Source: an uncultured Gemmatimonadaceae bacterium (GTDB lineage Bacteria > Gemmatimonadota > Gemmatimonadetes > Gemmatimonadales > Gemmatimonadaceae). Taken from it: a stretch of 64,000 nt of DNA. A program made the position numbers and the translations under genes. The notes beneath the pieces are model-generated. The model was not told the origin of the DNA and searched no databases. It worked only from the letters and a program-made list of their open reading frames with translations. This document shows, in pieces, positions 1 to 64,000 of the stretch (position 1 is the first letter of the stretch; each line of letters begins with the position of its first letter). The stretch lies in NCBI GenBank assembly GCA_963829055.1, contig CAWHHI010000004.1, positions 160,001 to 224,000 on the forward strand, in the 5' to 3' direction.

Positions 1-385
1 ACGGGAATTCGATGAACCGTTGCGGCGGCAGCGTGCCGGTCCAGATGGCCGCCGTGATCGCCTTTGCTGAATCCGTCACGATCTCGAGTTGCCAGCCGGG
101 AACGTCGGCGAACGACGTCACCCGCACGCCGGCGGGGAAGCGCAGCTCGACCTTCGTGGTGGCGACCGCTTTCTCGTTAGGGACGCGCAGCACGTAGCGC
201 TCGTACGCGCCCAGTGTGGATGTCTTGGGGAAGACCACCGCGTGCGCCCACGACAGGGTGGGCACCGCGACCACAGCGGCCACGAGCGTCGCTGCTGCCG
301 CGAGTGCAATCCGGCGACGACGCGTCCGCTTAGTACCGGCGCGAAGCGGCGAGAGTGAGGATGAGGACAAGGCGGTGCGTCTCAT
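1..385 (-). CDS. YcnI/DUF1775-family copper-binding exported protein (runs off window edge)
   Basis: ATG at 385 overlaps the copCD stop (ATGA). It reads signal peptide, then WAHAVVFP...ERYVLRVPNEKAVATTKVELRFP...DVPGW...IWTGTLP, typical of YcnI. Confidence 0.8.
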   Translation of the reverse strand, partial: MRRTALSSSSLSPLRAGTKRTRRRRIALAAAATLVAAVVAVPTLSWAHAVVFPKTSTLGAYERYVLRVPNEKAVATTKVELRFPAGVRVTSFADVPGWQLEIVTDSAKAITAAIWTGTLPPQRFIEFP

Positions 386-1725
386 GACGTGGATTGGTGA
401 GTGGTCATCGAGCCCTCGTCGCCCTCGCCGGGCGGAGGCACGTACGCCAGAAGCCCGCCGAGCAGGATGACGAGCGCCATGACGAAGATCTCGCGGGTGA
501 CCGAGGCACGGAGCGCAGCGCCGCCCGCGGCTGCGCTCGCCGCGATGCGCGGCATGAGGCGCTGCCGATTGTACGCGCCGAATCCAGCGAGCGCGAGCAG
601 CCCCGCCGTCTTCGCGAGCGCGAACAGGCCGTACGCCGACGTGACGAGGTCGCCCCACGATGGAAGAAAGAGGCGCGTCTGCACCACGCCAGTGAACGCG
701 ACCGCAACCACGGCGATCAATGCGCGGGATGACACGCGGTCGGCATCCCTGGCGAACAGTGGCGCGCTGTCGCCTGCCGGACGAACCACGAGCCATAACA
801 AGCCACCGAGCCACACGGCACTCGCCAGCAGGTGAATCGTCTTCGCCGGTATTGCCCACGCCGGTTGGATGGCCGCCGAATGCCCCGATGCCCCACTCAC
901 ACAGATCGCCGCGATCGCGAATACCAACGCGAGGCGAGGTCGGCGCGCGAGCCACCAGGCCCACAACGCCAGGATCGCCAGCCCTGTTCTCCAGAGCTCG
1001 ATCTTGCCGACGGTCGTGCTGAGCGCGGACCCGGCCCACTCCGTGTCGAACGTGTGCTCGGGCGAGGTGTTGATGAGCCACGCCACCGCGTGACCGGCGA
1101 GCAACACGGCGGCAGCGAATGTCAGTCCCGTGGTGAGCGCGCGGATGCGTCGATCGGCGGACTGCGCCGCGTTCGGGTCCGCCGTGGAGAGGAACAGCAG
1201 CATGCCTGCCGCCGCCATCAGCGCGCCGAGTGCGGTGCCGCGGATGAGCGCCGGTATGAGGGGCGCGCCGGCGACGGACGGGCCCCACACGTCGGGTTCT
1301 GGCTCCGCCTCGGTGACCGGTTCCGCCGGCGGAGGCGGCGGGGGAGCGGACTGCGCGCCTAACGTGGTATCGCCGACCGCGAACAGGAACGTCCCATCCA
1401 CCGGATGGCCGTCCGCTGACACGACCCGCCATTCCACGCGGTACCGCCCGGGCGCGAGCGAATCCACTGGCGCGATCACCGCGTGGACGTCGCGCGGGTC
1501 GGCGGCCGCGCGCAACACGATCGGTGCCCCGGCGCCAGGTACGAGCGTGACGCGCGCCAGCCCGCCCTCGACGGGCTCGCTGTAGACGAGCCGAACGCGG
1601 GTCGGAGTTGCCGCCAGATGGCTGTCTGCCGCCGGCTCCGAGGAAACGAGCGTTGCGTGCACCGCCGCGGACGACGGGGATATCAGCCCTCGGAGGGCCA
1701 GGAGTACGAGCAGGGCCAGGCGCAT
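382..1725 (-). CDS. Copper resistance CopC-CopD fusion protein
   Basis: Signal peptide, HATLVSSEP and WRVVSADGHPVDG (CopC), followed by a multi-TM CopD domain (SGHSAA, HLLASAVWLGGL). Confidence 0.92.
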   Translation of the reverse strand: MRLALLVLLALRGLISPSSAAVHATLVSSEPAADSHLAATPTRVRLVYSEPVEGGLARVTLVPGAGAPIVLRAAADPRDVHAVIAPVDSLAPGRYRVEWRVVSADGHPVDGTFLFAVGDTTLGAQSAPPPPPPAEPVTEAEPEPDVWGPSVAGAPLIPALIRGTALGALMAAAGMLLFLSTADPNAAQSADRRIRALTTGLTFAAAVLLAGHAVAWLINTSPEHTFDTEWAGSALSTTVGKIELWRTGLAILALWAWWLARRPRLALVFAIAAICVSGASGHSAAIQPAWAIPAKTIHLLASAVWLGGLLWLVVRPAGDSAPLFARDADRVSSRALIAVVAVAFTGVVQTRLFLPSWGDLVTSAYGLFALAKTAGLLALAGFGAYNRQRLMPRIAASAAAGGAALRASVTREIFVMALVILLGGLLAYVPPPGEGDEGSMTTHQSTS

Positions 1726-1843
1726 GTGCGCGAGAATCTATCGCGACGTCGGTGGGACGCTACTTCACAGAAAGAACAGTGCTCGGCTGGAACTTCCTTC
1801 CATATTAGAGGTTGTTTGGCAGTTGATCGCTGAATCCACTCTC

Positions 1844-2425
1844 GTGAGGTCGCTCGTGTCATTCGTGCGTTGTCCTGTCACGCTCGGCCCACTGGCATTC
1901 GCTGTGTCGCTGCTGCTCGCGTGCTCGAATCCGTCCGCCGGCCAGGGATACCCCGCCAGTCAGCGCGCGCGCGTCGATCAAACGGTTGCGTTCACCGATA
2001 TCTCCGTGATGTACGGACGTCCGGTCGCGCGCGGTCGCACGCTGTTCGGCGGCGACTCCGCGCTCGTGAAGTGGGACGACGTCTGGCACCCTGGCGCGGA
2101 CTCGGCCACTCGCGTGAGCTTCAGCCACGACGTGAAGCTCGAAGGCCACGACGTGAAGGCTGGAGAGTACTCGCTCTGGCTGATTCCGCGGGCGAACGCG
2201 CCGTGGACCGTGATCCTCAGCCGTGCCGCGCACGTCTTCCACAAGCCATACCCCGGTGAATCGTCCGACGCCTATCGCTTCGACGTCACGCCAGAGCGCG
2301 GCGCTCACATGGAAACGCTCGCGATCTATTTCCCCGTGGTCCTCCGCGATGATGCCGTGATGCGCGTTCACTGGGGTGAGGTGGTCGTGCCGATACGCAT
2401 CAAGGCGCCCTACCGGCCCGGCTGA
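1844..2425 (+). CDS. DUF2911-family exported protein
   Basis: YPASQRARVDQTV, YGRPVARGRTLFG, VWHPGADSAT, AGEYSLWLIP. Start codon uncertain. Confidence 0.8.
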   Translation: MRSLVSFVRCPVTLGPLAFAVSLLLACSNPSAGQGYPASQRARVDQTVAFTDISVMYGRPVARGRTLFGGDSALVKWDDVWHPGADSATRVSFSHDVKLEGHDVKAGEYSLWLIPRANAPWTVILSRAAHVFHKPYPGESSDAYRFDVTPERGAHMETLAIYFPVVLRDDAVMRVHWGEVVVPIRIKAPYRPG

Positions 2426-2479
2426 TCGACACCAACGCAAGGAAACCACGTAGGGCCCGACTCCCACGAGGAGCGAGCA

Positions 2480-2842
2480 ATGCGACTGGACCGATTTGCT
2501 GGAATCCTGCTGGCGACCGGCGCGATTGTCGGCGTCGTTGCCGTCGTCGGTCTCGCGGTCGGGTTCGAGCCATCCCGCCTTCCGCCGCGGCTTCTGGATA
2601 TCGCCGCGTACAAGCTGACGTTCGGCGCTGCCGGTGTGCTCCTGGCGATCGGCGCGATCGTTCGCCGCCATACCAGAGGCAACGATGCGGAGGCGAGCAT
2701 GACGTCCGCGCAATCGCGAGTCGCGGCGCATGACGCGAGCCCGCCGGCTGAACTGCCTCTGCCGCGGGCCGATCAGGATTTCGTCGGTGGCGTGCCCAAG
2801 AGCGGAATCCGGAGTGACGTGAGGATTCCAAAGGAGCGCTGA
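2480..2842 (+). CDS. Hypothetical membrane protein (2 TM)
   Basis: GAGGAG RBS upstream and two hydrophobic segments. Confidence 0.6.
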   Translation: MRLDRFAGILLATGAIVGVVAVVGLAVGFEPSRLPPRLLDIAAYKLTFGAAGVLLAIGAIVRRHTRGNDAEASMTSAQSRVAAHDASPPAELPLPRADQDFVGGVPKSGIRSDVRIPKER

Positions 2843-2963
2843 CGGCAGCGCTCGAGCTGGTATCGTCAGGGCCCGGATTCTGCAAAGCGGTCGAGTCTGT
2901 TGGTACGTCGCCACTCCGGCGGCGTCGCGGCGATCCTTCTTGCCCTTGGCGGCCCGACCGACG

Positions 2964-3332
2964 ATGACTGACATCGGAATGCAATCCCGCAGTCCGGAAG
3001 ATGATCATCGCTCGTTGAGCGACAGAGCGGCGGACGCGCGCGCCGCCGCTCACGCAGCGGCCCAGCGATATGTGCGCGTTCGACGACAGTGCCAGTTGAC
3101 CATCGGAAGCTCACATGAGCTGCTGGCCGCGGCGCAGGCACTGCGCGAGCAGCTGCGCGACTCGGTTACGTCGTACGCTCATGTGCTGCGCGCAGATGAC
3201 GTGCTGCCTGAACGCGTCATCGTGCTGGTGAAGTCGGCCGTCGTCGAGTCGGACCCGCTGCGCGACCAGGACCACCGGGCCGTTCTCGAAGACGTCGTCA
3301 GGTGGGCGGTGGACGCCTACTACGCAGCCTGA
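2964..3332 (+). CDS. Hypothetical protein
   Basis: Plausible codon usage and a helical sequence ending VVRWAVDAYYAA. Confidence 0.55.
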   Translation: MTDIGMQSRSPEDDHRSLSDRAADARAAAHAAAQRYVRVRRQCQLTIGSSHELLAAAQALREQLRDSVTSYAHVLRADDVLPERVIVLVKSAVVESDPLRDQDHRAVLEDVVRWAVDAYYAA

Positions 3333-3432
3333 CGTCGTTTCGGCCGGCGACTTCTTCTGCCGCGGTAGCGGTTGGCATCCGCCACTCGGGTCACGGCGCT
3401 GATACCCCTCTGACCTTGCGCTGCGTTGGTAC

Positions 3433-3470
3433 GTGTGGTAGTGTAGCACATAGGTACTACACTGCCACAC
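3433..3470. promoter_or_regulatory. YtrA-type operator (long imperfect inverted repeat)
   Basis: GTGTGGTAGTGTAGCAC-ATAG-GTACTACACTGCCACAC with core AGTGTA-N12-TACACT, about 10 nt upstream of the GntR/YtrA start. Confidence 0.8.
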
Positions 3471-3479
3471 GGGAGCTGG

Positions 3480-3902
3480 GTGCTGGTCAACCTCGACCCT
3501 CGCGATGCACGGCCCCTGTACCTCCAGATCATGGACGAGGTACGGCGGGCGCTCGTGCTCGGTACGCTCCGGGCTGAGGACCCGCTTCCTTCTGTCCGGG
3601 AGCTCGCGTCCGAGCTCGTGGTGAACCCGCGGACCGTGTCGCAGGCCTATCGGGAGTTGGAGCGCGAGGGCGTCGTGTACGTCAGACGGGGACAGGGCAC
3701 GTTCGTGGCCCCCGAATTCGACCGCGACCGTCAGGAGCGCGACGCCCTTGCGCGTGCGGTGGCCAAGCGCGCCCTGATCGAAGCAAGGCGCAACGGACTG
3801 GGAGTCGATGAGCTAGTGACAATGATCCGTGAGGTGGCGGCCGACGAGGAAGCAGAGCCCTCACGATCCGCCTACGCTGCAAACGAGGGCGAGAAGCAAT
3901 GA
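3480..3902 (+). CDS. GntR family (YtrA subfamily) transcriptional regulator
   Basis: PLYLQI, LPSVRELASELVVNPRTVSQAYRELEREG, RGQGTFV. Short C-terminus and followed by an ABC ATPase. Confidence 0.93.
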   Translation: MLVNLDPRDARPLYLQIMDEVRRALVLGTLRAEDPLPSVRELASELVVNPRTVSQAYRELEREGVVYVRRGQGTFVAPEFDRDRQERDALARAVAKRALIEARRNGLGVDELVTMIREVAADEEAEPSRSAYAANEGEKQ

Positions 3903-4831
3903 GCCACTCGACCCACCCTGCTTCAGGGGACGAGGGCTTCGCGGTGACTACGCACGCGCTGTCCAAGCGATACGGTGGTGAGACGGCGCTCGATCGCGTC
4001 GAGCTCCGTGTTCCCGAGGGAGCGGTGTACGTGCTGATCGGACCTAACGGCGCCGGCAAGAGCACGACGTTCAAGATCCTCATGAACCTGGAGCGACCGG
4101 ATTCCGGCAGCGCCGAGGTGTTCGGGCTGGACACCGGGCGGCAGGGTCCCAAGGCACGAGCACAGGTGGGGTATGTGCCCGAGCGCCAGGACTCCGGCTA
4201 TCGCGCGATGACGTGCGGCCGCCTGTTCCAGCACGTGGCGGCGTACTACTCCAGCTGGGACCACGCGTATGCCGAACAGCTGACCCGCGCGCTCGATCTT
4301 CGGCTGCAGCGCAGAGTCGGTGGCCTGTCGAAGGGCGAGGCGAGGCGCCTCCAGCTCGTGATGGCGTTGGCGCATCGTCCCCCGCTCCTGTTGCTCGACG
4401 AGCCGACGGACGGCCTCGATCCGCTGGTCCGCAAACGGGTGCTCGCGCTACTGACTGAACACCTCGCCGACACGCCGACCACGGTTCTGATCTCTACGCA
4501 CCACGTCTATGAGATGGAGACGCTGGCGGACCACGTCGGAGTGCTCCGCGACGGGCGACTCGTCGCGCAGTTGGATCGCGATGAGCTCAAGCGCACGGTG
4601 CGGCGCTATCGGATCGAGGTGCCGGAGGGGTGGGAATCCCCGCCCGAGTTCCGCGTCGCCGCCGACGCGTCGCGCTCGCCGAATCGCCGCGAGCTGCAGT
4701 GGACCCTGGTCGGCGACGAGCGGTCGGTTGCCGAGAAGCTCGCCCTTACCGGCGCGCGGGTGCGCGAGGTGACGTCGCTCGGGCTCGAGGACGCGGCGCT
4801 CGCTTTTCTCGACGGAGAAGTGACAGGATGA
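3899..4831 (+). CDS. ABC transporter ATP-binding protein
   Basis: GPNGAGKST, LSKGE, LLLLDEPT. Confidence 0.93.
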   Translation: MSHSTHPASGDEGFAVTTHALSKRYGGETALDRVELRVPEGAVYVLIGPNGAGKSTTFKILMNLERPDSGSAEVFGLDTGRQGPKARAQVGYVPERQDSGYRAMTCGRLFQHVAAYYSSWDHAYAEQLTRALDLRLQRRVGGLSKGEARRLQLVMALAHRPPLLLLDEPTDGLDPLVRKRVLALLTEHLADTPTTVLISTHHVYEMETLADHVGVLRDGRLVAQLDRDELKRTVRRYRIEVPEGWESPPEFRVAADASRSPNRRELQWTLVGDERSVAEKLALTGARVREVTSLGLEDAALAFLDGEVTG

Positions 4832-5758
4832 CGCAACCAGTGCTGCAGCCAGTGCTGCAACCAGTTCTGCATTCGACGCCCCGACCGCGCGACGTGCTGC
4901 GTGAGCAGGTCCGCGCGTTAGGCATCGCGATCAAGCTGCCGGCCGTCGTGGCCGTCGCGTTGGCAGCATTGGCGACGATATTCGTCGCCTCGAGGCTGTT
5001 CGACGCGGGCAAGCCGATCGACTTCGCGCCCGAGCTCTCGATGCTGCCTGGGATCGTGGGACTGCTGCTCCCCATCGGCGTCTGGAGAGGGGAGGATCGC
5101 TTCGGGGCAGGCCTTCTGTGGACGCTCCCGGTGGACCGCCGCCACCACGCGCTCACCAGGGTCTGCGCTGGGTGGGTCTGGTTGATGGCCGCCGTCGCGC
5201 TCTTCGTCCTGTGGCTGTTCGCGATCACGCTCATCTCGGGCGGGAACGTCACCGCCGAGTCGACGATTCGCGTCCTTCCATCGTCGGTCGTGCCGGAGCC
5301 GGGCACATTGGATGCAGCGTCGCTCGAGAGCGTGCGATGGACGCCGCGGCCGTTACTGTGGCTCGTTCCCTTCACGTCGGCGACGGGCGCCTACCTGCTC
5401 GCCAGCGCGTTCGCGTTAGGGACGCGCCATCCGATTCGCTGGCTCGTTGGAGTCGTGCTCGCCTTCTTCGCGTTCCTTGGCTTCGCCGAGGCGGCGCACT
5501 CGCGGGTGCTCCTCCAAGGGGCGAATCGTGTGCTGGTGGCACTGCATGGACGGGCCGTACGGGATCGATGCGCTCCTCACCGCGCGGACCGAGTCGCTCC
5601 ACACCGAAGCAACCCTCTCCACCGGGGAAAAGGTGGGCGTGTGGCGCGGGCTCCCGGATCTCGGCCAATGGGTGAAAGCCACACTCCTCTGGACCAGCGT
5701 GGGCCTGGCGGCACTGTGGGCCGCGGCCTCCCGACACAGGGAGCGCCGGCGGGGCTGA
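4828..5758 (+). CDS. Membrane protein, putative ABC permease (frameshift near 5545)
   Basis: ATG overlaps the ATPase stop. Multiple TM segments continue into the 5447..5758 frame. Confidence 0.7.
4834..4871 (+). repeat. 3 x 12-bp tandem repeat (QPVL) at the permease N-terminus
   Basis: CAACCAGTGCTG CAGCCAGTGCTG CAACCAGTTCTG. Confidence 0.9.
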
Positions 5759-5856
5759 GTCCCCGTCTCTGATTCGCTATCTGATCACTCACTACATAAC
5801 GCGTTAGGCTACCAGGAGAGGCGCTTTTTTCGCCTCCCCTCACCCGGGGTGCACCT

Positions 5857-6795
5857 ATGGACCTGCAGATTCGCAACCTCTCGAAGACGTACGCGAACGG
5901 CGTGCATGCGCTGAACAACGTCACGCTCACCATCCCTCGCGGCATGTTCGGGCTGCTCGGCCCGAACGGCGCCGGAAAGTCCACGCTCATGCGAATTCTC
6001 GCCACGCTGCAGGAGCCGGACGAAGGCTCCATTCACCTCGGCGACCCATCGTTAGGCCCGGCGCATTCCATCGACGTGGTGCGCCAGAAGGAGCGCGTCC
6101 GCGAGACGCTCGGCTACCTGCCGCAGGAGTTCGGCGTCTACCCTAACGTGAGCGCGGAGCGGCTGCTGGAGCACTTCGCCGTGCTCAAGGGCATTACCGA
6201 GCGACGCGCACGCCGGGAGATCGTCGAGCGCGCTACTGCAGCAGACGAACCTGTACGAGGTGCGGAAGAAGAAGCTCGGCGGCTACTCGGGCGGAATGCG
6301 TCAGCGCTTCGGCGTCGCCGTCGCGCTGCTCGGCGATCCGAGGCTCATCATCGTCGACGAACCCACCGCCGGCCTCGACCCTGCGGAGCGCGTGCGCTTC
6401 CTGAATCTGCTCAGCGAGCTTGGCGAGAACACCGTGGTCATCCTGTCCACGCACATCGTCGAGGACGTGTCGGAGCTGTGCAACCGCATGGCGATCATCG
6501 ACCGCGGCAGGATTCTGCTGGAGGCCGAGCCGCAGCGCGCAGTGAGCGGAGCTGCGTGGGCGAATCTGGCGCAGGGTCGTTCCTCGAGCGGAGCTCGAGG
6601 GCCTCGAGCGCGAGCACGCCGTGATCTCGACCAAGCTGCTGGCCGGGCGCACGGTCGTTCACGTCTACAGCGACGTCTCGCCTGGCGCCGGCGTTCGACT
6701 CGGCGAGGCGGATCTGGAGGACGTCTACTTCAGCACGATGGCCGGCCACTTCGGCCGGCCGAGCGCAACAGCCGGTGCTGGAGGTGGCGTCATGA
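5857..6795 (+). CDS. ABC transporter ATP-binding protein (several frameshifts)
   Basis: GPNGAGKST in one frame, YSGGMRQR and IIVDEPT in the next, and ADLEDVYF in a third. Confidence 0.85.
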
Positions 6796-9700
6796 AGTTC
6801 CTCGAAGTGTTCCGTTTCGAGCTCGCCTATCAATCGCGCCGCGTCTCGACCTGGCTGTTCTTCGTGGTTCTCCTGGCAATCACGTTCCACCTCTCGCGCG
6901 AAGCTTTCATCGAGAAGGCGCACCGGGGCGGCTACTTCTTCAACTCCTCGACCCTCATCTCGGAGATCACGGTCCTTACGAGCTTGATGGCGCTGCTCGT
7001 ATCCGCAACGCTGGCGGGCGACGCGGCAGCGCGCGACGTGCAGACGCGGATGCATCCGCTCGTCTACACGACGCCGGTTGGCAAGGGTGCGTATCTGGGT
7101 GGTCGGTTCCTGGCGGCCTTCGTCCTGAACGCGCTGATCCTGCTTGCCGTGCCCATCGGCTCTCCTGCTCGCCACGCTCCTGCCGGTCCCGGCGCCCGAG
7201 GTCATCGGCCCGTTCCGGCCGGAGGCCTACCTCGGTGCCTATTTCTTCATCGCGGTGCCTAACGCATTCGTCGCCTCGGCGCTCGTGTTCTCCATGGCGG
7301 CCCTCAGCCGCCGCGCGATGGCGAGCTACCTCGGTGCCGTGCTCGTGTTCTTCGCGACCATACTGAGCTGGCTCACTCGTGGCCGAGCAGCATGGGACGG
7401 TGGGCGCTGGCGAAGCTGATCGACCCAATGGGCTCACCGTGCTGGTCGAGCTGTCACGGAGTTGGACGCCGTTCGAAAAGAGCACGCGGCTCGATCGGAC
7501 TGGAGGGCTCTCTCCTCTGGAATCGCCTCGTGTGGCTCGGCGTCGCCGTGGGCGTGCTCGCGCTCACTCACCTCCGCTTCCGTTTCGCGCACCATACGGC
7601 GCGCGGCTGGTGGAGCCGAGGGGTGCGACCTAACGACGCGCCACTCGTGCAGCCGGACTGCCGCCGAGCAGGCGCGCATCGGCGCGGCGGGCGCCCGATC
7701 GCGGCCCCGCGTGTCCGGCGCGCGTTCGGCGTCCGTACCCAGCTGCGCCAGATGCTCGCCGTCGCGTGGGAATCCTTTCGCGATATCGTCACGAGCTGGG
7801 GCGGGCTCGTGCTTGCCGCAATGACGGTGCTTCTGGTCGTGCACGGGGCCCGAGATCGCAAAACACCTGGGCATTCCGCTCTTCCCCACGACCGAGCAGT
7901 TCACCGGGTTCCTCGCTCAGTCGCAGGATCTCTTCTTCATGGTGGTCCCGCTACTCATCGTCTTCTATGCCGGCGAATTGGTCTGGCGGGAACGGGAGGC
8001 GTGGTCTGAGCGACATCGCGGACGCCGCGCCGGTGCAGGACTGGGTCCCGTTCGTCGGGCAAGTTCCTGGGGTTGAGCCTCGTGCTCGTCGTGCTGCAGG
8101 TGTTGATGATCACGGCGGCGATGACCACGCAGGCGCTCATGGGCTACTACGAGTTCGAGACTCGGCCTGTACGCGCGCGTCCTCCTCGGCATTCAGCTCG
8201 GCAACTTCCTTCTGCTCGCGGTGCTCGCCGTGCTCGTCCACGTGATCGTGGACCAGAAGTACGTCGGCCACATGATCGCGCTCGTCGCCTTCGGGTTCAT
8301 GACGTTCGCCCCGGCGCTCGGCATCGAGAACAATCTGTTCGTCTATGGCTCTGATCCCGGCTGGTCCTACTCGGACCTGAGCGGCTTCGGGGCGTCGCTC
8401 GCGCCGCTCGTGTGGTTCAAGCTCTATTGGGCGGCGTGGGCGCTGCTGCTCGCGGTGGCGGCGAAGCTGCTCTGGGTGCGCGGCAGGGAGGGGAGGTTGG
8501 GTCGCGACTTCGGCAGGCGCGTCGGCGGTTCACGCGTCCGATCATCGGCGCGGCGGTGACGGCAGCCGGACTCGTTCTGTCGTTAGGCGGCTTCGTGTTC
8601 TACAACACGAATGTCCTGAACGAGTACCGTACGCCTGCCGACTGGGTCGAAGCAGCGCGCCGACTACGAGCAGCGCTATGGGAAGTACAACGGCATCCCG
8701 CAGCCCACGATCACGGCCACCGACCTGCGCGTCGAGATCCATCCCACGCAGCGGGCGGCCGAGCTTCGCGGCACTTACCGCCTCGTGAACCGAACGGCGA
8801 CGGCGATCGATTCCGTCCATGTCGTCACCGATGCGGACGTCGAGACACGAGCACTCTGACCTTCGACCGGCCGGCCACGTGCGTGCTCGCGGATTCGCTG
8901 CTCGGTCATCGCATATACGCGCTGGAACGAACGGCTCGAGCCAGGCGATTCGCTGCAGCTCACGTTCGACGTGCGTTTCGCGCGACGCGGGTTTCCCAAC
9001 CGCGGCATCGATGAGTCGGTGGTGCCTAACGGGACGTTCTTCACGGCTCAAGATTGGCTTCCCGGCCATCGGCTATCAGACGGAGCCGCGAGCTGAGCAA
9101 CGCCGGAGATCGGCGAGCGAACGGGCTCGCCCCGCGCCCCGCTTTCCGCTCGCTCGACGACGTCGCGGCGCGCTGGGATGTGGAGGGCGCCGAGCGGGTG
9201 ATGGTCGATGCGATCGTCGGTACGGACGAGTGGCCAGGTCGCCGTCGCACCCGGCGCGTTGCGTCGCACGTGGACGGAAAACGGCCGCCAGTACTTTCAC
9301 TACGCGACCGACGCGCCAATCCGAAACGAGTACGCCTTCTACTCTGCCGCGTACGCTGTGCACGAAGCGCGTTGGAAGGACGTGGCCATCCAGATCGTGT
9401 ATCACCCGGGCCACGCGTGGAACGTGGATCGCATGGCCCGAAGCGTTCAGGCCTCCCTGGAGGAGTTCAGCAAGCGATTTGGCCCGTATCCGTATCGCGA
9501 GATCAGGCTCGTCGAGCACGTGGGTGAAGGGATCAGCCTTCACGCCCCGCCCATCAACATCTCGTACCAGGAGGGATTCTCCCTCCTGAATTCGAACGAG
9601 GACCCGCGCGACGTGGATTTCGCGTTCGCCGTGGTGGCGCACGAGGTGGCGCACCAGTGGTGGGGGGACCAGGTCACGCCCGCGCGAGTCGAGGGCGCCG

Positions 9701-10455
9701 CGCTCCTGTCCGAGAGCCTGGCGTGGTACTCGGCGATGTCGGTAGTGGAACGCACGTACGGCGCCAAGCATCTGGAGCGGTTCCTGGGAATACTGCGCGA
9801 AGCGTACCTAACGCCACAGTCGCGCGCTGGCGTTCCGCTGCTGCAGGCGTCCGACTGGTTCATGGCGTACCGCAAGGGGCCGTTCGCGATGTACGCGCTG
9901 CGCGAGTACGTCGGTGACGCACAGGTGACCACCGCCCTGCGGCGTCTCTTCGAGCAGCACCGCTCGGCGACACCTCCGCTGGCGACATCTCTCGATCTCT
10001 ATCGGGAGCTTCAGCTGGTCACGCCGGATTCGCTCCGGTATCTGCTCTCCGACCTGTTCGAATCGAATACCTACTGGCAGGTCGCGACGACGCAGGCATC
10101 GGCGGAGCAGGTCGAGGCAGGTAAGTGGCGAGTGACGCTCGACGTGAAGGCACGCAAGGTCGTCGTCGACACGATAGGCGTCGAGAAGGAAGTCTCGATG
10201 AACGACCTCGTCGAGATTGGTGTCTTCGGGCCGCCGAAGGACGGGGGGCCTGGCGAGCCGCTGTATCTGCGCATGCACCGCGTGCATTCCGGCGAGCAGC
10301 GCATCACCGTGACGGTGACGGGAAAGCCCGCGCGTGCCGGACTCGATCCGCGGAATCTGCTGATCGACGTCAACGGCGACGACAATCTTCAGGAGGTGAC
10401 TCTGTCAGCAATGAGATCAGCCGCGGACACCGGCGCGGCTCCGAATCGGCGTTAG
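6792..10455 (+). CDS. ABC-2 permease / M1-type zinc aminopeptidase fusion (multiple frameshifts)
   Basis: N-terminal multi-TM permease repeats (MKFLEVFRFE..., GRFLAAF). The C-terminal frame 9208..10455 has FGPYPY and HEVAHQWWG...LSESLA. Confidence 0.85.
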
Positions 10456-11578
10456 GCGATGCCGAGGAACGCCATCAACTCGGCGGCTGCGGCGCCGCCC
10501 GCGCGGTTCGCGCCGATGGTCGACGCGGACGGTCCGTAGCCGACGAGATGGATCCGTGGGTCTTTCGCGACCTGCGTCGCCAGCCTGCCGGTCATGACGA
10601 TGCCGCCGTCGGGCTCGCGGAGTAGCAGTGGCGCCAGATGATCGAGCGAGCTGCGGAAGCCGGTGCACCAGAGGATGACGTCGGCGTGCAGCGTGGTCCC
10701 GTCGTCCCAGCGGACGCCGTCCGTCGTGATCTCGCTGAACATCGGATGCCGGTTCAGAACCCCACGAGCACGCATGGCTTCGACCGCCGGTGTGAGCGGC
10801 AAGCCGGTGACCGAGACCACGGAGCTCGGCGGCAGTCCGCGTCGCACTCTGTCCTCCACGAGCGCGACCGCGGCGCGACCGGCAGCCTCATCGAACGGGC
10901 CGGTGCGGAATTCCGGCGGACGCCTCGTGGTCCACGTCGTCGTGGTGACGCGCGAGATCTCGTCGAGCAGCTGGATCGCCGAGATGCCGGCGCCGACGAT
11001 GATGACGTGCTTGCCCTACGAACTCCGCCGCCGACCGGTAGTCTCGCGTGTGCAGCTGGCGTCCCGCGAAGCGGTCCGCGCCCGGGTACTCCGGGATGTA
11101 CGGCGTCTCCCACGTACCCGTGGCGTTGATGATTCCGCGTGTCGAGACGGCGATGCGATCCGTCTCGACGTTCAGCCAGTCGCCGCGATCGCAGACGACG
11201 GTCACTTTCACCGGGCGATAGACGGGCAGGTCGAACGCCTTCTCGTACGCGGCGAAGTAGCGCGGCACCGCGACGGCGGCTTCGACTTCCGTCGCGGCGG
11301 TGTCGATCGCGTCGGAGAAGGGCATCCCGGGCAGGTCGTGAATGCGGTTGACGGTGCTCAGGGTCAGCGACGGCCAGCGGAACTGCCAGGCTCCGCCCGG
11401 CGTTAGGCGACTGGTCCAGCACGACGAAGCCGCGGTTCGGCACCAGGCCACGCCGTTTGAGATGGTAGGCCGAGGACAGGCCCGCCTGGCCGGCGCCGAT
11501 GACGACGATGTCGGTCTTGAGGCGCGCGCCGGACGCGGGCGCGTGCGTCGCGTCGGGCTCAGGCGGGCGTGTGGACAT
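10452..11578 (-). CDS. FAD/NAD(P)-dependent oxidoreductase, FMO/CzcO-like (frameshifted)
   Basis: VVIGAGQAGLS, PGGAWQFRWPSL, INATGTW, LHTRDYRS, WCTGFR, GYGPSASTIGANRAG. Confidence 0.85.
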
Positions 11579-11622
11579 TGGAGAACGGTAACCGAATGGC
11601 GCGATTGCGAACCCCGCGAAAT

Positions 11623-11664
11623 GGTGTATTCTGGTATACCAGTTTGTATACAAATTCGTACACC
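11623..11664. promoter_or_regulatory. Two abutting palindromic operator-like sites in a divergent promoter
   Basis: CTGGTATACCAG (11631-11642) directly followed by TTTGTATACAAA (11643-11654), bracketed by GGTGTA...TACACC. Confidence 0.65.
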
Positions 11665-11686
11665 GTCGGCTTTTCGGGGACACCTA

Positions 11687-13692
11687 ATGTCTGCACGCAC
11701 ACTTACACGCACATCGCACGTTCCCGCCGCGCTGCGCCGCGGATTCTTTGCCCTGGCCACGACAGCATCGGCCATCGGCGCCCAGCAGCCCGCGCGCCCG
11801 CCGAGTCAACCGCCGACGCCGCGTGTCGTCCGCGCCAATGAGATCCCGAGTCAGGCTCCCAATGCCACGAACCCCGTGCGGGGTATCAGAGACCGGGCGG
11901 AGCTCGAGGCGTTCCTCGACGGCTTGATGACGGCGAACCTCGGCGACAAGCACGTAGCTGGCGCCACCGTCGCCGTCGTGAAGGACGGCGCGCTGTTCTT
12001 CGCCAAGGGCTACGGCTGGGCCGACGCCAACCGTCGGACTCCCGTCAGTGGCGAGCGGACGCTGTTCCGCATCGGCTCCATCAGCAAGCTGTTCACGTGG
12101 ACCGCGGTGATGCAGCTCGTCGAGCAGGGGAAGCTCGACCTCGACACCGACGTCAATCGCTACCTGGATTTCAAGATCCCGGACACGTATCCGAAGCAGC
12201 CGATCACGCTGCGGCACATCATGACGCACACGCCGGGCTTCGAGGAGGACGGACGCGACCTGATCACGGATGATTCAACGCGTCTGACGACGCTCGGGAA
12301 GTGGCTCCAGACGCACATTCCCGGTCGCGTGCGCCCGCCCGGTACGTACTCATCGTACTCGAACTACGCGACGGCGTTAGCCGGCTACATCGTGGAGCGC
12401 GTCTCCGGCGTGCCGTGGGATGACTATATCGAGCAGCACATCATCACGCCGCTCGGGATGACGCAAACCACGACGCGGCAGCCGCTCCCGGCGAAGTTCG
12501 CGGCGGACATGTCGGGCGGCTTCTCGTGGGGCGGTGGCCGCTACGAGCCGCACAAGTTCGAGCTCGTTCTCCCCGCGCCCGCCGGCTCGATCGGCTCGAG
12601 CGCGACGGACATGGCGAAGTTCATGCTCGCGCACCTCGGCAACGGCGAGTACAACGGCCAGCGCATACTCGCGGAGTCGACGGCGGTGCGCATGCACACG
12701 CGCACGTTCACGCACGACCCGCGTCTTCCCGGGTTCGACCTTGGCTTCTACGAGAAGTCGAGTCACGGCCTCGAGATCATAGGACACGGCGGCGACACCG
12801 GGTGGTTTCACAGCGACCTGGCCCTCATCCCTGGCGAGCGGCTCGGCGTGTTCGTGTCGTACAACACGAACACCGGCGGAGAGCTGAGCTTCGGGACGTT
12901 CCTGCGAGAGTTCCTCGACCACTATTACCCGATCACGCCTAACGCGCCGGTACCCTTCGCCGGCGCGGTCGAACAGGCGAAGCGTGTGGCCGGCGAGTAC
13001 GAGTTCAACCGACGCTCGTATACGACCTTCCAGCGGGCGCTCGGACTGGCTGGCGCGATCAGCGTGAACGCCCTGGACAGCGGGCGCGTGTTGCTGCACT
13101 CGCCGTTAGGCGATACGCAGCTCGTTCCGGTCGGCCCGATGCTCTACCGCGACGCGAAGGGCGACGACCTCGTGTCGTTCAAGACCGGGTCGGACAGCAC
13201 GGTGCGCTATGGCTTCCTCGGTGCAGCGCCCATGATGGTGATGGAGCGTGTGCCGTGGTATTCGTCGCCGAAGCTTCACTGGATGGTGCTCGGGCTCGGG
13301 ATCGTCGTCTTCGCGGGCCTCATTGTCGCGGCGGTCCTGCGCCTGGTGCGTCGCCGCCTCGGGACGTTACGGCCAGAGGATCGGCTGCCCGGCAGGTTGC
13401 TCGTCGGTCCTGCCGGCGCTGATGAACCTCGTGTTCCTCGTCGCGGTGGGCGTGATCATCGGATCCGGCGGTGGGCTGCTCGAGGGGCCGCTGACCGGCC
13501 TCAAGATCGCGCTCGCGCTTCCGGTGCTCGGTGCGCTGCTCGCGCTCGGCGCGGCCGTAGCCGCCGCACGCCACTGGATGACCGGGGCAGGGACGCGCGG
13601 CGCGCGGCTGCGCTACAGCTCGGCCGTGGTCATGGCGCTCCTGTTCGTCGTGGTCGCTGAGCCAGTGGAATCTGCTCGGGTGGCGGATGTAG
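11687..13692 (+). CDS. Serine hydrolase (beta-lactamase/AmpC-like family) with C-terminal membrane anchor (frameshifts near 13410 and 13650)
   Basis: FRIGSISK (SxxK), YSNY, GHGGD, C-terminal TM helices, ending QWNLLGWRM*. Confidence 0.88.
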
Positions 13693-13744
13693 GTCCCCGC
13701 GGCCCCATCGCAGTAAGGGACGTTAGGCGCTCGTGTTGCGGAGC

Positions 13745-13786
13745 AAAGCCCGTCGCTGGCCAATGGCCAGCGACGGGCTTTTTGTT
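13745..13786. terminator. Intrinsic terminator, probably bidirectional
   Basis: Perfect 18-bp inverted repeat AAAGCCCGTCGCTGGCCA/TGGCCAGCGACGGGCTTT plus a T tract, between convergent genes. Confidence 0.85.
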
Positions 13787-13860
13787 GCGCCGAACGCGCA
13801 GCGGTCGTTCAACTGCGGTTCACGTAAGGACCTACACAGCACCATCGGAAGCGGTCAATG

Positions 13861-15402
13861 TCAGCGCTCCAGCTTGAACCCGGGGTCCAGCTTCGGCCGC
13901 TCCGGCGCGTTCGCCACGAACCACCCCGTCAGGTAGATCCACTGCGCCATGCGCGTGAGCTTCGGATAGTCGATGCGGTCGGGGTTGTCGCGCGGCGTGT
14001 GATAGTCGTCGTGCAGGTTGGTCGAGTACATCAGCGCCGGGACGTTCAGGCGCGCGTACGGCAGGTGATCGCTGCGGAAGTACCAACCCTCCGGGTGCGT
14101 CGGCCGATCCCAGATCGTGTCGAGCACGAACTTTCCCGTCAGCGCGTTCGCGCTGGAGCGCCATCGCCACGAGATCGCTCGAGTTGCGGTGCGGCGGCTG
14201 GCGCCGAGCAACGCGGCCGAGTCGGGGTTGTTGCGCCCGATCATGTCGCCGTTGAGCACGGCGACGATCTGCGCGAGCGGCACCACCGGATGCGCCGCGT
14301 GATAGCGCGAGCCGATCAGCCCGCGCTCCTCGGAGCCGTGATTGATGAAGAGCACCGAACGCTTGCCCGGCTGCTTGACGAACGCGCGGGCCGCGGCGAG
14401 GTCAGCGGCGGTCACCGACGCATTGTCGTCGGCGCCGGCGTGCACCGAGTCGCCCTCCAGCGTGGTGCGCACGCCGTTGGCATCCTGGTGCGAGCTGAAC
14501 ACCACGTACTCGTCGCGCAGCTTGGGATCGGTACCGCGCACGACGCCGATGACGTTCACCGACGGCGTCGTGAATCGCTCGAGTCGAATCGAGAGCTCGA
14601 CCTGCGGCTGCTGCGCGAGCGTCTCGCGCATCGCGGCGTGCACGAGGAAGCGTCGGCGTCGGGCCGGTGCCGAGCGCGGGCGGCGGCGCGATGCGCGGCG
14701 AGCCGTTCGCGGCGCGCGGTACGGCGTTGTCGACGTCGTACGTACCGCGGCTCCGCGTCGACGACACGACATCGAACGCGCTGTCCACCGCCGCGTTCGC
14801 GACCAGCAGAACGGCTGCCGCCCCGCGCCGCGCGAACCGCGCGGCGGTACCGTTCACGGCGGCGTCTGCGTAGCGGGAGGCAAAGGTGTAGCTGTTCGCG
14901 CGGATGCTGGACGGCACGGGCGCGAGCAGCGGGGTGGCAACGATGCGCCCGCGTATGTCGGCCGTGGTGTCCGACGCGTCCGGCACCCAGAGCACGGCTC
15001 CGGTTGCTTCCGCGGGCACGACGCCGAGCGGGATGAAGTCGCCGAACAGCGTCATCGCCTGCCCGCCGATGCTCGCTCGGCTCGCCGTGACCGAGACGCG
15101 CGTGCGCGTCATGTCGAACCACTGGAACCAGGTGCCGTCGTCGCCCATCGGCTTGAGCCCGATGTGGCGGTACTGGTCGGCTACCCATATCGGAGGCGCG
15201 CATCTCGTCGATCGTGCCTCCTTCGCGACCGCGCATTCCGGGCGACGGCCATCTCGCCGACGTCGCGTCGGAGGTCGGCCTCGCGAACAGCGGTGTACGC
15301 GGCGGGGAGCTCGGAGCGGCGCGCGCTGGACTGGGCGGCGAGCGGAGCGGCGAAGCAGAGAAGAGCGCCGGAGACGAGCCGAGTGGTGGGCGAGATGCGC
15401 AT
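13861..15402 (-). CDS. M28 family metallopeptidase, exported (frameshifted)
   Basis: Signal peptide MRISPTTRLVSGALLCFAAPLAAQ. Motifs SSHQD, GADDNAS, HGSEERGLIGS, NGDMIGRN, RSDH, DYHTPRD. Confidence 0.88.
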
Positions 15403-15637
15403 GCGGAGATGATGGGGTTTTGAGCGGCACGCGGGATGCGCGTCGGTGGCCCTATATGGCGACGCGGCGGCGCGGCGACAAGCGGAGCCGTATGCGGCGG
15501 CGCGTGTCATGCTGCACCAACGACCCGCGTAGCATGCGATCTCTCTCCATGGGTACGTCCCGCGCCGCGGTCCCGAGCCGCCCCAGCTCACCTCGCGCCC
15601 TCGCGGCGTCGAGGCGCACGCTCGTCGCGCCAGAGTG

Positions 15638-16963
15638 ATGCGTTTCCTGATGCGTCTCGCGCTGGTGTGTCTCGCGCTCTGCGCCATTTCCGTCGCGGCG
15701 TGCGACCAGCGGCCGAGTGGCGGGAGTGTCGTCACGATCTCCGGGAGCGCGCTCGGAACCGAGGGGGCAGTGCTGCGCCGCCAGATCGCGCGGTTCAGGG
15801 CGCAGCACCCGGGGCTTCGCGTCGAGATCCAGCCCACGCCGGATGACGCGACGCAGCGACATCAGCTGTACGTCCAGTGGCTCAACGCGCACGCCGGCGC
15901 TCCAGACATTCTCCAGCTCGACGTCGTCTGGACGCCGGAGTTCGCCGCGGCGGGATGGATCCTTCCACTCGAGCGGTTCTCCCCGGCCCGCGACAGCTTC
16001 TTCAAGGCGACCATCGAGGCGAACGTCTGGTCCGGGAAGCTTTTCGCGATCCCGTGGTTCGTCGATGTGGGACTCCTCTACTGGCGAACCGATCTTCTCG
16101 CCCACGCGCCTGCGAGCATGGCGGAGCTCGTGCAGCTGGCGCGCGAGGGCATGACCGCGCCGGGCGGCGCGCGATACGGCATCGTGTGGCAGGGAGCGCG
16201 GTACGAGGGCCTGGTCACCGTCTTTCTCGAGTACCTCGGTGGCTTCGGCGGCCGGATCATGACCGGCGACGGCCGCGTGGTCGTCGACTCGCCCGAGGCG
16301 ATCCGCGCGCTGACCTTCATGCGTGACGCGATCTACGGCTCGCGGATCGCGCCGCAGGAGGTGCTGACCTGGCACGAGGAGGAGGCGCGCTTCGCGTTTC
16401 AGAACGGCTCCGCCGTGTTCATGCGCAACTGGCCGTACGCGTACGCGCTCCTGGCCGGCGGGGCCGATTCACGGGTTAGGGCCAAGTTCGCCGTGACCAC
16501 GATGCCGGCGGCACCGGGAGGGCGACCCACTGCCGCGTTAGGTGGCGCGCAGCTCGCGCTCAACGCCTACAGCCGCGCCCCCGACAGCGCGTATGCCGTC
16601 ATCGCGTACCTCACCGCGCCGGCCCAGATGCTCGAGCGCGCTGAGGTCGTCGGCCAGTTCCCGACGCGGCCGGCGCTGTACGACGATCCGCGCCTAACGG
16701 CTGCGCTCGACGTGCCGCCCGCCGATGCCCGGCGGGCGATCGAGAGCGCGACGCCGCGCCCGGTGATTCCGATCTGGACACAGCTTTCGGAGCTCCTGCA
16801 GATCCAGCTCCACCGCGCGCTGGCGCGGCAGACGTCGCCCGAAGAGGCACTGCGCACCGCCGCGCGCGAGATGAACGCCCTGGTCGAGCGGACGCGCGTG
16901 CGTGAGCTCATGGCGGGAACTGTCGCGGCGGGAACTGTGACGACGGAGGCGGTTGAGCGATGA
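15638..16963 (+). CDS. Sugar ABC transporter substrate-binding lipoprotein (trehalose/maltose type)
   Basis: Lipobox-like VAAC, DVVWTPEFAAAGW, GLLYWRTDLL, QGARYEGL, FMRNWPYA. Confidence 0.9.
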   Translation: MRFLMRLALVCLALCAISVAACDQRPSGGSVVTISGSALGTEGAVLRRQIARFRAQHPGLRVEIQPTPDDATQRHQLYVQWLNAHAGAPDILQLDVVWTPEFAAAGWILPLERFSPARDSFFKATIEANVWSGKLFAIPWFVDVGLLYWRTDLLAHAPASMAELVQLAREGMTAPGGARYGIVWQGARYEGLVTVFLEYLGGFGGRIMTGDGRVVVDSPEAIRALTFMRDAIYGSRIAPQEVLTWHEEEARFAFQNGSAVFMRNWPYAYALLAGGADSRVRAKFAVTTMPAAPGGRPTAALGGAQLALNAYSRAPDSAYAVIAYLTAPAQMLERAEVVGQFPTRPALYDDPRLTAALDVPPADARRAIESATPRPVIPIWTQLSELLQIQLHRALARQTSPEEALRTAAREMNALVERTRVRELMAGTVAAGTVTTEAVER

Positions 16964-17889
16964 CGCGTTCCACTTCGACGCGTTCCACTTCGACGCGTTC
17001 CACTTCGACCGAGGATCCGCGCATCGGCTGGGTCTACGTTGCGCCAGCGGTGGCGATCGTGCTGCTCATCGCGCTCTTTCCGCTCGCCTGGACGCTCTGG
17101 GAGTCGCTGCATCAACATGACCTGCGGATGCCGTGGCTCGGCCGGCCGTTCGTCGGGCTGGCGAACTACGCCGAGATCCTCCGCGACGCGCGATTCTGGG
17201 GTGCGCTCGGACACACGGTGTTCTTCGCCGTCACGTCGATCGTGCTGGAGCTCGTGCTCGGCCTCTTCCTGGCGCTCGCGCTGAACGAGACCTTCCGCGG
17301 CCGCGGGTTGGTACGTGCGGCGGTGCTCGTCCCGTGGGCGATCCCAACGGTTGTCGCCGCGCTCCTCTGGCGATTCATGTTCGACTCGCAAGCGGGGATC
17401 GCCAACGCGATGCTCGTGCGCGTCGGCGTGCTCGACCAGCCCATCGTCTGGTTCATCCGCGCGGCGACAGCGTGGGTGCCGGTGATCCTCGCCGACGTGT
17501 GGAAGACGACACCGTTCGTTGCGCTGCTCCTGTTGGCGGGGCTGCAGAACATCGATCGCTCGCTCTACGAAGCGGCCGCGACCGACGGTGCCGGTCCGTG
17601 GTGGCAGCTCCGGCACATCACGCTTCCGCTGCTCGCGCCCGCGATGCTCGTCGTGCTGATCTTCCGCACGCTCGACGCCTTCCGGGTGTTCGACCTGATC
17701 TACGTGCTCACCGGTGGCGGTCCGGGCACATCGACGGAGCCGATCTCGATCTACGCGTTCAACGCGATGCTTCAAAATCTCGAGTTCGGCTACGGCGCGG
17801 CGCTATCGGTGGTGATCTTCCTCGTGACCTTCGCGCTCGCCGTGCTCTACATCAAAGGGCTCGGCGCCGACGTTGGTGGCCGTCGATGA
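16960..17889 (+). CDS. Sugar ABC transporter permease (MalF/SugA-like)
   Basis: FVGLANY, DVWKTTPF, LYEAAATDGA (EAA loop). Confidence 0.93.
   Translation: MTRSTSTRSTSTRSTSTEDPRIGWVYVAPAVAIVLLIALFPLAWTLWESLHQHDLRMPWLGRPFVGLANYAEILRDARFWGALGHTVFFAVTSIVLELVLGLFLALALNETFRGRGLVRAAVLVPWAIPTVVAALLWRFMFDSQAGIANAMLVRVGVLDQPIVWFIRAATAWVPVILADVWKTTPFVALLLLAGLQNIDRSLYEAAATDGAGPWWQLRHITLPLLAPAMLVVLIFRTLDAFRVFDLIYVLTGGGPGTSTEPISIYAFNAMLQNLEFGYGAALSVVIFLVTFALAVLYIKGLGADVGGRR
16962..17009 (+). repeat. 3 x 15-bp perfect tandem repeat (TRSTS) at the permease N-terminus
   Basis: GACGCGTTCCACTTC three times, then GAC. Confidence 0.95.
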
Positions 17890-18713
17890 CGTCGACCGGT
17901 TGGCACCGCTGGATCGCGGGCGCGGTGCTCGTGGTGCTCGTGGGGCTCACCGCGTTCCCCTTCTACTGGGGAATCGTCGCGTCGCTCACGCCTGAGGCCG
18001 CGCTCTTTCGCGAGCCGTCGCTCTGGCCCACCCACATCATTCTCGATCACTATCGCGCGCTGTTCGATGAGCGCGACTTCTGGATCCCGATCCGGAACTC
18101 GATCGTCGTCGCCGGAACGACGACGCTGTTGTGTCTCGCGGTCGGCTCGCTCGCGGCGTACGCGCTCGCGCGGCTCGAGTTCCGCGGCAAGACGGGCATC
18201 CTGTCGCTCATTCTCGCGGTCACGATGTTCCCGCAGATCTCGATCGTGAGCCCGCTCTACCTGCTGCTGCGTGCGCTCCGACTGATCGACACGTATCCGG
18301 GACTGATCCTGCCGTATCTGACGTTCGCCATGCCGCTCGCCGTCTGGCTGCTCGTCGGATTCTTCCGGCAGTTGCCGTTCGATCTCGAGGAAGCGGCACT
18401 CGTCGACGGCGCATCGCGCTGGCAGAGCTTCACGCGTGTGATCCTTCCCGTCAGCGTTCCGGCGCTCGCGACGACGGCGATCCTCACGTTCATCTATTGC
18501 TGGAACGAGTTCCTGTTCGCGCTCTCGTTCACGCTCGGGCCGGAACGGCAGACTGTGCCGGTGGCGATCGCACTGTTCCGCGGCCAGTACCAGGTGCCGT
18601 GGGGGCAGATTCTCGCGGCGGCTGTCGTCGCGACGGTGCCGGTCGCAGCGCTGGTGCTGATCGCCCAACGTCGCATTGTGCAGGGCCTGACCGCGGGAGC
18701 GGTGAAGGGTTAG
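17886..18713 (+). CDS. Sugar ABC transporter permease (MalG/SugB-like)
   Basis: AAYALARLEFRGK, LEEAALVDGA, WNEFLFA, IVQGLTAGAVKG. Confidence 0.93.
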   Translation: MTSTGWHRWIAGAVLVVLVGLTAFPFYWGIVASLTPEAALFREPSLWPTHIILDHYRALFDERDFWIPIRNSIVVAGTTTLLCLAVGSLAAYALARLEFRGKTGILSLILAVTMFPQISIVSPLYLLLRALRLIDTYPGLILPYLTFAMPLAVWLLVGFFRQLPFDLEEAALVDGASRWQSFTRVILPVSVPALATTAILTFIYCWNEFLFALSFTLGPERQTVPVAIALFRGQYQVPWGQILAAAVVATVPVAALVLIAQRRIVQGLTAGAVKG

Positions 18714-18898
18714 GCGCGGTCAGACCGGACAATGCGGGGCCGGGCTGAGCCTGCGCGGTTGGCCGCACAGGTCTGCTTGCGCCCCGCGCGTACTGGTTCA
18801 AATCTGTTGCCGTCCCAAGCAGCGCTCCCGCCGCTTTCGACGAACCTGCACGTCAGGAGCCCGTCCACCACACATTGCTCGACGCAGGAGGACCGCGT

Positions 18899-21601
18899 AT
18901 GCTGCGGAAACGACCGTTAGTTCACTCCCACGTGTTCCGCCTCGCTGCCGCGCTCACGGCAGTCTCGTGCCTAACGCTCACACCGGCACGTGCCCGCTCG
19001 CAGGAGGCGGTGCCGACCGGCTCCGTAGCCGGCAGGGTGACGAACGAGCAGGGCGCGCCGCTCGTCGGTGCCCAGGTCTTCATTGAAGGCACCAACCTCG
19101 GTGCGGTGACCCGGGACAGCGGCCAGTACGTCATCGCCCGTATCCCCGTCGGTTCTCGCATCCTGCGCGTGCGCCTCGTCGGCTTCCGCTCGCAGACGGC
19201 TTCCCTCACCATCGCGGCGGACCAGCGCGCAACGCAGAACTTCACGCTCGTGCAGGACCCGTTGAGCCTCGAGGCTGTGGTCGTCACCGGGTCGGTGGCG
19301 CCACGCGTGAATCAGGAGTCGAGTGTCGCCATCACCACGCTCACGCCGGAGCTGATCGAACAGGCAGCGCCGCGGAGCTCGACCGAGATGCTCCGCTTCG
19401 TGCCCGGCTTCACACGCGTGGAGAGCTCCGGCGGAGAGGTCAACCAGAACATCACCATGCGCGGGATCCTCGGCGTCGAGTACGTGATGTTCATGGAAGA
19501 CGGCATGCCGGTGTTCCCGACGATGCACACGTTCTTCATGAACGCGGACAACCTGTTCCGGCCCGACGACAACATTGAGCAGATGGAGGTCGTTCGCGGT
19601 GGGAGCTCGGCGCTGTTCGGCTCGAACACGCCTGGCGCGATCATCAACATCATCAACAAGACCGGCGGCCCCGAATTGCACGGCAGCCTGCGGGCGTCGG
19701 CGGGAACGGGTGGGCTCGCGCGCTACGAGTTCAACACCAACGGCCCGCTCGGCGACCAGTGGCGTTTCAACTTCGGCGGATTCTATCGGTACGACCGCGG
19801 GCATTCGCGACCCGGGGTTCCCCGGGAATCCGCGGCGGACAGGCCAAGGCCAACGTGACCCGCCTCCTCGACAACGGCTACTTCCGGCTGTCGGGCAAGG
19901 TCATCGACGATCGCAACCAGTTCATCCTCCCGCTTCCGTTCACGAACCCGGGGGACCCGACGTACGTGCCGGGCTTCGGGGACTACGGTGCGATGAGCAC
20001 GATCGAGGGGAACCACATCCGCGTGCCGACGCCTAACGGGCAGCTGGAGCTCCCGCTGGACGACGGACTCCGGACACAGGCCGGATGGATTACCGCCGAC
20101 GCCGCGTTCGACCTCGCCAGCGGCTGGCGCGTGCAGAACACCGGGCAGGCGATGCGGAATGCCCAGGCGTGGAACGCGATCGTCCCGAGCGACGTCATGC
20201 CGGCCGCGGACTTCGTGACCAGGCCGAAAAACCAGGGTGGTCTCGGATTCCCCGCCGGCACTCCGTTCACCTATACCTACACCAACCGCGACGATCCCAC
20301 GGGGAAATCCGTCGCCGTTCGGCACGCCGAACGGGCTCGTGGCTCCGGGTGGGGAGTGGCACATCGAGAAGCCGCTCGCGGCCTTCCAGGACCAGTTCCA
20401 GGTCCGGAAAGGGTTCGGCGGAGAACGCCATGTCGTTAGGTCTGTACTTCGCCAACTACTCGCAGACCAACCGCTGGTACTTCACCGACATTCTCACGGA
20501 CGTGCAGGACAACCCGGAGTTCCTCGACCTGACGGTGTCGAGCGGCGGCCGCTCGATCCCGATCACGAAGAACGGATTCCGGCACTTCATATCGAATTAC
20601 GTGAACGGAACGGGGCAGGCCACCATCGTCTCCGGATCGCTCGGCGGCGCGTTCCGCCCGACACAGCGGTTGCGGGTCGACGCTGGGGTACGGTGGGAGT
20701 ACAACGACTTCGTGCAGAGCTCCGAGAACTCGTCGATCGTCGACCTCGACGGGGATTCGACGACGACGTACGACGCCGAGCCGTGGGGGAACTCGACCTT
20801 CCGGCACTTCAGCCGCAGCCTGGACGACTGGGCGGGATCGCTGGGGCTCAACTTCCAGTTGAACGACCGGGTTGCCTTGTATGCGTCAGGCGGGCGGGCG
20901 TACAAGATGCCGGCGCTGGATGAGTTCCTGAACGCGACGTCGCCGGAGCAGGTCTCGCTGTTCGACTCTCGCGAAGTGCGGAACGTCGAAGGCGGAGTGA
21001 AGTTCGCCGCGCCGAGCTTCGGCTTCACGGTCAACGGGTTCTACACCCAGCTCAAGAACATCGTGGGGCAGGGCGCGGTGACCGATACGGCGACGGGGCG
21101 GACGACGTGGATCGTGCTGACCAGCCCCGAGAACAACTCGTACGGCGCCGAGCTCGAGATCGCCGGCTCGCCCTTCCGCTCGCTGCGATTGGACGCGAAC
21201 GGGACGTGGCTCAAGGCCGAGTTGGGATCGGGTGCCGGTGCGGATGTCGGCAGCTGGATCAACGGTGTTCCGAAGGTGATCTCGAACCTCGCCGCGACAT
21301 ACTCCGATCGCGAAATTCCGCGTTGAGCGGCGACTGGCACTTCGTGGGGAGCCGGTTCTCGGACGTGAAGGCGGGGAACAAGCTGCCGCAGTACAGCGTC
21401 TACAACTTCGGCGCAGGATACTTGTTCCCGAAGTCGCGGCTGACCCTCACGGCCGATCTGCAGAACGCCTTCCAGTCGAAGGGGCTCGAGGAGGGGAACC
21501 CGCGGCTGGCGTTGCTCGCCGGTGGTCGGACGAGCAATCTGTTCCTCGCACGCCCACTGCTCCCGCGTCGTGTCATGGTGTCGCTGCGTCACGACTACTA
21601 G
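18899..21601 (+). CDS. TonB-dependent receptor with N-terminal carboxypeptidase-regulatory-like domain (frameshifted)
   Basis: GSVAGRVTNEQGAPL, EAVVVTGS, plug motif EVVRGGSSALFGSNTPGAIINII, C-terminus ARPLLPRRVMVSLRHDY. Confidence 0.9.
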
Positions 21602-21605
21602 CGGA

Positions 21606-21712
21606 TGTCATTCCGACCTCGGGTGTCACTCCGACCTCGGGTGTCATTCCGAGCGAAGCGAGGAATCCGTACCGTGCCGGTAGAGGGACCTCGGGCCCTC
21701 TGCCGGGACGGT
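21606..21712. repeat. REP/RPE-like element: two 18-bp units, a palindromic core and a hairpin
   Basis: TGTCATTCCGACCTCGGG, TGTCACTCCGACCTCGGG, TGTCATTCCGAGCGAAGCGAGGAATC, then the inverted repeat ACCGTGCCGGTAGAGGG...CCCTCTGCCGGGACGGT. Confidence 0.7.
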
Positions 21713-21730
21713 CGGCTTCACCTCATCGCC

Positions 21731-23922
21731 ATGACGGCGATGCTTCTTCTCGCAGCCGCTCCGATCGCCGCTCAGGACTCGACGTTCCTGCTCGTGGCCG
21801 ACCGACCGTCCGCCGACTTCCCCGCTGCGTTAGGCAACGGGCGGTTCAGCATGTTGACCTCGCCGCGCGGCGTGGATCCGACGCACTCCTTCCTCGCCGG
21901 GCTGTACGAGCGCGCCCGAGGCGACGTCCCGCGCATCGCGTCGCTCCCCGCGTGGAACGCGATCGATTTCTTCAACGGCGACGTCGTGGCTCGGTGGCGC
22001 GACACTCGCCGACTCGGTGCTGCGCTCGTACCGGCAGACGGTGAACATGTACGACGGCACGGTGCACACGTCGTACGACTGGGTCGATGGCGGCCGGCGG
22101 ACGTCGGTGCGGGTTCACGCGTTCGTCTCTCGCGCCGACCCGTCGCTCGCCGCGGTCCGGCTCGAGCTGACCCCGCACTACGCCGGCCGCGTACGGACGT
22201 CGTTCACGCTCCGCCCGTGGCCGCCGCCGCGCCGTCTCGCGCTCGCCGAGATCGCGCGCCTCGACACGTGCGGTGCGGAACGCCGACCTGTGGTATCCCG
22301 GTCACATGACGGTGCAGTCGCGTCACGCCGAGCGATCGACCCCGAGGCGGCCTGCTCTCGATGACCTCGAGCCCCGAGGGCGGAAGCGCCACCGTCGCGC
22401 AGGCGGTCGCAGCGATCTGGCCGACGACGCTGCGGAACGTGACGGCCCGAACCGACACGTCCGATAGCGCGATCGTCGCCGAAGTCGCGTTCGACGCGTC
22501 GCCCGGAGAGACGTACACGTTCGACAAGGTCGTGAGCGTCGAGTCCTCGCAAGACGCGCCCGACCCGTCGCCGCGTGCCGTTCGCGCCGCGGAGCGCGGG
22601 CGCTCCCTCGGCTTCGATGCGCTCTCCCGCGAGCATGTCGCCGCGTGGCACGCGCTCTGGAGGACCGACATCCGCATCGAGGGCAATCCGGAGCTCCAGC
22701 GCACGGTACACGCGGTACTGTTCCATCTGCTGAACAGCGGACCAGCGCGGAGCGGGTGGAGCATCCCGCCCATGGGCCTAACGAGCGCGCGGGTACTATG
22801 GGCACGTGTTCTGGGATGCCGACACGTGGATGTTCCCCGCGCTGCTGCTCGCGCACCCGGACATCGCGCGCTCCATGGTGATGTTTCGCTACCGAACGCT
22901 CGATGCGGCGAAGCAGAACGCGCGAGCGAATGGATTCCGCGGCGCAATGTATCCGTGGGAGGCCGACGATCGCGGCGAGGAGACGACCCCGCGGTTCGCG
23001 TCGCAGAACGCGCACTCGGAGATCCACGTCACCGGCGACGTCGGCGTCGCACAGTGGCAGTACTACCAGGCCACCGGCGACTCGGCGTGGCTCGCGCGCT
23101 ACGGCTATCCGGTCATCCGTGAGACCGCGGAGTTCTGGGTGAGTCGAGCGACCTGCGACTGCGGCTCGCTGCGACATCCGCAATGTCGTCTCGGTCGATG
23201 AAGGGATGGTCGGCATCTCGAACGACGCCTACACGAACGCCGTGGCGCGAAAGAACCTTCTGGCCGCCGTCGCGGCGAGTCGGGTGCTCGGCCAGCGACC
23301 GAGCCCGAGATGGGAACAGGTCGCCACGCGACTGTACATCCCGTTCGACTCGGCCGGCGAGTATCACCGTACGTACGAGCGTGCCCCGCCCGCTACGCTC
23401 GGCTCGGTCGTGCCGCTCCTCGCCTATCCGCTCGCGGTCCCGATGAGCGAGCGCGCAAAGCGCGCCGATCTCGACAACGCCGTGCGCCGACTGGCCAACG
23501 AAGGGCCGGGTGCGATGATGACGGCCACTCTCTACCCCGTCGTTGCGGCCGAGCTGCGCGATCGGACGTTGGTGGATACGCTGCTCCCACTGACGTATCG
23601 CGGGTACCTTCGCGGTCCGTTCCGTATTCTGGCCGAGACGCCGAAGAATGACGCGGTGAACTTCCTGACCGGAGCGGGCGGCTTTCTTCAGCAGGTGATC
23701 TACGGCTACACGGGACTCCGGCTCGGAGACGATGGCGTTAGGCGCGCGTTCGCTCCCGTCCTGCCGTCGAGCATCTCGCGGCTCACACTGCGCGGCTTCC
23801 GCATCCGCGGGAAGTGCTACGACATCGTCGTCGAGAACGACCAGCTTCGCATGAATCCGACAGCTGTCCCACGCGCTTCATCCAGGCCAGCGATGCCGCC
23901 GGTCGCAAACCCGCCGTGCTGA
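21731..23922 (+). CDS. Glycoside hydrolase family 65 protein, likely secreted (multiple frameshifts)
   Basis: Signal peptide, LGNGRFS, GHVFWDADTWMFP, GAMYPWE, EIHVTGDV, VVSVDE, NFLTGAGGFLQQVIYGYTGLR. Confidence 0.85.
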
Positions 23923-26451
23923 CCGTCCTCACGTTTCTCCTGCTGAGCCAGGCTGTTCCACAGCAACAGCCGTTGACAGAGGGCCGGCGTACGACGCCGC
24001 CCGTGCTCTCCATTCCGGATCCGTGGCTCGACGACAGCGCGGTGTACCAGGGGTACCAGACGCGCTTCTTTCGTGACTCGAAGCGGAACACCGTTCAGAT
24101 CTACCTCGATGGGCGGAGCGGACGAGCCGTTCAGCTCTGGGCCGACGCGGCGGACGAAAGCCTGGGATTCACCGCCCGTGATGCCAACGGTCGGCCGGCT
24201 CCGCTGGCGTGGGGTTCCGACAGCGCCATGGTCTCCGATTCGGGTGGCGTTCGTGCGATCGAGTATCGCCTAACGGCAGCGACGCCGCAGCTTCGGGTCG
24301 GGTGGCTGCTGCTCGGATCGATGCGCGTCGAGCGCGATTTCCAGTACGCGCGCCATCACCTCGAGCCGTTCGACGCGACACCCTTCCGCCAGCGCGAGCT
24401 GACTGCGCTCATCGAGAGCGTCACGGGACTCGAGCCCGCCGAGCGTCAGCGCCACCTCTCTCTCCTCCACGCGCGCAGCGTCGAGGAGCTTCGGTCCAGG
24501 CTCGATCCGGCGCTGACGATGGATCAATCCTCGGGACGTACCGTCATCCGTGCGGTGCAGCCGACGCTCGATGGCCGGAATCGCCTCGTGCTCGAGCTCA
24601 TCACCGACCCGCGCGAGGCGACGACGACGCTGGACGGACGCACGATCTCGATTCGCGCGCGCGTCGGCGGCACGGTCAGCCTAACGGTAAGAGCCAGCAC
24701 CGACGCCGGCCCGCTCACGCCCATTGATCGCGACGCGATCTTCAACCGTGAGTTCCTCGACTTCCTGACGCGCGCGCATGCGGCGAGCGACAGCGCGTTC
24801 CGGGCACGGGATTCAGCGGCGGCGGCAGACGACCACGCTCACCGCTGCCGATTCGGCCGTCATCACACGATATCTCCGGCTGGAGCGCGACGTGCGGGGC
24901 GTGGAGCTCCTCAGCGCTCGCGAGAAGCTCATGGCCGGCCTGCCGAACTACGCGACGTACTTCGGTCGCGACGGGATGATGACCGCGCTCATGATGCGCC
25001 CGGTCTGGACGCAGGCGATGACCGAGCACGAGATCGCCAGCGTGCTGCGCAAGCTTTCGCCGTCCGGAGAGGTCAGCCACGAAGAGGCACTCGGCGGTCA
25101 GGCCATCCGTGAGAATGCCGCCGAGTACAGTGCGTCGGTAGCCGAGTACGTGCGGCTTGCGCGTGGTGGACGGCGGCGAGAAGCCGACAGCGCTCTCGCC
25201 CGTGCGCGCGACGTGTTGCGAGATCTGCAGGCGGTCCGCGAGAACTACCGCATGATGGACGACGAGTTCCAGCTTCCTGTGCTCGCGGCGCGCTACTTCG
25301 GTGATGCGGAGGTCGCCCCGGATCGCAAGCGAGCGTTCCTGCGCGACACGTCGTCGCACGGCGCGTCGCATCTCGCACTGCTGTTGCGGGAGCTGAGCTA
25401 CGTCGCGACGCTCACCGCTCCCTACGCGCATGCGCCGACGGTCGAGCACCTCGTTGCCTTCCCGAAGCGAGACGCCACGCACTGGTTCCCCGGCAGTTGG
25501 CGCGACAGCAACGCGGGATACGCGAATGGGCGCTTCGCAATGGACATCAACGCCATCTGGGCGCCGAAAGCGCTCGAGTCCATGGCGATCATCCTTGGCA
25601 CGCTTCGGGCGTTAGGCATCACGGCGAGCGCCATCGACTCGATCGCGCCGGAGGTCGCGCGCACGCCGCTCGGCGAGTACGTGCGCGATTCCGCGACGCT
25701 CGCCAGGGCGGTCGAGACCTGGCGCGGCGCGCGGCGCCACTTCACCGTCACGCTCGCGCCGAGTGAGGTTCGGGCGCGGACGCATGCGAAGCTGCAGTGG
25801 CTGCCGGCCGATGAGCGGAGCTACTGGGAGAAGGTGCTGGCATCCACCGACGCGACGCGCGACTCGCTTCGTTTCCTCGCGCTCTCGCTCGACAGCGCCG
25901 GGAGCCCCATTCCCGTGGTCAACACCGATCCGGCGACGCGGTTGTTCCTCGAGGATCTTACCACGCAGGTAGCGAATGGCTCCTTGGCCGCCGATTCGGT
26001 GCTGCGGGACCTGGAGCCGTTCCTGCGTCCGTATCCCGTCGGATTGTTCGTCGCGCAACTCGGCCCCGTCGTAGCCAACGACGCGTACGCATCGCGTACG
26101 GTGTGGGAAACGTTCAGGACCGATCTCTATCACTCGCCGCGCGTCGTGTGGGGGCGGGAGGTCAACCTTTTCATTCTCGGGACCGCGAAGCAGATCGCCA
26201 GCGCATACGACGCGTCCGGCCGGCTCAGAGACCCGGCGCTGGCCCCGTACGTGCGTCAGTTGGACGACGCCCTTCGGCGCGTGACGGCCGCCGTGCGCTC
26301 CTCGGGGCTCGCGCATAACGAGCTGTGGAGCTACCGCGTGGACGCCGGACGGCTGGTCCCATCGCGGTACGGCGCCAGCACGGACGTGCAGCTCTGGAAC
26401 ACGACGGACCTCGCCGTTCAGTTCGTGCTGTCGCGACTCCCACATCCATAG
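23916..26451 (+). CDS. Exported protein with amylo-alpha-1,6-glucosidase-like (alpha/alpha)6 domain (frameshift near 24830)
   Basis: Short signal peptide, MAGLPNYATYFGRDG, SHEEALGG, SWRDSNAG, VVWGRE, QLWN. Embedded in the sugar operon. Confidence 0.65.
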
Positions 26452-26460
26452 CGGACCACG

Positions 26461-27543
26461 ATGGCAGGCGTTAGGCTCGCGCACGTCGACAAGCGGTACC
26501 CCAACGGCTTCGTCGCCGCGCGGGACCTCAGCCTGGAGATCGCCGACGGCGAGCTCCTCGTCCTCGTGGGTCCGTCGGGGAGCGGGAAGTCGACCGTGCT
26601 CCGTATGATCGCCGGACTGGAGGCGGTGACGGGCGGAACGATCCACATTGGCGACCAGGATGTCACCCGGCTCCCCCCACAGCGGCGCGACATTGCCATG
26701 GTCTTCCAGAGCTACGCGCTCTACCCGCACCTGACGGTCCGCGACAATCTCAGTTTCGGGTTGCGGATCCGGAAGCTGGCGGACGACGTGATCGTGCGGC
26801 GTGTGTCGACGGTGGCCGACTCCCTCGGTCTCACGCCGCTGCTCGACCGCAAGCCGGCGCAGCTCTCCGGCGGCCAGCGTCAGCGGGTCGCGCTCGGCCG
26901 CGCGATCGTCCGTGAGCCGCGCGCCTTTCTCCTCGACGAGCCGCTATCGAACCTCGACGCACGGCTGCGACTGGAAACGCGCGCCGAGCTGTCGCGGCTC
27001 CACCGCCGGCTCGGCGCGACGATGATCTACGTGACGCACGACCAGGTAGAGGCGATGACACTTGGCGAGCGTGTCGCGGTGCTGAAGGATGGTGCTCTTC
27101 AGCAGGTCGCGCCGCCGATGGAGCTGTACAAGCGGCCGGCGAATCAGTTCGTCGCCGGATTCATCGGAAGCCCGGGGATGAACTTCATCGAGGGGACGTT
27201 GCGACGCGACGGCGACGAGTGCGTATTCGCGTCGCCATCGTTGACGCTGCCGGTCCCCTGCGCGCCCACGGATGGAGACCGCGTGGTTCTCGGCGTGCGC
27301 CCCGAGCACATCACGCTCGGCGCCCCCGTGGCCGATGGCGGGGCACTGGCTCGTGGCACGGTGGCGCTCATCGAGCCGATCGGCGGGGAGCAGATCGTCT
27401 ACGTGACGCTCGCCGACGGCGCGAGACTCGTCGCGACAGCGCCGCCGGATGCGTCAGTCGCGGTCGACGAGAGCGTATCGCTCCGCATCGCGCCCGATCG
27501 GGTGCAGCTGTTCAGCGCGCGGGACGGGAGGCGGCTGGGGTGA
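26461..27543 (+). CDS. Sugar ABC transporter ATP-binding protein (MalK/SugC-like)
   Basis: GPSGSGKST, VFQSYALYPH, LSGGQRQR, LLDEPLSNLD, C-terminal TOBE domain. Confidence 0.95.
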   Translation: MAGVRLAHVDKRYPNGFVAARDLSLEIADGELLVLVGPSGSGKSTVLRMIAGLEAVTGGTIHIGDQDVTRLPPQRRDIAMVFQSYALYPHLTVRDNLSFGLRIRKLADDVIVRRVSTVADSLGLTPLLDRKPAQLSGGQRQRVALGRAIVREPRAFLLDEPLSNLDARLRLETRAELSRLHRRLGATMIYVTHDQVEAMTLGERVAVLKDGALQQVAPPMELYKRPANQFVAGFIGSPGMNFIEGTLRRDGDECVFASPSLTLPVPCAPTDGDRVVLGVRPEHITLGAPVADGGALARGTVALIEPIGGEQIVYVTLADGARLVATAPPDASVAVDESVSLRIAPDRVQLFSARDGRRLG

Positions 27544-27585
27544 GCTGAATACCTAACGCGACGCGTCCCGGGCAATCGCGCGCGT

Positions 27586-28302
27586 TCAGATGGCTCCTGC
27601 CGATGCAGGACGCCAACGGATCAGGACGACGCCGAGAACGATCAGCCAGAGCGGCAGCAGGTAGTTGTTCACCTCGGCGATTGGCGAGACCACGGACGTG
27701 ACGTTCCGGAACGCCGCGGCCCAGCCGATCACGCCGACCACTATTCCTCCGATCGCGAACCATCGGCCTGTCGATGTCGATCGGAATGCCGCGGCGCCCA
27801 CGAGCACGAAGAACGTGTTCAGCGCGAGCTCGCCGAGGAACTCCCCGATGTAGTTGCCGAGGTAGACGTTCAGTCCGAGGAACACGGCGTCGATGGCTCC
27901 GCGCGCGTCGGTCGTCGCGGTCGCGTAGGCACGGGCGAGCTCCCAGTGCACGCTGGGCCAGCGCGCCAGCCCGAGCAGCATGCTCACCGCGGCGACGGTC
28001 GCGAATACGAGCGCAGCCCGCGTCGCGTTCGGCGCCACGCGCCCCAGGGCCGTGCGCGCCCCGATCGCCGCCGGAATCAGCAGCAGCGGGAGTAGCGCGT
28101 AGACAGCCCACACCGTGCGTCCCGCGTCGCCCAGCGCGAGGAGTCGCGGGAGCACTACGGCGGCACTGCCGTCCAGCACGTCGGGGTAGTCGAAGCGCGC
28201 GGCGAGATACCCGAAAACCGCCATGAAGCCTAACGCCGCAGCGATCAGCGACCATCCTCCGATGCGCGTGGCGGCGCGCGATGTTCCCGAGTCCGCGGTC
28301 AT
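27586..28302 (-). CDS. DUF4386-like membrane protein
   Basis: FDYPDVL, LGLARWP, GEFLGE and multiple TM segments. Confidence 0.7.
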   Translation of the reverse strand: MTADSGTSRAATRIGGWSLIAAALGFMAVFGYLAARFDYPDVLDGSAAVVLPRLLALGDAGRTVWAVYALLPLLLIPAAIGARTALGRVAPNATRAALVFATVAAVSMLLGLARWPSVHWELARAYATATTDARGAIDAVFLGLNVYLGNYIGEFLGELALNTFFVLVGAAAFRSTSTGRWFAIGGIVVGVIGWAAAFRNVTSVVSPIAEVNNYLLPLWLIVLGVVLIRWRPASAGAI

Positions 28303-28760
28303 CGGCCACCACCGAGCTTGAGGTCCATACCGACGGTCGGGTTCACGCGGACGTGGCCATCGGTCGTCGTCAGGACGCCCGCGCCAAGGCGACCACTCAG
28401 GGCGCGGTAAAGCGTTCCGCGAAACCCGAGCTCTGTGAGTGCACCGTGCTTCCAGTCCTTGTCGAGGCTGAACATGAGGGATGGCGAGACGTAGAGGGTC
28501 GCGCCTCGGTCCTTCGCGTAGAAGCTGCCGCCGAGACGGACGAAGTTTGCGCTATCACGCTTGCCATCCCGGCGGAGGACGGTGGGGTAGAAGCCCAGGT
28601 TGACGGCGGCGCGTCCGGATCGCACTTCCACGCCTGTTGACGGCGACCGGAAGATCGTGAGGTAGACCCCGCTCTCCCGCGGGTTCGAAGGCGTCTGTGA
28701 CGTCGCGACGTGCGGCGCGGCGATCAGTGCGAGGACGAGTGCGCCGAGGACGGTGTTCAT
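28299..28760 (-). CDS. Hypothetical exported, beta-strand-rich protein
   Basis: Signal peptide MNTVLGALVLALIAAPHVATS and alternating beta-strand patterns. Its stop overlaps the next start. Confidence 0.6.
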   Translation of the reverse strand: MNTVLGALVLALIAAPHVATSQTPSNPRESGVYLTIFRSPSTGVEVRSGRAAVNLGFYPTVLRRDGKRDSANFVRLGGSFYAKDRGATLYVSPSLMFSLDKDWKHGALTELGFRGTLYRALSGRLGAGVLTTTDGHVRVNPTVGMDLKLGGGR

Positions 28761-28835
28761 GTGAGACTCTCCGGACAGTGGGAACGGTGTGCTTCCTGGT
28801 TCTCCAACGCTATTCCCAATCGGGCTGGCGGACCG

Positions 28836-28871
28836 TGACCGTACGTGCCAACCTCTTGACCGATGACGCCA
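28836..28871 (+). promoter_or_regulatory. Tandem AraC-type binding sites
   Basis: TGACCG-N5-GCCA occurs twice with a 21-bp period, overlapping the AraC start in a divergent promoter. Confidence 0.6.
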
Positions 28872-29891
28872 CGAGAAACGACCGTCGCCGCATTGGTGGT
28901 CGCCGACATGCTCCAATACCTGGCCCGGCGTGGCGTGAGCACCGACGCTGCGCTCAGCGTGGCCGGGATCGATTCGGCGTTCCCCGCGTCACCCGACGAG
29001 CGAGTGCCCGGGTCGCGAGTGGAGCGCCTGTGGAGCTTCGGCGTCGAGCAGACAGGCGACCCTCTGCTCGGCTTGCACATGGCCGAGACCTACAATCCGG
29101 GCGCGCTGGATATCCTCGGCTACGTCATCCTGAGCTGCCGGACGATTGGAGAAGTGCTCGAGAAGTTCGCTCGCTACGCGCGTCTGCTGAACGACGGCAT
29201 GCGTGTGGAGCTCGTCCGCGAAGGCAAGACAGCCTTTTGCCGATGCACGTACGTCGAAGGCGTCGACAACTATCTGCTCCGCGATCCGCAGCACGCGATA
29301 GGCGCGACCTGGGGCGGACTGGCGCGCGAGATGCGCCGACTCGCCCGGACGCCGTTAGGCGCCAAGGCAGTGTGGTTCCGACATGCCGCTCCGAGCCGCG
29401 CGCATGTCGCCGAGTACACGCGGGTGATGGGCGCACCAGTGAGGTTCGGGGCACCCGAAGACCGGTTCATCTTTCCGAGCGAGCACCTCGATCAACCGCT
29501 GCCGTCGGCGAATCCAGTGTTGCTCGAGGTGTTCGAGCGACATGCGCGAGCGGCGCTGCCGGCAGTCGGACCGGAGCAGTCCCGTGCGGACGAGGTGGCG
29601 CGCGTGTTGGCGCAGAAGCTCAAAGGGAGCGCGCCCGCACTCCACGAAGTCGCCCGCGAGTTGTCGATGAGCACCCGGAACCTGCAGCGCACGCTGCGCG
29701 ACGCGGGCACGTCGTATCAATCGCTGCTCGACGCGACTCGACGCGACCTGGCCATCCGCCACCTCGCGAATCCCGCGACGTCAACCGGCCAGGTCGGCTT
29801 CCTGCTCGGCTTCTCGGAACCGAGCGCGTTCCACCGCGCGTTCCGTCGGTGGACCGGCAAGCCACCGAGCGCCTTTCGACCTGCGCAGTAG
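28863..29891 (+). CDS. AraC family transcriptional regulator (OruR-like)
   Basis: GDPLLGLH N-domain, MSTRNLQRTL, LGFSEPSAFHRAFRRWTG. Confidence 0.93.
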   Translation: MTPRETTVAALVVADMLQYLARRGVSTDAALSVAGIDSAFPASPDERVPGSRVERLWSFGVEQTGDPLLGLHMAETYNPGALDILGYVILSCRTIGEVLEKFARYARLLNDGMRVELVREGKTAFCRCTYVEGVDNYLLRDPQHAIGATWGGLAREMRRLARTPLGAKAVWFRHAAPSRAHVAEYTRVMGAPVRFGAPEDRFIFPSEHLDQPLPSANPVLLEVFERHARAALPAVGPEQSRADEVARVLAQKLKGSAPALHEVARELSMSTRNLQRTLRDAGTSYQSLLDATRRDLAIRHLANPATSTGQVGFLLGFSEPSAFHRAFRRWTGKPPSAFRPAQ

Positions 29892-29932
29892 CAAGGAGTA
29901 GCAATACGTTAGGCAGGATTGCCTGGCTCGAT

Positions 29933-30625
29933 CTAGTCAGGTGCCGGAGCGTGGTCGGGTGGGTCGAGCCGAAGCAACGGCACCGACTCATGCGATTGCT
30001 GCGCGAGCAGGTCGCTTACGAGCGATGCCCCACGCGGCGACACCCGCCGGGCGGCAACGAGACGCCGCGTGAACCACTTCCCGCGCTTCGTATCCAGCGC
30101 GTCGTAGCGTACGCTCCCGCCGCTGCTCGTGGCGTGAATGATCCGGCGACGCCCGGCGTAGATCGCTACGTGGCTGATGCGCCGTCCGGGCTCGGCGAAC
30201 ATGACCAGGTCGCCTGGTCGGAGCGCCGACCAGACAGCACGAAGCCGCTGGCCTGACGACGCTTGCTCGCGCGACGTGCGCGGGAGGCGCGTGCCGTGCC
30301 TGGCGAACACGTACTGCACGAATCCCGAGCAATCGAAGCCCGTCTTCGGCGACGTTCCGCCCCATCGATACGGCACACCGAGATACCGCTCCGCCGTCGG
30401 AAGCACGCGCGCGGCAGACCGCGCCGGAACTTTGGACGCCACGCGTTCCGCGGCGCGGATAGCCGTCAGGACCTTACGCGCGTCCCCGGTCACGTCGACA
30501 TGGACCGGGCCCGCCGCCAGCTGCGCGCGCGCGTCGGTGGCGCAGAGCACGACTGCGCACAGCGCGATGGCGGCCACCGGCTGACGCGGTGCCACATTGC
30601 GAATACCCACCAACTGCCACTGCAT
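29933..30625 (-). CDS. NlpC/P60 (C40) peptidoglycan endopeptidase
   Basis: YLGVPYRWGG, FDCSGF, PGDLVMF, SHVAIY. Confidence 0.92.
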   Translation of the reverse strand: MQWQLVGIRNVAPRQPVAAIALCAVVLCATDARAQLAAGPVHVDVTGDARKVLTAIRAAERVASKVPARSAARVLPTAERYLGVPYRWGGTSPKTGFDCSGFVQYVFARHGTRLPRTSREQASSGQRLRAVWSALRPGDLVMFAEPGRRISHVAIYAGRRRIIHATSSGGSVRYDALDTKRGKWFTRRLVAARRVSPRGASLVSDLLAQQSHESVPLLRLDPPDHAPAPD

Positions 30626-30928
30626 GAAACCTCACTGGAGAAACAGCTTGCGGAGGAACCACGCGGGCAAGATCGCGGCCGACGGCGGGTCGGCACGTAA
30701 CCGATTGAGAAAAGGCGTGTTCGGTGGTTATGAGCGGCGCACGGCCACGGCGAGTTGTACACTCGAGAGGACTCCAGGGCGTCCTCGGGGGAAGGCAGCC
30801 GCTACCATACGTGTGGCCCTTTCACCTAACGCGGAACCGATCGCAGGCGTGATGTTGCCACGCCCCCTTGAAAATCAGCGGCTCCGGTCGTTTGATGGAC
30901 GCGTGATCGACTTCTCATGGAGAATGGA

Positions 30929-32386
30929 ATGAGCACGCGTCGTCTGATGAAACACGCCGCGCTCGTCGCGGGAGTTCTTGCAATGTCACGAGTCCAGGCA
31001 CAATCGCCGGCGACCAAGCGGGCGCGTGAGGTCGTCGCCGTCATCAACGCGGCCACTCCGGCGTCGATTCGCGCGTTCGTCGACTCCGCGTTCGACGATC
31101 AGATGCGCGGCATGCCGATGCGTGCCCACATCGACTTCTTCATGAACCAGCGCGAGCAGTCCGGTGGCCTCGAGTGGGTCGACGTGCAGGACGAGAAGCC
31201 CGGTGAAACCACCGCGCTGCTCAAACGGAAGCTCACCGGCGATCTGATGGCCGTTGTGGTTCGCACGAATCCCGCCGCGCCGTATCGCATCGGGGGCATC
31301 GGGCAGCGCCCACCACGTCCCAAGGTCGCGCAGGCCGAACAGCGTATCACCACGGACGCCGAGCTCACCACCGCGCTCGGCGACTACGTCAACAGGCTCG
31401 CGAGAGCCGATCTGTTCTCGGGCACCGTTTTCCTCGCGAAGGACGGCAGGCGCCTCTACGGCATGGCGTTCGGCGAGGCGAACAAGGACTTCGGCGTGCC
31501 TAACGCGCTCGACACGAAGTTCAACCTCGGCTCGATGAACAAGATGTTCACGGCCGTCACGATCGGGCAGCTGGTCGAGCAGGGAAAGCTGTCGTACGAT
31601 GACCCGCTCTCGAAGTTCCTTCCCGACTTTCCGAGCGCTGACGCCGCGAAGAAGATCCGCATCAAGCACCTGCTCACGCACACGTCAGGGCTCGGCAGCT
31701 ACTTCAACGACGAGTTCGATCGTTCGTCGCGCGCGAGGTACCGCACGGTCGACGAGATGCTGACGCTCGCCAAGGGCGAGACGCTCGCGTTCGAGCCTGG
31801 TACGCGCTGGTCGTACAGCAACACCGGCATGCTCGTCCTCGGCAAGGTGATCGAGGTCGTCACGAAGCAAGACTACTTCGACTACGTCCGCGAGCACCTG
31901 TACAAACCCGCGGGGATGATGAGAACCGATGCCTATCAGCTCGACGAGGTGAACAAGAACCTCGCGGTTGGCTACCAGCCCGAGTTCGCCGAGGACGGAA
32001 CGAAGCGGTTCAAGAACAACATCTTCATGCACGTCATTCGCGGAGGCCCGGCGGGCGGCGGCTATTCGACGGCCGAGGATCTCGTTAGGTTCGCCGAGTC
32101 GCTCAAGTCGGGCAAGCTGGTGTCGGCGGCGACGTACGAGTTGCTGACGACGCCCAAACCCGACGTCAATTCGCCGGAGTACGGGTACGGGTTCGGCGTG
32201 GATTCGCAGACCGGCATCGTCGGTCACAGCGGAGGCTTCCCGGGCATCAGCTCGAACCTCGACATCTTCAAGGGCAGCGGCTACGTCGCCGTCGTGATGT
32301 CGAACTACGGGGGCGCGAGCCAACCGGTGGTGGAGAAGATCCGGACCCTCGTGAAGGCCCGCACGGCCGGGACGGCCGCCCAGTAA
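30929..32386 (+). CDS. Serine hydrolase (beta-lactamase-like family), exported
   Basis: FNLGSMNK (SxxK), LLTHTSG, YSNTG, GHSGG. Confidence 0.9.
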   Translation: MSTRRLMKHAALVAGVLAMSRVQAQSPATKRAREVVAVINAATPASIRAFVDSAFDDQMRGMPMRAHIDFFMNQREQSGGLEWVDVQDEKPGETTALLKRKLTGDLMAVVVRTNPAAPYRIGGIGQRPPRPKVAQAEQRITTDAELTTALGDYVNRLARADLFSGTVFLAKDGRRLYGMAFGEANKDFGVPNALDTKFNLGSMNKMFTAVTIGQLVEQGKLSYDDPLSKFLPDFPSADAAKKIRIKHLLTHTSGLGSYFNDEFDRSSRARYRTVDEMLTLAKGETLAFEPGTRWSYSNTGMLVLGKVIEVVTKQDYFDYVREHLYKPAGMMRTDAYQLDEVNKNLAVGYQPEFAEDGTKRFKNNIFMHVIRGGPAGGGYSTAEDLVRFAESLKSGKLVSAATYELLTTPKPDVNSPEYGYGFGVDSQTGIVGHSGGFPGISSNLDIFKGSGYVAVVMSNYGGASQPVVEKIRTLVKARTAGTAAQ

Positions 32387-32410
32387 ACCTCGCCGTTCGC
32401 GGCGACGACC

Positions 32411-33433
32411 TCACCGCAGCCGAATGAAGGCGAGGCCGTTGTTGGGATTCATCGGGATCACGAGCTGATTCGCGCCGGCATCGTAGCACATCGATGCGGC
32501 GCTCGGAATGTTACGGGCGATGAGCTCGGCGGGCTGACCCGAGCGGATCCGTGAGACTCCGCCGTTCACGACGCTACTCACGTACTTCGTGCCGTCGCGC
32601 ATGATCACGAGACCGTCGTTGCCGGCCTGCGCCGCCTTCTCGGTGCGCACGAGCCGGCCCTCGGGTGAGAACGTGAGCACCTCATCGTTGCCGATGTTCA
32701 CGACGACGACGTTTCCCTGTGCGTCGAACGCGACGCCGTTCGGCTGAAGCAGGGGCGCACCCTGCACGAAGATCGACGCAGTGCCGTTAGGCGTGATCTT
32801 CCAGACCTGCCAGGATGTGGAGTCGGCGCGGGTTCCCGTTTGCGTCGCGTAGATCGTTCCGTCGTTCGCGACCTCGATGTCGTTGAACCACGCCACGCGG
32901 TCGACGCGGATCTCGCCCGCCGGCGCGCCCGTCTTCATGTCGAACTGGCGAATGACCGCGACACTCGGATCGTTAGGCGTGGTGGCGCCGTCGCGATCGG
33001 CGACGTAGAGCTTCCCGTTCGCGATGTCGCTGCCGTACGGCTCGTTCAACACGAGCGGCGGCGTGAGACTCGCGCGCTCGGGCGGGTTCTGCACGCCGAT
33101 CCATCGCGCGGTGTGAACGGAGCCGTCGTGGTTGATGAACGAGACCCACGCGTTGTTCGTCTGCACGTTCTGCGGGACCCCGCGATTCGGCACGACGATG
33201 ACGCCGCGGTCCGCGTCGTACGAACAGCTCTCGGCCGAGTAGATCGCGCCGAAGACTTTGACGTTCGAGGAGACCGGCTCGAACGCTCCCGTCGTCGCAG
33301 GTGTGACCGGCAGCCCGACTCGATTGCCGACGGAGTAGGGCTGCGGCCCCTGCGGTTGCTGTGCCGCCAGGGGGCCCGCGCCGACAGTGGCAACTACCGC
33401 TATCAGGGCAGTCAGGCAGTCGATTCGCTTCAT
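32411..33433 (-). CDS. Exported beta-propeller protein (SMP-30/gluconolactonase-like)
   Basis: Signal peptide and repeated motifs AESC, FNDIEV, PNGV, NDGLV. Confidence 0.7.
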   Translation of the reverse strand: MKRIDCLTALIAVVATVGAGPLAAQQPQGPQPYSVGNRVGLPVTPATTGAFEPVSSNVKVFGAIYSAESCSYDADRGVIVVPNRGVPQNVQTNNAWVSFINHDGSVHTARWIGVQNPPERASLTPPLVLNEPYGSDIANGKLYVADRDGATTPNDPSVAVIRQFDMKTGAPAGEIRVDRVAWFNDIEVANDGTIYATQTGTRADSTSWQVWKITPNGTASIFVQGAPLLQPNGVAFDAQGNVVVVNIGNDEVLTFSPEGRLVRTEKAAQAGNDGLVIMRDGTKYVSSVVNGGVSRIRSGQPAELIARNIPSAASMCYDAGANQLVIPMNPNNGLAFIRLR

Positions 33434-33610
33434 GGACAGTCTCCAGTCATGTCGTGCGTTCTCGTGCGTTTAGAGGCGCTGCGTACCATTCTAGTCGCCC
33501 TGGTGCGGATGACGCATGCTGCCACAGCGAGCCCTAGCATCGTCCCTGTCGCTCGAGCGGTAGAGCAGCGACTTGTTTCGGTCCGGTCCGCGTTGTGCGA
33601 AGCGGACGGT

Positions 33611-34624
33611 ATGCCGTCTCCGCTGCTCTCGTTCTTCTCAGGGCGCTTCGCCGGAAGGCGCGCCGTCGAAACGATCGTGCCGGAGCGAACGTTCGCCGAC
33701 GTCATCCTTCCGCCCGCGACGCGCGCTACGCTCGATCAGGCGCTGAGCCAGGTCCGCAACCACGGGCTCATATTCGGCCGCTGGGGGCTCGGCGAGCGAC
33801 ACGCGACCGGGCTTGGCCTCGCGTTCAACTTTGCTGGGCCCCCCGGCACCGGTAAAACCATCTGCGCGGAGGCAATCGCGCACGCGCTCGGTAAGAAGTT
33901 GCTCATCGTCAACTACGCCGAAGTCCACTCGATGTGGGCGGGTGAGACCTCGAAGAACGTCGCGAGCCTCTTTCGCGCGGCGGCCGAGCAGGACGCCGTG
34001 CTGCTGTTCGACGAAGCGGACGCCATCGCCGCGCGTCGTTTCGGGCGCACGAGCCACGGGCTCGAGCGCGAGGCCAACACTACCGTCAACGTGCTCCTTC
34101 GCGAGCTCGAGAACTTCAATGGCGTCGTCATTTTCGCGACGAACCTCGCGGCCAACTTCGATCCCGCGTTCGAGCGGCGCATCCGCACCCACGTGATGTT
34201 CGAGATGCCGGGCCTCGAGGAGCGCGAACGCATCTGGCAGGTGCAGTTGCATCCAACGAAAACGCCGCTCGCCGATGACGTGGACTTCCGGGTACTCGCC
34301 GAGCGTTTCGCGGTGAGCGGCGGCGACATCAAGAACGCGGTGTTGAAGGCGGCAGCGGCTGCCGCATCCGAGCCCGGGCCTGACGTCGGAAAGCGTATTC
34401 ATCAACGGCACTTCGAGCGCGCGATGGAAGACGTCGTGGGGAATCGGAGCGTGATGCGGCAGTCGGTGCTCGACGACGACGCGCTCCAACGCACCGACCC
34501 CGCTGTTCAGGTCGTCCAGGCGATGGAGGAGCGCTGGCGGATGACGGCGCTGCTGGCGGCCGGGCTCGCGGCGCTTGCGCTCATTGTAGCGGTTGGTGCA
34601 CTGGGCATCGTGCTCGGTCGATAA
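33611..34624 (+). CDS. AAA+ ATPase with C-terminal transmembrane helix
   Basis: GPPGTGKT, LLFDEADA, FATN..DPAFERRI, SGGDIKNA and a hydrophobic C-terminus. Confidence 0.88.
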   Translation: MPSPLLSFFSGRFAGRRAVETIVPERTFADVILPPATRATLDQALSQVRNHGLIFGRWGLGERHATGLGLAFNFAGPPGTGKTICAEAIAHALGKKLLIVNYAEVHSMWAGETSKNVASLFRAAAEQDAVLLFDEADAIAARRFGRTSHGLEREANTTVNVLLRELENFNGVVIFATNLAANFDPAFERRIRTHVMFEMPGLEERERIWQVQLHPTKTPLADDVDFRVLAERFAVSGGDIKNAVLKAAAAAASEPGPDVGKRIHQRHFERAMEDVVGNRSVMRQSVLDDDALQRTDPAVQVVQAMEERWRMTALLAAGLAALALIVAVGALGIVLGR

Positions 34625-34717
34625 TCGCGGCGCCGCGCTGCTCGCGCTCGAGGCGGTTGCCGCTACTTCCACCGCGCAGCTCGAGTTGGACCCGCGCTTG
34701 CTCACGCTGCGTGGGAA

Positions 34718-36428
34718 ATGCGTCCGAATAGTCACTTCTCTCGAGCCACGAGGGTGCTGTGCGTAACATGGCCACTCGCGTGGGCGGTGCCCGCCCGCGT
34801 GGGTGCGCAGCAGAGCACGGCGCCCGCTACGTCTGCAACGCAGACAGTCGTCGCCGCTCCACCAACAGGAGGCGAAGCACCTAACTCTCCGCGCAGCGCC
34901 CTCAGGCGTTTCTTGGCGCTGGCCGACGAGGGCGACTTCGTCGGAGCGGCCCAGGTGCTCATGCCCGACGTGAGAGATAGAGTTCGGGCCGCCGAAACGG
35001 CCCGCCGGATCTACGAGGTCATGCGACGGCGAGTGGTGATCGACCTCGACAGCGTCTCCCCACTGGCGGAGGGAGATGTCACCGACGCCGAGCCCGTCCT
35101 GCAGGACCGCGTCGGCGTCATGTACGGCCGCGGCGGGGAGCAGTCGAGGCCGATCGTGCTGCGCCGCATAACGCGTGACAGGGAACAGCGGTGGGTGCTC
35201 GCGCCGGAGTCGGTCACGGCCCTCGAGACGGCGTACACGAGCCTCCCACGGTCGTGGGCCGAGGGTCGTCTGCCTCGAACTCTGCTCGAGTCCGGCCCAC
35301 TCGGCATTCCGCGATGGAAGTGGGCCTGGGGGATTTTCGCCCTCCCGATCGTCTGGCTGCTCACGCTCGTCCTCTCGGCGGGCCTGCGCGAGATCGCGGG
35401 AGCAGTGGCCCGCCGCACGACGACGAAGTGGGACGACGAGCTGGTGCGCCGACTACGCGAGCCGATGCGGCTGTTCCTGGCGTCGATTCTCGCACTGCCG
35501 GCAGTCGTGCTCCTCGAGCTCGACGCGAATACCACCGCGACCGCGTGGCGCATCCTGCGAGGGCTCACGATCGTCTCCGTCTTCTGGATGCTGCTGCGCA
35601 TGATCGGCGTTGCGCAGGAGCACCTCGCGCGAAAGGCGTGGGCGTCCGACCGCGCAAACGCGCAGACGATCGTGCCGCTCATCGGCCGGACGCTCCGCGT
35701 CGGACTCGGCGTCGTGGCGCTGCTGGTCGCGATCTCGCAGTTCGGCTACCCCGTGGCCACCTTGCTCGCCGGCTTCGGGCTCGGCGGCATCGTGGTGGCG
35801 CTAGCGGCGCAGAAGACCGTCGAGAACCTGTTCGGGTCGGTGACGCTCGCGGCCGACCGGGTCTTCCGCGTCGGCGACTGGGTGAAGTTCGAAGGGGCAG
35901 AGGGCGCCGTCGAGCGGATCGGGCTCCGCTCGACCCACGTACGGACGATGGACCGCACTCTGGTGAAGGTGCCTAACGGGCGGCTGGCGGACCTGCGCAT
36001 CGAGTCGTTCGGCGAGCGCGACCGGATCCGGTTCTTCACTACGATCCGCCTGGTGTACGGCACGACCGCATCACAGCTCCGGGCTGTCATCCGCGACACC
36101 GAGACCCTCCTCGACTACCCACGCCCGCGTGTGGCCCGAGGGCATCGCCGTCCGGCTTGTCGCGTTAGGCGAGTACAGCCTCGACGTGAACGTGAACGCG
36201 TGGTTCGCGATGACCAACTACGCCGAGTTCGAGCTCATACGCCAGGATGTCCTCCTGTCCATCATGGACATCGTCGAGCGCACCGGTACCCGGCTGGCCA
36301 TGCCGATGCAGGTGCTCCGTATCGAGGAGAACGGGAACGGCAGTGAGTCTGCCGCTCCCGCGCGCGGAGCAGCCGCGGCCGCGGCTGTCGCCGGTTCTCA
36401 TGTGCAGCCGGGCGTCGCCGACCGCTGA
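34718..36428 (+). CDS. MscS-family mechanosensitive channel with periplasmic N-domain (frameshift near 36120)
   Basis: LLAGFGLGGIVVALAAQKTVENLFGS, FRVGD, VERIGLRST, VPNG. Confidence 0.9.
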
Positions 36429-36692
36429 CGCAATCGCGGATCGATCTGCGCCTTCGCTTTGCGGGCGAGGGGGGCGCTCATCGCGCTTTCAGCGACGCGG
36501 GGTCGAGCCCACTCCACATCCGTTCGGCGACCTGTCTCGCCTCGCGCAGTGCTCGCGCGCCATCGGCGGCGAGCTTCACGTACCGGCGTGGCTTGCCCCC
36601 TCGCTCGGGTCATAATCCGGCAAGCAGAACTCTTGGTGGGACTGAACAGGTCAGTGCGGTGGCGCCTGTCGCGCGCTACGTTTCTCGCAACC

Positions 36693-37074
36693 ATGCGACG
36701 TCGGTCCCCGGTCACCCGCGCACTCTTCAGCCTCACCGCCCTCGTCACGGTGTGGTGCCTCGGCTGCAGCGCGTTCGACCCGCTCATCGCCAGGCTGATC
36801 TCCAGCGACGGCCCGATGATGGTGTGCGCGTCCGAAGCTCCGGCATCGGTTCAGGCGGCGGGGTCAGACAATCCCGTCGGTAAGTGCCCCGGCGGACCGT
36901 GATGCGAGCGACGGCGCCACGTGTGGGTGCGCGTCGTGTACCGCGCCCGCGCCGACTGGTTTCGCGGTCGCCGGACCGGCTCAGGCGTTACCGCAGCAGC
37001 CCACGACCGACGCCGGCTCGCCGACGAGCGTCGTGCGTACCCCGCTCGTCCCGCCGCCCCAGCGCGCTGCCTAA
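36693..37074 (+). CDS. Cys-rich leader-like protein upstream of the metal efflux operon (apparent extra C near 36875)
   Basis: N-terminal hydrophobic segment. The second frame (not in the ORF track) reads SVSAPADRDASDGATCGCASCTAPAP...VRTPLVPPPQRAA*. Confidence 0.65.
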
Positions 37075-37214
37075 CGGGAGACGTGTGTCCGCGCGCGACG
37101 CGATCGCGCCAGCGGACTGACCGTCGGCTCGTCCGAGTCCTCGACGAATCGCCCCGCGGCGGCAGAGCCGTGGTGCTCGCTCAACGACACAACACGCCAC
37201 GCCGGACAGAAAAC

Positions 37215-38638
37215 ATGATCGGTCACCGTTCGTCGGTCCTACGCCGTCGACGCCAGCGCTCCGCCATTGTGCGTGCGACATTCCTCGCCGCGATAGCGGG
37301 AGTCACTAGCCACGGCGCCATCGGCAGGAGCACAGGCCGGTCACTCGGCCGTGGGCGTCCAAGCCCTCACGCTGCACGACGTGCTCGACAGCGCGCTCGC
37401 GCGCCACCCGCTCGTCGAAGCAGCGCACGCCCGGGTCCGTGCCGCGCACGGCACTCGAACAACTGCCGGCGCGTTCGGGAACCCGATGCTGAGCTACGAC
37501 GTCGAGAACGCCCCGTTCCCGGGCGGGAGCCGGGTCACCGGAATGGCACGCGAGACGATGACGACCGCCACGCTGCCACTCGAGAGCATTGTCCAGCGAT
37601 TCCCTCGGACGCGACGCGCCGACGCGGAGGTGCGCGCGGCCGAGGCGGATGCACGCGGGGTACGCCAGCAGCTCGCGCTCGACGCGTCGCGGGCGTTCTT
37701 CCGAACGGCACTCGCGCAAGTCAGCATCGAGGTCGCGCGGGGACCTGACCACGTGGCTCGACTCCGTCGTCGCCTACAACCGGACGCGCGTCGAGGAAGG
37801 TGTCGCGGCGGAAGCGGATCTGATCCGGGCCGAGCTGGAACGCGACCGCGCCGCGGCGCAGCTGACGCTGCACGAGGCCGACTACGCGCGCACGCGCGCC
37901 GAGCTCGCGGCCTTCCTCGGCGACCTCAGGTCAGGTGTCCCGAACGTCGTCGTCACGATCGATGACGCGCCGATACCGCTGCCAGACTTCCCGGACTCGT
38001 CGAGTGCGCGCATCGACGCGCACGCCGCTCCGCTCGCAGTCGCGCAGACAGACCTCGAGCGCCGGCCGGACGTGCGAGCGGCGCGCGAACGCCTAACGTC
38101 TGCGGGAGCCGGAGTCTCGGTCGAGCGCGCTACCATCCTGCGCGAGCTCGGGGCCACGTTCGGCGCGAAGCGTACCGCCGGGACAACGTCGATGGTGGCT
38201 GGGCTCAGCCTGCCGCTGCCGATCTTCGATCCGAATCGCGGCGAGATCGCTCGCGCGTCCGCCGAGCGCGACGTGGCGGCGCTCGACCTCGCGGCACGGG
38301 AGCGCACGGCGCGTGCGGAGTTGGCGGGCGCTTACGAGGCGGCGCGACTTCTGACAGCGCAGGTGTCGCTGCTCACTCGCGGAACTGCCGGTCGGCCAGC
38401 GTTCCTTTCCCGCGCCGATGAGGCGCGTCGCATCGCGCTCGGCGCGTATCGCGAGGGCGCAGTTCCCCTGCTGCAGGTCATCGACGCGGCCCGAGCGTGG
38501 GGTGACGCGCGGCTCGCGTTCTACGAGACGTTATACGCACAGCACGAGAGCGTCGCGCTGCTGCTCGTCGCACGGGGCGATGACCTGTTCACCGAACTGC
38601 CCGCGCTCGCGCGCAGTGGGCAGCGAACTCCGCGCTGA
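37215..38638 (+). CDS. TolC/CzcC-like outer membrane efflux protein (frameshifted)
   Basis: LTLHDVLDSALARHP, RRPDVRAA, LPLPIFDPNRGEI, AYREGAVPLLQVIDA. Confidence 0.87.
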
Positions 38639-38651
38639 CCGAGGCGACGAC

Positions 38652-39990
38652 ATGCCATTCATTGACGAAACAGGCGACGTTAGGCCGTCACCTCGCGGCG
38701 CCCGACTGATTGGTGCCCTGGCTCGAGCCACAACGATCGCCGCACTCATCGGGTGTCGGGATAATACCGCCGAGAAGGGCGAGACCATGAAGGACGACAC
38801 GGCGCGAAAGGTGGCGTCGGCCGACAGCGGGGCGGCGGGGAAGGGAATGGCCGGGATGAACATGGCATCGCCGACGGTCGCACCGGACAGCGCCGCGGCA
38901 GCGGGCACGCAGGTCACGCTCACCGCGAGCCAGATACGCCACGGCGGCGTGGCGTGGCAGCCCGTGACCGTGGGCACGGCGGCGGCCGTGGTCTCCGTTC
39001 CCGGGCAGCTGGTGCCTAACGAAGATCGCACTGCGCGCCTCGGGTCGCCGGCGTCCGGTCGGGTCATCGCCGTCCGGTCTCGTCCGGGGGACCGCGTCGC
39101 GCGAGGCCAGGTGCTCGTCACGCTGCAGAGCCCCGAGGCGGGCGGGGCACAATCCGACTACGCCAAGGCGCAGGCGGAGCTCACGTCGCAGCGCGCGCAG
39201 GCCACGTACGCGAAAAGCGCCCGCGCCCGCGCGGAACGTCTGCTCGCGCTCAAGGCGATCCCGCGGCAGGACTACGAGCGCGCGGTCGCCGACGACGAGC
39301 TTGCGCAGAGCGCGGTCGTTCAGGCGGAGGCCGAGTTGACGCGAGCGCGCAGCTCGGCGGAACAACTCGGGGCGATCGGCTCGGCCAACGGGGAGATCGC
39401 GTTGACGACGCCGCTGGCCGGTGTTGTTCTGGCGCGGACCGCTGTGCCAGGGACCGTGGTGGAGGCCGGCGCGCCGCTCGTCGTCGTCACTGATCCAACG
39501 ACGCTCTGGCTGACGATCAACGCGCCGGAGTCGCTCGCTGGCGCATTCCGCACGGGCGCGACAATGAGCTTCAGGGTCCCGGCCTACTCTCGGGAGTTGT
39601 TTACGGCGCGCGTCGACGCGGTCGGGGCCGGCCTCGACCCCGGCACGCGGACCCTTCCGGTGCGCGCCACGGTCGACAACCGCAGCTGGCCGGCTCAAAC
39701 CCGAGATGCTTGCGACGGTCATGGCAGCCGGCGGCCCACAGGTCGCGGCGGCGATCGTGCCTGACGCGGCGGTGCAGATGCTCAAGGGAAAAACCGTCGT
39801 GTTCATCGCCCGGCCCGCGCCTAACGGGAGTGCGACGTTCACGCGCCGCGAGGTGGAGGTCGGCTCTCGAGCGGACGGCCGCGCCGCGATCCTCAGCGGC
39901 CTCGCAGCGGGCGATGTCGTCGTGACCACGGGCGCCTTCGCGGTGAAGGCCGAGTTCGAGAAGGGCAGCATGCCGAAGATGGAGATGTGA
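38652..39990 (+). CDS. RND efflux periplasmic adaptor (CzcB/CusB-like; frameshift near 39690)
   Basis: PGDRVARGQVL, TPLAGVV, LDPGTRT, GLAAGDVVVTTGAF. Met-rich patches MAGMNMA and SMPKMEM. Confidence 0.88.
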
Positions 39991-39992
39991 CG

Positions 39993-42900
39993 ATGACCGT
40001 TCCACGCAGCGTCATCGAGCGCGTGATCGACGCGTCGATCCGGCATCGCGCGATCGTCATCGGCGCGACACTCGCCGTCGCCGCCGCGGGCACCTGGGCA
40101 TTCGCGACGCTCAAGACGGACGCCTTTCCCGACCTGACGCCGAACCAGGTGCTCGTCATGACCGAGGCGCCCGGACTCTCGCCCGTCGAGGTCGAGAATC
40201 AGGTCACGTACCCGATGGAGGTCGCGATGCTCGGCCTCCCGCGCACGACCGATGTCCGATCGATCTCGAAGGTCGGGACTCTCCGTCGTTACCGTGACGT
40301 TCGAAGACGACGTCGACCTCTACTTCGCGCGCGCGCAGGTGCAGCAGCGCATGCAGGACGCAATAATGTCCCTGCCCGATGGAGCAGAGCCGATGCTCGG
40401 GCCGCCGGCGACAGCGATGGGGGAGGTGTTCCAGTACCTCGTCGAGGCGGACGACGGCGCACGAGACAGCCTGACCTTGCTCAACCTGAGCAACGTTCAG
40501 GCGTACGTGATCGCGCCACTCCTTCGAACCGTGCCCGGCGTCGCGTCGGTGAACGCGTGGGGCGGTCTCGAGCAGCAGTTCGAGGTGCTCGCCGATCCCG
40601 CGAAGCTCGCCGGCTTCGGCCTCACGCTCCACGACCTCGAGACCGCGCTCGCGAACAACAACGCGAACTTCGGCGGCGGCTACATCGAGGACCGCGGCGA
40701 GCGCCTAACGCTGCGCGGCCTCGGGCGGGTTGCTGACACGACCGACATCGCGAACGTCGTCGTCGCCACGCGGGAGGCGACGCCGGTCTACGTCCGTGAC
40801 GTGGCGCGCGTCACGATCGGCGGCGCACCGCGATTCGGCGCCGTGACGCGGGACGCGCGCGGGGAGGCGTTGTCGGCGGCCGTCATCATCCTCAAGGGCT
40901 CGAACGGACGCGAGGTCGTCTCCCGCGTGCTCGCGCGGCTCGAGGAGATCAAACGCGTTCTGCCGCGCGGGGTCACCATCCGCCCGTTCTACAACCAGGG
41001 CGAGGTCGTCGAGCGCACGACCCACACGGTGTTCCGGAACCTCATCGAAGGGGCACTGCTCGTCACCGCGATCCTGTTCCTGTTCCTCCGCACGTTCCGC
41101 GCGTCGCTCGTCACGGCGTCCGTCATCCCGCTCTCGTTGTTGATCGCGTTCCTCGCCATGCGCGAGTTCGGCGTCTCGGCCAACCTCATGAGCCTCGGGG
41201 CGCTCGACTTCGGCCTCATCGTCGATGCGTCGGTGGTGATGGTCGAGAACTACGTGCGCCGGCTGCACGGCCAGCACGCACTCGCGCCTGACGCACGGCG
41301 CGACCTGATACGCGAGGCGGCGTTCGAGGTCGGTCGCCCCGTCGTGTTCGGCGTCGCGATCATCGTCGCGGTGTACGTGCCCATTTTCACGCTCGAGGGG
41401 CTCGAGGGCCGCATGTTCCGGCCGATGGCGTTCACCGTCTGCGCGGCCGTGCTCGGCTCACTCCTCCTCGCGCTCACGTACGTTCCCGCCGCGTCAGCGT
41501 ACGTCTTCGCACGCGAGGGCGGCGCGCGAACGTCGCGACGCACCCACGAGGACGCGCGTTGGTTCGTTGCGTTGCGCGCGAAGTACGCCGGAGCGCTCGA
41601 GTGGGCGCTCACACATCGCCGCGCCGTGGTCGGCGGCGCACTGGCGTTGCTCGCCGTGTCGCTCGGGTCAGTCCCGTTCCTCGGCACCGAGTTCATGCCG
41701 AAGCTCGACGAGGGCTACATGCTGATCGAGACGCGCCGCGCGCCGAGTGCGGCGCTGGCGCAGGGCATCGCCGTCTCCGAGGACGTGGAGCGCACGCTCA
41801 GATCCCTTCCCGAGGTGGCGCGCGTCGTGACGAACCTCGGCCGGCCGCACGAGGCGACCGAGACGATGGCGCTCAACCAGGGCGACGTATACGTGACGTT
41901 CAAACCGAAGCGCGAGTGGCGCGACGGTTCGCTGGACGCGTTGATCGAGCGCATGGACTCGGCGCTCGCGGAGATTCCGGGACTCGACTACGAGTTCAGC
42001 GCGCCGATGCGCATGCGGCTCGACGAAGTGATCTCGGGCGTCCGCACCGACCTGGGCGTGAAGCTCTACGGCGACAGCCTGCCGCTGCTCCAGGAGAAGG
42101 CGGCTGAGGTCGAGCGCGTCATTGCCGCAGTGCCGGGCGCCGAAGACGTGTCGGTCGGCGCGAGCGCCGGTGCGATGCAGCTCGAGGTCGATCTCGATCG
42201 CGCGGCGATCGCGCGCTACGGCCTCAACGTCGCGGACGTGCGCGAGGCCGTCGAGTCGGGGATCGGCGGGGCCGCAACGACGGAGGTGCTGGATGGGCGG
42301 CGACGCTACCCGATTGTCGTTAGGCTCGACGCGCCCTACCGCTCGACGCCCGAGGCCGTGGGCCAGACGCTGATCCGGACACCGGCGGGGGGAACGGTGA
42401 CCCTGTCGCAGGTGGCGCGCCTGCGGACCGTGGAAGGACCGGAGGTCGTCGAGCACGAGGGGGGCCAGCGCTTCGTGGTCGTGAAGAGCAACGTGCGCGG
42501 GCGCGACCTCGGCAGCTTCGTGGCCGACGTCCGACGCGCGGTCGCCGAGCGGGTGACAATGCCGCCCGGCTACTTCACGGCGTACGGCGGGCAGTTCGCG
42601 AACCAGGCACGCGCGACGCGGCGACTCGCGGTCATCGTGCCGCTCGTGCTGCTCCTCATCGTCGTTCTGCTCTACGCGAGCTTCGGGAGTGTGCGGCACG
42701 CGCTGCTCGTCATGCTCAACGTGCCGTTTGCGCTCGTTGGCGGGATCGCCGCGCTCTGGCTGCGCGGTCTGAATCTCAACCTCAGCGCGTCGGTCGGCTT
42801 CATCGCGCTGTTTGGCGTCGCGGTGCTCAACGGCGTCGTGCTGCTGTCGTACATCAACCAGCTTCGGGCTGCCGGCCGCACGTTAGGCGACGCCGTCCGT

Positions 42901-43173
42901 GAGGGTGCCGCGGTTCGGCTGCGGCCCGTGCTCATGACCGCGCTCGTCGCATCGGTCGGCTTCATCCCGATGGCCGTTTCCACGAGTGCGGGCGCCGAGG
43001 TGCAGCGGCCGCTCGCGACGGTGGTTATTGGCGGCCTCGTGTCTTCGACGTTCTTGACTCTCCTCGTGCTACCGACCGTCTTCGCGTGGCTGGAGGAGAG
43101 ACGACTCGCGAGGAAGTCGCTTCCGGCGGAGCGAATACCGGCCGCCGGCGACCCGTCGGCTGCGATTGGGTGA
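39993..43173 (+). CDS. CusA/CzcA heavy-metal RND transporter (frameshift near 40275)
   Basis: DAFPDLT, ANLMSLGALDFGLIVDASVVMVEN, EGRMFRPMA, GAEVQRPLATVVIGG. Confidence 0.93.
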
Positions 43174-43435
43174 GGACGGCCGGATGCCACATCGGAGCCA
43201 CGTGATGGCGGGCAATGCACCGCAGAACGCAACGCGTAGCGGAGTTCGACGATGCGCCTTGCCTCGGACCGCCATCCGCTTAACGTGCTTGTGGGAGGTA
43301 TGCGGTTCGCCGTGAACGTGGACGGCTGTTCGCGAACCGCGCGCGGCGAGTGGCTGAAGATCTTCATGAGGTAAGGGTCGCACCAGAACCATCGGTGGTG
43401 TGTGTGCCATTCCGCACCGTCGCAGGTGTGGTTCA

Positions 43436-46400
43436 ATGGCTCAGCTTGTAGCTGCCGCAGCCTTTTGGTCTCTCTTTCTTTGTGTGCTCGACGGCTTCGG
43501 GGGCGCTCGGGCGCAGGGGATGACGTCAGCGGCAATCGCCGGCCGCATCGTCGACGATGGAGGCCACGGATTGCAGGGCGTCGAGGTGGTCGTGAAGAAC
43601 CACGCGACCGGCATCTCGATGCGCACGGTCTCTCGAGCGGACGGACGCTACCTGGTCAGCGGGCTCGAGGTCGGTGGGCCGTATTCCGTGACCGTGCGAC
43701 GAATCGGGTCGCCGATGCAGACGCGGACCGGGCTCTTTCTCAGTCTCGGGCAGCAGTTGCAGGTGGATGTCGGCCTTCGAGCAGCAGGCGGTGAGGCTTC
43801 AGGGAATCGAAACGCGGGCGGCGCAGGATAGACTGTTTTCGCGTGCGCACACGGGCACCGAGGCGTTCCTGTCCGATTCGACGATCCACCAGATGCCCGT
43901 CATCAATCGCGATCTGTACGACCTCGTTCGCCTGGTTCCGCAAATGTCGACGTGGTTCACGCTGGCACCGTCGGGAGCGGGAACCCGTGTGAACAGCATC
44001 CGCATCGACGGCGTCAGCGATCAGGTGCCGTCGAGCAATCTCGCGGCCGGCCAGTTGTATGGCGGCAAGGTCATCCCGCTGGACGCCGTGAAGGAGTACC
44101 AGGTCCTGTTTTCGCCCTTCGATGTGAGATACGGGAGCTTCGCCGGCGCGAGCATCAACGTCGTGACGCGGAGCGGCACCAACGAACTGCACGGAAGTGT
44201 GTTCGGCTACGGCACTAACGAACGCCTCGGTCCAAACGTGCCGTTAGTCCGGAGCGCGCAATATGAGAAACAGCAATTCGGCGTTTCGCTCGGCGGACCG
44301 ATCATTCGCGACCGTCTTCTCTTCTTCGTATCGTCGGAGCTGCAGCGGCGCACGATCCCGGCGATCGGGCCGCGCGTCGGTGAGCCGGCATCCGAGTCAG
44401 AGTCCGCTTCCCGTCAGCGCAGCGGACATTGCGCGCTTCCAGCAGTTGTTGAGCGGCTATGGGCTCGATGGTGGGTCCGCCGGCAGCCGTGACGAACGCC
44501 AATCCGTCGTCGAGCACGTTCCTCCGTCTCGACGCGCCGATCGCCCGCTGGAACAGCCGTATCACCCTACGCGGGAATTACGGGCACGCAGACAGCTCGA
44601 TCTTCGCTCGACCAACGGCGCTCGCGCCCACGAATTGTTCGACGAACGCGTGCTTTCCGTTGTCGTCGCTTCAGCACTCGCGTTGGGTGGACAAGCGGTC
44701 GGTCGCCGCGCAGCTCGTATCGAATCTTTGCGAGCGGTGCATACAACGAGCTCCATGTTGGATACAACGGCATCGTTTCCGGCTTCCGGCCAACCGTTAG
44801 GCAACCGCTCATCGTGGTGACCGTGCCGGGAACGAACGGAGCGCCGGCCGTTCTGCAGTCGGGAACTCATGAAATCGCGACCGGACAGAGGAACGCGAGC
44901 TGGACGGCAGAGATCACGGACAATCTCTCGATCTCCGCGGGCGCGCATCGCGTCACGCTGGGCTTCTCGTCGCAGCTGTTCGACCTGCAGGCCTTTCAGC
45001 TACGCGGCTCCTACGGCATCTGGGAGTTCGGGAGCCTGGACTCGCTGCGAACGGGCGTCGCGTCGCGCTACCGCGTGACGCGAGATACGGGCAGTGTGAC
45101 CGCGGCATCCGGCGCGTATCACGCAGCGTATCTCGGCGACGAGTGGGAAGCGTCGTCCCGCCTGTCGCTCACGTTCGGCCTCCGCGCCGATCTTTCGGTT
45201 CTCTCGGCGCGACCACCGTACGTGGCTGCTGTCGATTCGACATTCCAGGTCCGCACGGACAACGTGCCGTCCGGGGCGGTCGCGTGGTCGCCGCGGCTCG
45301 GCTTCAATTATCGCCTAACGAGCGGCGACCGCGCCGGCTCAGGTGCGCGGCGGCGTCGGTCTGTTCACCGGACGGCCGCCGCTGTTCTGGCTGTTCGGTG
45401 GCTTTTCAGCCTACGGACTCGCCGCGCGAACGCTCCAGTGCGGATCGCTTCCCGGCGACGCCGGCGCCCCACCCGTGTTTCGCACCGACATTCGAAATCC
45501 GCCGCTCGCGTGTGCGGGCGGTCAGACGTTCGCCGCCGCGACGAACGGAGAGATCGACGTCATCGACCGACATCTGCGCCTCCCTCAGACGATGCGCGCC
45601 ACGCTCGCCACGGACGCGCGGCTCCCCTTCGGCGTCGTCGGGACCATCGAAGGGCTGTACACGCGCGCTACGCGCGCCGTGTTCTTTTCTCCGATCAATC
45701 TCAGCGAACCGACCGCGTCCGACCGCCACGACCGCGTGATGTACGGGACGATCAACGCGACGGGAGTGGCCATTCCGAGACGCGTTTCGTCCCGGTTCGG
45801 CGACGTCATCGCGATCACGAATCAGTCGAAGGACTATGCCTACGACGTCGTCGGTGAGCTGCGAAAGAACAGTCGCATCGTCGACGTGACGTCGTCGGTC
45901 AGCTACGGGCGGGCCCGTGACGTACAGAGCCCGCGACCGGTCAGTGCTCTCCTCACTGACAATTGGCGCTTCGCGCGTCCCGTCACCGGTCGTCAGAATG
46001 ACCTCACGCTTGGAACCTCGGATTTCGATCAACCCTTTCAGGTGCGCGCGTCGGGCACCGTTCATTCTCCCTGGCGGCGGTATGGCACCGATCTGTCGTT
46101 CCTCTATGTCGGTGGCTCCGGATTCCCTTACACGTATGTCGCTGGCGGGACGGCGGGACGTGGCGACCTCAACGCCGACGGCGCGGTAGGCAACGACCCG
46201 ATCTACATCCCGCGTTCCGCGTTCGACACGGCGGAGATCAGATTCGGCGGGTCCGCCTCCGACGTGGCAACGCAGCAGGCCGCGTTCGAGCGCTTCGTCA
46301 GCGGCGCGACATGCCTCGCGCAACCAGCGGGGGCGCATCATGGCGCGCAACAGCTGCCGTTCGCCCTGGATGAGTCTCACGAATCTGGCGATACGCCAGG

Positions 46401-46672
46401 CGTTCCCGAGCGTACGAGAGCAGTCGATGGTGTTCGAGTTGCAGGTGTTCAACGTGCTCAACCTGCTGAACTCTCGTTGGGGGAGAATGGCGTTGCCCAC
46501 CGGGGCTTCACTGGCGACCACGAGCCAGATTCCATTGCTGTCACAGATCGGCGAAACGGCAGGACCGCGCGCACAGCCGATCTATCGGTTCGATTCGACG
46601 ATGCGCCGGTACAACGACGAGAACTTCGACACGTACTATCAGATCCAGGTGGCGTTACGCTACAACTTCTAG
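43436..46672 (+). CDS. Oar-like TonB-dependent receptor (multiple frameshifts)
   Basis: Carboxypeptidase-regulatory N-domain (GRYLVSGLEVGGPY), FAGASINVVTRSGTNELHGS, SPRLGFNY, C-terminus YQIQVALRYNF. Confidence 0.87.
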
Positions 46673-46681
46673 GGAACTGAC

Positions 46682-48641
46682 GTGCCAGACGGACCGGCCG
46701 AGCGGACACGCCTCGTCACCGCTTTCGTTCTTTTCCTGTGCGTGTTGGCTCCGAACGCAACGGCGCAGCGTGCCGGGCACCCGACGCGCGTTCTCGTGCT
46801 GTATCAACAGCAAGCCGAGACGCAGCCGATGCTCGAGTTCACGCAGCAGCTGCGCCTAACGATCACGAAGGAGCTGGGCTCACCGGTCGAGTTCTACCAG
46901 GAAGCCCTGGACTTCGACCGTTTCGCTGGTCGCGAGCAGTCGTCGCCGCTCGTGGACTACTTCGACGACAAGTATCGCCGATTCGGCATCGACGTCGTCG
47001 TGCCCGTTGGCGGCCGAGCGTTGAGATTTGCCGTCGACCAGCTGGGCCGTGTATTGCCGAACGTTCCGATCGTGTTCGCGCTGTGCGCGGCACCTCAGAC
47101 GGATCCGGCGGCACAGCCGGAGAATGTCACGGGGCGTCTCGCCTCGGCGTCGCGCTTCGCACCCACACTGTGGATGGCGCGGCGGCTCCAGCCGGACGCG
47201 CGAGCGGATCGTCGTCGTCGGCGGCGCGGGGCCGGCGGATTCGGCCACGGTCTCCGCCGCGGTGAGCGCGGCCGCGACGTTACGCGACTCACTCGAGCTC
47301 ACCGTCCTTCAGGGCCTCTCGCTCGATGTGTTGCTCGCGAGGCTCCGCCAGATTCCTCGGCGCTCGATCGTCATTTTCGCGAACTACAGGTACGACGCGC
47401 GCGGGCAGGCATTCGAGCCATTGGACATTGTCGGCAGCATCGCGCGCGCGGCGTCGGCCCCGATGTACACACAGTTGGGCAGCTACGTCGGTGAAGGCGT
47501 CGTCGGCGGTTCCGTCCTGCGGTTCGACGACGAAGGCCTGCGCACGGGCCGGCTCGTCGTCCGCGTCCTTCGCCGTCGCGCCGGCGAACGGATGCCGCCC
47601 GTGGAGCCCATCGCCAAGTCGTTCGTTGCCGACTGGCGTCAACTGCGCCGTTGGGGACTCTCCGAAAAACGTCTGCCACCGGGAACCGAGGTGCTGTTCC
47701 GAGAACCGACGCTGTGGCAGCGACACCGGACGGTCGTGCTCGTGGCGCTCGGCGTCATCATCGCGGAGCTGCTGCTCATCGGTGGCCTTCTCGCCGAACG
47801 GCGGCAGCGCAAACGGGCACAAGCCGTGGCCGAGGAGCAGCAGCGGCGCGCCGATGAGACGAGACGTCACGTTGCGCACATGGGGCGTGTGGCCCTCGTC
47901 GGTGAGCTGGCGGCGACGATGTCACACGAGCTTCGGCAGCCGCTCGCCGCGATCCGCGCGAACGCCGAAACCGGTGCCAGGCTCCTGACGCGTAGGACGG
48001 GACAGTTCGGCGAGGACGAGCGGGAGCTATGTGAAGAGATCTTCAGCGAGATCGTCGCCGACGATCTGCTTGCCTCCGACATCATCACGCGGGTTCGCGC
48101 GCTCGTACGAAAGGAGGAATTGCCCCAGCAGCCTGTGGACCTCAATGAAGTGTGTCGAACCTCGGAACGCCTGGTCCAGCACGATGCGCTGACTCGCGGG
48201 ATCGACATCATCTTGTCGCTCGACCCGCGGATACCGCCGGTCACTGGCGACCCCATTCAGCTTCAGCAGGTCGTGCTGAATCTCATGCTGAACGCGCTCG
48301 ATGCATGCGCAGTGTCGACGAATCCGCGGATCGTCGTCGGTACGGTGGCTCGGGGCGACGAAGTCGAGGTCTCCGTGCGCGACAACGGGCCCGGACTCCC
48401 GGAGGATGTGCGGCCACATCTATTCGAGTCGTTCTTCACCACCAAATCACAGGGTCTGGGCTTGGGCCTGGTGATCGTGCAGTCGATCGTCGAGCGACAC
48501 CACGGGCAGGTGCGGGCCGAGAACGGCGAGCAGGGGGGCGCGATCTTTCGCGTCGTGCTGCCCGGCACGCGGAGCTCAGCTCCGGGTCCGTCCAAAGAGC
48601 GACGCGGGCACATCGAGCCGGAAGCTTCGGTATCGAATTAG
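46682..48641 (+). CDS. Sensor histidine kinase with periplasmic binding-protein-like domain (frameshift near 47200)
   Basis: GELAATMSHELRQPL (H box), QQVVLNLMLNA, DNGPG, FFTTK, GLGLGL. Confidence 0.9.
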
Positions 48642-48743
48642 TTGTGATCCGAAGCGTGTGTAAGCCGAAGGTCCAATAAAACGTGTTGGTCGCTGGTCCT
48701 ACATCTGTGCCACCGAGGGTATGCCGCGAGCGAGGTTATTGCG

Positions 48744-49142
48744 TTGCCGACAGGAAACGGTAGGCGCCCGACGTCGGGGGCAGATGCGGACAGCTGGGTG
48801 GCGATCATCGACGACCATGAGTCGATGCGATCGTGCCTCGGTCGCGTCATGCGGATCGAGGGAATCCGCGCCGCCACGTTCGCGTCAGCCGAGGCGTACC
48901 TCGACGACGCGTCTCCGACCGCGCCGTGCTGTCTCGTGCTCGACATGCAGTTGCCCGGGATGAGCGGCCCTAAGCTGGCGCAGTTCCTCGAGCGCGAACG
49001 GCCGCCATTGCCGCCGATCATTTTCATCAGCGCGCACGATGACTTGTTGACGTCGCTCGAGGGCAGTCATCTTGTGCACGGAAGACTCAGAAAGCCGTTC
49101 GAAACCGACGCGCTGCTGGCACTCGTCACGCCACTGCTGTGA
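48744..49142 (+). CDS. Single-domain response regulator (FixJ-like receiver)
   Basis: IIDDHES, LVLDMQLPGMSG, IIFISA, LRKPF. Start uncertain. Confidence 0.85.
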   Translation: MPTGNGRRPTSGADADSWVAIIDDHESMRSCLGRVMRIEGIRAATFASAEAYLDDASPTAPCCLVLDMQLPGMSGPKLAQFLERERPPLPPIIFISAHDDLLTSLEGSHLVHGRLRKPFETDALLALVTPLL

Positions 49143-49180
49143 ACGCGCGGGACGTCTCGGCGGCGCTATGCATCCTCACA

Positions 49181-49279
49181 AACGGCCTGGTCATCAGTCG
49201 TGGGTCATATAGTCGTCAGTTGTCAGTCCGTCACTGAATACTGATCACTGTACGACCCACGACTGATGACCAGGCCGTT
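49181..49279. repeat. About 100-nt palindromic element with a perfect 26-bp outer stem
   Basis: AACGGCCTGGTCATCAGTCGTGGGTC (49181-49206) and its exact reverse complement (49254-49279), with inner TCAGT/ACTGA pairs. Confidence 0.9.
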
Positions 49280-49344
49280 GCAGCTCCAGGCCGTTCCCGA
49301 GAGCCGCGCCCCGTAGGTGGGCGTTCGTCCGCTTCCGGTGCCGA

Positions 49345-49512
49345 TTACACGGCGCACCCGCAGTTCGACGGGCAGGCGCACACGTCACAGCCGCACGCGT
49401 TGCCGCAGCAGCAGCGGGCCGCATCGGTGCCTGGTGCGTTGCTCGTCGAGCGGCACGCGCACGTGTTCGCGTGACAGGAGGCGCACGCGCAGGATGTCTG
49501 GGAGCTGGTCAT
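49345..49512 (-). CDS. Metallothionein-like Cys-rich peptide (55 aa, 14 Cys)
   Basis: MTSSQTSCACASCHANTCACRSTSNAPGTDAARCCCGNACGCDVCACPSNCGCAV. GAGGG RBS just upstream, with CxC repeats in two clusters. Confidence 0.8.
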   Translation of the reverse strand: MTSSQTSCACASCHANTCACRSTSNAPGTDAARCCCGNACGCDVCACPSNCGCAV

Positions 49513-49649
49513 GGTATCCCTCGGAGTCTCGATGTTGGTATCACGACGTCCCGGCGTCCCCGGGCATTGGCGCGGCGCGTGCACGGCTGGCCGTGTCCAC
49601 GCGTGCGCCCGTCGTGAGGTACACGTTAGGCCTCGAGATCCACTGCCGA

Positions 49650-49665
49650 TTGAACGAGGGGGCTG
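49650..49665 (-). promoter_or_regulatory. Conserved upstream motif copy 1 (CAGCCCCCTCGTTCAA)
   Basis: 14/16 identical to 51850-51865. Followed 21 nt later by the -10-like hexamer TAACGT. Confidence 0.65.
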
Positions 49666-49710
49666 TGTTGCGCGCGAGTCGCGTCGCTGCTGCCAGCGCA
49701 GAGCGCCGCG

Positions 49711-50565
49711 TCAGCGGTGGATCGGCGCGCCGATGTCCCGCGCGAGTGGAGGCGTACCTCGCGTGCCGACTTCGCGTGGCAGGGGCCCCGCCATCTGCAT
49801 AGCGGACGGTGGGAAGCCGAACGTGCTGCGCGAGGTGCGCGAGAGGTGCGCCGCATCGGCGAACCCCGCCGCGTGCGCCGCCGACGACAGTGTCTCGCCG
49901 GCCATCAGCAGCTCCCACACGCGGAGGAAGCGGCGCCACAGCAGGTACGGCCGGAGTCCCATGCCGGTCTGCTCGACGAACAGGTGCCGGAAGCGACCCG
50001 GCGAGAGGCACGCTTCGGCCGCGACCTCATCGAGCGTGAGCGGGCGGTCGAGGTTCGCCCTGATGTACGCGATGGCGCGCAGGATCCGCTCGTCGGACAT
50101 GACGGACGGAACGCCGCCCGTGAGCGCCTGGACAATGCGCCGCGCCGCGTCGGCGACGTCGCGCTCCGTCTGTCGCCCCTGCCACGCGTCCTCCCACACG
50201 GCGAACAGCGGCGGCACGAGGTCGAGCACGTCGTTAGGCACGTGCGCGATGCCGCCGCCGAGGTAGCGCTCGGCGAGCGTGCGTCCCTCGCGCGTCTCGG
50301 GCTCGACGAACAGCACGGCGTTAGGCGACACGTGCGTCGCGTCCATCGAGTGCGGCTGGCGCGACGCGATGATCGCGCCGCCGTACTCCGTCCACGGTTC
50401 GCCCTCCCCGGTCCGGAAGCGGATGCCCGGGGTGGAGCCGAACGCGATCTGGATGGCGTAGTGCGCGTGCACGGGCACTACGCTGCCCCCGCGGCCGATC
50501 AGCAGGCAGCCGCCGTCCCACGGCACGAAATGGCCCTGGTATGGTGCTCCACCTGCGTTGCTCAT
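49711..50565 (-). CDS. AraC family transcriptional regulator
   Basis: HAHYAIQI cupin motif, LSPGRFRHLFVEQTG, AGFADAAHLSRT. Confidence 0.93.
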   Translation of the reverse strand: MSNAGGAPYQGHFVPWDGGCLLIGRGGSVVPVHAHYAIQIAFGSTPGIRFRTGEGEPWTEYGGAIIASRQPHSMDATHVSPNAVLFVEPETREGRTLAERYLGGGIAHVPNDVLDLVPPLFAVWEDAWQGRQTERDVADAARRIVQALTGGVPSVMSDERILRAIAYIRANLDRPLTLDEVAAEACLSPGRFRHLFVEQTGMGLRPYLLWRRFLRVWELLMAGETLSSAAHAAGFADAAHLSRTSRSTFGFPPSAMQMAGPLPREVGTRGTPPLARDIGAPIHR

Positions 50566-50645
50566 GCGCTCCCTCGCTTCGCCATCGCCTCGATACTAGC
50601 GCGCGGCTAGCGCGCGATCAACGCGCGATGGCCGTGTGGCGACGG

Positions 50646-51752
50646 TCAGGCGCCGACCGAGGCCCCGACGCGGCGCGCCACCTGCTCGGCGATGAATGCG
50701 GCGTCCTCCCCGACGCCGCCGATGAGCGACGACGTCATGCGGTGCTGGAAGCGCAGGCCGACGAAGTAGAGTCCCGCCATGTCAGTCGCGACGCCGCGGC
50801 GGTGCCGGGGGCGCCCGTCGGTGTGGAGAACGGGTAGGTCGATCCAGCGGTAGTCGGATGTGAACCCCGTGCACCACACGACGACCCGCGGCTCGAGCAC
50901 CGTCCCGTCGCAGACGGGGAGGCCCGCGCGCTCGTCGGTGACGCGCCCGACCCGTACCACGCCGCTGGCCTCGATGGCGCGCTCCGGGATGCCAATGAGC
51001 GAGTCGCCTCCGGCGGCCGCACGGGCAAACAGACGCCTGCCCAGTCGGGTGTCCAGCGTGGCGCGTGTCATCACAGGCCAGATCCAGTCGAACAGGTCCC
51101 GTCCAAGCAGCCGGCGGGGCAGATGCCCCGTGTCGCGGCCCGACAGCCACACCTTGCGGAAGCGCGCGAGCTCGAGCGCGATCTGCGCGCCGGAATTGCC
51201 AGCGCCGACGACGAGCGCCGGGCCGTCGGGCAGGTCGAACGGGCTCCGGTACTGGCTCGAGTGGAGCTGGTGGATGGTCGGCGCGAGCCGCGACGCGCGA
51301 TCCGGCACCGCGGGCCGCTGGAACGGTCCCGTCGCGACCACGACGTTGTCGGCCTCGAACCGGGTGTCTCCCGCGCGTGCGACGTAGCGCTCTCCGTCCC
51401 AGCCGAGTGACTCGACCCGCGTGTCGTGGCGAACGGGGAGGTCGAAGCGCTCGACGTACCGCTCGAGATAGTCTGCCACCTCGTCCTTGTCGGGCAGGTG
51501 GGAGGGCGGGGCGGGGAAGACCAGACCGGGCAGCCCGCTGAACGCCGCGGGAGTGAAGAGGCGGAGCGAGTCCCAGCGCCGGCGCCACACATCCCCCGTG
51601 CGGCGCTCGGCGTCGAGAATGACGAAGTCGACGTCACGTGCCGCCAGGTGATGGCCGACGGCGAGGCCCGCCTGTCCGCCGCCGATGACGATGGTTTCGA
51701 CGCGCTCCACGCGCGTGGAGGGCATGGTGTGCGTGTGCGCGGAATGGGTCAT
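50646..51752 (-). CDS. FAD-dependent oxidoreductase (CzcO/FMO-like flavoprotein)
   Basis: VIGGGQAGLA, WRRRWDSLRLFTP, VVATGPF, HSSQYR, VVGAGNSG, WCTGF. Confidence 0.9.
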   Translation of the reverse strand: MTHSAHTHTMPSTRVERVETIVIGGGQAGLAVGHHLAARDVDFVILDAERRTGDVWRRRWDSLRLFTPAAFSGLPGLVFPAPPSHLPDKDEVADYLERYVERFDLPVRHDTRVESLGWDGERYVARAGDTRFEADNVVVATGPFQRPAVPDRASRLAPTIHQLHSSQYRSPFDLPDGPALVVGAGNSGAQIALELARFRKVWLSGRDTGHLPRRLLGRDLFDWIWPVMTRATLDTRLGRRLFARAAAGGDSLIGIPERAIEASGVVRVGRVTDERAGLPVCDGTVLEPRVVVWCTGFTSDYRWIDLPVLHTDGRPRHRRGVATDMAGLYFVGLRFQHRMTSSLIGGVGEDAAFIAEQVARRVGASVGA

Positions 51753-51849
51753 GGCGGTCGCTCCGGAGACGTGGACGGCTCGGGGTCGCGGCCGATCGAC
51801 GATCGCGGTCAGCCGTGCGACGATGATCGCCTAACGCCGACGTCCGCGC

Positions 51850-51865
51850 TTGAACAAAGGGGCTG
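51850..51865 (-). promoter_or_regulatory. Conserved upstream motif copy 2 (CAGCCCCTTTGTTCAA)
   Basis: 14/16 identical to 49650-49665. Followed 21 nt later by the -10-like hexamer GATCAT. Confidence 0.65.
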
Positions 51866-51924
51866 ATCGCGAGCGCTCCGGCGCCCGCAAGCACGCGGCG
51901 CCGGCAATGCAACAGCCCGCCGCG

Positions 51925-52744
51925 TCAGCGGCCGCGCATCGAGCGCGCGTAGCGGGCCGGCGTCTCTCCGAACGTCTGGCGGAAGACGCGCGTGAAGTGC
52001 GACTGGTCGGAGAAGCCGGCGTCGAGCGCGATCATTGACAGCGGACGATCGCCCTTCGCGACCTCGATGCGCGCACGCTCGATCCGACGACGCCTAACGT
52101 AGGTCGCGACCGTCGTACCGTGATAGCGGCGGAACGTGCGGAGCAGATGCGACGCGTGCACGCCGGCGAGCGCGGCGAGGTCGGTGACCGAGGGAGTGTC
52201 CGCGCCGGCGGCCTCGATCGCGTCCTCGACACTCTGGAGCCAGCGCGGTCGCCGCCGCTCGCCGATCACCGGGAGTCGCGATAGATCGGCCACGAGAAGG
52301 AGGAGCGCGCCCTCGACGGCGAACCGCGAGACGCGGTCCGGCTCGCGGAGCTCGGCGCCGAGCCGCGCCGCCCAGCTGACCGCGCCCCGTCGCGCAGGAT
52401 CTGTGGCGCGGTCGGCAACGCGGCCTCGCCCGCGCCGACGCGCTGCGAACCACCGCGCAGAGAACTGGATGTTGAGCCACCGGCCCGGCGTGAGGAACCG
52501 GTGCCCGTGCGTCTCGTACGACGGCGTGTAGAGAAGGCTCTGCACTCCCAGCTCGCGCGTGCGACTGCCGATCTCCTCCGTCGCGCTGCCCTGGAGCACG
52601 AGGCTCAGGAGTGGCGCATCGTGCGCGTGGGCGGCGACGCAGCAGTCCGGCGGCGTACGTGTTCTCCGCGACCGACACGCCGTCGAACGCCTGCGCGCGC
52701 ACCGGCGCTCCGACGAACTTCCCCATCTCGATCGGTGCGGTCAT
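51925..52744 (-). CDS. AraC family transcriptional regulator (frameshifted)
   Basis: Starts MTAPIEMGKFVG. C-terminal VHASHLLRTFRR, AGFSDQSHFTRVF. Confidence 0.87.
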
Positions 52745-52924
52745 GCAATCTCCCGGCGAGGCACATCGAGCCTGCTTTCGATCCCGAATATAGGGCCGCC
52801 GGACCGCCGCGCGCGAACTGGTCACCACGTTCGTTCCATCGTGCGTGTTCGGTGCTAGAACGAAGCTGCGCAGCCAGGGGATGTTGGGGGCACGTCATCA
52901 CGCGACATCACCTCCGTCACCGCC

Positions 52925-53631
52925 ATGCACACGACTTCCCCGCCCGGTCCGCTCTCCATTGGAATGGTGCTGTTCCCCGACCTCACGCAGCTCGACCTCA
53001 CCGGCGCGTACGAAGTGCTCGCGCGCATGCCCGACACGCGAGTGCACCTCGTGGCGTCCACGCTCCACCCGGTGCGGAGCGAGTGGGGGCTGACCATCTC
53101 TGCCGGACGCCACGTTCGCCGACGCGCCGCCGCTCGACATCCTCTGCGTGCCGGGCGGATGGGGCGTCAACGAGCACCTCGACGACGAGGAGCTGCTCGG
53201 CTTCCTGCGCGCGCGCGGGGAGCACGCTCGCTACATCACCTCGGTGTGCAGCGGCGCTCTCCTCCTCGGCGCCGCCGGACTGCTCCGCGGCTACCGCGCG
53301 ACCACGCACTGGCTCTCGCTCGATCTGCTCCCGCTCCTGGGAGCCGAGGCGGTCCGGCAGCGCGTCGTGCGTGATCGGCAACCGGATCACCGGCGGCGGG
53401 CGTGACGGCGGGGATCGACTTCGGCCTCGGCGCTCGCCGCTGAGCTCTTCGGGCCAGCCACGGCGCAGCGGATCCAGCTCGCGATCGAGTACGCGCCCGC
53501 GCCGCCGTTCGACAGCGGGTCGCCGGACACGGCCCCGGACGACATCCGTCGACGCGCTTCGTCGCGACAGCCGTGACGCGCTCGACCGACGGCGCGCGCT
53601 CGTCGAAGCCGCCGCGCGTCGTCTCGGCTGA
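52925..53631 (+). CDS. DJ-1/PfpI family protein (isonitrile hydratase-like; frameshifted)
   Basis: [49 protein letters not shown]. Confidence 0.87.
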
Positions 53632-53679
53632 CCGCGCACCACGCGAGTAACTGCCATTCCTCGAACCAGGAGCGACTAC

Positions 53680-54087
53680 ATGCCCTACTTGATCGGAATC
53701 GTGCTGGCCCTCGCCGTCTCGGTGTACGCGACCGCGCTCCGGCTCGATCGGGATCGCGCGTTCTACCCGACCGTGCTCGTCGTGGTCGCCTCCTACTACG
53801 TGCTGTTCGCGGCCATGGGAGGCTCAGGCCGCGTGATCGTCGTCGAGTCGCTCATCATGGGTGTCTTCGTCCTGGCCGCGTCGGTCGGCTTCCGGCGAAG
53901 CCTCTGGCTCGTCGTCGCGGCGCTCGCCGCGCACGGCGTGCAGGACTTCTTCCACGCGAGGCTCGTCGCGAATCCCGGCGTGCCCGCCTGGTGGCCGGCG
54001 TTCTGTCTGAGCTACGACGTCGCTGCCGCCGGCTACCTGGCGTGGCGCCTAACGCAGAATCCGGCCCGGCGTGTGCCGGTCGCCTAA
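53680..54087 (+). CDS. Hypothetical membrane protein
   Basis: AGGAG RBS, several TM segments, AHGVQDFFH and PAWWPAFC. Confidence 0.75.
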   Translation: MPYLIGIVLALAVSVYATALRLDRDRAFYPTVLVVVASYYVLFAAMGGSGRVIVVESLIMGVFVLAASVGFRRSLWLVVAALAAHGVQDFFHARLVANPGVPAWWPAFCLSYDVAAAGYLAWRLTQNPARRVPVA

Positions 54088-54150
54088 CGCAGGTCCAGCC
54101 ATCCTCCGCAAGGAATCATGTCCACGATGAAGCGAGTGCCGGGACTGGCG

Positions 54151-54681
54151 TTACCGGTTCGGCGCCTGCGCCGGAGATGACGCATGCCAGTGGATGACCT
54201 TCCAGCCGCCCGGGTCCTTCCGGAACACGACGGTGCGCCTGGAGGGAGTTTCTTCGGCGCCGAGATGGAAGCTGACGACCGCGACGCCCGGTCCTGCCAT
54301 CTGAACCTTCAGATCCCGCGGGGCGATGCCCTGAACCATTGGCCGCCCCGCCTTCGCCCGCGCCTCGCGCTGGGCTGTCATGAACTTGCCGAAGACGTCC
54401 TCGATCTCGGCCTTGCCGTTCACTCGAGCAGGGAACTGGGGGAACGGAAAAAACATCGTCATATCCTCGGCGAAGTAGCCGCGGAACGAATCGAACTGAA
54501 GCGAGTCAAACGCGGCCAGGAACCCCTGCGCCGCTGCGTGCACGCCAGCTGAGTCAGCCGCCCAGCCGCCGCCGGTGGGCACCGCCGAGCGAGACGGCTG
54601 CGCGCCGCCGCCGAGGTTGGTGCACGACGCGAGGACGCCGAGTGACATGAGGAGAGCCAGCACTAAGGATCGGTTCTGCAT
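54151..54681 (-). CDS. NTF2/SnoaL-like lipoprotein
   Basis: Lipobox LASC, FLAAFDSL, RRTVVF..GWKVIHWHAS. Confidence 0.8.
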   Translation of the reverse strand: MQNRSLVLALLMSLGVLASCTNLGGGAQPSRSAVPTGGGWAADSAGVHAAAQGFLAAFDSLQFDSFRGYFAEDMTMFFPFPQFPARVNGKAEIEDVFGKFMTAQREARAKAGRPMVQGIAPRDLKVQMAGPGVAVVSFHLGAEETPSRRTVVFRKDPGGWKVIHWHASSPAQAPNR

Positions 54682-54702
54682 GGTAGGATCGAGTGTCTAG
54701 TG

Positions 54703-54850
54703 TCAGGAGGCGTCGACCAGGGCGGACATCCGGCGGCGCGTCGCGGCATCCGGCATTGGCCCGCGCGCGGCGCCGAGGTTGTCCGTCAGGTACTCCATCT
54801 TGGCGGTGCCGGGATGGCCACCGTTACGGCGGGGTGCGAGACGATCAATT
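54703..54850 (-). pseudogene. C-terminal remnant of an aldo/keto reductase
   Basis: With one frameshift it reads IVSHPAVTVAIP(G)TAKMEYLTDNLGAARGPMPDAATRRRMSALVDAS*. No upstream body of the gene is present. Confidence 0.65.
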
Positions 54851-55153
54851 GGCCGGGCGGTGTCGCTCTCGAAAGCGCGATCACGAGTGGGGCCTCGCCG
54901 GTATCGGGAGCCGCCAACGTCGCATGCGTGAAACGGGGACGCGATGACGCCCCCGGCGGGCGGCGCAAATCGGCGGCAAGCGGATCGCTCTAGCGACGAG
55001 CGGCGTGCGCCGTCGTCGCTTAGCCGGCGTCTGCGAGGCGCCGCACGTTGTCGCGTGAGTTCCGGTCAATGTAGTAGTTGTCGGGATCGATCCCGCAGCA
55101 TCCGCTCGTGGCTGTGGGTGCGGCAGGGCTCACGAGGCCGAGGCTCCGACCCA

Positions 55154-55861
55154 TCAGATGGGCGGAGGGCCTGGCGGACCGCCCCGGGCCCCAGCGACCG
55201 CCGCGACCGTGTCGCAGAGCGCACGCGCGACCTGCCACCGAGACTCGACCTTCAACCGGGCGAAGATCTGCTCGGCGTGATTGCGGGCGGTGAATCGGCT
55301 GATGCCGAGCCGCCCGGCGATCTCCGGATTCGAGCGCCCCTCGGCAATCAGGAGCGCGACCTCCGCCTGTCGCAGGGTCAGCCCGCAAGCGCTCATGACC
55401 TGCTGAGGAGTGAGCAGCGAGGCGTCCGGCTCCGCGGCCGGGATCGGCGTGGCCGGCGCTGGCTGGACCGACGCCGCGGCCCGCTCCCGAACGACGCGCC
55501 GCGCCATCGCGTCCACCCGCGCCATCAGCTCCAGCGTGCGAAACGGCTTCGTGACGTAGTCGTCCGCTCCGAGGCGGAACCCCTCGACCTTGTCCGAGTC
55601 GGAGTCGCGCGCGGACAGAATGAGCACGGGGCACCAGTGCCCCTCGGCACGCAGACGTGACAGGACCGCGAGCCCGTCGAGTCCCGGGATGCCGAGGTCG
55701 AGCACGACGATGTCGGGCGGATCGGCGCGCACCATCGCGAGCGCCTGTCGCCCGTCACTCGCGACGCTCGCCTGGTATCCCTCGCTGCGGAGGTTCGCCC
55801 GGAGCGCGTCGGCCAGGTCGTCGTGGTCCTCGACGATCAGGATGCGCAGACTCAGGCTCAC
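55154..55861 (-). CDS. Response regulator (receiver + LuxR-type HTH)
   Basis: ILIVEDH, VLDLGIPGLDG, GADDYVTKPF, then LTLRQAEVALLIAEGRSNPEIA..ISRFTARNH. Start uncertain. Confidence 0.9.
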   Translation of the reverse strand: MSLSLRILIVEDHDDLADALRANLRSEGYQASVASDGRQALAMVRADPPDIVVLDLGIPGLDGLAVLSRLRAEGHWCPVLILSARDSDSDKVEGFRLGADDYVTKPFRTLELMARVDAMARRVVRERAAASVQPAPATPIPAAEPDASLLTPQQVMSACGLTLRQAEVALLIAEGRSNPEIAGRLGISRFTARNHAEQIFARLKVESRWQVARALCDTVAAVAGARGGPPGPPPI

Positions 55862-56127
55862 GTCGTGGACGGCGTTCGGGATGCTGGTCAGGGCGGCGGC
55901 TGCGGGACGCGACGCAATCTCGTCGGGCCGCTCGACGCGGGCATAGGTCACCGTCCCATGTCGGGCGACCCTGCGAGATGACACTTGCTCGCGGTCCGCA
56001 GGAGCGCCATGGGTCTGTGACCCATAGGATACTGGCCTGCCGCAGGTGCACCTTGCATCGTCTCGGCGCCGCGGCAGCGTTCGCAGCGCGGCACCTTTGA
56101 CCGGCAAACTCGTTGCGCCTCGATCAG

Positions 56128-57978
56128 ATGCGACAGACAGTGCGGTCCGCCGTCGCGCGCCGCGGCAGGGAGACGGTCGCCTGGCTCGCCATCGGCGGAA
56201 CGCTGGCGGCGATGTTCCTCACGGCGTATCAGGTGCGTCAGGGCTGGGCGCAGCGACGCCTCGCCGCGGAGCAGGCCGTGCGCGACCAGCCTGACGACCG
56301 CCGCGGTCCTCATCGGCACCGAGGCAGCGAGGATGAGTGCGCTCGAGCTGCGCGCGCTCCTCTGGCCGGCGCTCGCCACGAACGCATCGCCCGAGCTCGC
56401 GCCCGCTCACGCTCGACGAGTTCGCGGGCGCCGGCGCGGAGCAGTTCGCCGCCATGCACGACGATCGCGGCGCCGCGCGGCCGGGTTACTTCCGCCTCGC
56501 GCGGAATGGCCGCGGTGAGTGGACGCCCGAGCTGCGCGGCGCGCTCGCCACCGACTCCGTGTACGCGCGCGCGGTGCTCGACGAGGTCCGTCGCTGTACC
56601 GATCACGTCGACGTCGACAGGCGCGGAGCGCGCATCGTCATCCTCTACCCGAACGTGCGGGGTCTGCCGTTCGTCGTCGGCATGGCGCCGGAGCGCGGGG
56701 CCGACAGGCGCGTGGTCGCCCTGTTCGGCGTCGCGTACGCGCGCACCGCGGCGCTCCGCACGCACGTCGGGCACGTGCTGCACGGGATCTCGCTGCTGCC
56801 GGCGCCCTCGGGCGAACCGAGCGACGGCACCCGTCGTTCCGAATCGGGGCAGGCTCCCCGCCCTGGCGCCAGAGTGGACAACGCGGGCCTCGCCGTGCGT
56901 CTTCGGTACGCGACCGGTTTCCGCGACGCCATCTCCCCCGCCGCGGCCGACGACGCCGTCTGGCGCTCCGGGTTCGTCGCCGCGCGCGGCGTCCCGGGCC
57001 TGGACGGCGGGTTCATCGTCGAGGTGGCGGTGCCGGAGCACGTCGGCCGGCGCTACGTGGAGGCCGCGACGCCGTTAGGCGGCGAGCGGCTGATGCTCGG
57101 CGGCGTGCTGCTTCCTCGGCCTCGGGTTCGCCGCGGCCGCGGCGCTCGGGCTGCGGCGACAGTACAAGCTCGCCGAGGCGCGCAGGACGTTCGTTGCCGC
57201 GGTGTCGCACGAGCTCCGCACGCCGCTCGCCCACGTGAACGCGCTGAGCGAGACGCTGCTGCTCGGGCGCGCGGAGTCGCCGGAGCAGGCGCAGCGCTGG
57301 CTCCGCGCGATCCACCGCGAGGGCCGGCGCCTCAGCGTGCTCACGGAGAACGTCCTGCTGCACGCGCGTGGCGAGCGACGCGGCGTTCGCGCGGCCCCAC
57401 AGTGGACGGATGTCGGCGCGGTCGTCCGCGACGCGGTCAGCCTCGTCGAGGCGCAGGCGCAGGCACGCTCGGCGCGCATCGTCATCGCCGGCACGGCGGT
57501 GGAAGGCACGGTGGGTGACGCTGGCGCCTGGATCGACGCGGCCGCCGTGCGACAGATCGTCATCAACTTCATCGAGAACGCACTGAAGTTCGGCCCCGAC
57601 GGCCAGACGGTGACGGTCACGCTCGACCTCGAGCGCGCGGAGTTTTCCGGCCGCGCGGAGGGTCTGCTGCGTCTGAGCGTCGACGACGAAGGGCCGGGCG
57701 TCCCGCCCGACGATCGCGACCGCATCTGGCAGCCTTTCGTGCGGCTTGCGGAAGGCGGGAGCGCGCCAGCAGGCACGGGCCTGGGCTTGAGCGTCGTGCG
57801 ACAGCTGGTCGCGGAGCTCGGCGGACGGTGGTCGGTGTTCGACGCACCAGGGCGCGGCGCGCGATTCCGCGTCGAGCTGCCGCTCGCCGCGCCGCCTCCT
57901 CAAGTCGTCGAGCGCGCGACGGAGCATTCGACGTCGTCGCTGGCGCAGAGACAGAGGTTCGCCGCGAACGGGCGTTGA
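56128..57978 (+). CDS. Sensor histidine kinase (frameshifted)
   Basis: N-terminal TM, VSHELRTPL, NFIENALKF, DDEGPG, GTGLGL. Confidence 0.87.
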
Positions 57979-57984
57979 GGGACA

Positions 57985-58022
57985 GTAATAAACGACGGCG
58001 CGCGGGGAATTCCCGCGCGCCG
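57985..58022 (-). terminator. Intrinsic terminator-like hairpin between convergent genes
   Basis: CGGCGCGCGGG-GAATT-CCCGCGCGCCG, with a T-rich tail on the minus strand. Confidence 0.65.
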
Positions 58023-58056
58023 CCTGGTGTCTACTCGCTGGCCCTACTCTTCCGCT

Positions 58057-59169
58057 TTACGGAATAAACAGCCAGGCGGCGTTTCGCGCGGCGGTTCCAT
58101 TTCCGTACCCGCCCACAATGAGCACGTGCCCGTTCTCCAGGCGCGTCGCCGTCGAAAAGTTGGCAGCAAGCGCGTTCGACGATGACACCAGCGTAAAGCG
58201 CGCGGTCACTGGGTCGAACAGCTCGGGATCGCCTGCTCCGCCAGCAACAAGAATTCGGCCGTCGACCAGCGGTGTCATCGTCCCTTGATGTTTGTACCGC
58301 GCTCGGCGCAGCTCGCCCGCACTGGAAAAGCGTTCGCTCTGGGGGTCGTAGATCTCTGCATCGCGATACTGACCACGGTCGTCGCGCTCGTCGGAGCCGC
58401 CCGTAATGAGCACCCTCCCATCGGGGAGAATCGCCGCCGCGTGCTTATGCCTTGGCCGAGTCATCGACCCGGTCGTGCGGAATGCGCCTTGTTCCGGATC
58501 GTACAGCTCTGCGCCGTCGTACAGCCGGATCGATTCACGACGACCCGCGTGCCCGCCGGCAATGAGTACGCGCCCGTTAGGCAGAAGTGCTCCCACGTGC
58601 GATTCACGTGCAACGGACATGGCGCCGGTGCGCGTGAATCGCATCGTGGCAGGATCGAACACTTCTGCCGAGGCGAGGAACGAATAGCCGGTGCTGGTTC
58701 CGCCGACGAATAACACGCGTCGATCGCGCAGCGGTATCGCGAGGTGATCGCTGCGTGGCTCGGTGAGGTCAGGACCGCGCGTGAACGTTCCTGAGGCAGG
58801 GTCGTAAATCTCAGTGCTCGCGAGCCACGTTCCATCGTAGCCGCCCGCGATGAGCACTCGACCATCGGGAAGGGACGTCGCCGTATGTCCACCGCGCGCA
58901 CGAAGCAACCCTTGCGTCGGTAGGAAGCGTCTCGTTCCAGGGTCGAAGATCTCTGCGGTGGCGGACGCGTCGGAACCACTTCCGCCAGCAACGAGAACGC
59001 GACCGTCTGGAAGCGGCGTGGCTGTGTGAGCAAAACGGGCAACGCGCATTGGCGGCAGTGCCACGAGCGATGCGGAACCGGGGCCGGTGTCAGCGGTCGG
59101 TTCCATCGCAACACCACAGGCGAGAACGAGTGAGCCCAGCGCAACACGTCGCAGCACGACCGATCCCAT
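58057..59169 (-). CDS. Kelch/galactose-oxidase-like beta-propeller exported protein
   Basis: About 7 repeats of R..H.AT.LPDGRVLxAGG...AEIYDP, with a signal-like N-terminus. Confidence 0.9.
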   Translation of the reverse strand: MGSVVLRRVALGSLVLACGVAMEPTADTGPGSASLVALPPMRVARFAHTATPLPDGRVLVAGGSGSDASATAEIFDPGTRRFLPTQGLLRARGGHTATSLPDGRVLIAGGYDGTWLASTEIYDPASGTFTRGPDLTEPRSDHLAIPLRDRRVLFVGGTSTGYSFLASAEVFDPATMRFTRTGAMSVARESHVGALLPNGRVLIAGGHAGRRESIRLYDGAELYDPEQGAFRTTGSMTRPRHKHAAAILPDGRVLITGGSDERDDRGQYRDAEIYDPQSERFSSAGELRRARYKHQGTMTPLVDGRILVAGGAGDPELFDPVTARFTLVSSSNALAANFSTATRLENGHVLIVGGYGNGTAARNAAWLFIP

Positions 59170-59280
59170 TTTGCACCTCCCATTTGGAGGTAGGATGCCG
59201 CCGACAGCGCAAACGCTGCCAATGACGTCAAATCGAATGCACGATCTCGCCATGTCGTGCCATTATCTATCGCGACATGA

Positions 59281-59365
59281 TACCCTTGTCGCCTTGTCGG
59301 CAGCGCTCGCCCCGGCAATCAGGGCGGTGCGCGTCGATCCGATCGAAGCCCTGCGCTCTGACTGA
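59281..59365 (+). pseudogene. Extreme C-terminal remnant of an ADOP/FtsX-like ABC permease
   Basis: TLVALSAALAPAIRAVRVDPIEALRSD* with no upstream gene body. Confidence 0.75.
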
Positions 59366-59382
59366 ACGAGGGCGCGAACAAA

Positions 59383-59913
59383 TCAGTCCGCGCGCAACGC
59401 GATAGTGGGGTCGACGCGCGCCGCGCGCCGTGACGGGAGCCAACTCGCGACGAGCGCCACCGCCGCGAGCAGCGCCGCGACGACGACGAACGTGACGGGA
59501 TCGCTCGCGCTCACCACGTAGAGCAGGGAGCGCAGCAGGCGCGTGGCGAACAGCGCCAGCGGGATCCCGACCGCGAGTCCGGCGAGCACCGGCGCCATCC
59601 CGCGCCGTAGCATGAGCCCCACCACGTGGGCCTGCGTGGCGCCGAGCGCCACGCGCACGCCGATCTCGCGCTCGCGTTGGCGCACCACGTAGGCGACGAT
59701 CCCGTAGAGTCCCACCGCGGCCAGCGTAAGGGCGAGCGCGCCGAACACGCTCACCAGCGTGGTGAAGAAACGCGGCGTCGCGGCGGCGGCGGCGACCTTG
59801 TCCTGCATCGGGACGATCTGGAGGATCGGCTGGCGCGGCAGTACCTCGCGGATCGCGGCGCGCACCGGCCCCGCGAGCCGCGCCGGGTCGCCGTCCGTGC
59901 GCACGATGAGCGA
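59383..59913 (-). pseudogene. C-terminal fragment of an ADOP/FtsX-like ABC permease
   Basis: SLIVRTDGDP, LAAVGLYGIVAY, REIGVRVALGA, PSRRAARVDPTIALRAD. The N-terminal majority is missing. Confidence 0.85.
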
Positions 59914-60002
59914 CGCATGCGCCCCCACGAGAGGGTCTTCAGGATGAGCACGTCGAGCGTGCCCTGGACCAGGTCGAGGTCTTCGGCGCTGTTGTCGGCC
60001 AC
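59914..60002 (-). pseudogene. 5' fragment of a PadR family regulator
   Basis: MADNSAEDLDLVQGTLDVLILKTLSWGRM, then abruptly joined to permease sequence. Confidence 0.8.
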
Positions 60003-60107
60003 GGCTTCCCCCCCCTAAGGTGTCGAGGGGGAGAGGCCAGCGCGTTGGGCATCTAGCACGTAAGTAGGCAGCCCGCACGTTCAGCCCACATTTTCACTCT
60101 CCATTCC

Positions 60108-61232
60108 ATGCAGAGCAGGCGCGAATTCATCGGCCGAAGCATCGCCGCACTTGGCGCTGCCGCCGCACTCGATCCGAGATCTCTACTCGCTGCCCCCGCT
60201 GCTGCGCCCAAGCGCATCCTCATCCTCGGCGGCACTGGCTTCGTCGGCCCGCATCAGGTGCGCCACGCGCTGCAGCGTGGACACACCGTCACGATCTTCA
60301 ACCGCGGCCGCACTGCGCCGGGCATGTTCGGGAAGGACGTGGAGGAACTGGTTGGCGACCGCGCCACGGATCTCACCGCGCTCAAGGGGAAGAAGTGGGA
60401 TGCCGTCATCGACGAGTCGGCGTCGCTGAGCAGTGCGCCGGAGTGGGTGAAGCTGTCGGCCGACCTGCTCAAGGATGCCACCGACCAGTACCTGTTCATC
60501 TCGACGCGTTCGGTTTACTTCGACACGAGCCGCGTGCCGATGACCGCCGACGCACCCGTGCTCACGCGCGAGAATACGCCGATTCCCGAAGGTCGCCCGC
60601 TCACCTACGGCCACGCGAAGGCGTACGCGGAGAAGGAAGCGCAGGCGGCGATGCCGGGTCGCGTGACGGTCGTGCGCCCGGGGCTGATCGTCGGCCCGGA
60701 AGACGATACCGATCGATTCACGTACTGGCCCGTGCGCATCGCGCGTGGCGGCGAAGTGCTCGTGCCCGGTGACGGGAGTGATCACGTGCAGATCATCGAC
60801 GTGCGCGATCTCGTCGAATTCAACATCAAACTCGTCGAGGATCGCATGTACGGCGTGTTCAACGCGGTCGGCCCGCACATGGGCCAACCGTTCAAGCAGT
60901 TCGTGGCGAGCATTCACAAGGGTGTGGGTAGTCCGCCGGCGACGTTCACATGGGTCGACGCCGAGTTCCTGCGCGCGAACGGCGCGAATCCTTATGGGCG
61001 CGAGCTCCCGGTCTTTCAGGTCATGCAAGGGCGCTCGGCGGGCTTCGCGCGCTTCGACCTGACTCCGGAAATCAAGGCGGGCCTCAAGTTCCGACCGACC
61101 GAAACCACCGCGCGTGAGACGCTCGCATGGTGGCGCACGTTGCCGGCAGAGCGACAGGCGGCGATCAAGACCGGGTTCACGCCGGAGCGGGAGAAGACGC
61201 TGCTCGAGCTCTGGCACGCGCGGGGACGGTAA
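60108..61232 (+). CDS. NAD-dependent epimerase/dehydratase family protein with Tat signal
   Basis: SRREFI twin-arginine motif, [16 protein letters not shown] (YxxxK), RPGLIVGP. Confidence 0.9.
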
Positions 61233-61252
61233 GGGTCGCCCTTCTTCGTGAG

Positions 61253-61550
61253 CACGTGTCGGCGACCGCGCTGTTTGATCGGCCGGCGTTCAGCACGTGT
61301 CTCAGCGCACGGCATCGTGTTAGGCAACGATGGTCAGAAGATGTCGGAGTCGCGGAAGAACTATCCCGACGTGAGGAGGTGTTCGACCGCGACGGTTCCG
61401 ACGCGATGCGGTGGTTCCTCATGGCGAGCTCGATCCTGCGTGGCAGTGATCTCATCGTCACCGAGTCGGGCATCCGCGACGCAGTGCGTGAGGCCTGCTG
61501 CTGCTGTGGAACAGGTATTCCTTCGTCGCGCTGTACGCGAATGCGGAGAA
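61253..61550 (+). pseudogene. ileS: Degenerate internal fragment of isoleucyl-tRNA synthetase (type 2-like)
   Basis: Across frames: [71 protein letters not shown]. Confidence 0.8.
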
Positions 61551-61899
61551 CGTGGAGGGCCGCACGCGGACGGAATCGTCGGCCGCCTAACGCGCCCAGG
61601 CACGTGCTTCGGACGGTGCCACTTGTGTTCGCCACTCTCTTACGTTCACCCCGATCTTCGTGCGTCGGCGCGGCGGTTGGCCCCAATCGTATCGCTCGTT
61701 GAAGAGCGCGGCCCCGCGTTCCGGTCGCCGCGGGAGCCGGATCATTGACGAACTCGACGACGTCGCAGCCAGGATGGTCGATTCGATAGTATGGGACTCA
61801 GACGATCGCAGTCAGCGCCCGGAACGCGTTGAGTCGAAGCGGTGCGCGAAATTCTTGTGCCGCCGCGTGCACGCTCGTCATATCGCTTCTTGACGCCGC

Positions 61900-63048
61900 T
61901 CAAGAGGTCGCGCTCGGCACGAAGGCAGGGAAAACGGGTGCGGCGGGTTCCGAGATCAGCGACACTGCAGACTCGTACACCCGCATCGGAAACTCGCTCG
62001 CCACTGCTCGCGTCGCCGCACGGATTGCCGGGAGCGCCACATCGCCCTTCTCACGGCTGAGGAAGCTACGCCAATGCGTGGGGTAATAGCGGACGAGCAT
62101 CCCGGTCACGTACGCAATCGCGAACAGGAGCGATAGCGTCGTGAGCGCGATGCCGCCACGGAGGGGCTCTCGGATGAATATCATGTCCCGTGATAGCACC
62201 GAGTCGCCCGCTGCGTTTATCCAACGGGCGGAAGGATCTCAGGCAGCGAGCGATCGGGTGTGGTCGGGAGGATGCGTTTCCATCGGTGCCAATGGTAGGT
62301 CGTCCAGCCAGTGTCAGGCGTTATCTGCGCGTTAGGCGGCAACCGGAACGCTGTTCGTATCCAGGAATCGGTTTCGCCCGGCCGCTGGTCGACGATCAGC
62401 GCGCATCCGCTCGAAGCCAACGCTCCGTCGGTAGGGTACACTGGACCGTGGTCATGAAGGTACATCGCCCGGAGGGCCGACGCTTGACCGAAGGCGTCGA
62501 GGTACGCGTCGACGATCTCTGTCAGGCGGGCGAGCAACTCCCGCGCACTAAATGCAAATCCCTGCGGCAGCGGCGCCGGCGTGGAGCTGCTGGCGCCAGC
62601 GAAACTCTCGGTCCGCGTCGTAGCAATGAAAGGTTATGGCCTCCCGTCCGCCGGTGGCTTCAATGAGCTGCGTGAACGTTCCTCGAGTGACGCGGGTCTC
62701 CGTGTCAGCGAACGCTCTTATGCCTCGAGCCAAGGTCTCATCCCAGTTGTGCGCGTCGAGGCCGTGTTGCTTCGCGAGCGACGCTTCGCGGATGCCCCGC
62801 AACCGGAACAGGATGAGCCAGCGTGCGAGCCCGAGCACCCCATAGTATAGCAGCAGGGGCCGCACAAGCTCGTTGGCGTTCCCGGCCGAGGCGAAGTACT
62901 CGCGCGCCTGAGTCAGCGCCGACGTCATTTCGCGAGCCTTCTCGGCACCAGGCTCGCGCCCGTGGACCTCGGCATACAGCCGCGACACGACATCGCGGCT
63001 CTCATAACTCTCAGGCAGTTCCCACGCAGGACTAAGGGCGTTAGGCAT
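61900..63048 (-). CDS. YaaC-like protein (frameshifted or decaying)
   Basis: QAREYF...RPLLLYYGVLGLA...HGL near the N-terminus and AYVTGMLVRYYPTHW near the C-terminus, split over three ORFs. Confidence 0.7.
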
Positions 63049-63166
63049 AGATTCGTTTGCGGCGTACCGCGAGCCCAACAAGGGCCCGGGTTGCCGCGTA
63101 CACTACTGACCTGGCAGACGCCGGTAGAGTCGCCTGCCACCACCACTCACGAGCCGTCACTGTCAT

Positions 63167-63705
63167 ATGGCCAAGAAATTCAAACCCCCCGACCGGTGAG
63201 AACGCATTCGGAACTCTGTGCCGGACTCGGACACGTCATCTACAATGCGTTACTCCTCGCTCTGAGCCTCCAAGTTTGGCGGGACCGTGGCACGTTCGAC
63301 GGCAGAGTGACCGGCACAGATTTCAATCGCGAGCGCCAGATCGCGCTCGAACTAATGGTGGTGAAGTGCCGTACGTTCAATGATTTCCTCATGTCGAACA
63401 TCAAATTCGAAAAGGACATGGTTGCCTCAGAGTTTACCTATGTCCCGAGCGGTCGCTACACGGAGCTCCTGCACAGTTTTAGGGATGCTGTGAACACCCG
63501 TACGGCTCACCTTTCGTGGACCCGAGTCGAGTCGTTGTCGTTGACGAACTATGACAAGCTGGACGCTGGAGTTGAGAAACTCTCTCTCGACGCACTCGAA
63601 GAAATAGACCATTTCCTTCAAGACGCTGTAACCCGCTTCACGCTCTCCATGGAGGATGACGCGTTTTGGCAAGCCTTCCAACGCGAGTACTCGAAAGTGG
63701 TGTAG
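63167..63705 (+). CDS. Hypothetical protein, possible HEPN-like nuclease (probable indel in the C run at 63185-63190)
   Basis: ATG at 63167 (MAKKFKP) joins the long ORF if one C is added. Contains KCRTFNDFL and RDAVNTRTAHLSW. AT-richer codon usage than the host genes. Confidence 0.55.
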
Positions 63706-63862
63706 CTCGATCCGGTCAAGACTACAACTTGTTAGGCAAGCGACGGCCGGTTTTTGGCGGCGGCAAGATCTGGATCACCGTTTGTCCGGTGTTCGCGAGA
63801 CACGATTTGACGGCTCGCGGGAACCCCCCCCCCGCGTCGCTCTCGAGTGTTCCTTGGTCCGC

Positions 63863-64000
63863 TTACGGCACCGGCTTTGGCTGCTGCTGCTTGATCTTCT
63901 CCATGTACTTCTGGAAGAACCACTTCTGGATGTCCATCATGTTCAGCTCGCGCCCCTGGATGTACGCCTGATCGATGTTCGACGTCATGTCGAGCGGTGT
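63863..64000 (-). CDS. C-terminus of a probable amidohydrolase family protein (enters from window edge)
   Basis: TPLDMTSNIDQAYIQGRELNMMDIQKWFFQKYMEKIKQQQPKPVP*. Confidence 0.55.
   Translation of the reverse strand, partial: TPLDMTSNIDQAYIQGRELNMMDIQKWFFQKYMEKIKQQQPKPVP

What the first reader, a model, noticed from the sequence alone, without database searches (positions are those of the whole stretch)
175..63737. Highly iterated non-palindromic octamer CGTTAGGC/GCCTAACG across the whole window
Seen: by eye I count about 50 exact copies and about 69 copies of the core GTTAGG/CCTAAC, roughly one per kb. Examples lie near 1357, 4916, 6050, 8581, 10450, 13104, 16692, 21828, 26469, 31498, 35971, 40703, 44795, 50233, 57073 and 62330. 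Base composition alone (about 69% GC assumed) predicts only 2-3 octamers. The two orientations are about equal (about 37 vs 32 cores). Inside genes it is read in several frames (TTA-GGC Leu-Gly, CCT-AAC Pro-Asn, CGC-CTA-ACG Arg-Leu-Thr, GTT-AGG Val-Arg), forcing codons that are otherwise rare here, so the constraint is on DNA rather than protein. It also supplies stop codons (both convergent stops at 10452-10455, plus 18711, 37072 and 54085). Established: comparable genome-wide words are cyanobacterial HIP1 (palindromic), Neisseria/Pasteurellaceae DNA uptake sequences (non-palindromic, unskewed) and Chi/KOPS (strand-skewed). Inference: this is a DUS-like uptake signal, a methyltransferase/repair-driven word, or a nucleoid-protein site. 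I know of no description of it in this lineage.
Basis: partly seen in the sequence, partly recalled or inferred. Interest (0 to 1): 0.85.

Follow-up and report, generated by a model that had tools for sequence, protein, structure and literature searches.

The report
Genome-wide integron-core DNA word CGTTAGGC
This soil bacterium and about a third of its family have written one eight-letter DNA word, the same word that ends their integron gene cassettes, thousands of times through ordinary genes against their own codon habits, much like the DNA-uptake tags of Neisseria and Haemophilus, and what reads the word is still unknown.

Summary
The window holds 53 exact CGTTAGGC copies against 0.93 expected. 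The genome, a 7.8 Mb Gemmatimonadaceae MAG, holds 5004, 38-49 times a low-order Markov expectation.

- **Not an artefact.** Short-read relatives and the finished Gemmatirosa kalamazoonensis plasmids carry it. A 50 kb foreign segment in the same assembly has none.
- **Pressure on DNA, not protein.** 3393 copies lie inside genes, against about 165 after synonymous shuffling. 23% of all protein-neutral opportunities are occupied, 58% in the Pro-Asn frame.
- **Sites are kept.** 49 of 81 are identical in a species at 78% identity, against 18% for control octamers.
- **Copies interfere.** Occupancy is 3-4% within 100 bp of another copy and about 30% at 300-1500 bp.
- **No strand skew, hairpin or conserved flanks**.
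- **Methylation is disfavoured**.
- **New link.** The word equals the R' core of this order's integron attC sites.

Best reading: a DUS/USS-like uptake or recombination tag (about 0.4). Rivals are a nucleoid-protein site and IntI half-sites. I found no published description.

The parts
1357..1364 (-). octamer copy; in CDS 382-1725(-), read ACG-TTA-GGC (TLG)
4916..4923 (+). octamer copy; in CDS 4828-5772(+), read GCG-TTA-GGC (ALG)
5802..5809 (+). octamer copy; no gene called here
6050..6057 (+). octamer copy; no gene called here
7257..7264 (-). octamer copy; supplies the TAA stop of CDS 6621-7262(+)
8581..8588 (+). octamer copy; no gene called here
9024..9031 (-). octamer copy; no gene called here
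10450..10457 (+). octamer copy; supplies both convergent stops: TAG of CDS 9208-10455(+) and TAA of CDS 10452-10859(-)
11401..11408 (+). octamer copy; in CDS 10888-11451(-), read CGC-CTA-ACG (RLT)
12937..12944 (-). octamer copy; in beta-lactamase-family CDS 11687-13660(+), read ACG-CCT-AAC-GCG (TPNA)
13104..13111 (+). octamer copy; in the same CDS, read CCG-TTA-GGC (PLG)
13721..13728 (+). octamer copy; no gene called here
16692..16699 (-). octamer copy; in solute-binding protein CDS 15635-16963(+), read CGC-CTA-ACG (RLT)
18969..18976 (-). octamer copy; in TonB-receptor fragment CDS 18875-19858(+), read TGC-CTA-ACG (CLT)
20031..20038 (-). octamer copy; in the frameshifted TonB-receptor region (weak call 19983-20270(-))
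21828..21835 (+). octamer copy; no gene called here
22776..22783 (-). octamer copy; no gene called here (split GH65 region)
23736..23743 (+). octamer copy; in CDS 23206-23922(+), read GGC-GTT-AGG-CGC (GVRR)
24268..24275 (-). octamer copy; overlaps the stop of weak call 24270-24527(-)
24679..24686 (-). octamer copy; no gene called here
25610..25617 (+). octamer copy; in CDS 24778-26451(+), read GCG-TTA-GGC (ALG)
26469..26476 (+). octamer copy; in MalK-type ABC ATPase CDS 26461-27543(+), read GGC-GTT-AGG-CTC (GVRL)
28228..28235 (-). octamer copy; in CDS 27586-28302(-), read GCG-TTA-GGC (ALG)
29353..29360 (+). octamer copy; in AraC-family CDS 28863-29891(+), read CCG-TTA-GGC (PLG)
29907..29914 (+). 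octamer copy; intergenic between convergent genes
31498..31505 (-). octamer copy; in beta-lactamase-family CDS 30917-32386(+), read GTG-CCT-AAC-GCG (VPNA)
32785..32792 (+). octamer copy; in CDS 32411-33433(-), read ACG-CCT-AAC-GGC (TPNG)
32971..32978 (+). octamer copy; in the same CDS, read ACG-CCT-AAC-GAT (TPND)
35971..35978 (-). octamer copy; in MscS-type channel CDS 34913-36346(+), read GTG-CCT-AAC-GGG (VPNG)
36163..36170 (+). octamer copy; in the same CDS, read CGC-GTT-AGG-CGA (RVRR)
38091..38098 (-). octamer copy; in outer-membrane efflux protein CDS 37649-38638(+), read CGC-CTA-ACG (RLT); shared with G005, not G002, G009 or G007
38678..38685 (+). octamer copy; in HlyD-type CDS 38616-39764(+), read GAC-GTT-AGG-CCG (DVRP); shared with G005
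39014..39021 (-). octamer copy; in the same CDS, read GTG-CCT-AAC-GAA (VPNE); G005 and G002 have the one-off ACCTAACG, G009 has GCCGAACG
39819..39826 (-). octamer copy; shared by G000, G005 and G002; absent in G009 and G007
40703..40710 (-). octamer copy; in AcrB CDS 40294-43173(+), read CGC-CTA-ACG (RLT); specific to G000
42318..42325 (+). octamer copy; in AcrB, GTC-GTT-AGG-CTC (VVRL); G009 has GTC-GTG-CGC-CTC for the same peptide (3 synonymous changes)
42881..42888 (+). octamer copy; in AcrB, ACG-TTA-GGC (TLG); shared by G000, G005 and G002
44795..44802 (+). octamer copy; no gene called here (split outer-membrane barrel gene region)
45313..45320 (-). octamer copy; no gene called here
46854..46861 (-). 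octamer copy; no gene called here
49624..49631 (+). octamer copy; no gene called here
50232..50239 (+). octamer copy; in AraC-family CDS 49711-50565(-), read GTG-CCT-AAC-GAC (VPND)
50319..50326 (+). octamer copy; in the same CDS, read TCG-CCT-AAC-GCC (SPNA)
51829..51836 (-). octamer copy; intergenic
52092..52099 (-). octamer copy; in AraC-family CDS 51925-52599(-), read TAC-GTT-AGG-CGT (YVRR)
54047..54054 (-). octamer copy; in CDS 53680-54087(+), read CGC-CTA-ACG (RLT); 35 bp from the next copy, one of the rare close pairs
54082..54089 (-). octamer copy; supplies the TAA stop of CDS 53680-54087(+)
57073..57080 (+). octamer copy; no gene called here
58575..58582 (+). octamer copy; in Kelch-repeat CDS 58057-58857(-), read CTG-CCT-AAC-GGG (LPNG)
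61585..61592 (-). octamer copy; no gene called here
62330..62337 (+). octamer copy; no gene called here (between the two YaaC fragments)
63039..63046 (+). octamer copy; in YaaC-like fragment CDS 62548-63081(-), read ATG-CCT-AAC-GCC (MPNA)
176..63736 (.). 16 further GTTAGG cores whose end letters differ from the octamer (for example 176, 4043, 5415, 18709, 20435, 63731); the end positions of the word are soft

Best explanation
CGTTAGGC is a lineage-specific 'self word' kept in the DNA itself at about one copy per 1.5 kb. The process that keeps it acts on stretches of DNA rather than on single sites.

Most likely mechanism. I read it as an uptake or recombination tag of the DUS/USS kind. A component of the type IV pilus / ComEC / DprA transformation route, still unidentified, would bind the duplex word. 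Fragments carrying it would be imported and recombined preferentially. Alleles that gain the word would then spread, by molecular drive with or without selection, and alleles that lose it would be replaced. A second copy within about 300 bp would add nothing, so close neighbours stay rare. Copies would settle where proteins tolerate them: synonymous rare codons, stop codons and spacers.

Integron link. The word is also the R' core, with its 5' C, of this order's integron attC sites. That would also explain why all lineages use the same word.

Shown here:
- the enrichment, its independence of coding frame, and neutrality for the protein at 15 of 27 aligned sites (12 differ);
- positional conservation of sites;
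- interference between neighbouring copies;
- absence from foreign DNA;
- lack of strand skew;
- identity to the attC core;
- presence of transformation genes.

Inferred, not shown: that any protein binds the word, that uptake is biased, and that drive rather than per-site selection maintains it.
For: Abundance.
- 5004 copies in 7.78 Mb, 2547 forward and 2457 reverse.
- O/E is 38-49 under order-1 and order-2 Markov models, and it is the top-ranked octamer by O/E.
- It is a sharp 8-mer with uninformative flanks.

Placement.
- My crude gene calls place 3363 copies in coding sequence, 1227 in intergenic sequence and 414 at gene boundaries; density is 0.55 per kb coding and 0.72 per kb non-coding.
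- 250 of 937 TAA stops and 198 of 1944 TAG stops lie inside the word.
- 3393 copies in CDS, against 155-172 after synonymous shuffling.
- 3113 of 13,644 protein-neutral opportunities are occupied; in the Pro-Asn frame 863 of 1488.
- Of 27 aligned CDS sites, 15 are amino-acid identical to word-free relatives, including 5 of 5 in the rpoB region.

Conservation. G000 sites identical in a relative, against control octamers in the same alignments:
- G005: 49 of 81, control 0.18-0.19.
- G001: 9 of 18.
- G004: 10 of 28.
- G014, another genus: 8 of 17, control 0.14.
- G021: 4 of 10, control 0.09.
- Word-free G009: 0 of 26. Word-free G017: 0 of 5.

Interference.
- Pair correlation is 0.22 at 0-100 bp, 0.45 at 100-200 bp, 0.77 at 200-300 bp, and about 1 beyond 500 bp.
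- Occupancy of opportunities is 0.034-0.039 within 100 bp of another copy and 0.26-0.32 at 300-1500 bp.
- This is replicated in 450 kb of the finished Gemmatirosa plasmid 1: 29 pairs under 300 bp against 62 expected.

Foreign DNA. The 49.6 kb stretch without any copy carries second copies of housekeeping genes at 47-54% amino-acid identity to the genome's own. Occupancy is 0.025 where the nearest copy is more than 5 kb away.

Transformation genes. ComEC, DprA and three PilT genes score over their cut-offs. A PilQ-like secretin scores 258 bits, under the 284-bit cut-off.

Known DUS and USS for comparison. H. influenzae has 1471 USS cores in 1.83 Mb, 65% of them in ORFs (PMC2817400, passages). 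DUS are highly conserved, sit in permissive positions, are absent from recently acquired genes, and are spaced like conversion fragments (PMC2397512, abstract and passages).

Integron link. In G027 arrays located through the L' box, 31 of 37 attC sites that contain GTTA end in CGTTAGGC (arrays shown).
Against: - Natural transformation has not been shown in this phylum, to my knowledge (recalled). My searches returned no paper on it (listing only).
- ComEC, DprA, PilT, the PilQ-like secretin and a ComEA-like HHH_3 protein occur equally in word-poor members of genus g59. Gene content therefore does not track the word.
- No ComEA family match was found in G000. G000 is 85.9% complete and frameshifted.
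- There are no lineage dialects, unlike DUS and USS. The same octamer is the top word in G014, G005, G001, G004, G090, G049, G456 (another family) and Gemmatirosa.
- There are no inverted-pair terminators as in Neisseria.
- Peptide frequencies are barely shifted: Pro-Asn over Asn-Pro is 1.13, against 0.99 in word-poor relatives. USS, in contrast, roughly doubled the frequencies of their encodable tripeptides.
- No receptor candidate was found.
- The same statistics fit a spaced protein-binding site.
Confidence: 0.4

Rival explanations
1. The word is the binding site of an abundant sequence-specific chromosome protein, for example a nucleoid-organising, condensin-loading or segregation-type factor. 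Each site would be under weak selection, and one site per few hundred bp would suffice.
For: - Positional conservation of sites.
- Short-range interference and an even spread: 28-40 copies per 50 kb in Gemmatirosa plasmid 1.
- No orientation preference.
- Present at the same density on the megaplasmids.
- Absent from foreign DNA.
- HIP1 has been given a similar structural reading because of its quasi-periodic spacing (PMC13756078, passages).
Against: - No candidate protein was found.
- About 5000 sites would each need selection strong enough to hold rare TTA, AGG and CTA codons in genes such as rpoB.
- It gives no reason for the identity with the integron core.
- It gives no reason for the patchy distribution across three families.
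Confidence: 0.25
2. The copies are half-sites (R boxes) for the integron integrase IntI or a relative. As duplex DNA, the word has the same sequence as the folded R box of G000's own attC sites. The chromosome would then be studded with docking or attG-like sites, or with decoys for the recombinase.
For: - The word matches the attC R' consensus of the order at 8 of 8 positions.
- G000's own attC-like sites near intI carry the word on both arms.
- GTTRRRY and RYYYAAC define cassette boundaries (PMC3053210, passages).
- IntI can insert cassettes at double-stranded genomic attG sites (bioRxiv 10.1101/2022.09.11.507474, passages).
- The same word in all lineages fits a conserved anchor.
Against: - IntI over its cut-off occurs in 24 of 41 relatives, word-rich and word-poor alike. 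It was not found over cut-off in word-rich G002 and G004, and only fragments were found in G014.
- There is no second (L) box, conserved flank or hairpin.
- attC-like paired arrangements number 37 loci against 25 in the control arrangement.
- Synteny breakpoints carry the word in 10 of 29 junctions against 8.1 expected.
- Positions A4, G5 and G6 are as strict as GTT, unlike the loose GTTRRRY.
- Insertion sites inside genes would be harmful.
Confidence: 0.15
3. The word is the by-product of a methyltransferase- or repair-linked mutational bias, of the HIP1 or very-short-patch type. Near-words would be converted into the word without any function for the copies themselves.
For: - Most core one-off variants are at or below expectation, O/E 0.2-0.8.
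- HIP1 is tied to two methylases (PMC13756078, abstract).
Against: - The SMRT methylome of Gemmatirosa reports only RGATCY, ATGCAC and CCAGN7TCA (PMC3974934, whole text). Its plasmids carry the word at 0.4-0.7 per kb.
- No C5-methyltransferase (PF00145) match in G000 or G070, but matches in word-poor G128 and G305.
- A context-driven mutation bias would not make copies avoid each other.
- It would not conserve sites three-fold above control octamers.
- The low one-off O/E values are partly an effect of the word inflating the trinucleotide counts of the null model.
Confidence: 0.07
4. The enrichment is a technical artefact of this long-read metagenome assembly.
For: G000 has indel-type errors. 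rpoB is split into two frames. A TonB receptor, a GH65 gene and YaaC are split within the window.
Against: - Six same-genus genomes with 260-1170 contigs carry 2501-5112 copies.
- The finished PacBio genome of a cultured strain carries it.
- A foreign 50 kb stretch within the same assembly has none.
- 20 runs from 17 studies hold 0.2-0.54 of the sampled words of window 36001-46000. This is not verified at the sites themselves.
Confidence: 0.01

Closest known systems
DNA uptake sequences: DUS of Neisseriaceae and USS of Pasteurellaceae
   Same: - A short non-palindromic word at roughly 1 per kb on both strands equally.
- Found inside genes in several frames and in spacers, in permissive positions.
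- Highly conserved in place.
- Missing from recently acquired DNA.
- Spacing that avoids redundancy.
   Evidence: compared with PMC2817400 and PMC2397512 (passages).
   Different: - 8 letters rather than 9-12.
- No extended flanking motif.
- No inverted-pair terminators.
- No dialects across three families.
- Almost no shift in peptide frequencies.
- Uptake bias and receptor are unknown.
- The host phylum has no demonstrated competence (recalled).
- The word equals an integron core site.
HIP1 (GCGATCGC) of cyanobacteria
   Same: An octamer that is hyper-abundant, conserved in coding and non-coding DNA, and spaced non-randomly. HIP1 was recently proposed as a broadly used uptake tag (PMC13756078, abstract and passages).
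   Different: HIP1 is palindromic and is the target of two methylases. This word is non-palindromic and no methylation of it is on record.
Integron attC and attI core site (GTTRRRY, inverse core RYYYAAC)
   Same: The letters are identical to the R' box, with its 5' C, of attC sites in Gemmatimonadales cassette arrays. The definitions come from PMC3053210.
   Different: The genome-wide copies are single. They lack an inverse core partner, an internal palindrome, an array structure or a neighbouring intI. They arise by point substitutions inside conserved genes.
Chi and KOPS/AIMS polar words
   Same: Over-represented non-palindromic octamers read by DNA-processing machines.
   Different: Those are strongly co-oriented with replication. 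Here orientation is binomial across 145 windows of 50 kb (chi-square 152.5, 145 df). Counts are 453 against 406 in windows of positive GC skew and 640 against 659 in windows of negative GC skew.

Membership tests
DNA uptake sequences (DUS/USS) | Short word hyper-abundant (about 1 per kb), equal on both strands | tested here: met
   5004 copies in 7.78 Mb, 2547 forward and 2457 reverse, O/E 38-49. No skew.
DNA uptake sequences (DUS/USS) | Copies conserved in place above background, sitting in permissive positions | tested here: met
   49 of 81 sites identical in G005, against 0.18 for control octamers. Copies use synonymous codons, stop codons and spacers.
DNA uptake sequences (DUS/USS) | Missing from recently acquired or foreign DNA | tested here: met
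   The 49.6 kb copy-free segment carries duplicates of housekeeping genes at 47-54% identity. Occupancy is 0.025 where the nearest copy is more than 5 kb away.
DNA uptake sequences (DUS/USS) | Spacing tied to the size of recombined fragments | tested here: inconclusive
   Short-range interference below about 300 bp is shown. Conversion-tract sizes were not measured.
DNA uptake sequences (DUS/USS) | Cells preferentially take up DNA that carries the word | not testable with these tools
   Needs uptake or transformation assays, for example in Gemmatirosa kalamazoonensis KBS708.
DNA uptake sequences (DUS/USS) | Transformation machinery present, with a specific receptor (ComP-type minor pilin in Neisseriaceae; recalled) | tested here: inconclusive
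   ComEC, DprA and PilT score over cut-off and a PilQ-like secretin is just under. All are also present in word-poor g59 genomes. ComEA was not detected in G000. No receptor was sought or found.
DNA uptake sequences (DUS/USS) | Lineage-specific variants (dialects) among related taxa | tested here: not met
   The same octamer is the top word in samples of G014, G005, G001, G004, G090, G049, G456 and Gemmatirosa.
HIP1-type iterated palindromes | Palindromic word containing a methyltransferase target that is methylated | tested here: not met
   The word is not a palindrome. The Gemmatirosa methylome lists three other motifs. PF00145 was not found in G000 or G070. 5mC and other marks were not directly tested.
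Chi / KOPS polar sequences | Strand bias co-oriented with replication | tested here: not met
   Spearman rho with GC skew is 0.15 (p 0.06). Orientation counts fit a binomial. Orientation runs number 2415 against about 2521 expected.
Integron attC sites | Core site GTTRRRY at the cassette boundary | tested here: met
   The word contains GTTAGGC and equals the R' consensus of local arrays, 31 of 37.
Integron attC sites | Inverse core RYYYAAC partner 57-141 bp away with an imperfect internal palindrome; same-strand arrays beside intI | tested here: not met
   37 paired loci against 25 in the control arrangement. MFE is -18.1 against -17.5 kcal/mol for controls. Orientation is random. Only a handful of true attC-like sites lie at C20:119-206 kb.
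REP / MITE-type dispersed repeats | Conserved sequence beyond the core; mostly intergenic | tested here: not met
   Flanking information is at most 0.13 bit per position. Two thirds of the copies lie inside gene calls.

The most novel reading that the evidence does not exclude
The word is an 'integron-core uptake tag'. A DNA-uptake receptor of these Gemmatimonadaceae would have taken the conserved attC core as its recognition sequence. Competent cells would then preferentially import cassette arrays and kin DNA. Molecular drive would have copied the same word thousands of times into their own genes.

This links natural transformation, integron cassette capture and genome-wide word accumulation in one system. 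It would also explain why distant lineages all use the identical word.
Probability: 0.15. Interest if true: 0.92.

Novelty: new variant of a known kind. Interest (0 to 1): 0.8.

Why it matters
- Sequence-specific DNA uptake is established in only two proteobacterial families. HIP1 remains debated after three decades.
- Here an abundant soil phylum shows the same genomic signature at full strength.
It would also give a direct route by which soil bacteria enrich for cassette DNA.
- The word has practical uses either way. It flags foreign or mis-binned DNA in these MAGs, as the 50 kb segment here shows. It also distorts codon statistics: 56% of all TTA codons are followed by GGC.

Tried and rejected
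- **Assembly artefact.** Rejected; see the rival explanations.
- **Laying public reads on the window.** The motif sites therefore remain unverified in raw reads or in the independent contigs of the 20 runs found.
- **Replication skew of the Chi or KOPS kind.** Rejected.
- **Dispersed repeat element.** Rejected, because the flanks are uninformative.
- **Hidden attC sites.** Rejected.
- **Recombination sites at rearrangement breakpoints.** 10 of 29 junctions carry the word against 8.1 expected; colinear gaps carry it in 7 of 36 against 9.1. There is no signal, and the sample is small with fuzzy BLAST ends.
- **Dialects in genomes of intermediate density.** None seen in 78-131 kb samples. The samples of G020, G040 and G036 (5-17 kb) were too small to say.
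- **Driver gene by contrast within genus g59 (G070 rich; G128, G283 and G305 poor).**
  - ComEC, ComEA-like, DprA, PilQ-like, PilT and IntI do not separate the rich genome from the poor ones. DprA was found in G070, G128 and G283 but not in G305 (88% complete).
  - PF00145 is found only in two poor genomes.
  - These 'congeners' are about 80% identical in the pilT region, no closer than G000 is to G070 at 78%. The contrast is therefore not a recent one.
- **A 104-residue IntI N-terminal remnant at C4:2850-3281.** Considered as a stand-alone reader. It looks like a truncated pseudogene and was dropped.
- **Proteome distortion as seen for USS.** Not seen.
- **First RpoB tree.** Nine rows used a wrong ORF. 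It was replaced by the FastTree, which has no support values.
- **Gene calls.** They come from my own crude caller (78% coding). 'Intergenic' therefore includes missed and frameshifted genes.
- **Accession guesses.** Two guesses for the 21 kb Gemmatirosa element were not in the collection.

Full report
**Observation**

The window holds 53 exact copies of CGTTAGGC, 28 on + and 25 on -. One hundred dinucleotide-preserving shuffles give a mean of 0.93 and a maximum of 3. It also holds 69 GTTAGG cores, 37 on + and 32 on -, against 6.8 expected. Window GC is 67.5%.

The window is C4:160001-224000 of a 7,784,024-base genome in 20 contigs, 66.7% GC. Genome-wide there are 5004 copies, 2547 forward and 2457 reverse. 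That makes it the 14th most frequent octamer despite its three A/T letters. The expected count is 131 under an order-1 Markov model, 102 under order 2 and 258 under order 3. It is the top octamer by observed/expected. Models of order 4-6 reproduce the count only because they contain the word's own sub-words.

The flanks carry at most 0.13 bit per position, so this is a sharp 8-mer. One-off variants are enriched only at the two end positions and for one internal change:
- TGTTAGGC, 14.8 times expectation;
- CGTTAGGT, 17 times;
- CGTTAGGG, 9 times;
- CGTTATGC, 7.7 times.

All other core variants are at 0.2-0.8, except CGTCAGGC at 2.1.

**Organism and data quality**

An RpoB fragment of the genome has its best matches, at 82-86% identity, in Gemmatimonadaceae MAGs. 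The assembly is 85.9% complete and has indel-type breaks. rpoB is split into two frames. A TonB-dependent receptor, a GH65 hydrolase, an outer-membrane barrel gene and a YaaC-like gene are split within the window.

This raised the artefact question, which independent data answer:
- The six other genomes of the genus have 260-1170 contigs and 2501-5112 copies. G014, of another genus, has 300 contigs and 6360 copies.
- The finished PacBio genome of the cultured type strain Gemmatirosa kalamazoonensis KBS708 carries the word. Plasmid 1 has 30 copies in its first 50 kb against 0.79 expected. Plasmid 2 has 20 against 0.59. The first 450 kb of plasmid 1 have 306 copies.
- Twenty public runs from 17 studies (rhizosphere, soil, sediment) hold 0.2-0.54 of the sampled 31-mers of window 36001-46000.

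**The pressure is on DNA, not protein**

With my own crude gene caller (7543 calls, 78% coding), 3363 copies lie in genes, 414 span a gene end and 1227 lie outside calls. The density is 0.55 per kb coding and 0.72 per kb non-coding.

All four frames without a stop are used:
- NCG-TTA-GGC, 1340 copies;
- NNG-CCT-AAC-G, 943;
- NGC-CTA-ACG, 615;
- NNC-GTT-AGG-C, 465.

Shuffling synonymous codons within each gene leaves 155-172 copies, against 3393 observed. Shuffling whole codons leaves 76-79. Of all TTA codons, 56% are followed by GGC, and 1405 of 3619 Pro-Asn dipeptides are written CCT-AAC. Stop codons are used as well: 250 of 937 TAA stops sit in GCC-TAA-CG and 198 of 1944 TAG stops sit in CGT-TAG-GC.

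I then counted every place where the protein would allow the word without any amino-acid change. Of these, 3113 of 13,644 are occupied (23%), and 863 of 1488 in the Pro-Asn frame. I aligned 27 CDS sites to word-free relatives (26 distinct sites; one is listed twice). Of these, 15 encode the same amino acids, including all 5 in the rpoB region. Examples are CTC-GGC changed to TTA-GGC and GTG-CGC changed to GTT-AGG. The other 12 differ. Dipeptide frequencies are hardly shifted: Pro-Asn over Asn-Pro is 1.13, against 0.99 in word-poor relatives.

**Sites are kept**

I aligned sampled contigs of relatives to the genome and asked how many G000 sites are identical in each relative. Control figures are for other octamers in the same alignments.

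| Relative | Nucleotide identity | G000 sites identical | Control octamers |
|---|---|---|---|
| G005 | 78% | 49 of 81 | 0.18-0.19 |
| G001 | 76.8% | 9 of 18 | 0.17-0.18 |
| G004 | 78.8% | 10 of 28 | 0.22 |
| G002 | 78.4% | 3 of 7 | 0.18-0.20 |
| G014 (another genus) | 73.8% | 8 of 17 | 0.14 |
| G021 | 71.8% | 4 of 10 | 0.09 |
| G009 (word-free) | 72.3% | 0 of 26 | 0.12 |
| G017 (word-free) | 77.9% | 0 of 5 | 0.20-0.21 |

The efflux operon in the window shows both shared and species-specific sites.

**Copies interfere with each other**

Gaps under 100 bp number 71 against 316 expected. Gaps of 100-200 bp number 144 against 296. The pair correlation is 0.22, 0.45 and 0.77 in the first three 100-bp bins, and about 1 beyond 500 bp. 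The relative orientation of the two copies has no effect.

The effect holds after controlling for opportunity. Occupancy of protein-neutral positions depends on the distance to the nearest other copy:
- 0.034-0.039 within 100 bp;
- 0.11 at 100-200 bp;
- 0.19 at 200-300 bp;
- 0.26-0.32 at 300-1500 bp;
- 0.025 beyond 5 kb.

Gemmatirosa plasmid 1 repeats the short-range pattern, with 29 pairs under 300 bp against 62 expected. Its counts per 50 kb are very even, at 28-40. A context-dependent mutation bias would not produce this. A process in which one copy per stretch suffices would.

**What it is not**

- *Not strand-polar.* Orientation is binomial over 145 windows of 50 kb and does not follow GC skew.
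- *Not hairpin-associated.* No hairpin accompanies the copies.
- *Not attC-like.* Paired arrangements number 37 loci against 25 in the control arrangement.
- *Not linked to rearrangements.* Synteny breakpoints are not enriched for the word.
- *Probably not methylation-driven.* The Gemmatirosa genome paper, read in full, reports three m6A motifs (RGATCY, ATGCAC, CCAGN7TCA) and does not mention the word. The C5-methyltransferase family was not found in word-rich G000 and G070, but was found in word-poor G128 and G305.

**Foreign DNA lacks the word**

The largest copy-free stretch is C6:5440-55037, at 70% GC. It encodes phosphoglucomutase, chorismate synthase, tryptophan synthase, DAHP synthase, an M17 peptidase and FtsK. 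Several of these (chorismate synthase, tryptophan synthase, DAHP synthase, the M17 peptidase and FtsK) have second copies elsewhere in the genome at 47-54% amino-acid identity. It is therefore a mis-joined or imported segment from another organism.

**The integron link**

In relatives with few copies, the matches cluster on one strand about 550 bp apart. These clusters are not giant genes or tandem repeats. They are cassette arrays with canonical attC sites of the form GCCTAAC-...-CGTTAGGC. I located attC sites through their L' box, independently of the word. Of the 37 that contain GTTA, 31 end in exactly CGTTAGGC. GTTRRRY and RYYYAAC are the published core and inverse core sites (PMC3053210, passages).

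G000 has an integrase gene at C20:208008-208985 and a few attC-like sites with the word on both arms. The integrase itself does not track the word. It scores over its cut-off in 24 of 41 relatives of both kinds.

**Distribution**

In 301 family genomes, about 93 by my hand count of the table have 300 or more copies, and the maximum is 7821 in 6.1 Mb. Many genera have fewer than 50. In 251 genomes of the phylum, enrichment outside the family appears in one f2 genus, with 181-1061 copies. The 81 genomes of families f4-f12 have at most 70.

An RpoB FastTree places the genus next to G014, G020 and G021, with word-free G017 and G011 outside. It places the f3 carriers at the base of their family (no support values). 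In every rich or intermediate genome sampled, the same octamer is the top word, so there are no dialects.

Rows for unpublished genomes enter the tallies only, and no conclusion rests on them. They are G013; G055, G056, G154, G268, G286 and G313; and G353, G380 and G449.

**Mechanism**

The anatomy matches that reported for DUS and USS (PMC2817400 and PMC2397512, abstracts and passages). ComEC, DprA, three PilT genes and a PilQ-like secretin are present. I therefore commit, at about 0.4, to an uptake or recombination tag that spreads by biased import.

Several points count against it:
- The same genes occur in word-poor relatives.
- No ComEA match was found in G000.
- There are no dialects.
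- There is no peptide enrichment.
- No receptor is known.

A spaced chromosome-protein site (0.25) and IntI half-sites (0.15) remain open.

**Literature**

The octamer search returned 478 papers. The 20 listed are unrelated hits such as primers and telomere repeats. No listed paper joins Gemmatimonadetes with uptake sequences, octamers or attC in this sense.

**Earlier notes of this scan**

I looked these up only after my own analysis. They report the same word, the DUS likeness and the integron core in other genomes. They are not independent evidence.

Noticed in passing
G000 C6:5440-55037 (outside the window): A 49.6 kb stretch with no copy of the word. It carries housekeeping genes, several of which (chorismate synthase, tryptophan synthase, DAHP synthase, an M17 peptidase, FtsK) have second copies elsewhere in the genome at 47-54% amino-acid identity, and a D5_N primase-like gene sits at its left end. 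It is probably a chimeric join or mis-binned DNA, or else a large import.
   Followed up: partly
G000 C19:47991-52509; window 18875-21326, 22017-23198, 43767-46680, 61900-63081: rpoB is split into two frames. Several window genes (TonB receptor, GH65, outer-membrane barrel, YaaC-like) are in pieces. This looks like indel errors of a long-read assembly, which lowers completeness and gene-call quality.
   Followed up: partly
L185/L186 (G027:C95:1-26000), L188, L189, L187 (G025:C3): Sedentary chromosomal integron arrays in word-poor Gemmatimonadales. There are 24 or more cassettes of about 500-650 bp on one strand, with about 100 bp attC sites of two sequence types. An integrase fragment lies at G027:C80:6419-7148.
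   Followed up: partly
G000 C20:119262-208985: An integron integrase gene (265.7 bits, just over the cut-off), with only seven attC-like sites spread over about 90 kb. Beside the integrase there is also a run of eight same-strand copies of the word. This is an unusually loose or decayed array.
   Followed up: partly
G000 C4:2850-3281: A 104-residue N-terminal remnant of an integron integrase followed by stop codons. A similar fragment lies at a contig end of G002.
   Followed up: partly
genome-wide: CGTTATGC (G to T at position 5) has 583 copies, 7.7 times expectation. Every other change at core positions 1-6 is at or below expectation except CGTCAGGC (2.1). This is unexplained. In Gemmatirosa plasmid 1, neither this variant nor CGTTAGGT stands out.
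   Followed up: no
L170-L172 (G021:C3:1-60000): A different word family, GCGGGAAGCG-like (GGGAAGCG 29 copies against 4.9 expected), is the top enriched octamer in this word-poor relative.
   Followed up: no
G000 C16, about 500 kb: GC skew changes sign from positive to negative. This is a candidate replication origin or terminus.
   Followed up: no
genus g59 and g58 rows: Within single GTDB genera, some species have about 4000 copies and others fewer than 70: G070 against G128, G283 and G305; G069 against G304. The g59 members are, however, only about 80% identical in the pilT region.
   Followed up: partly
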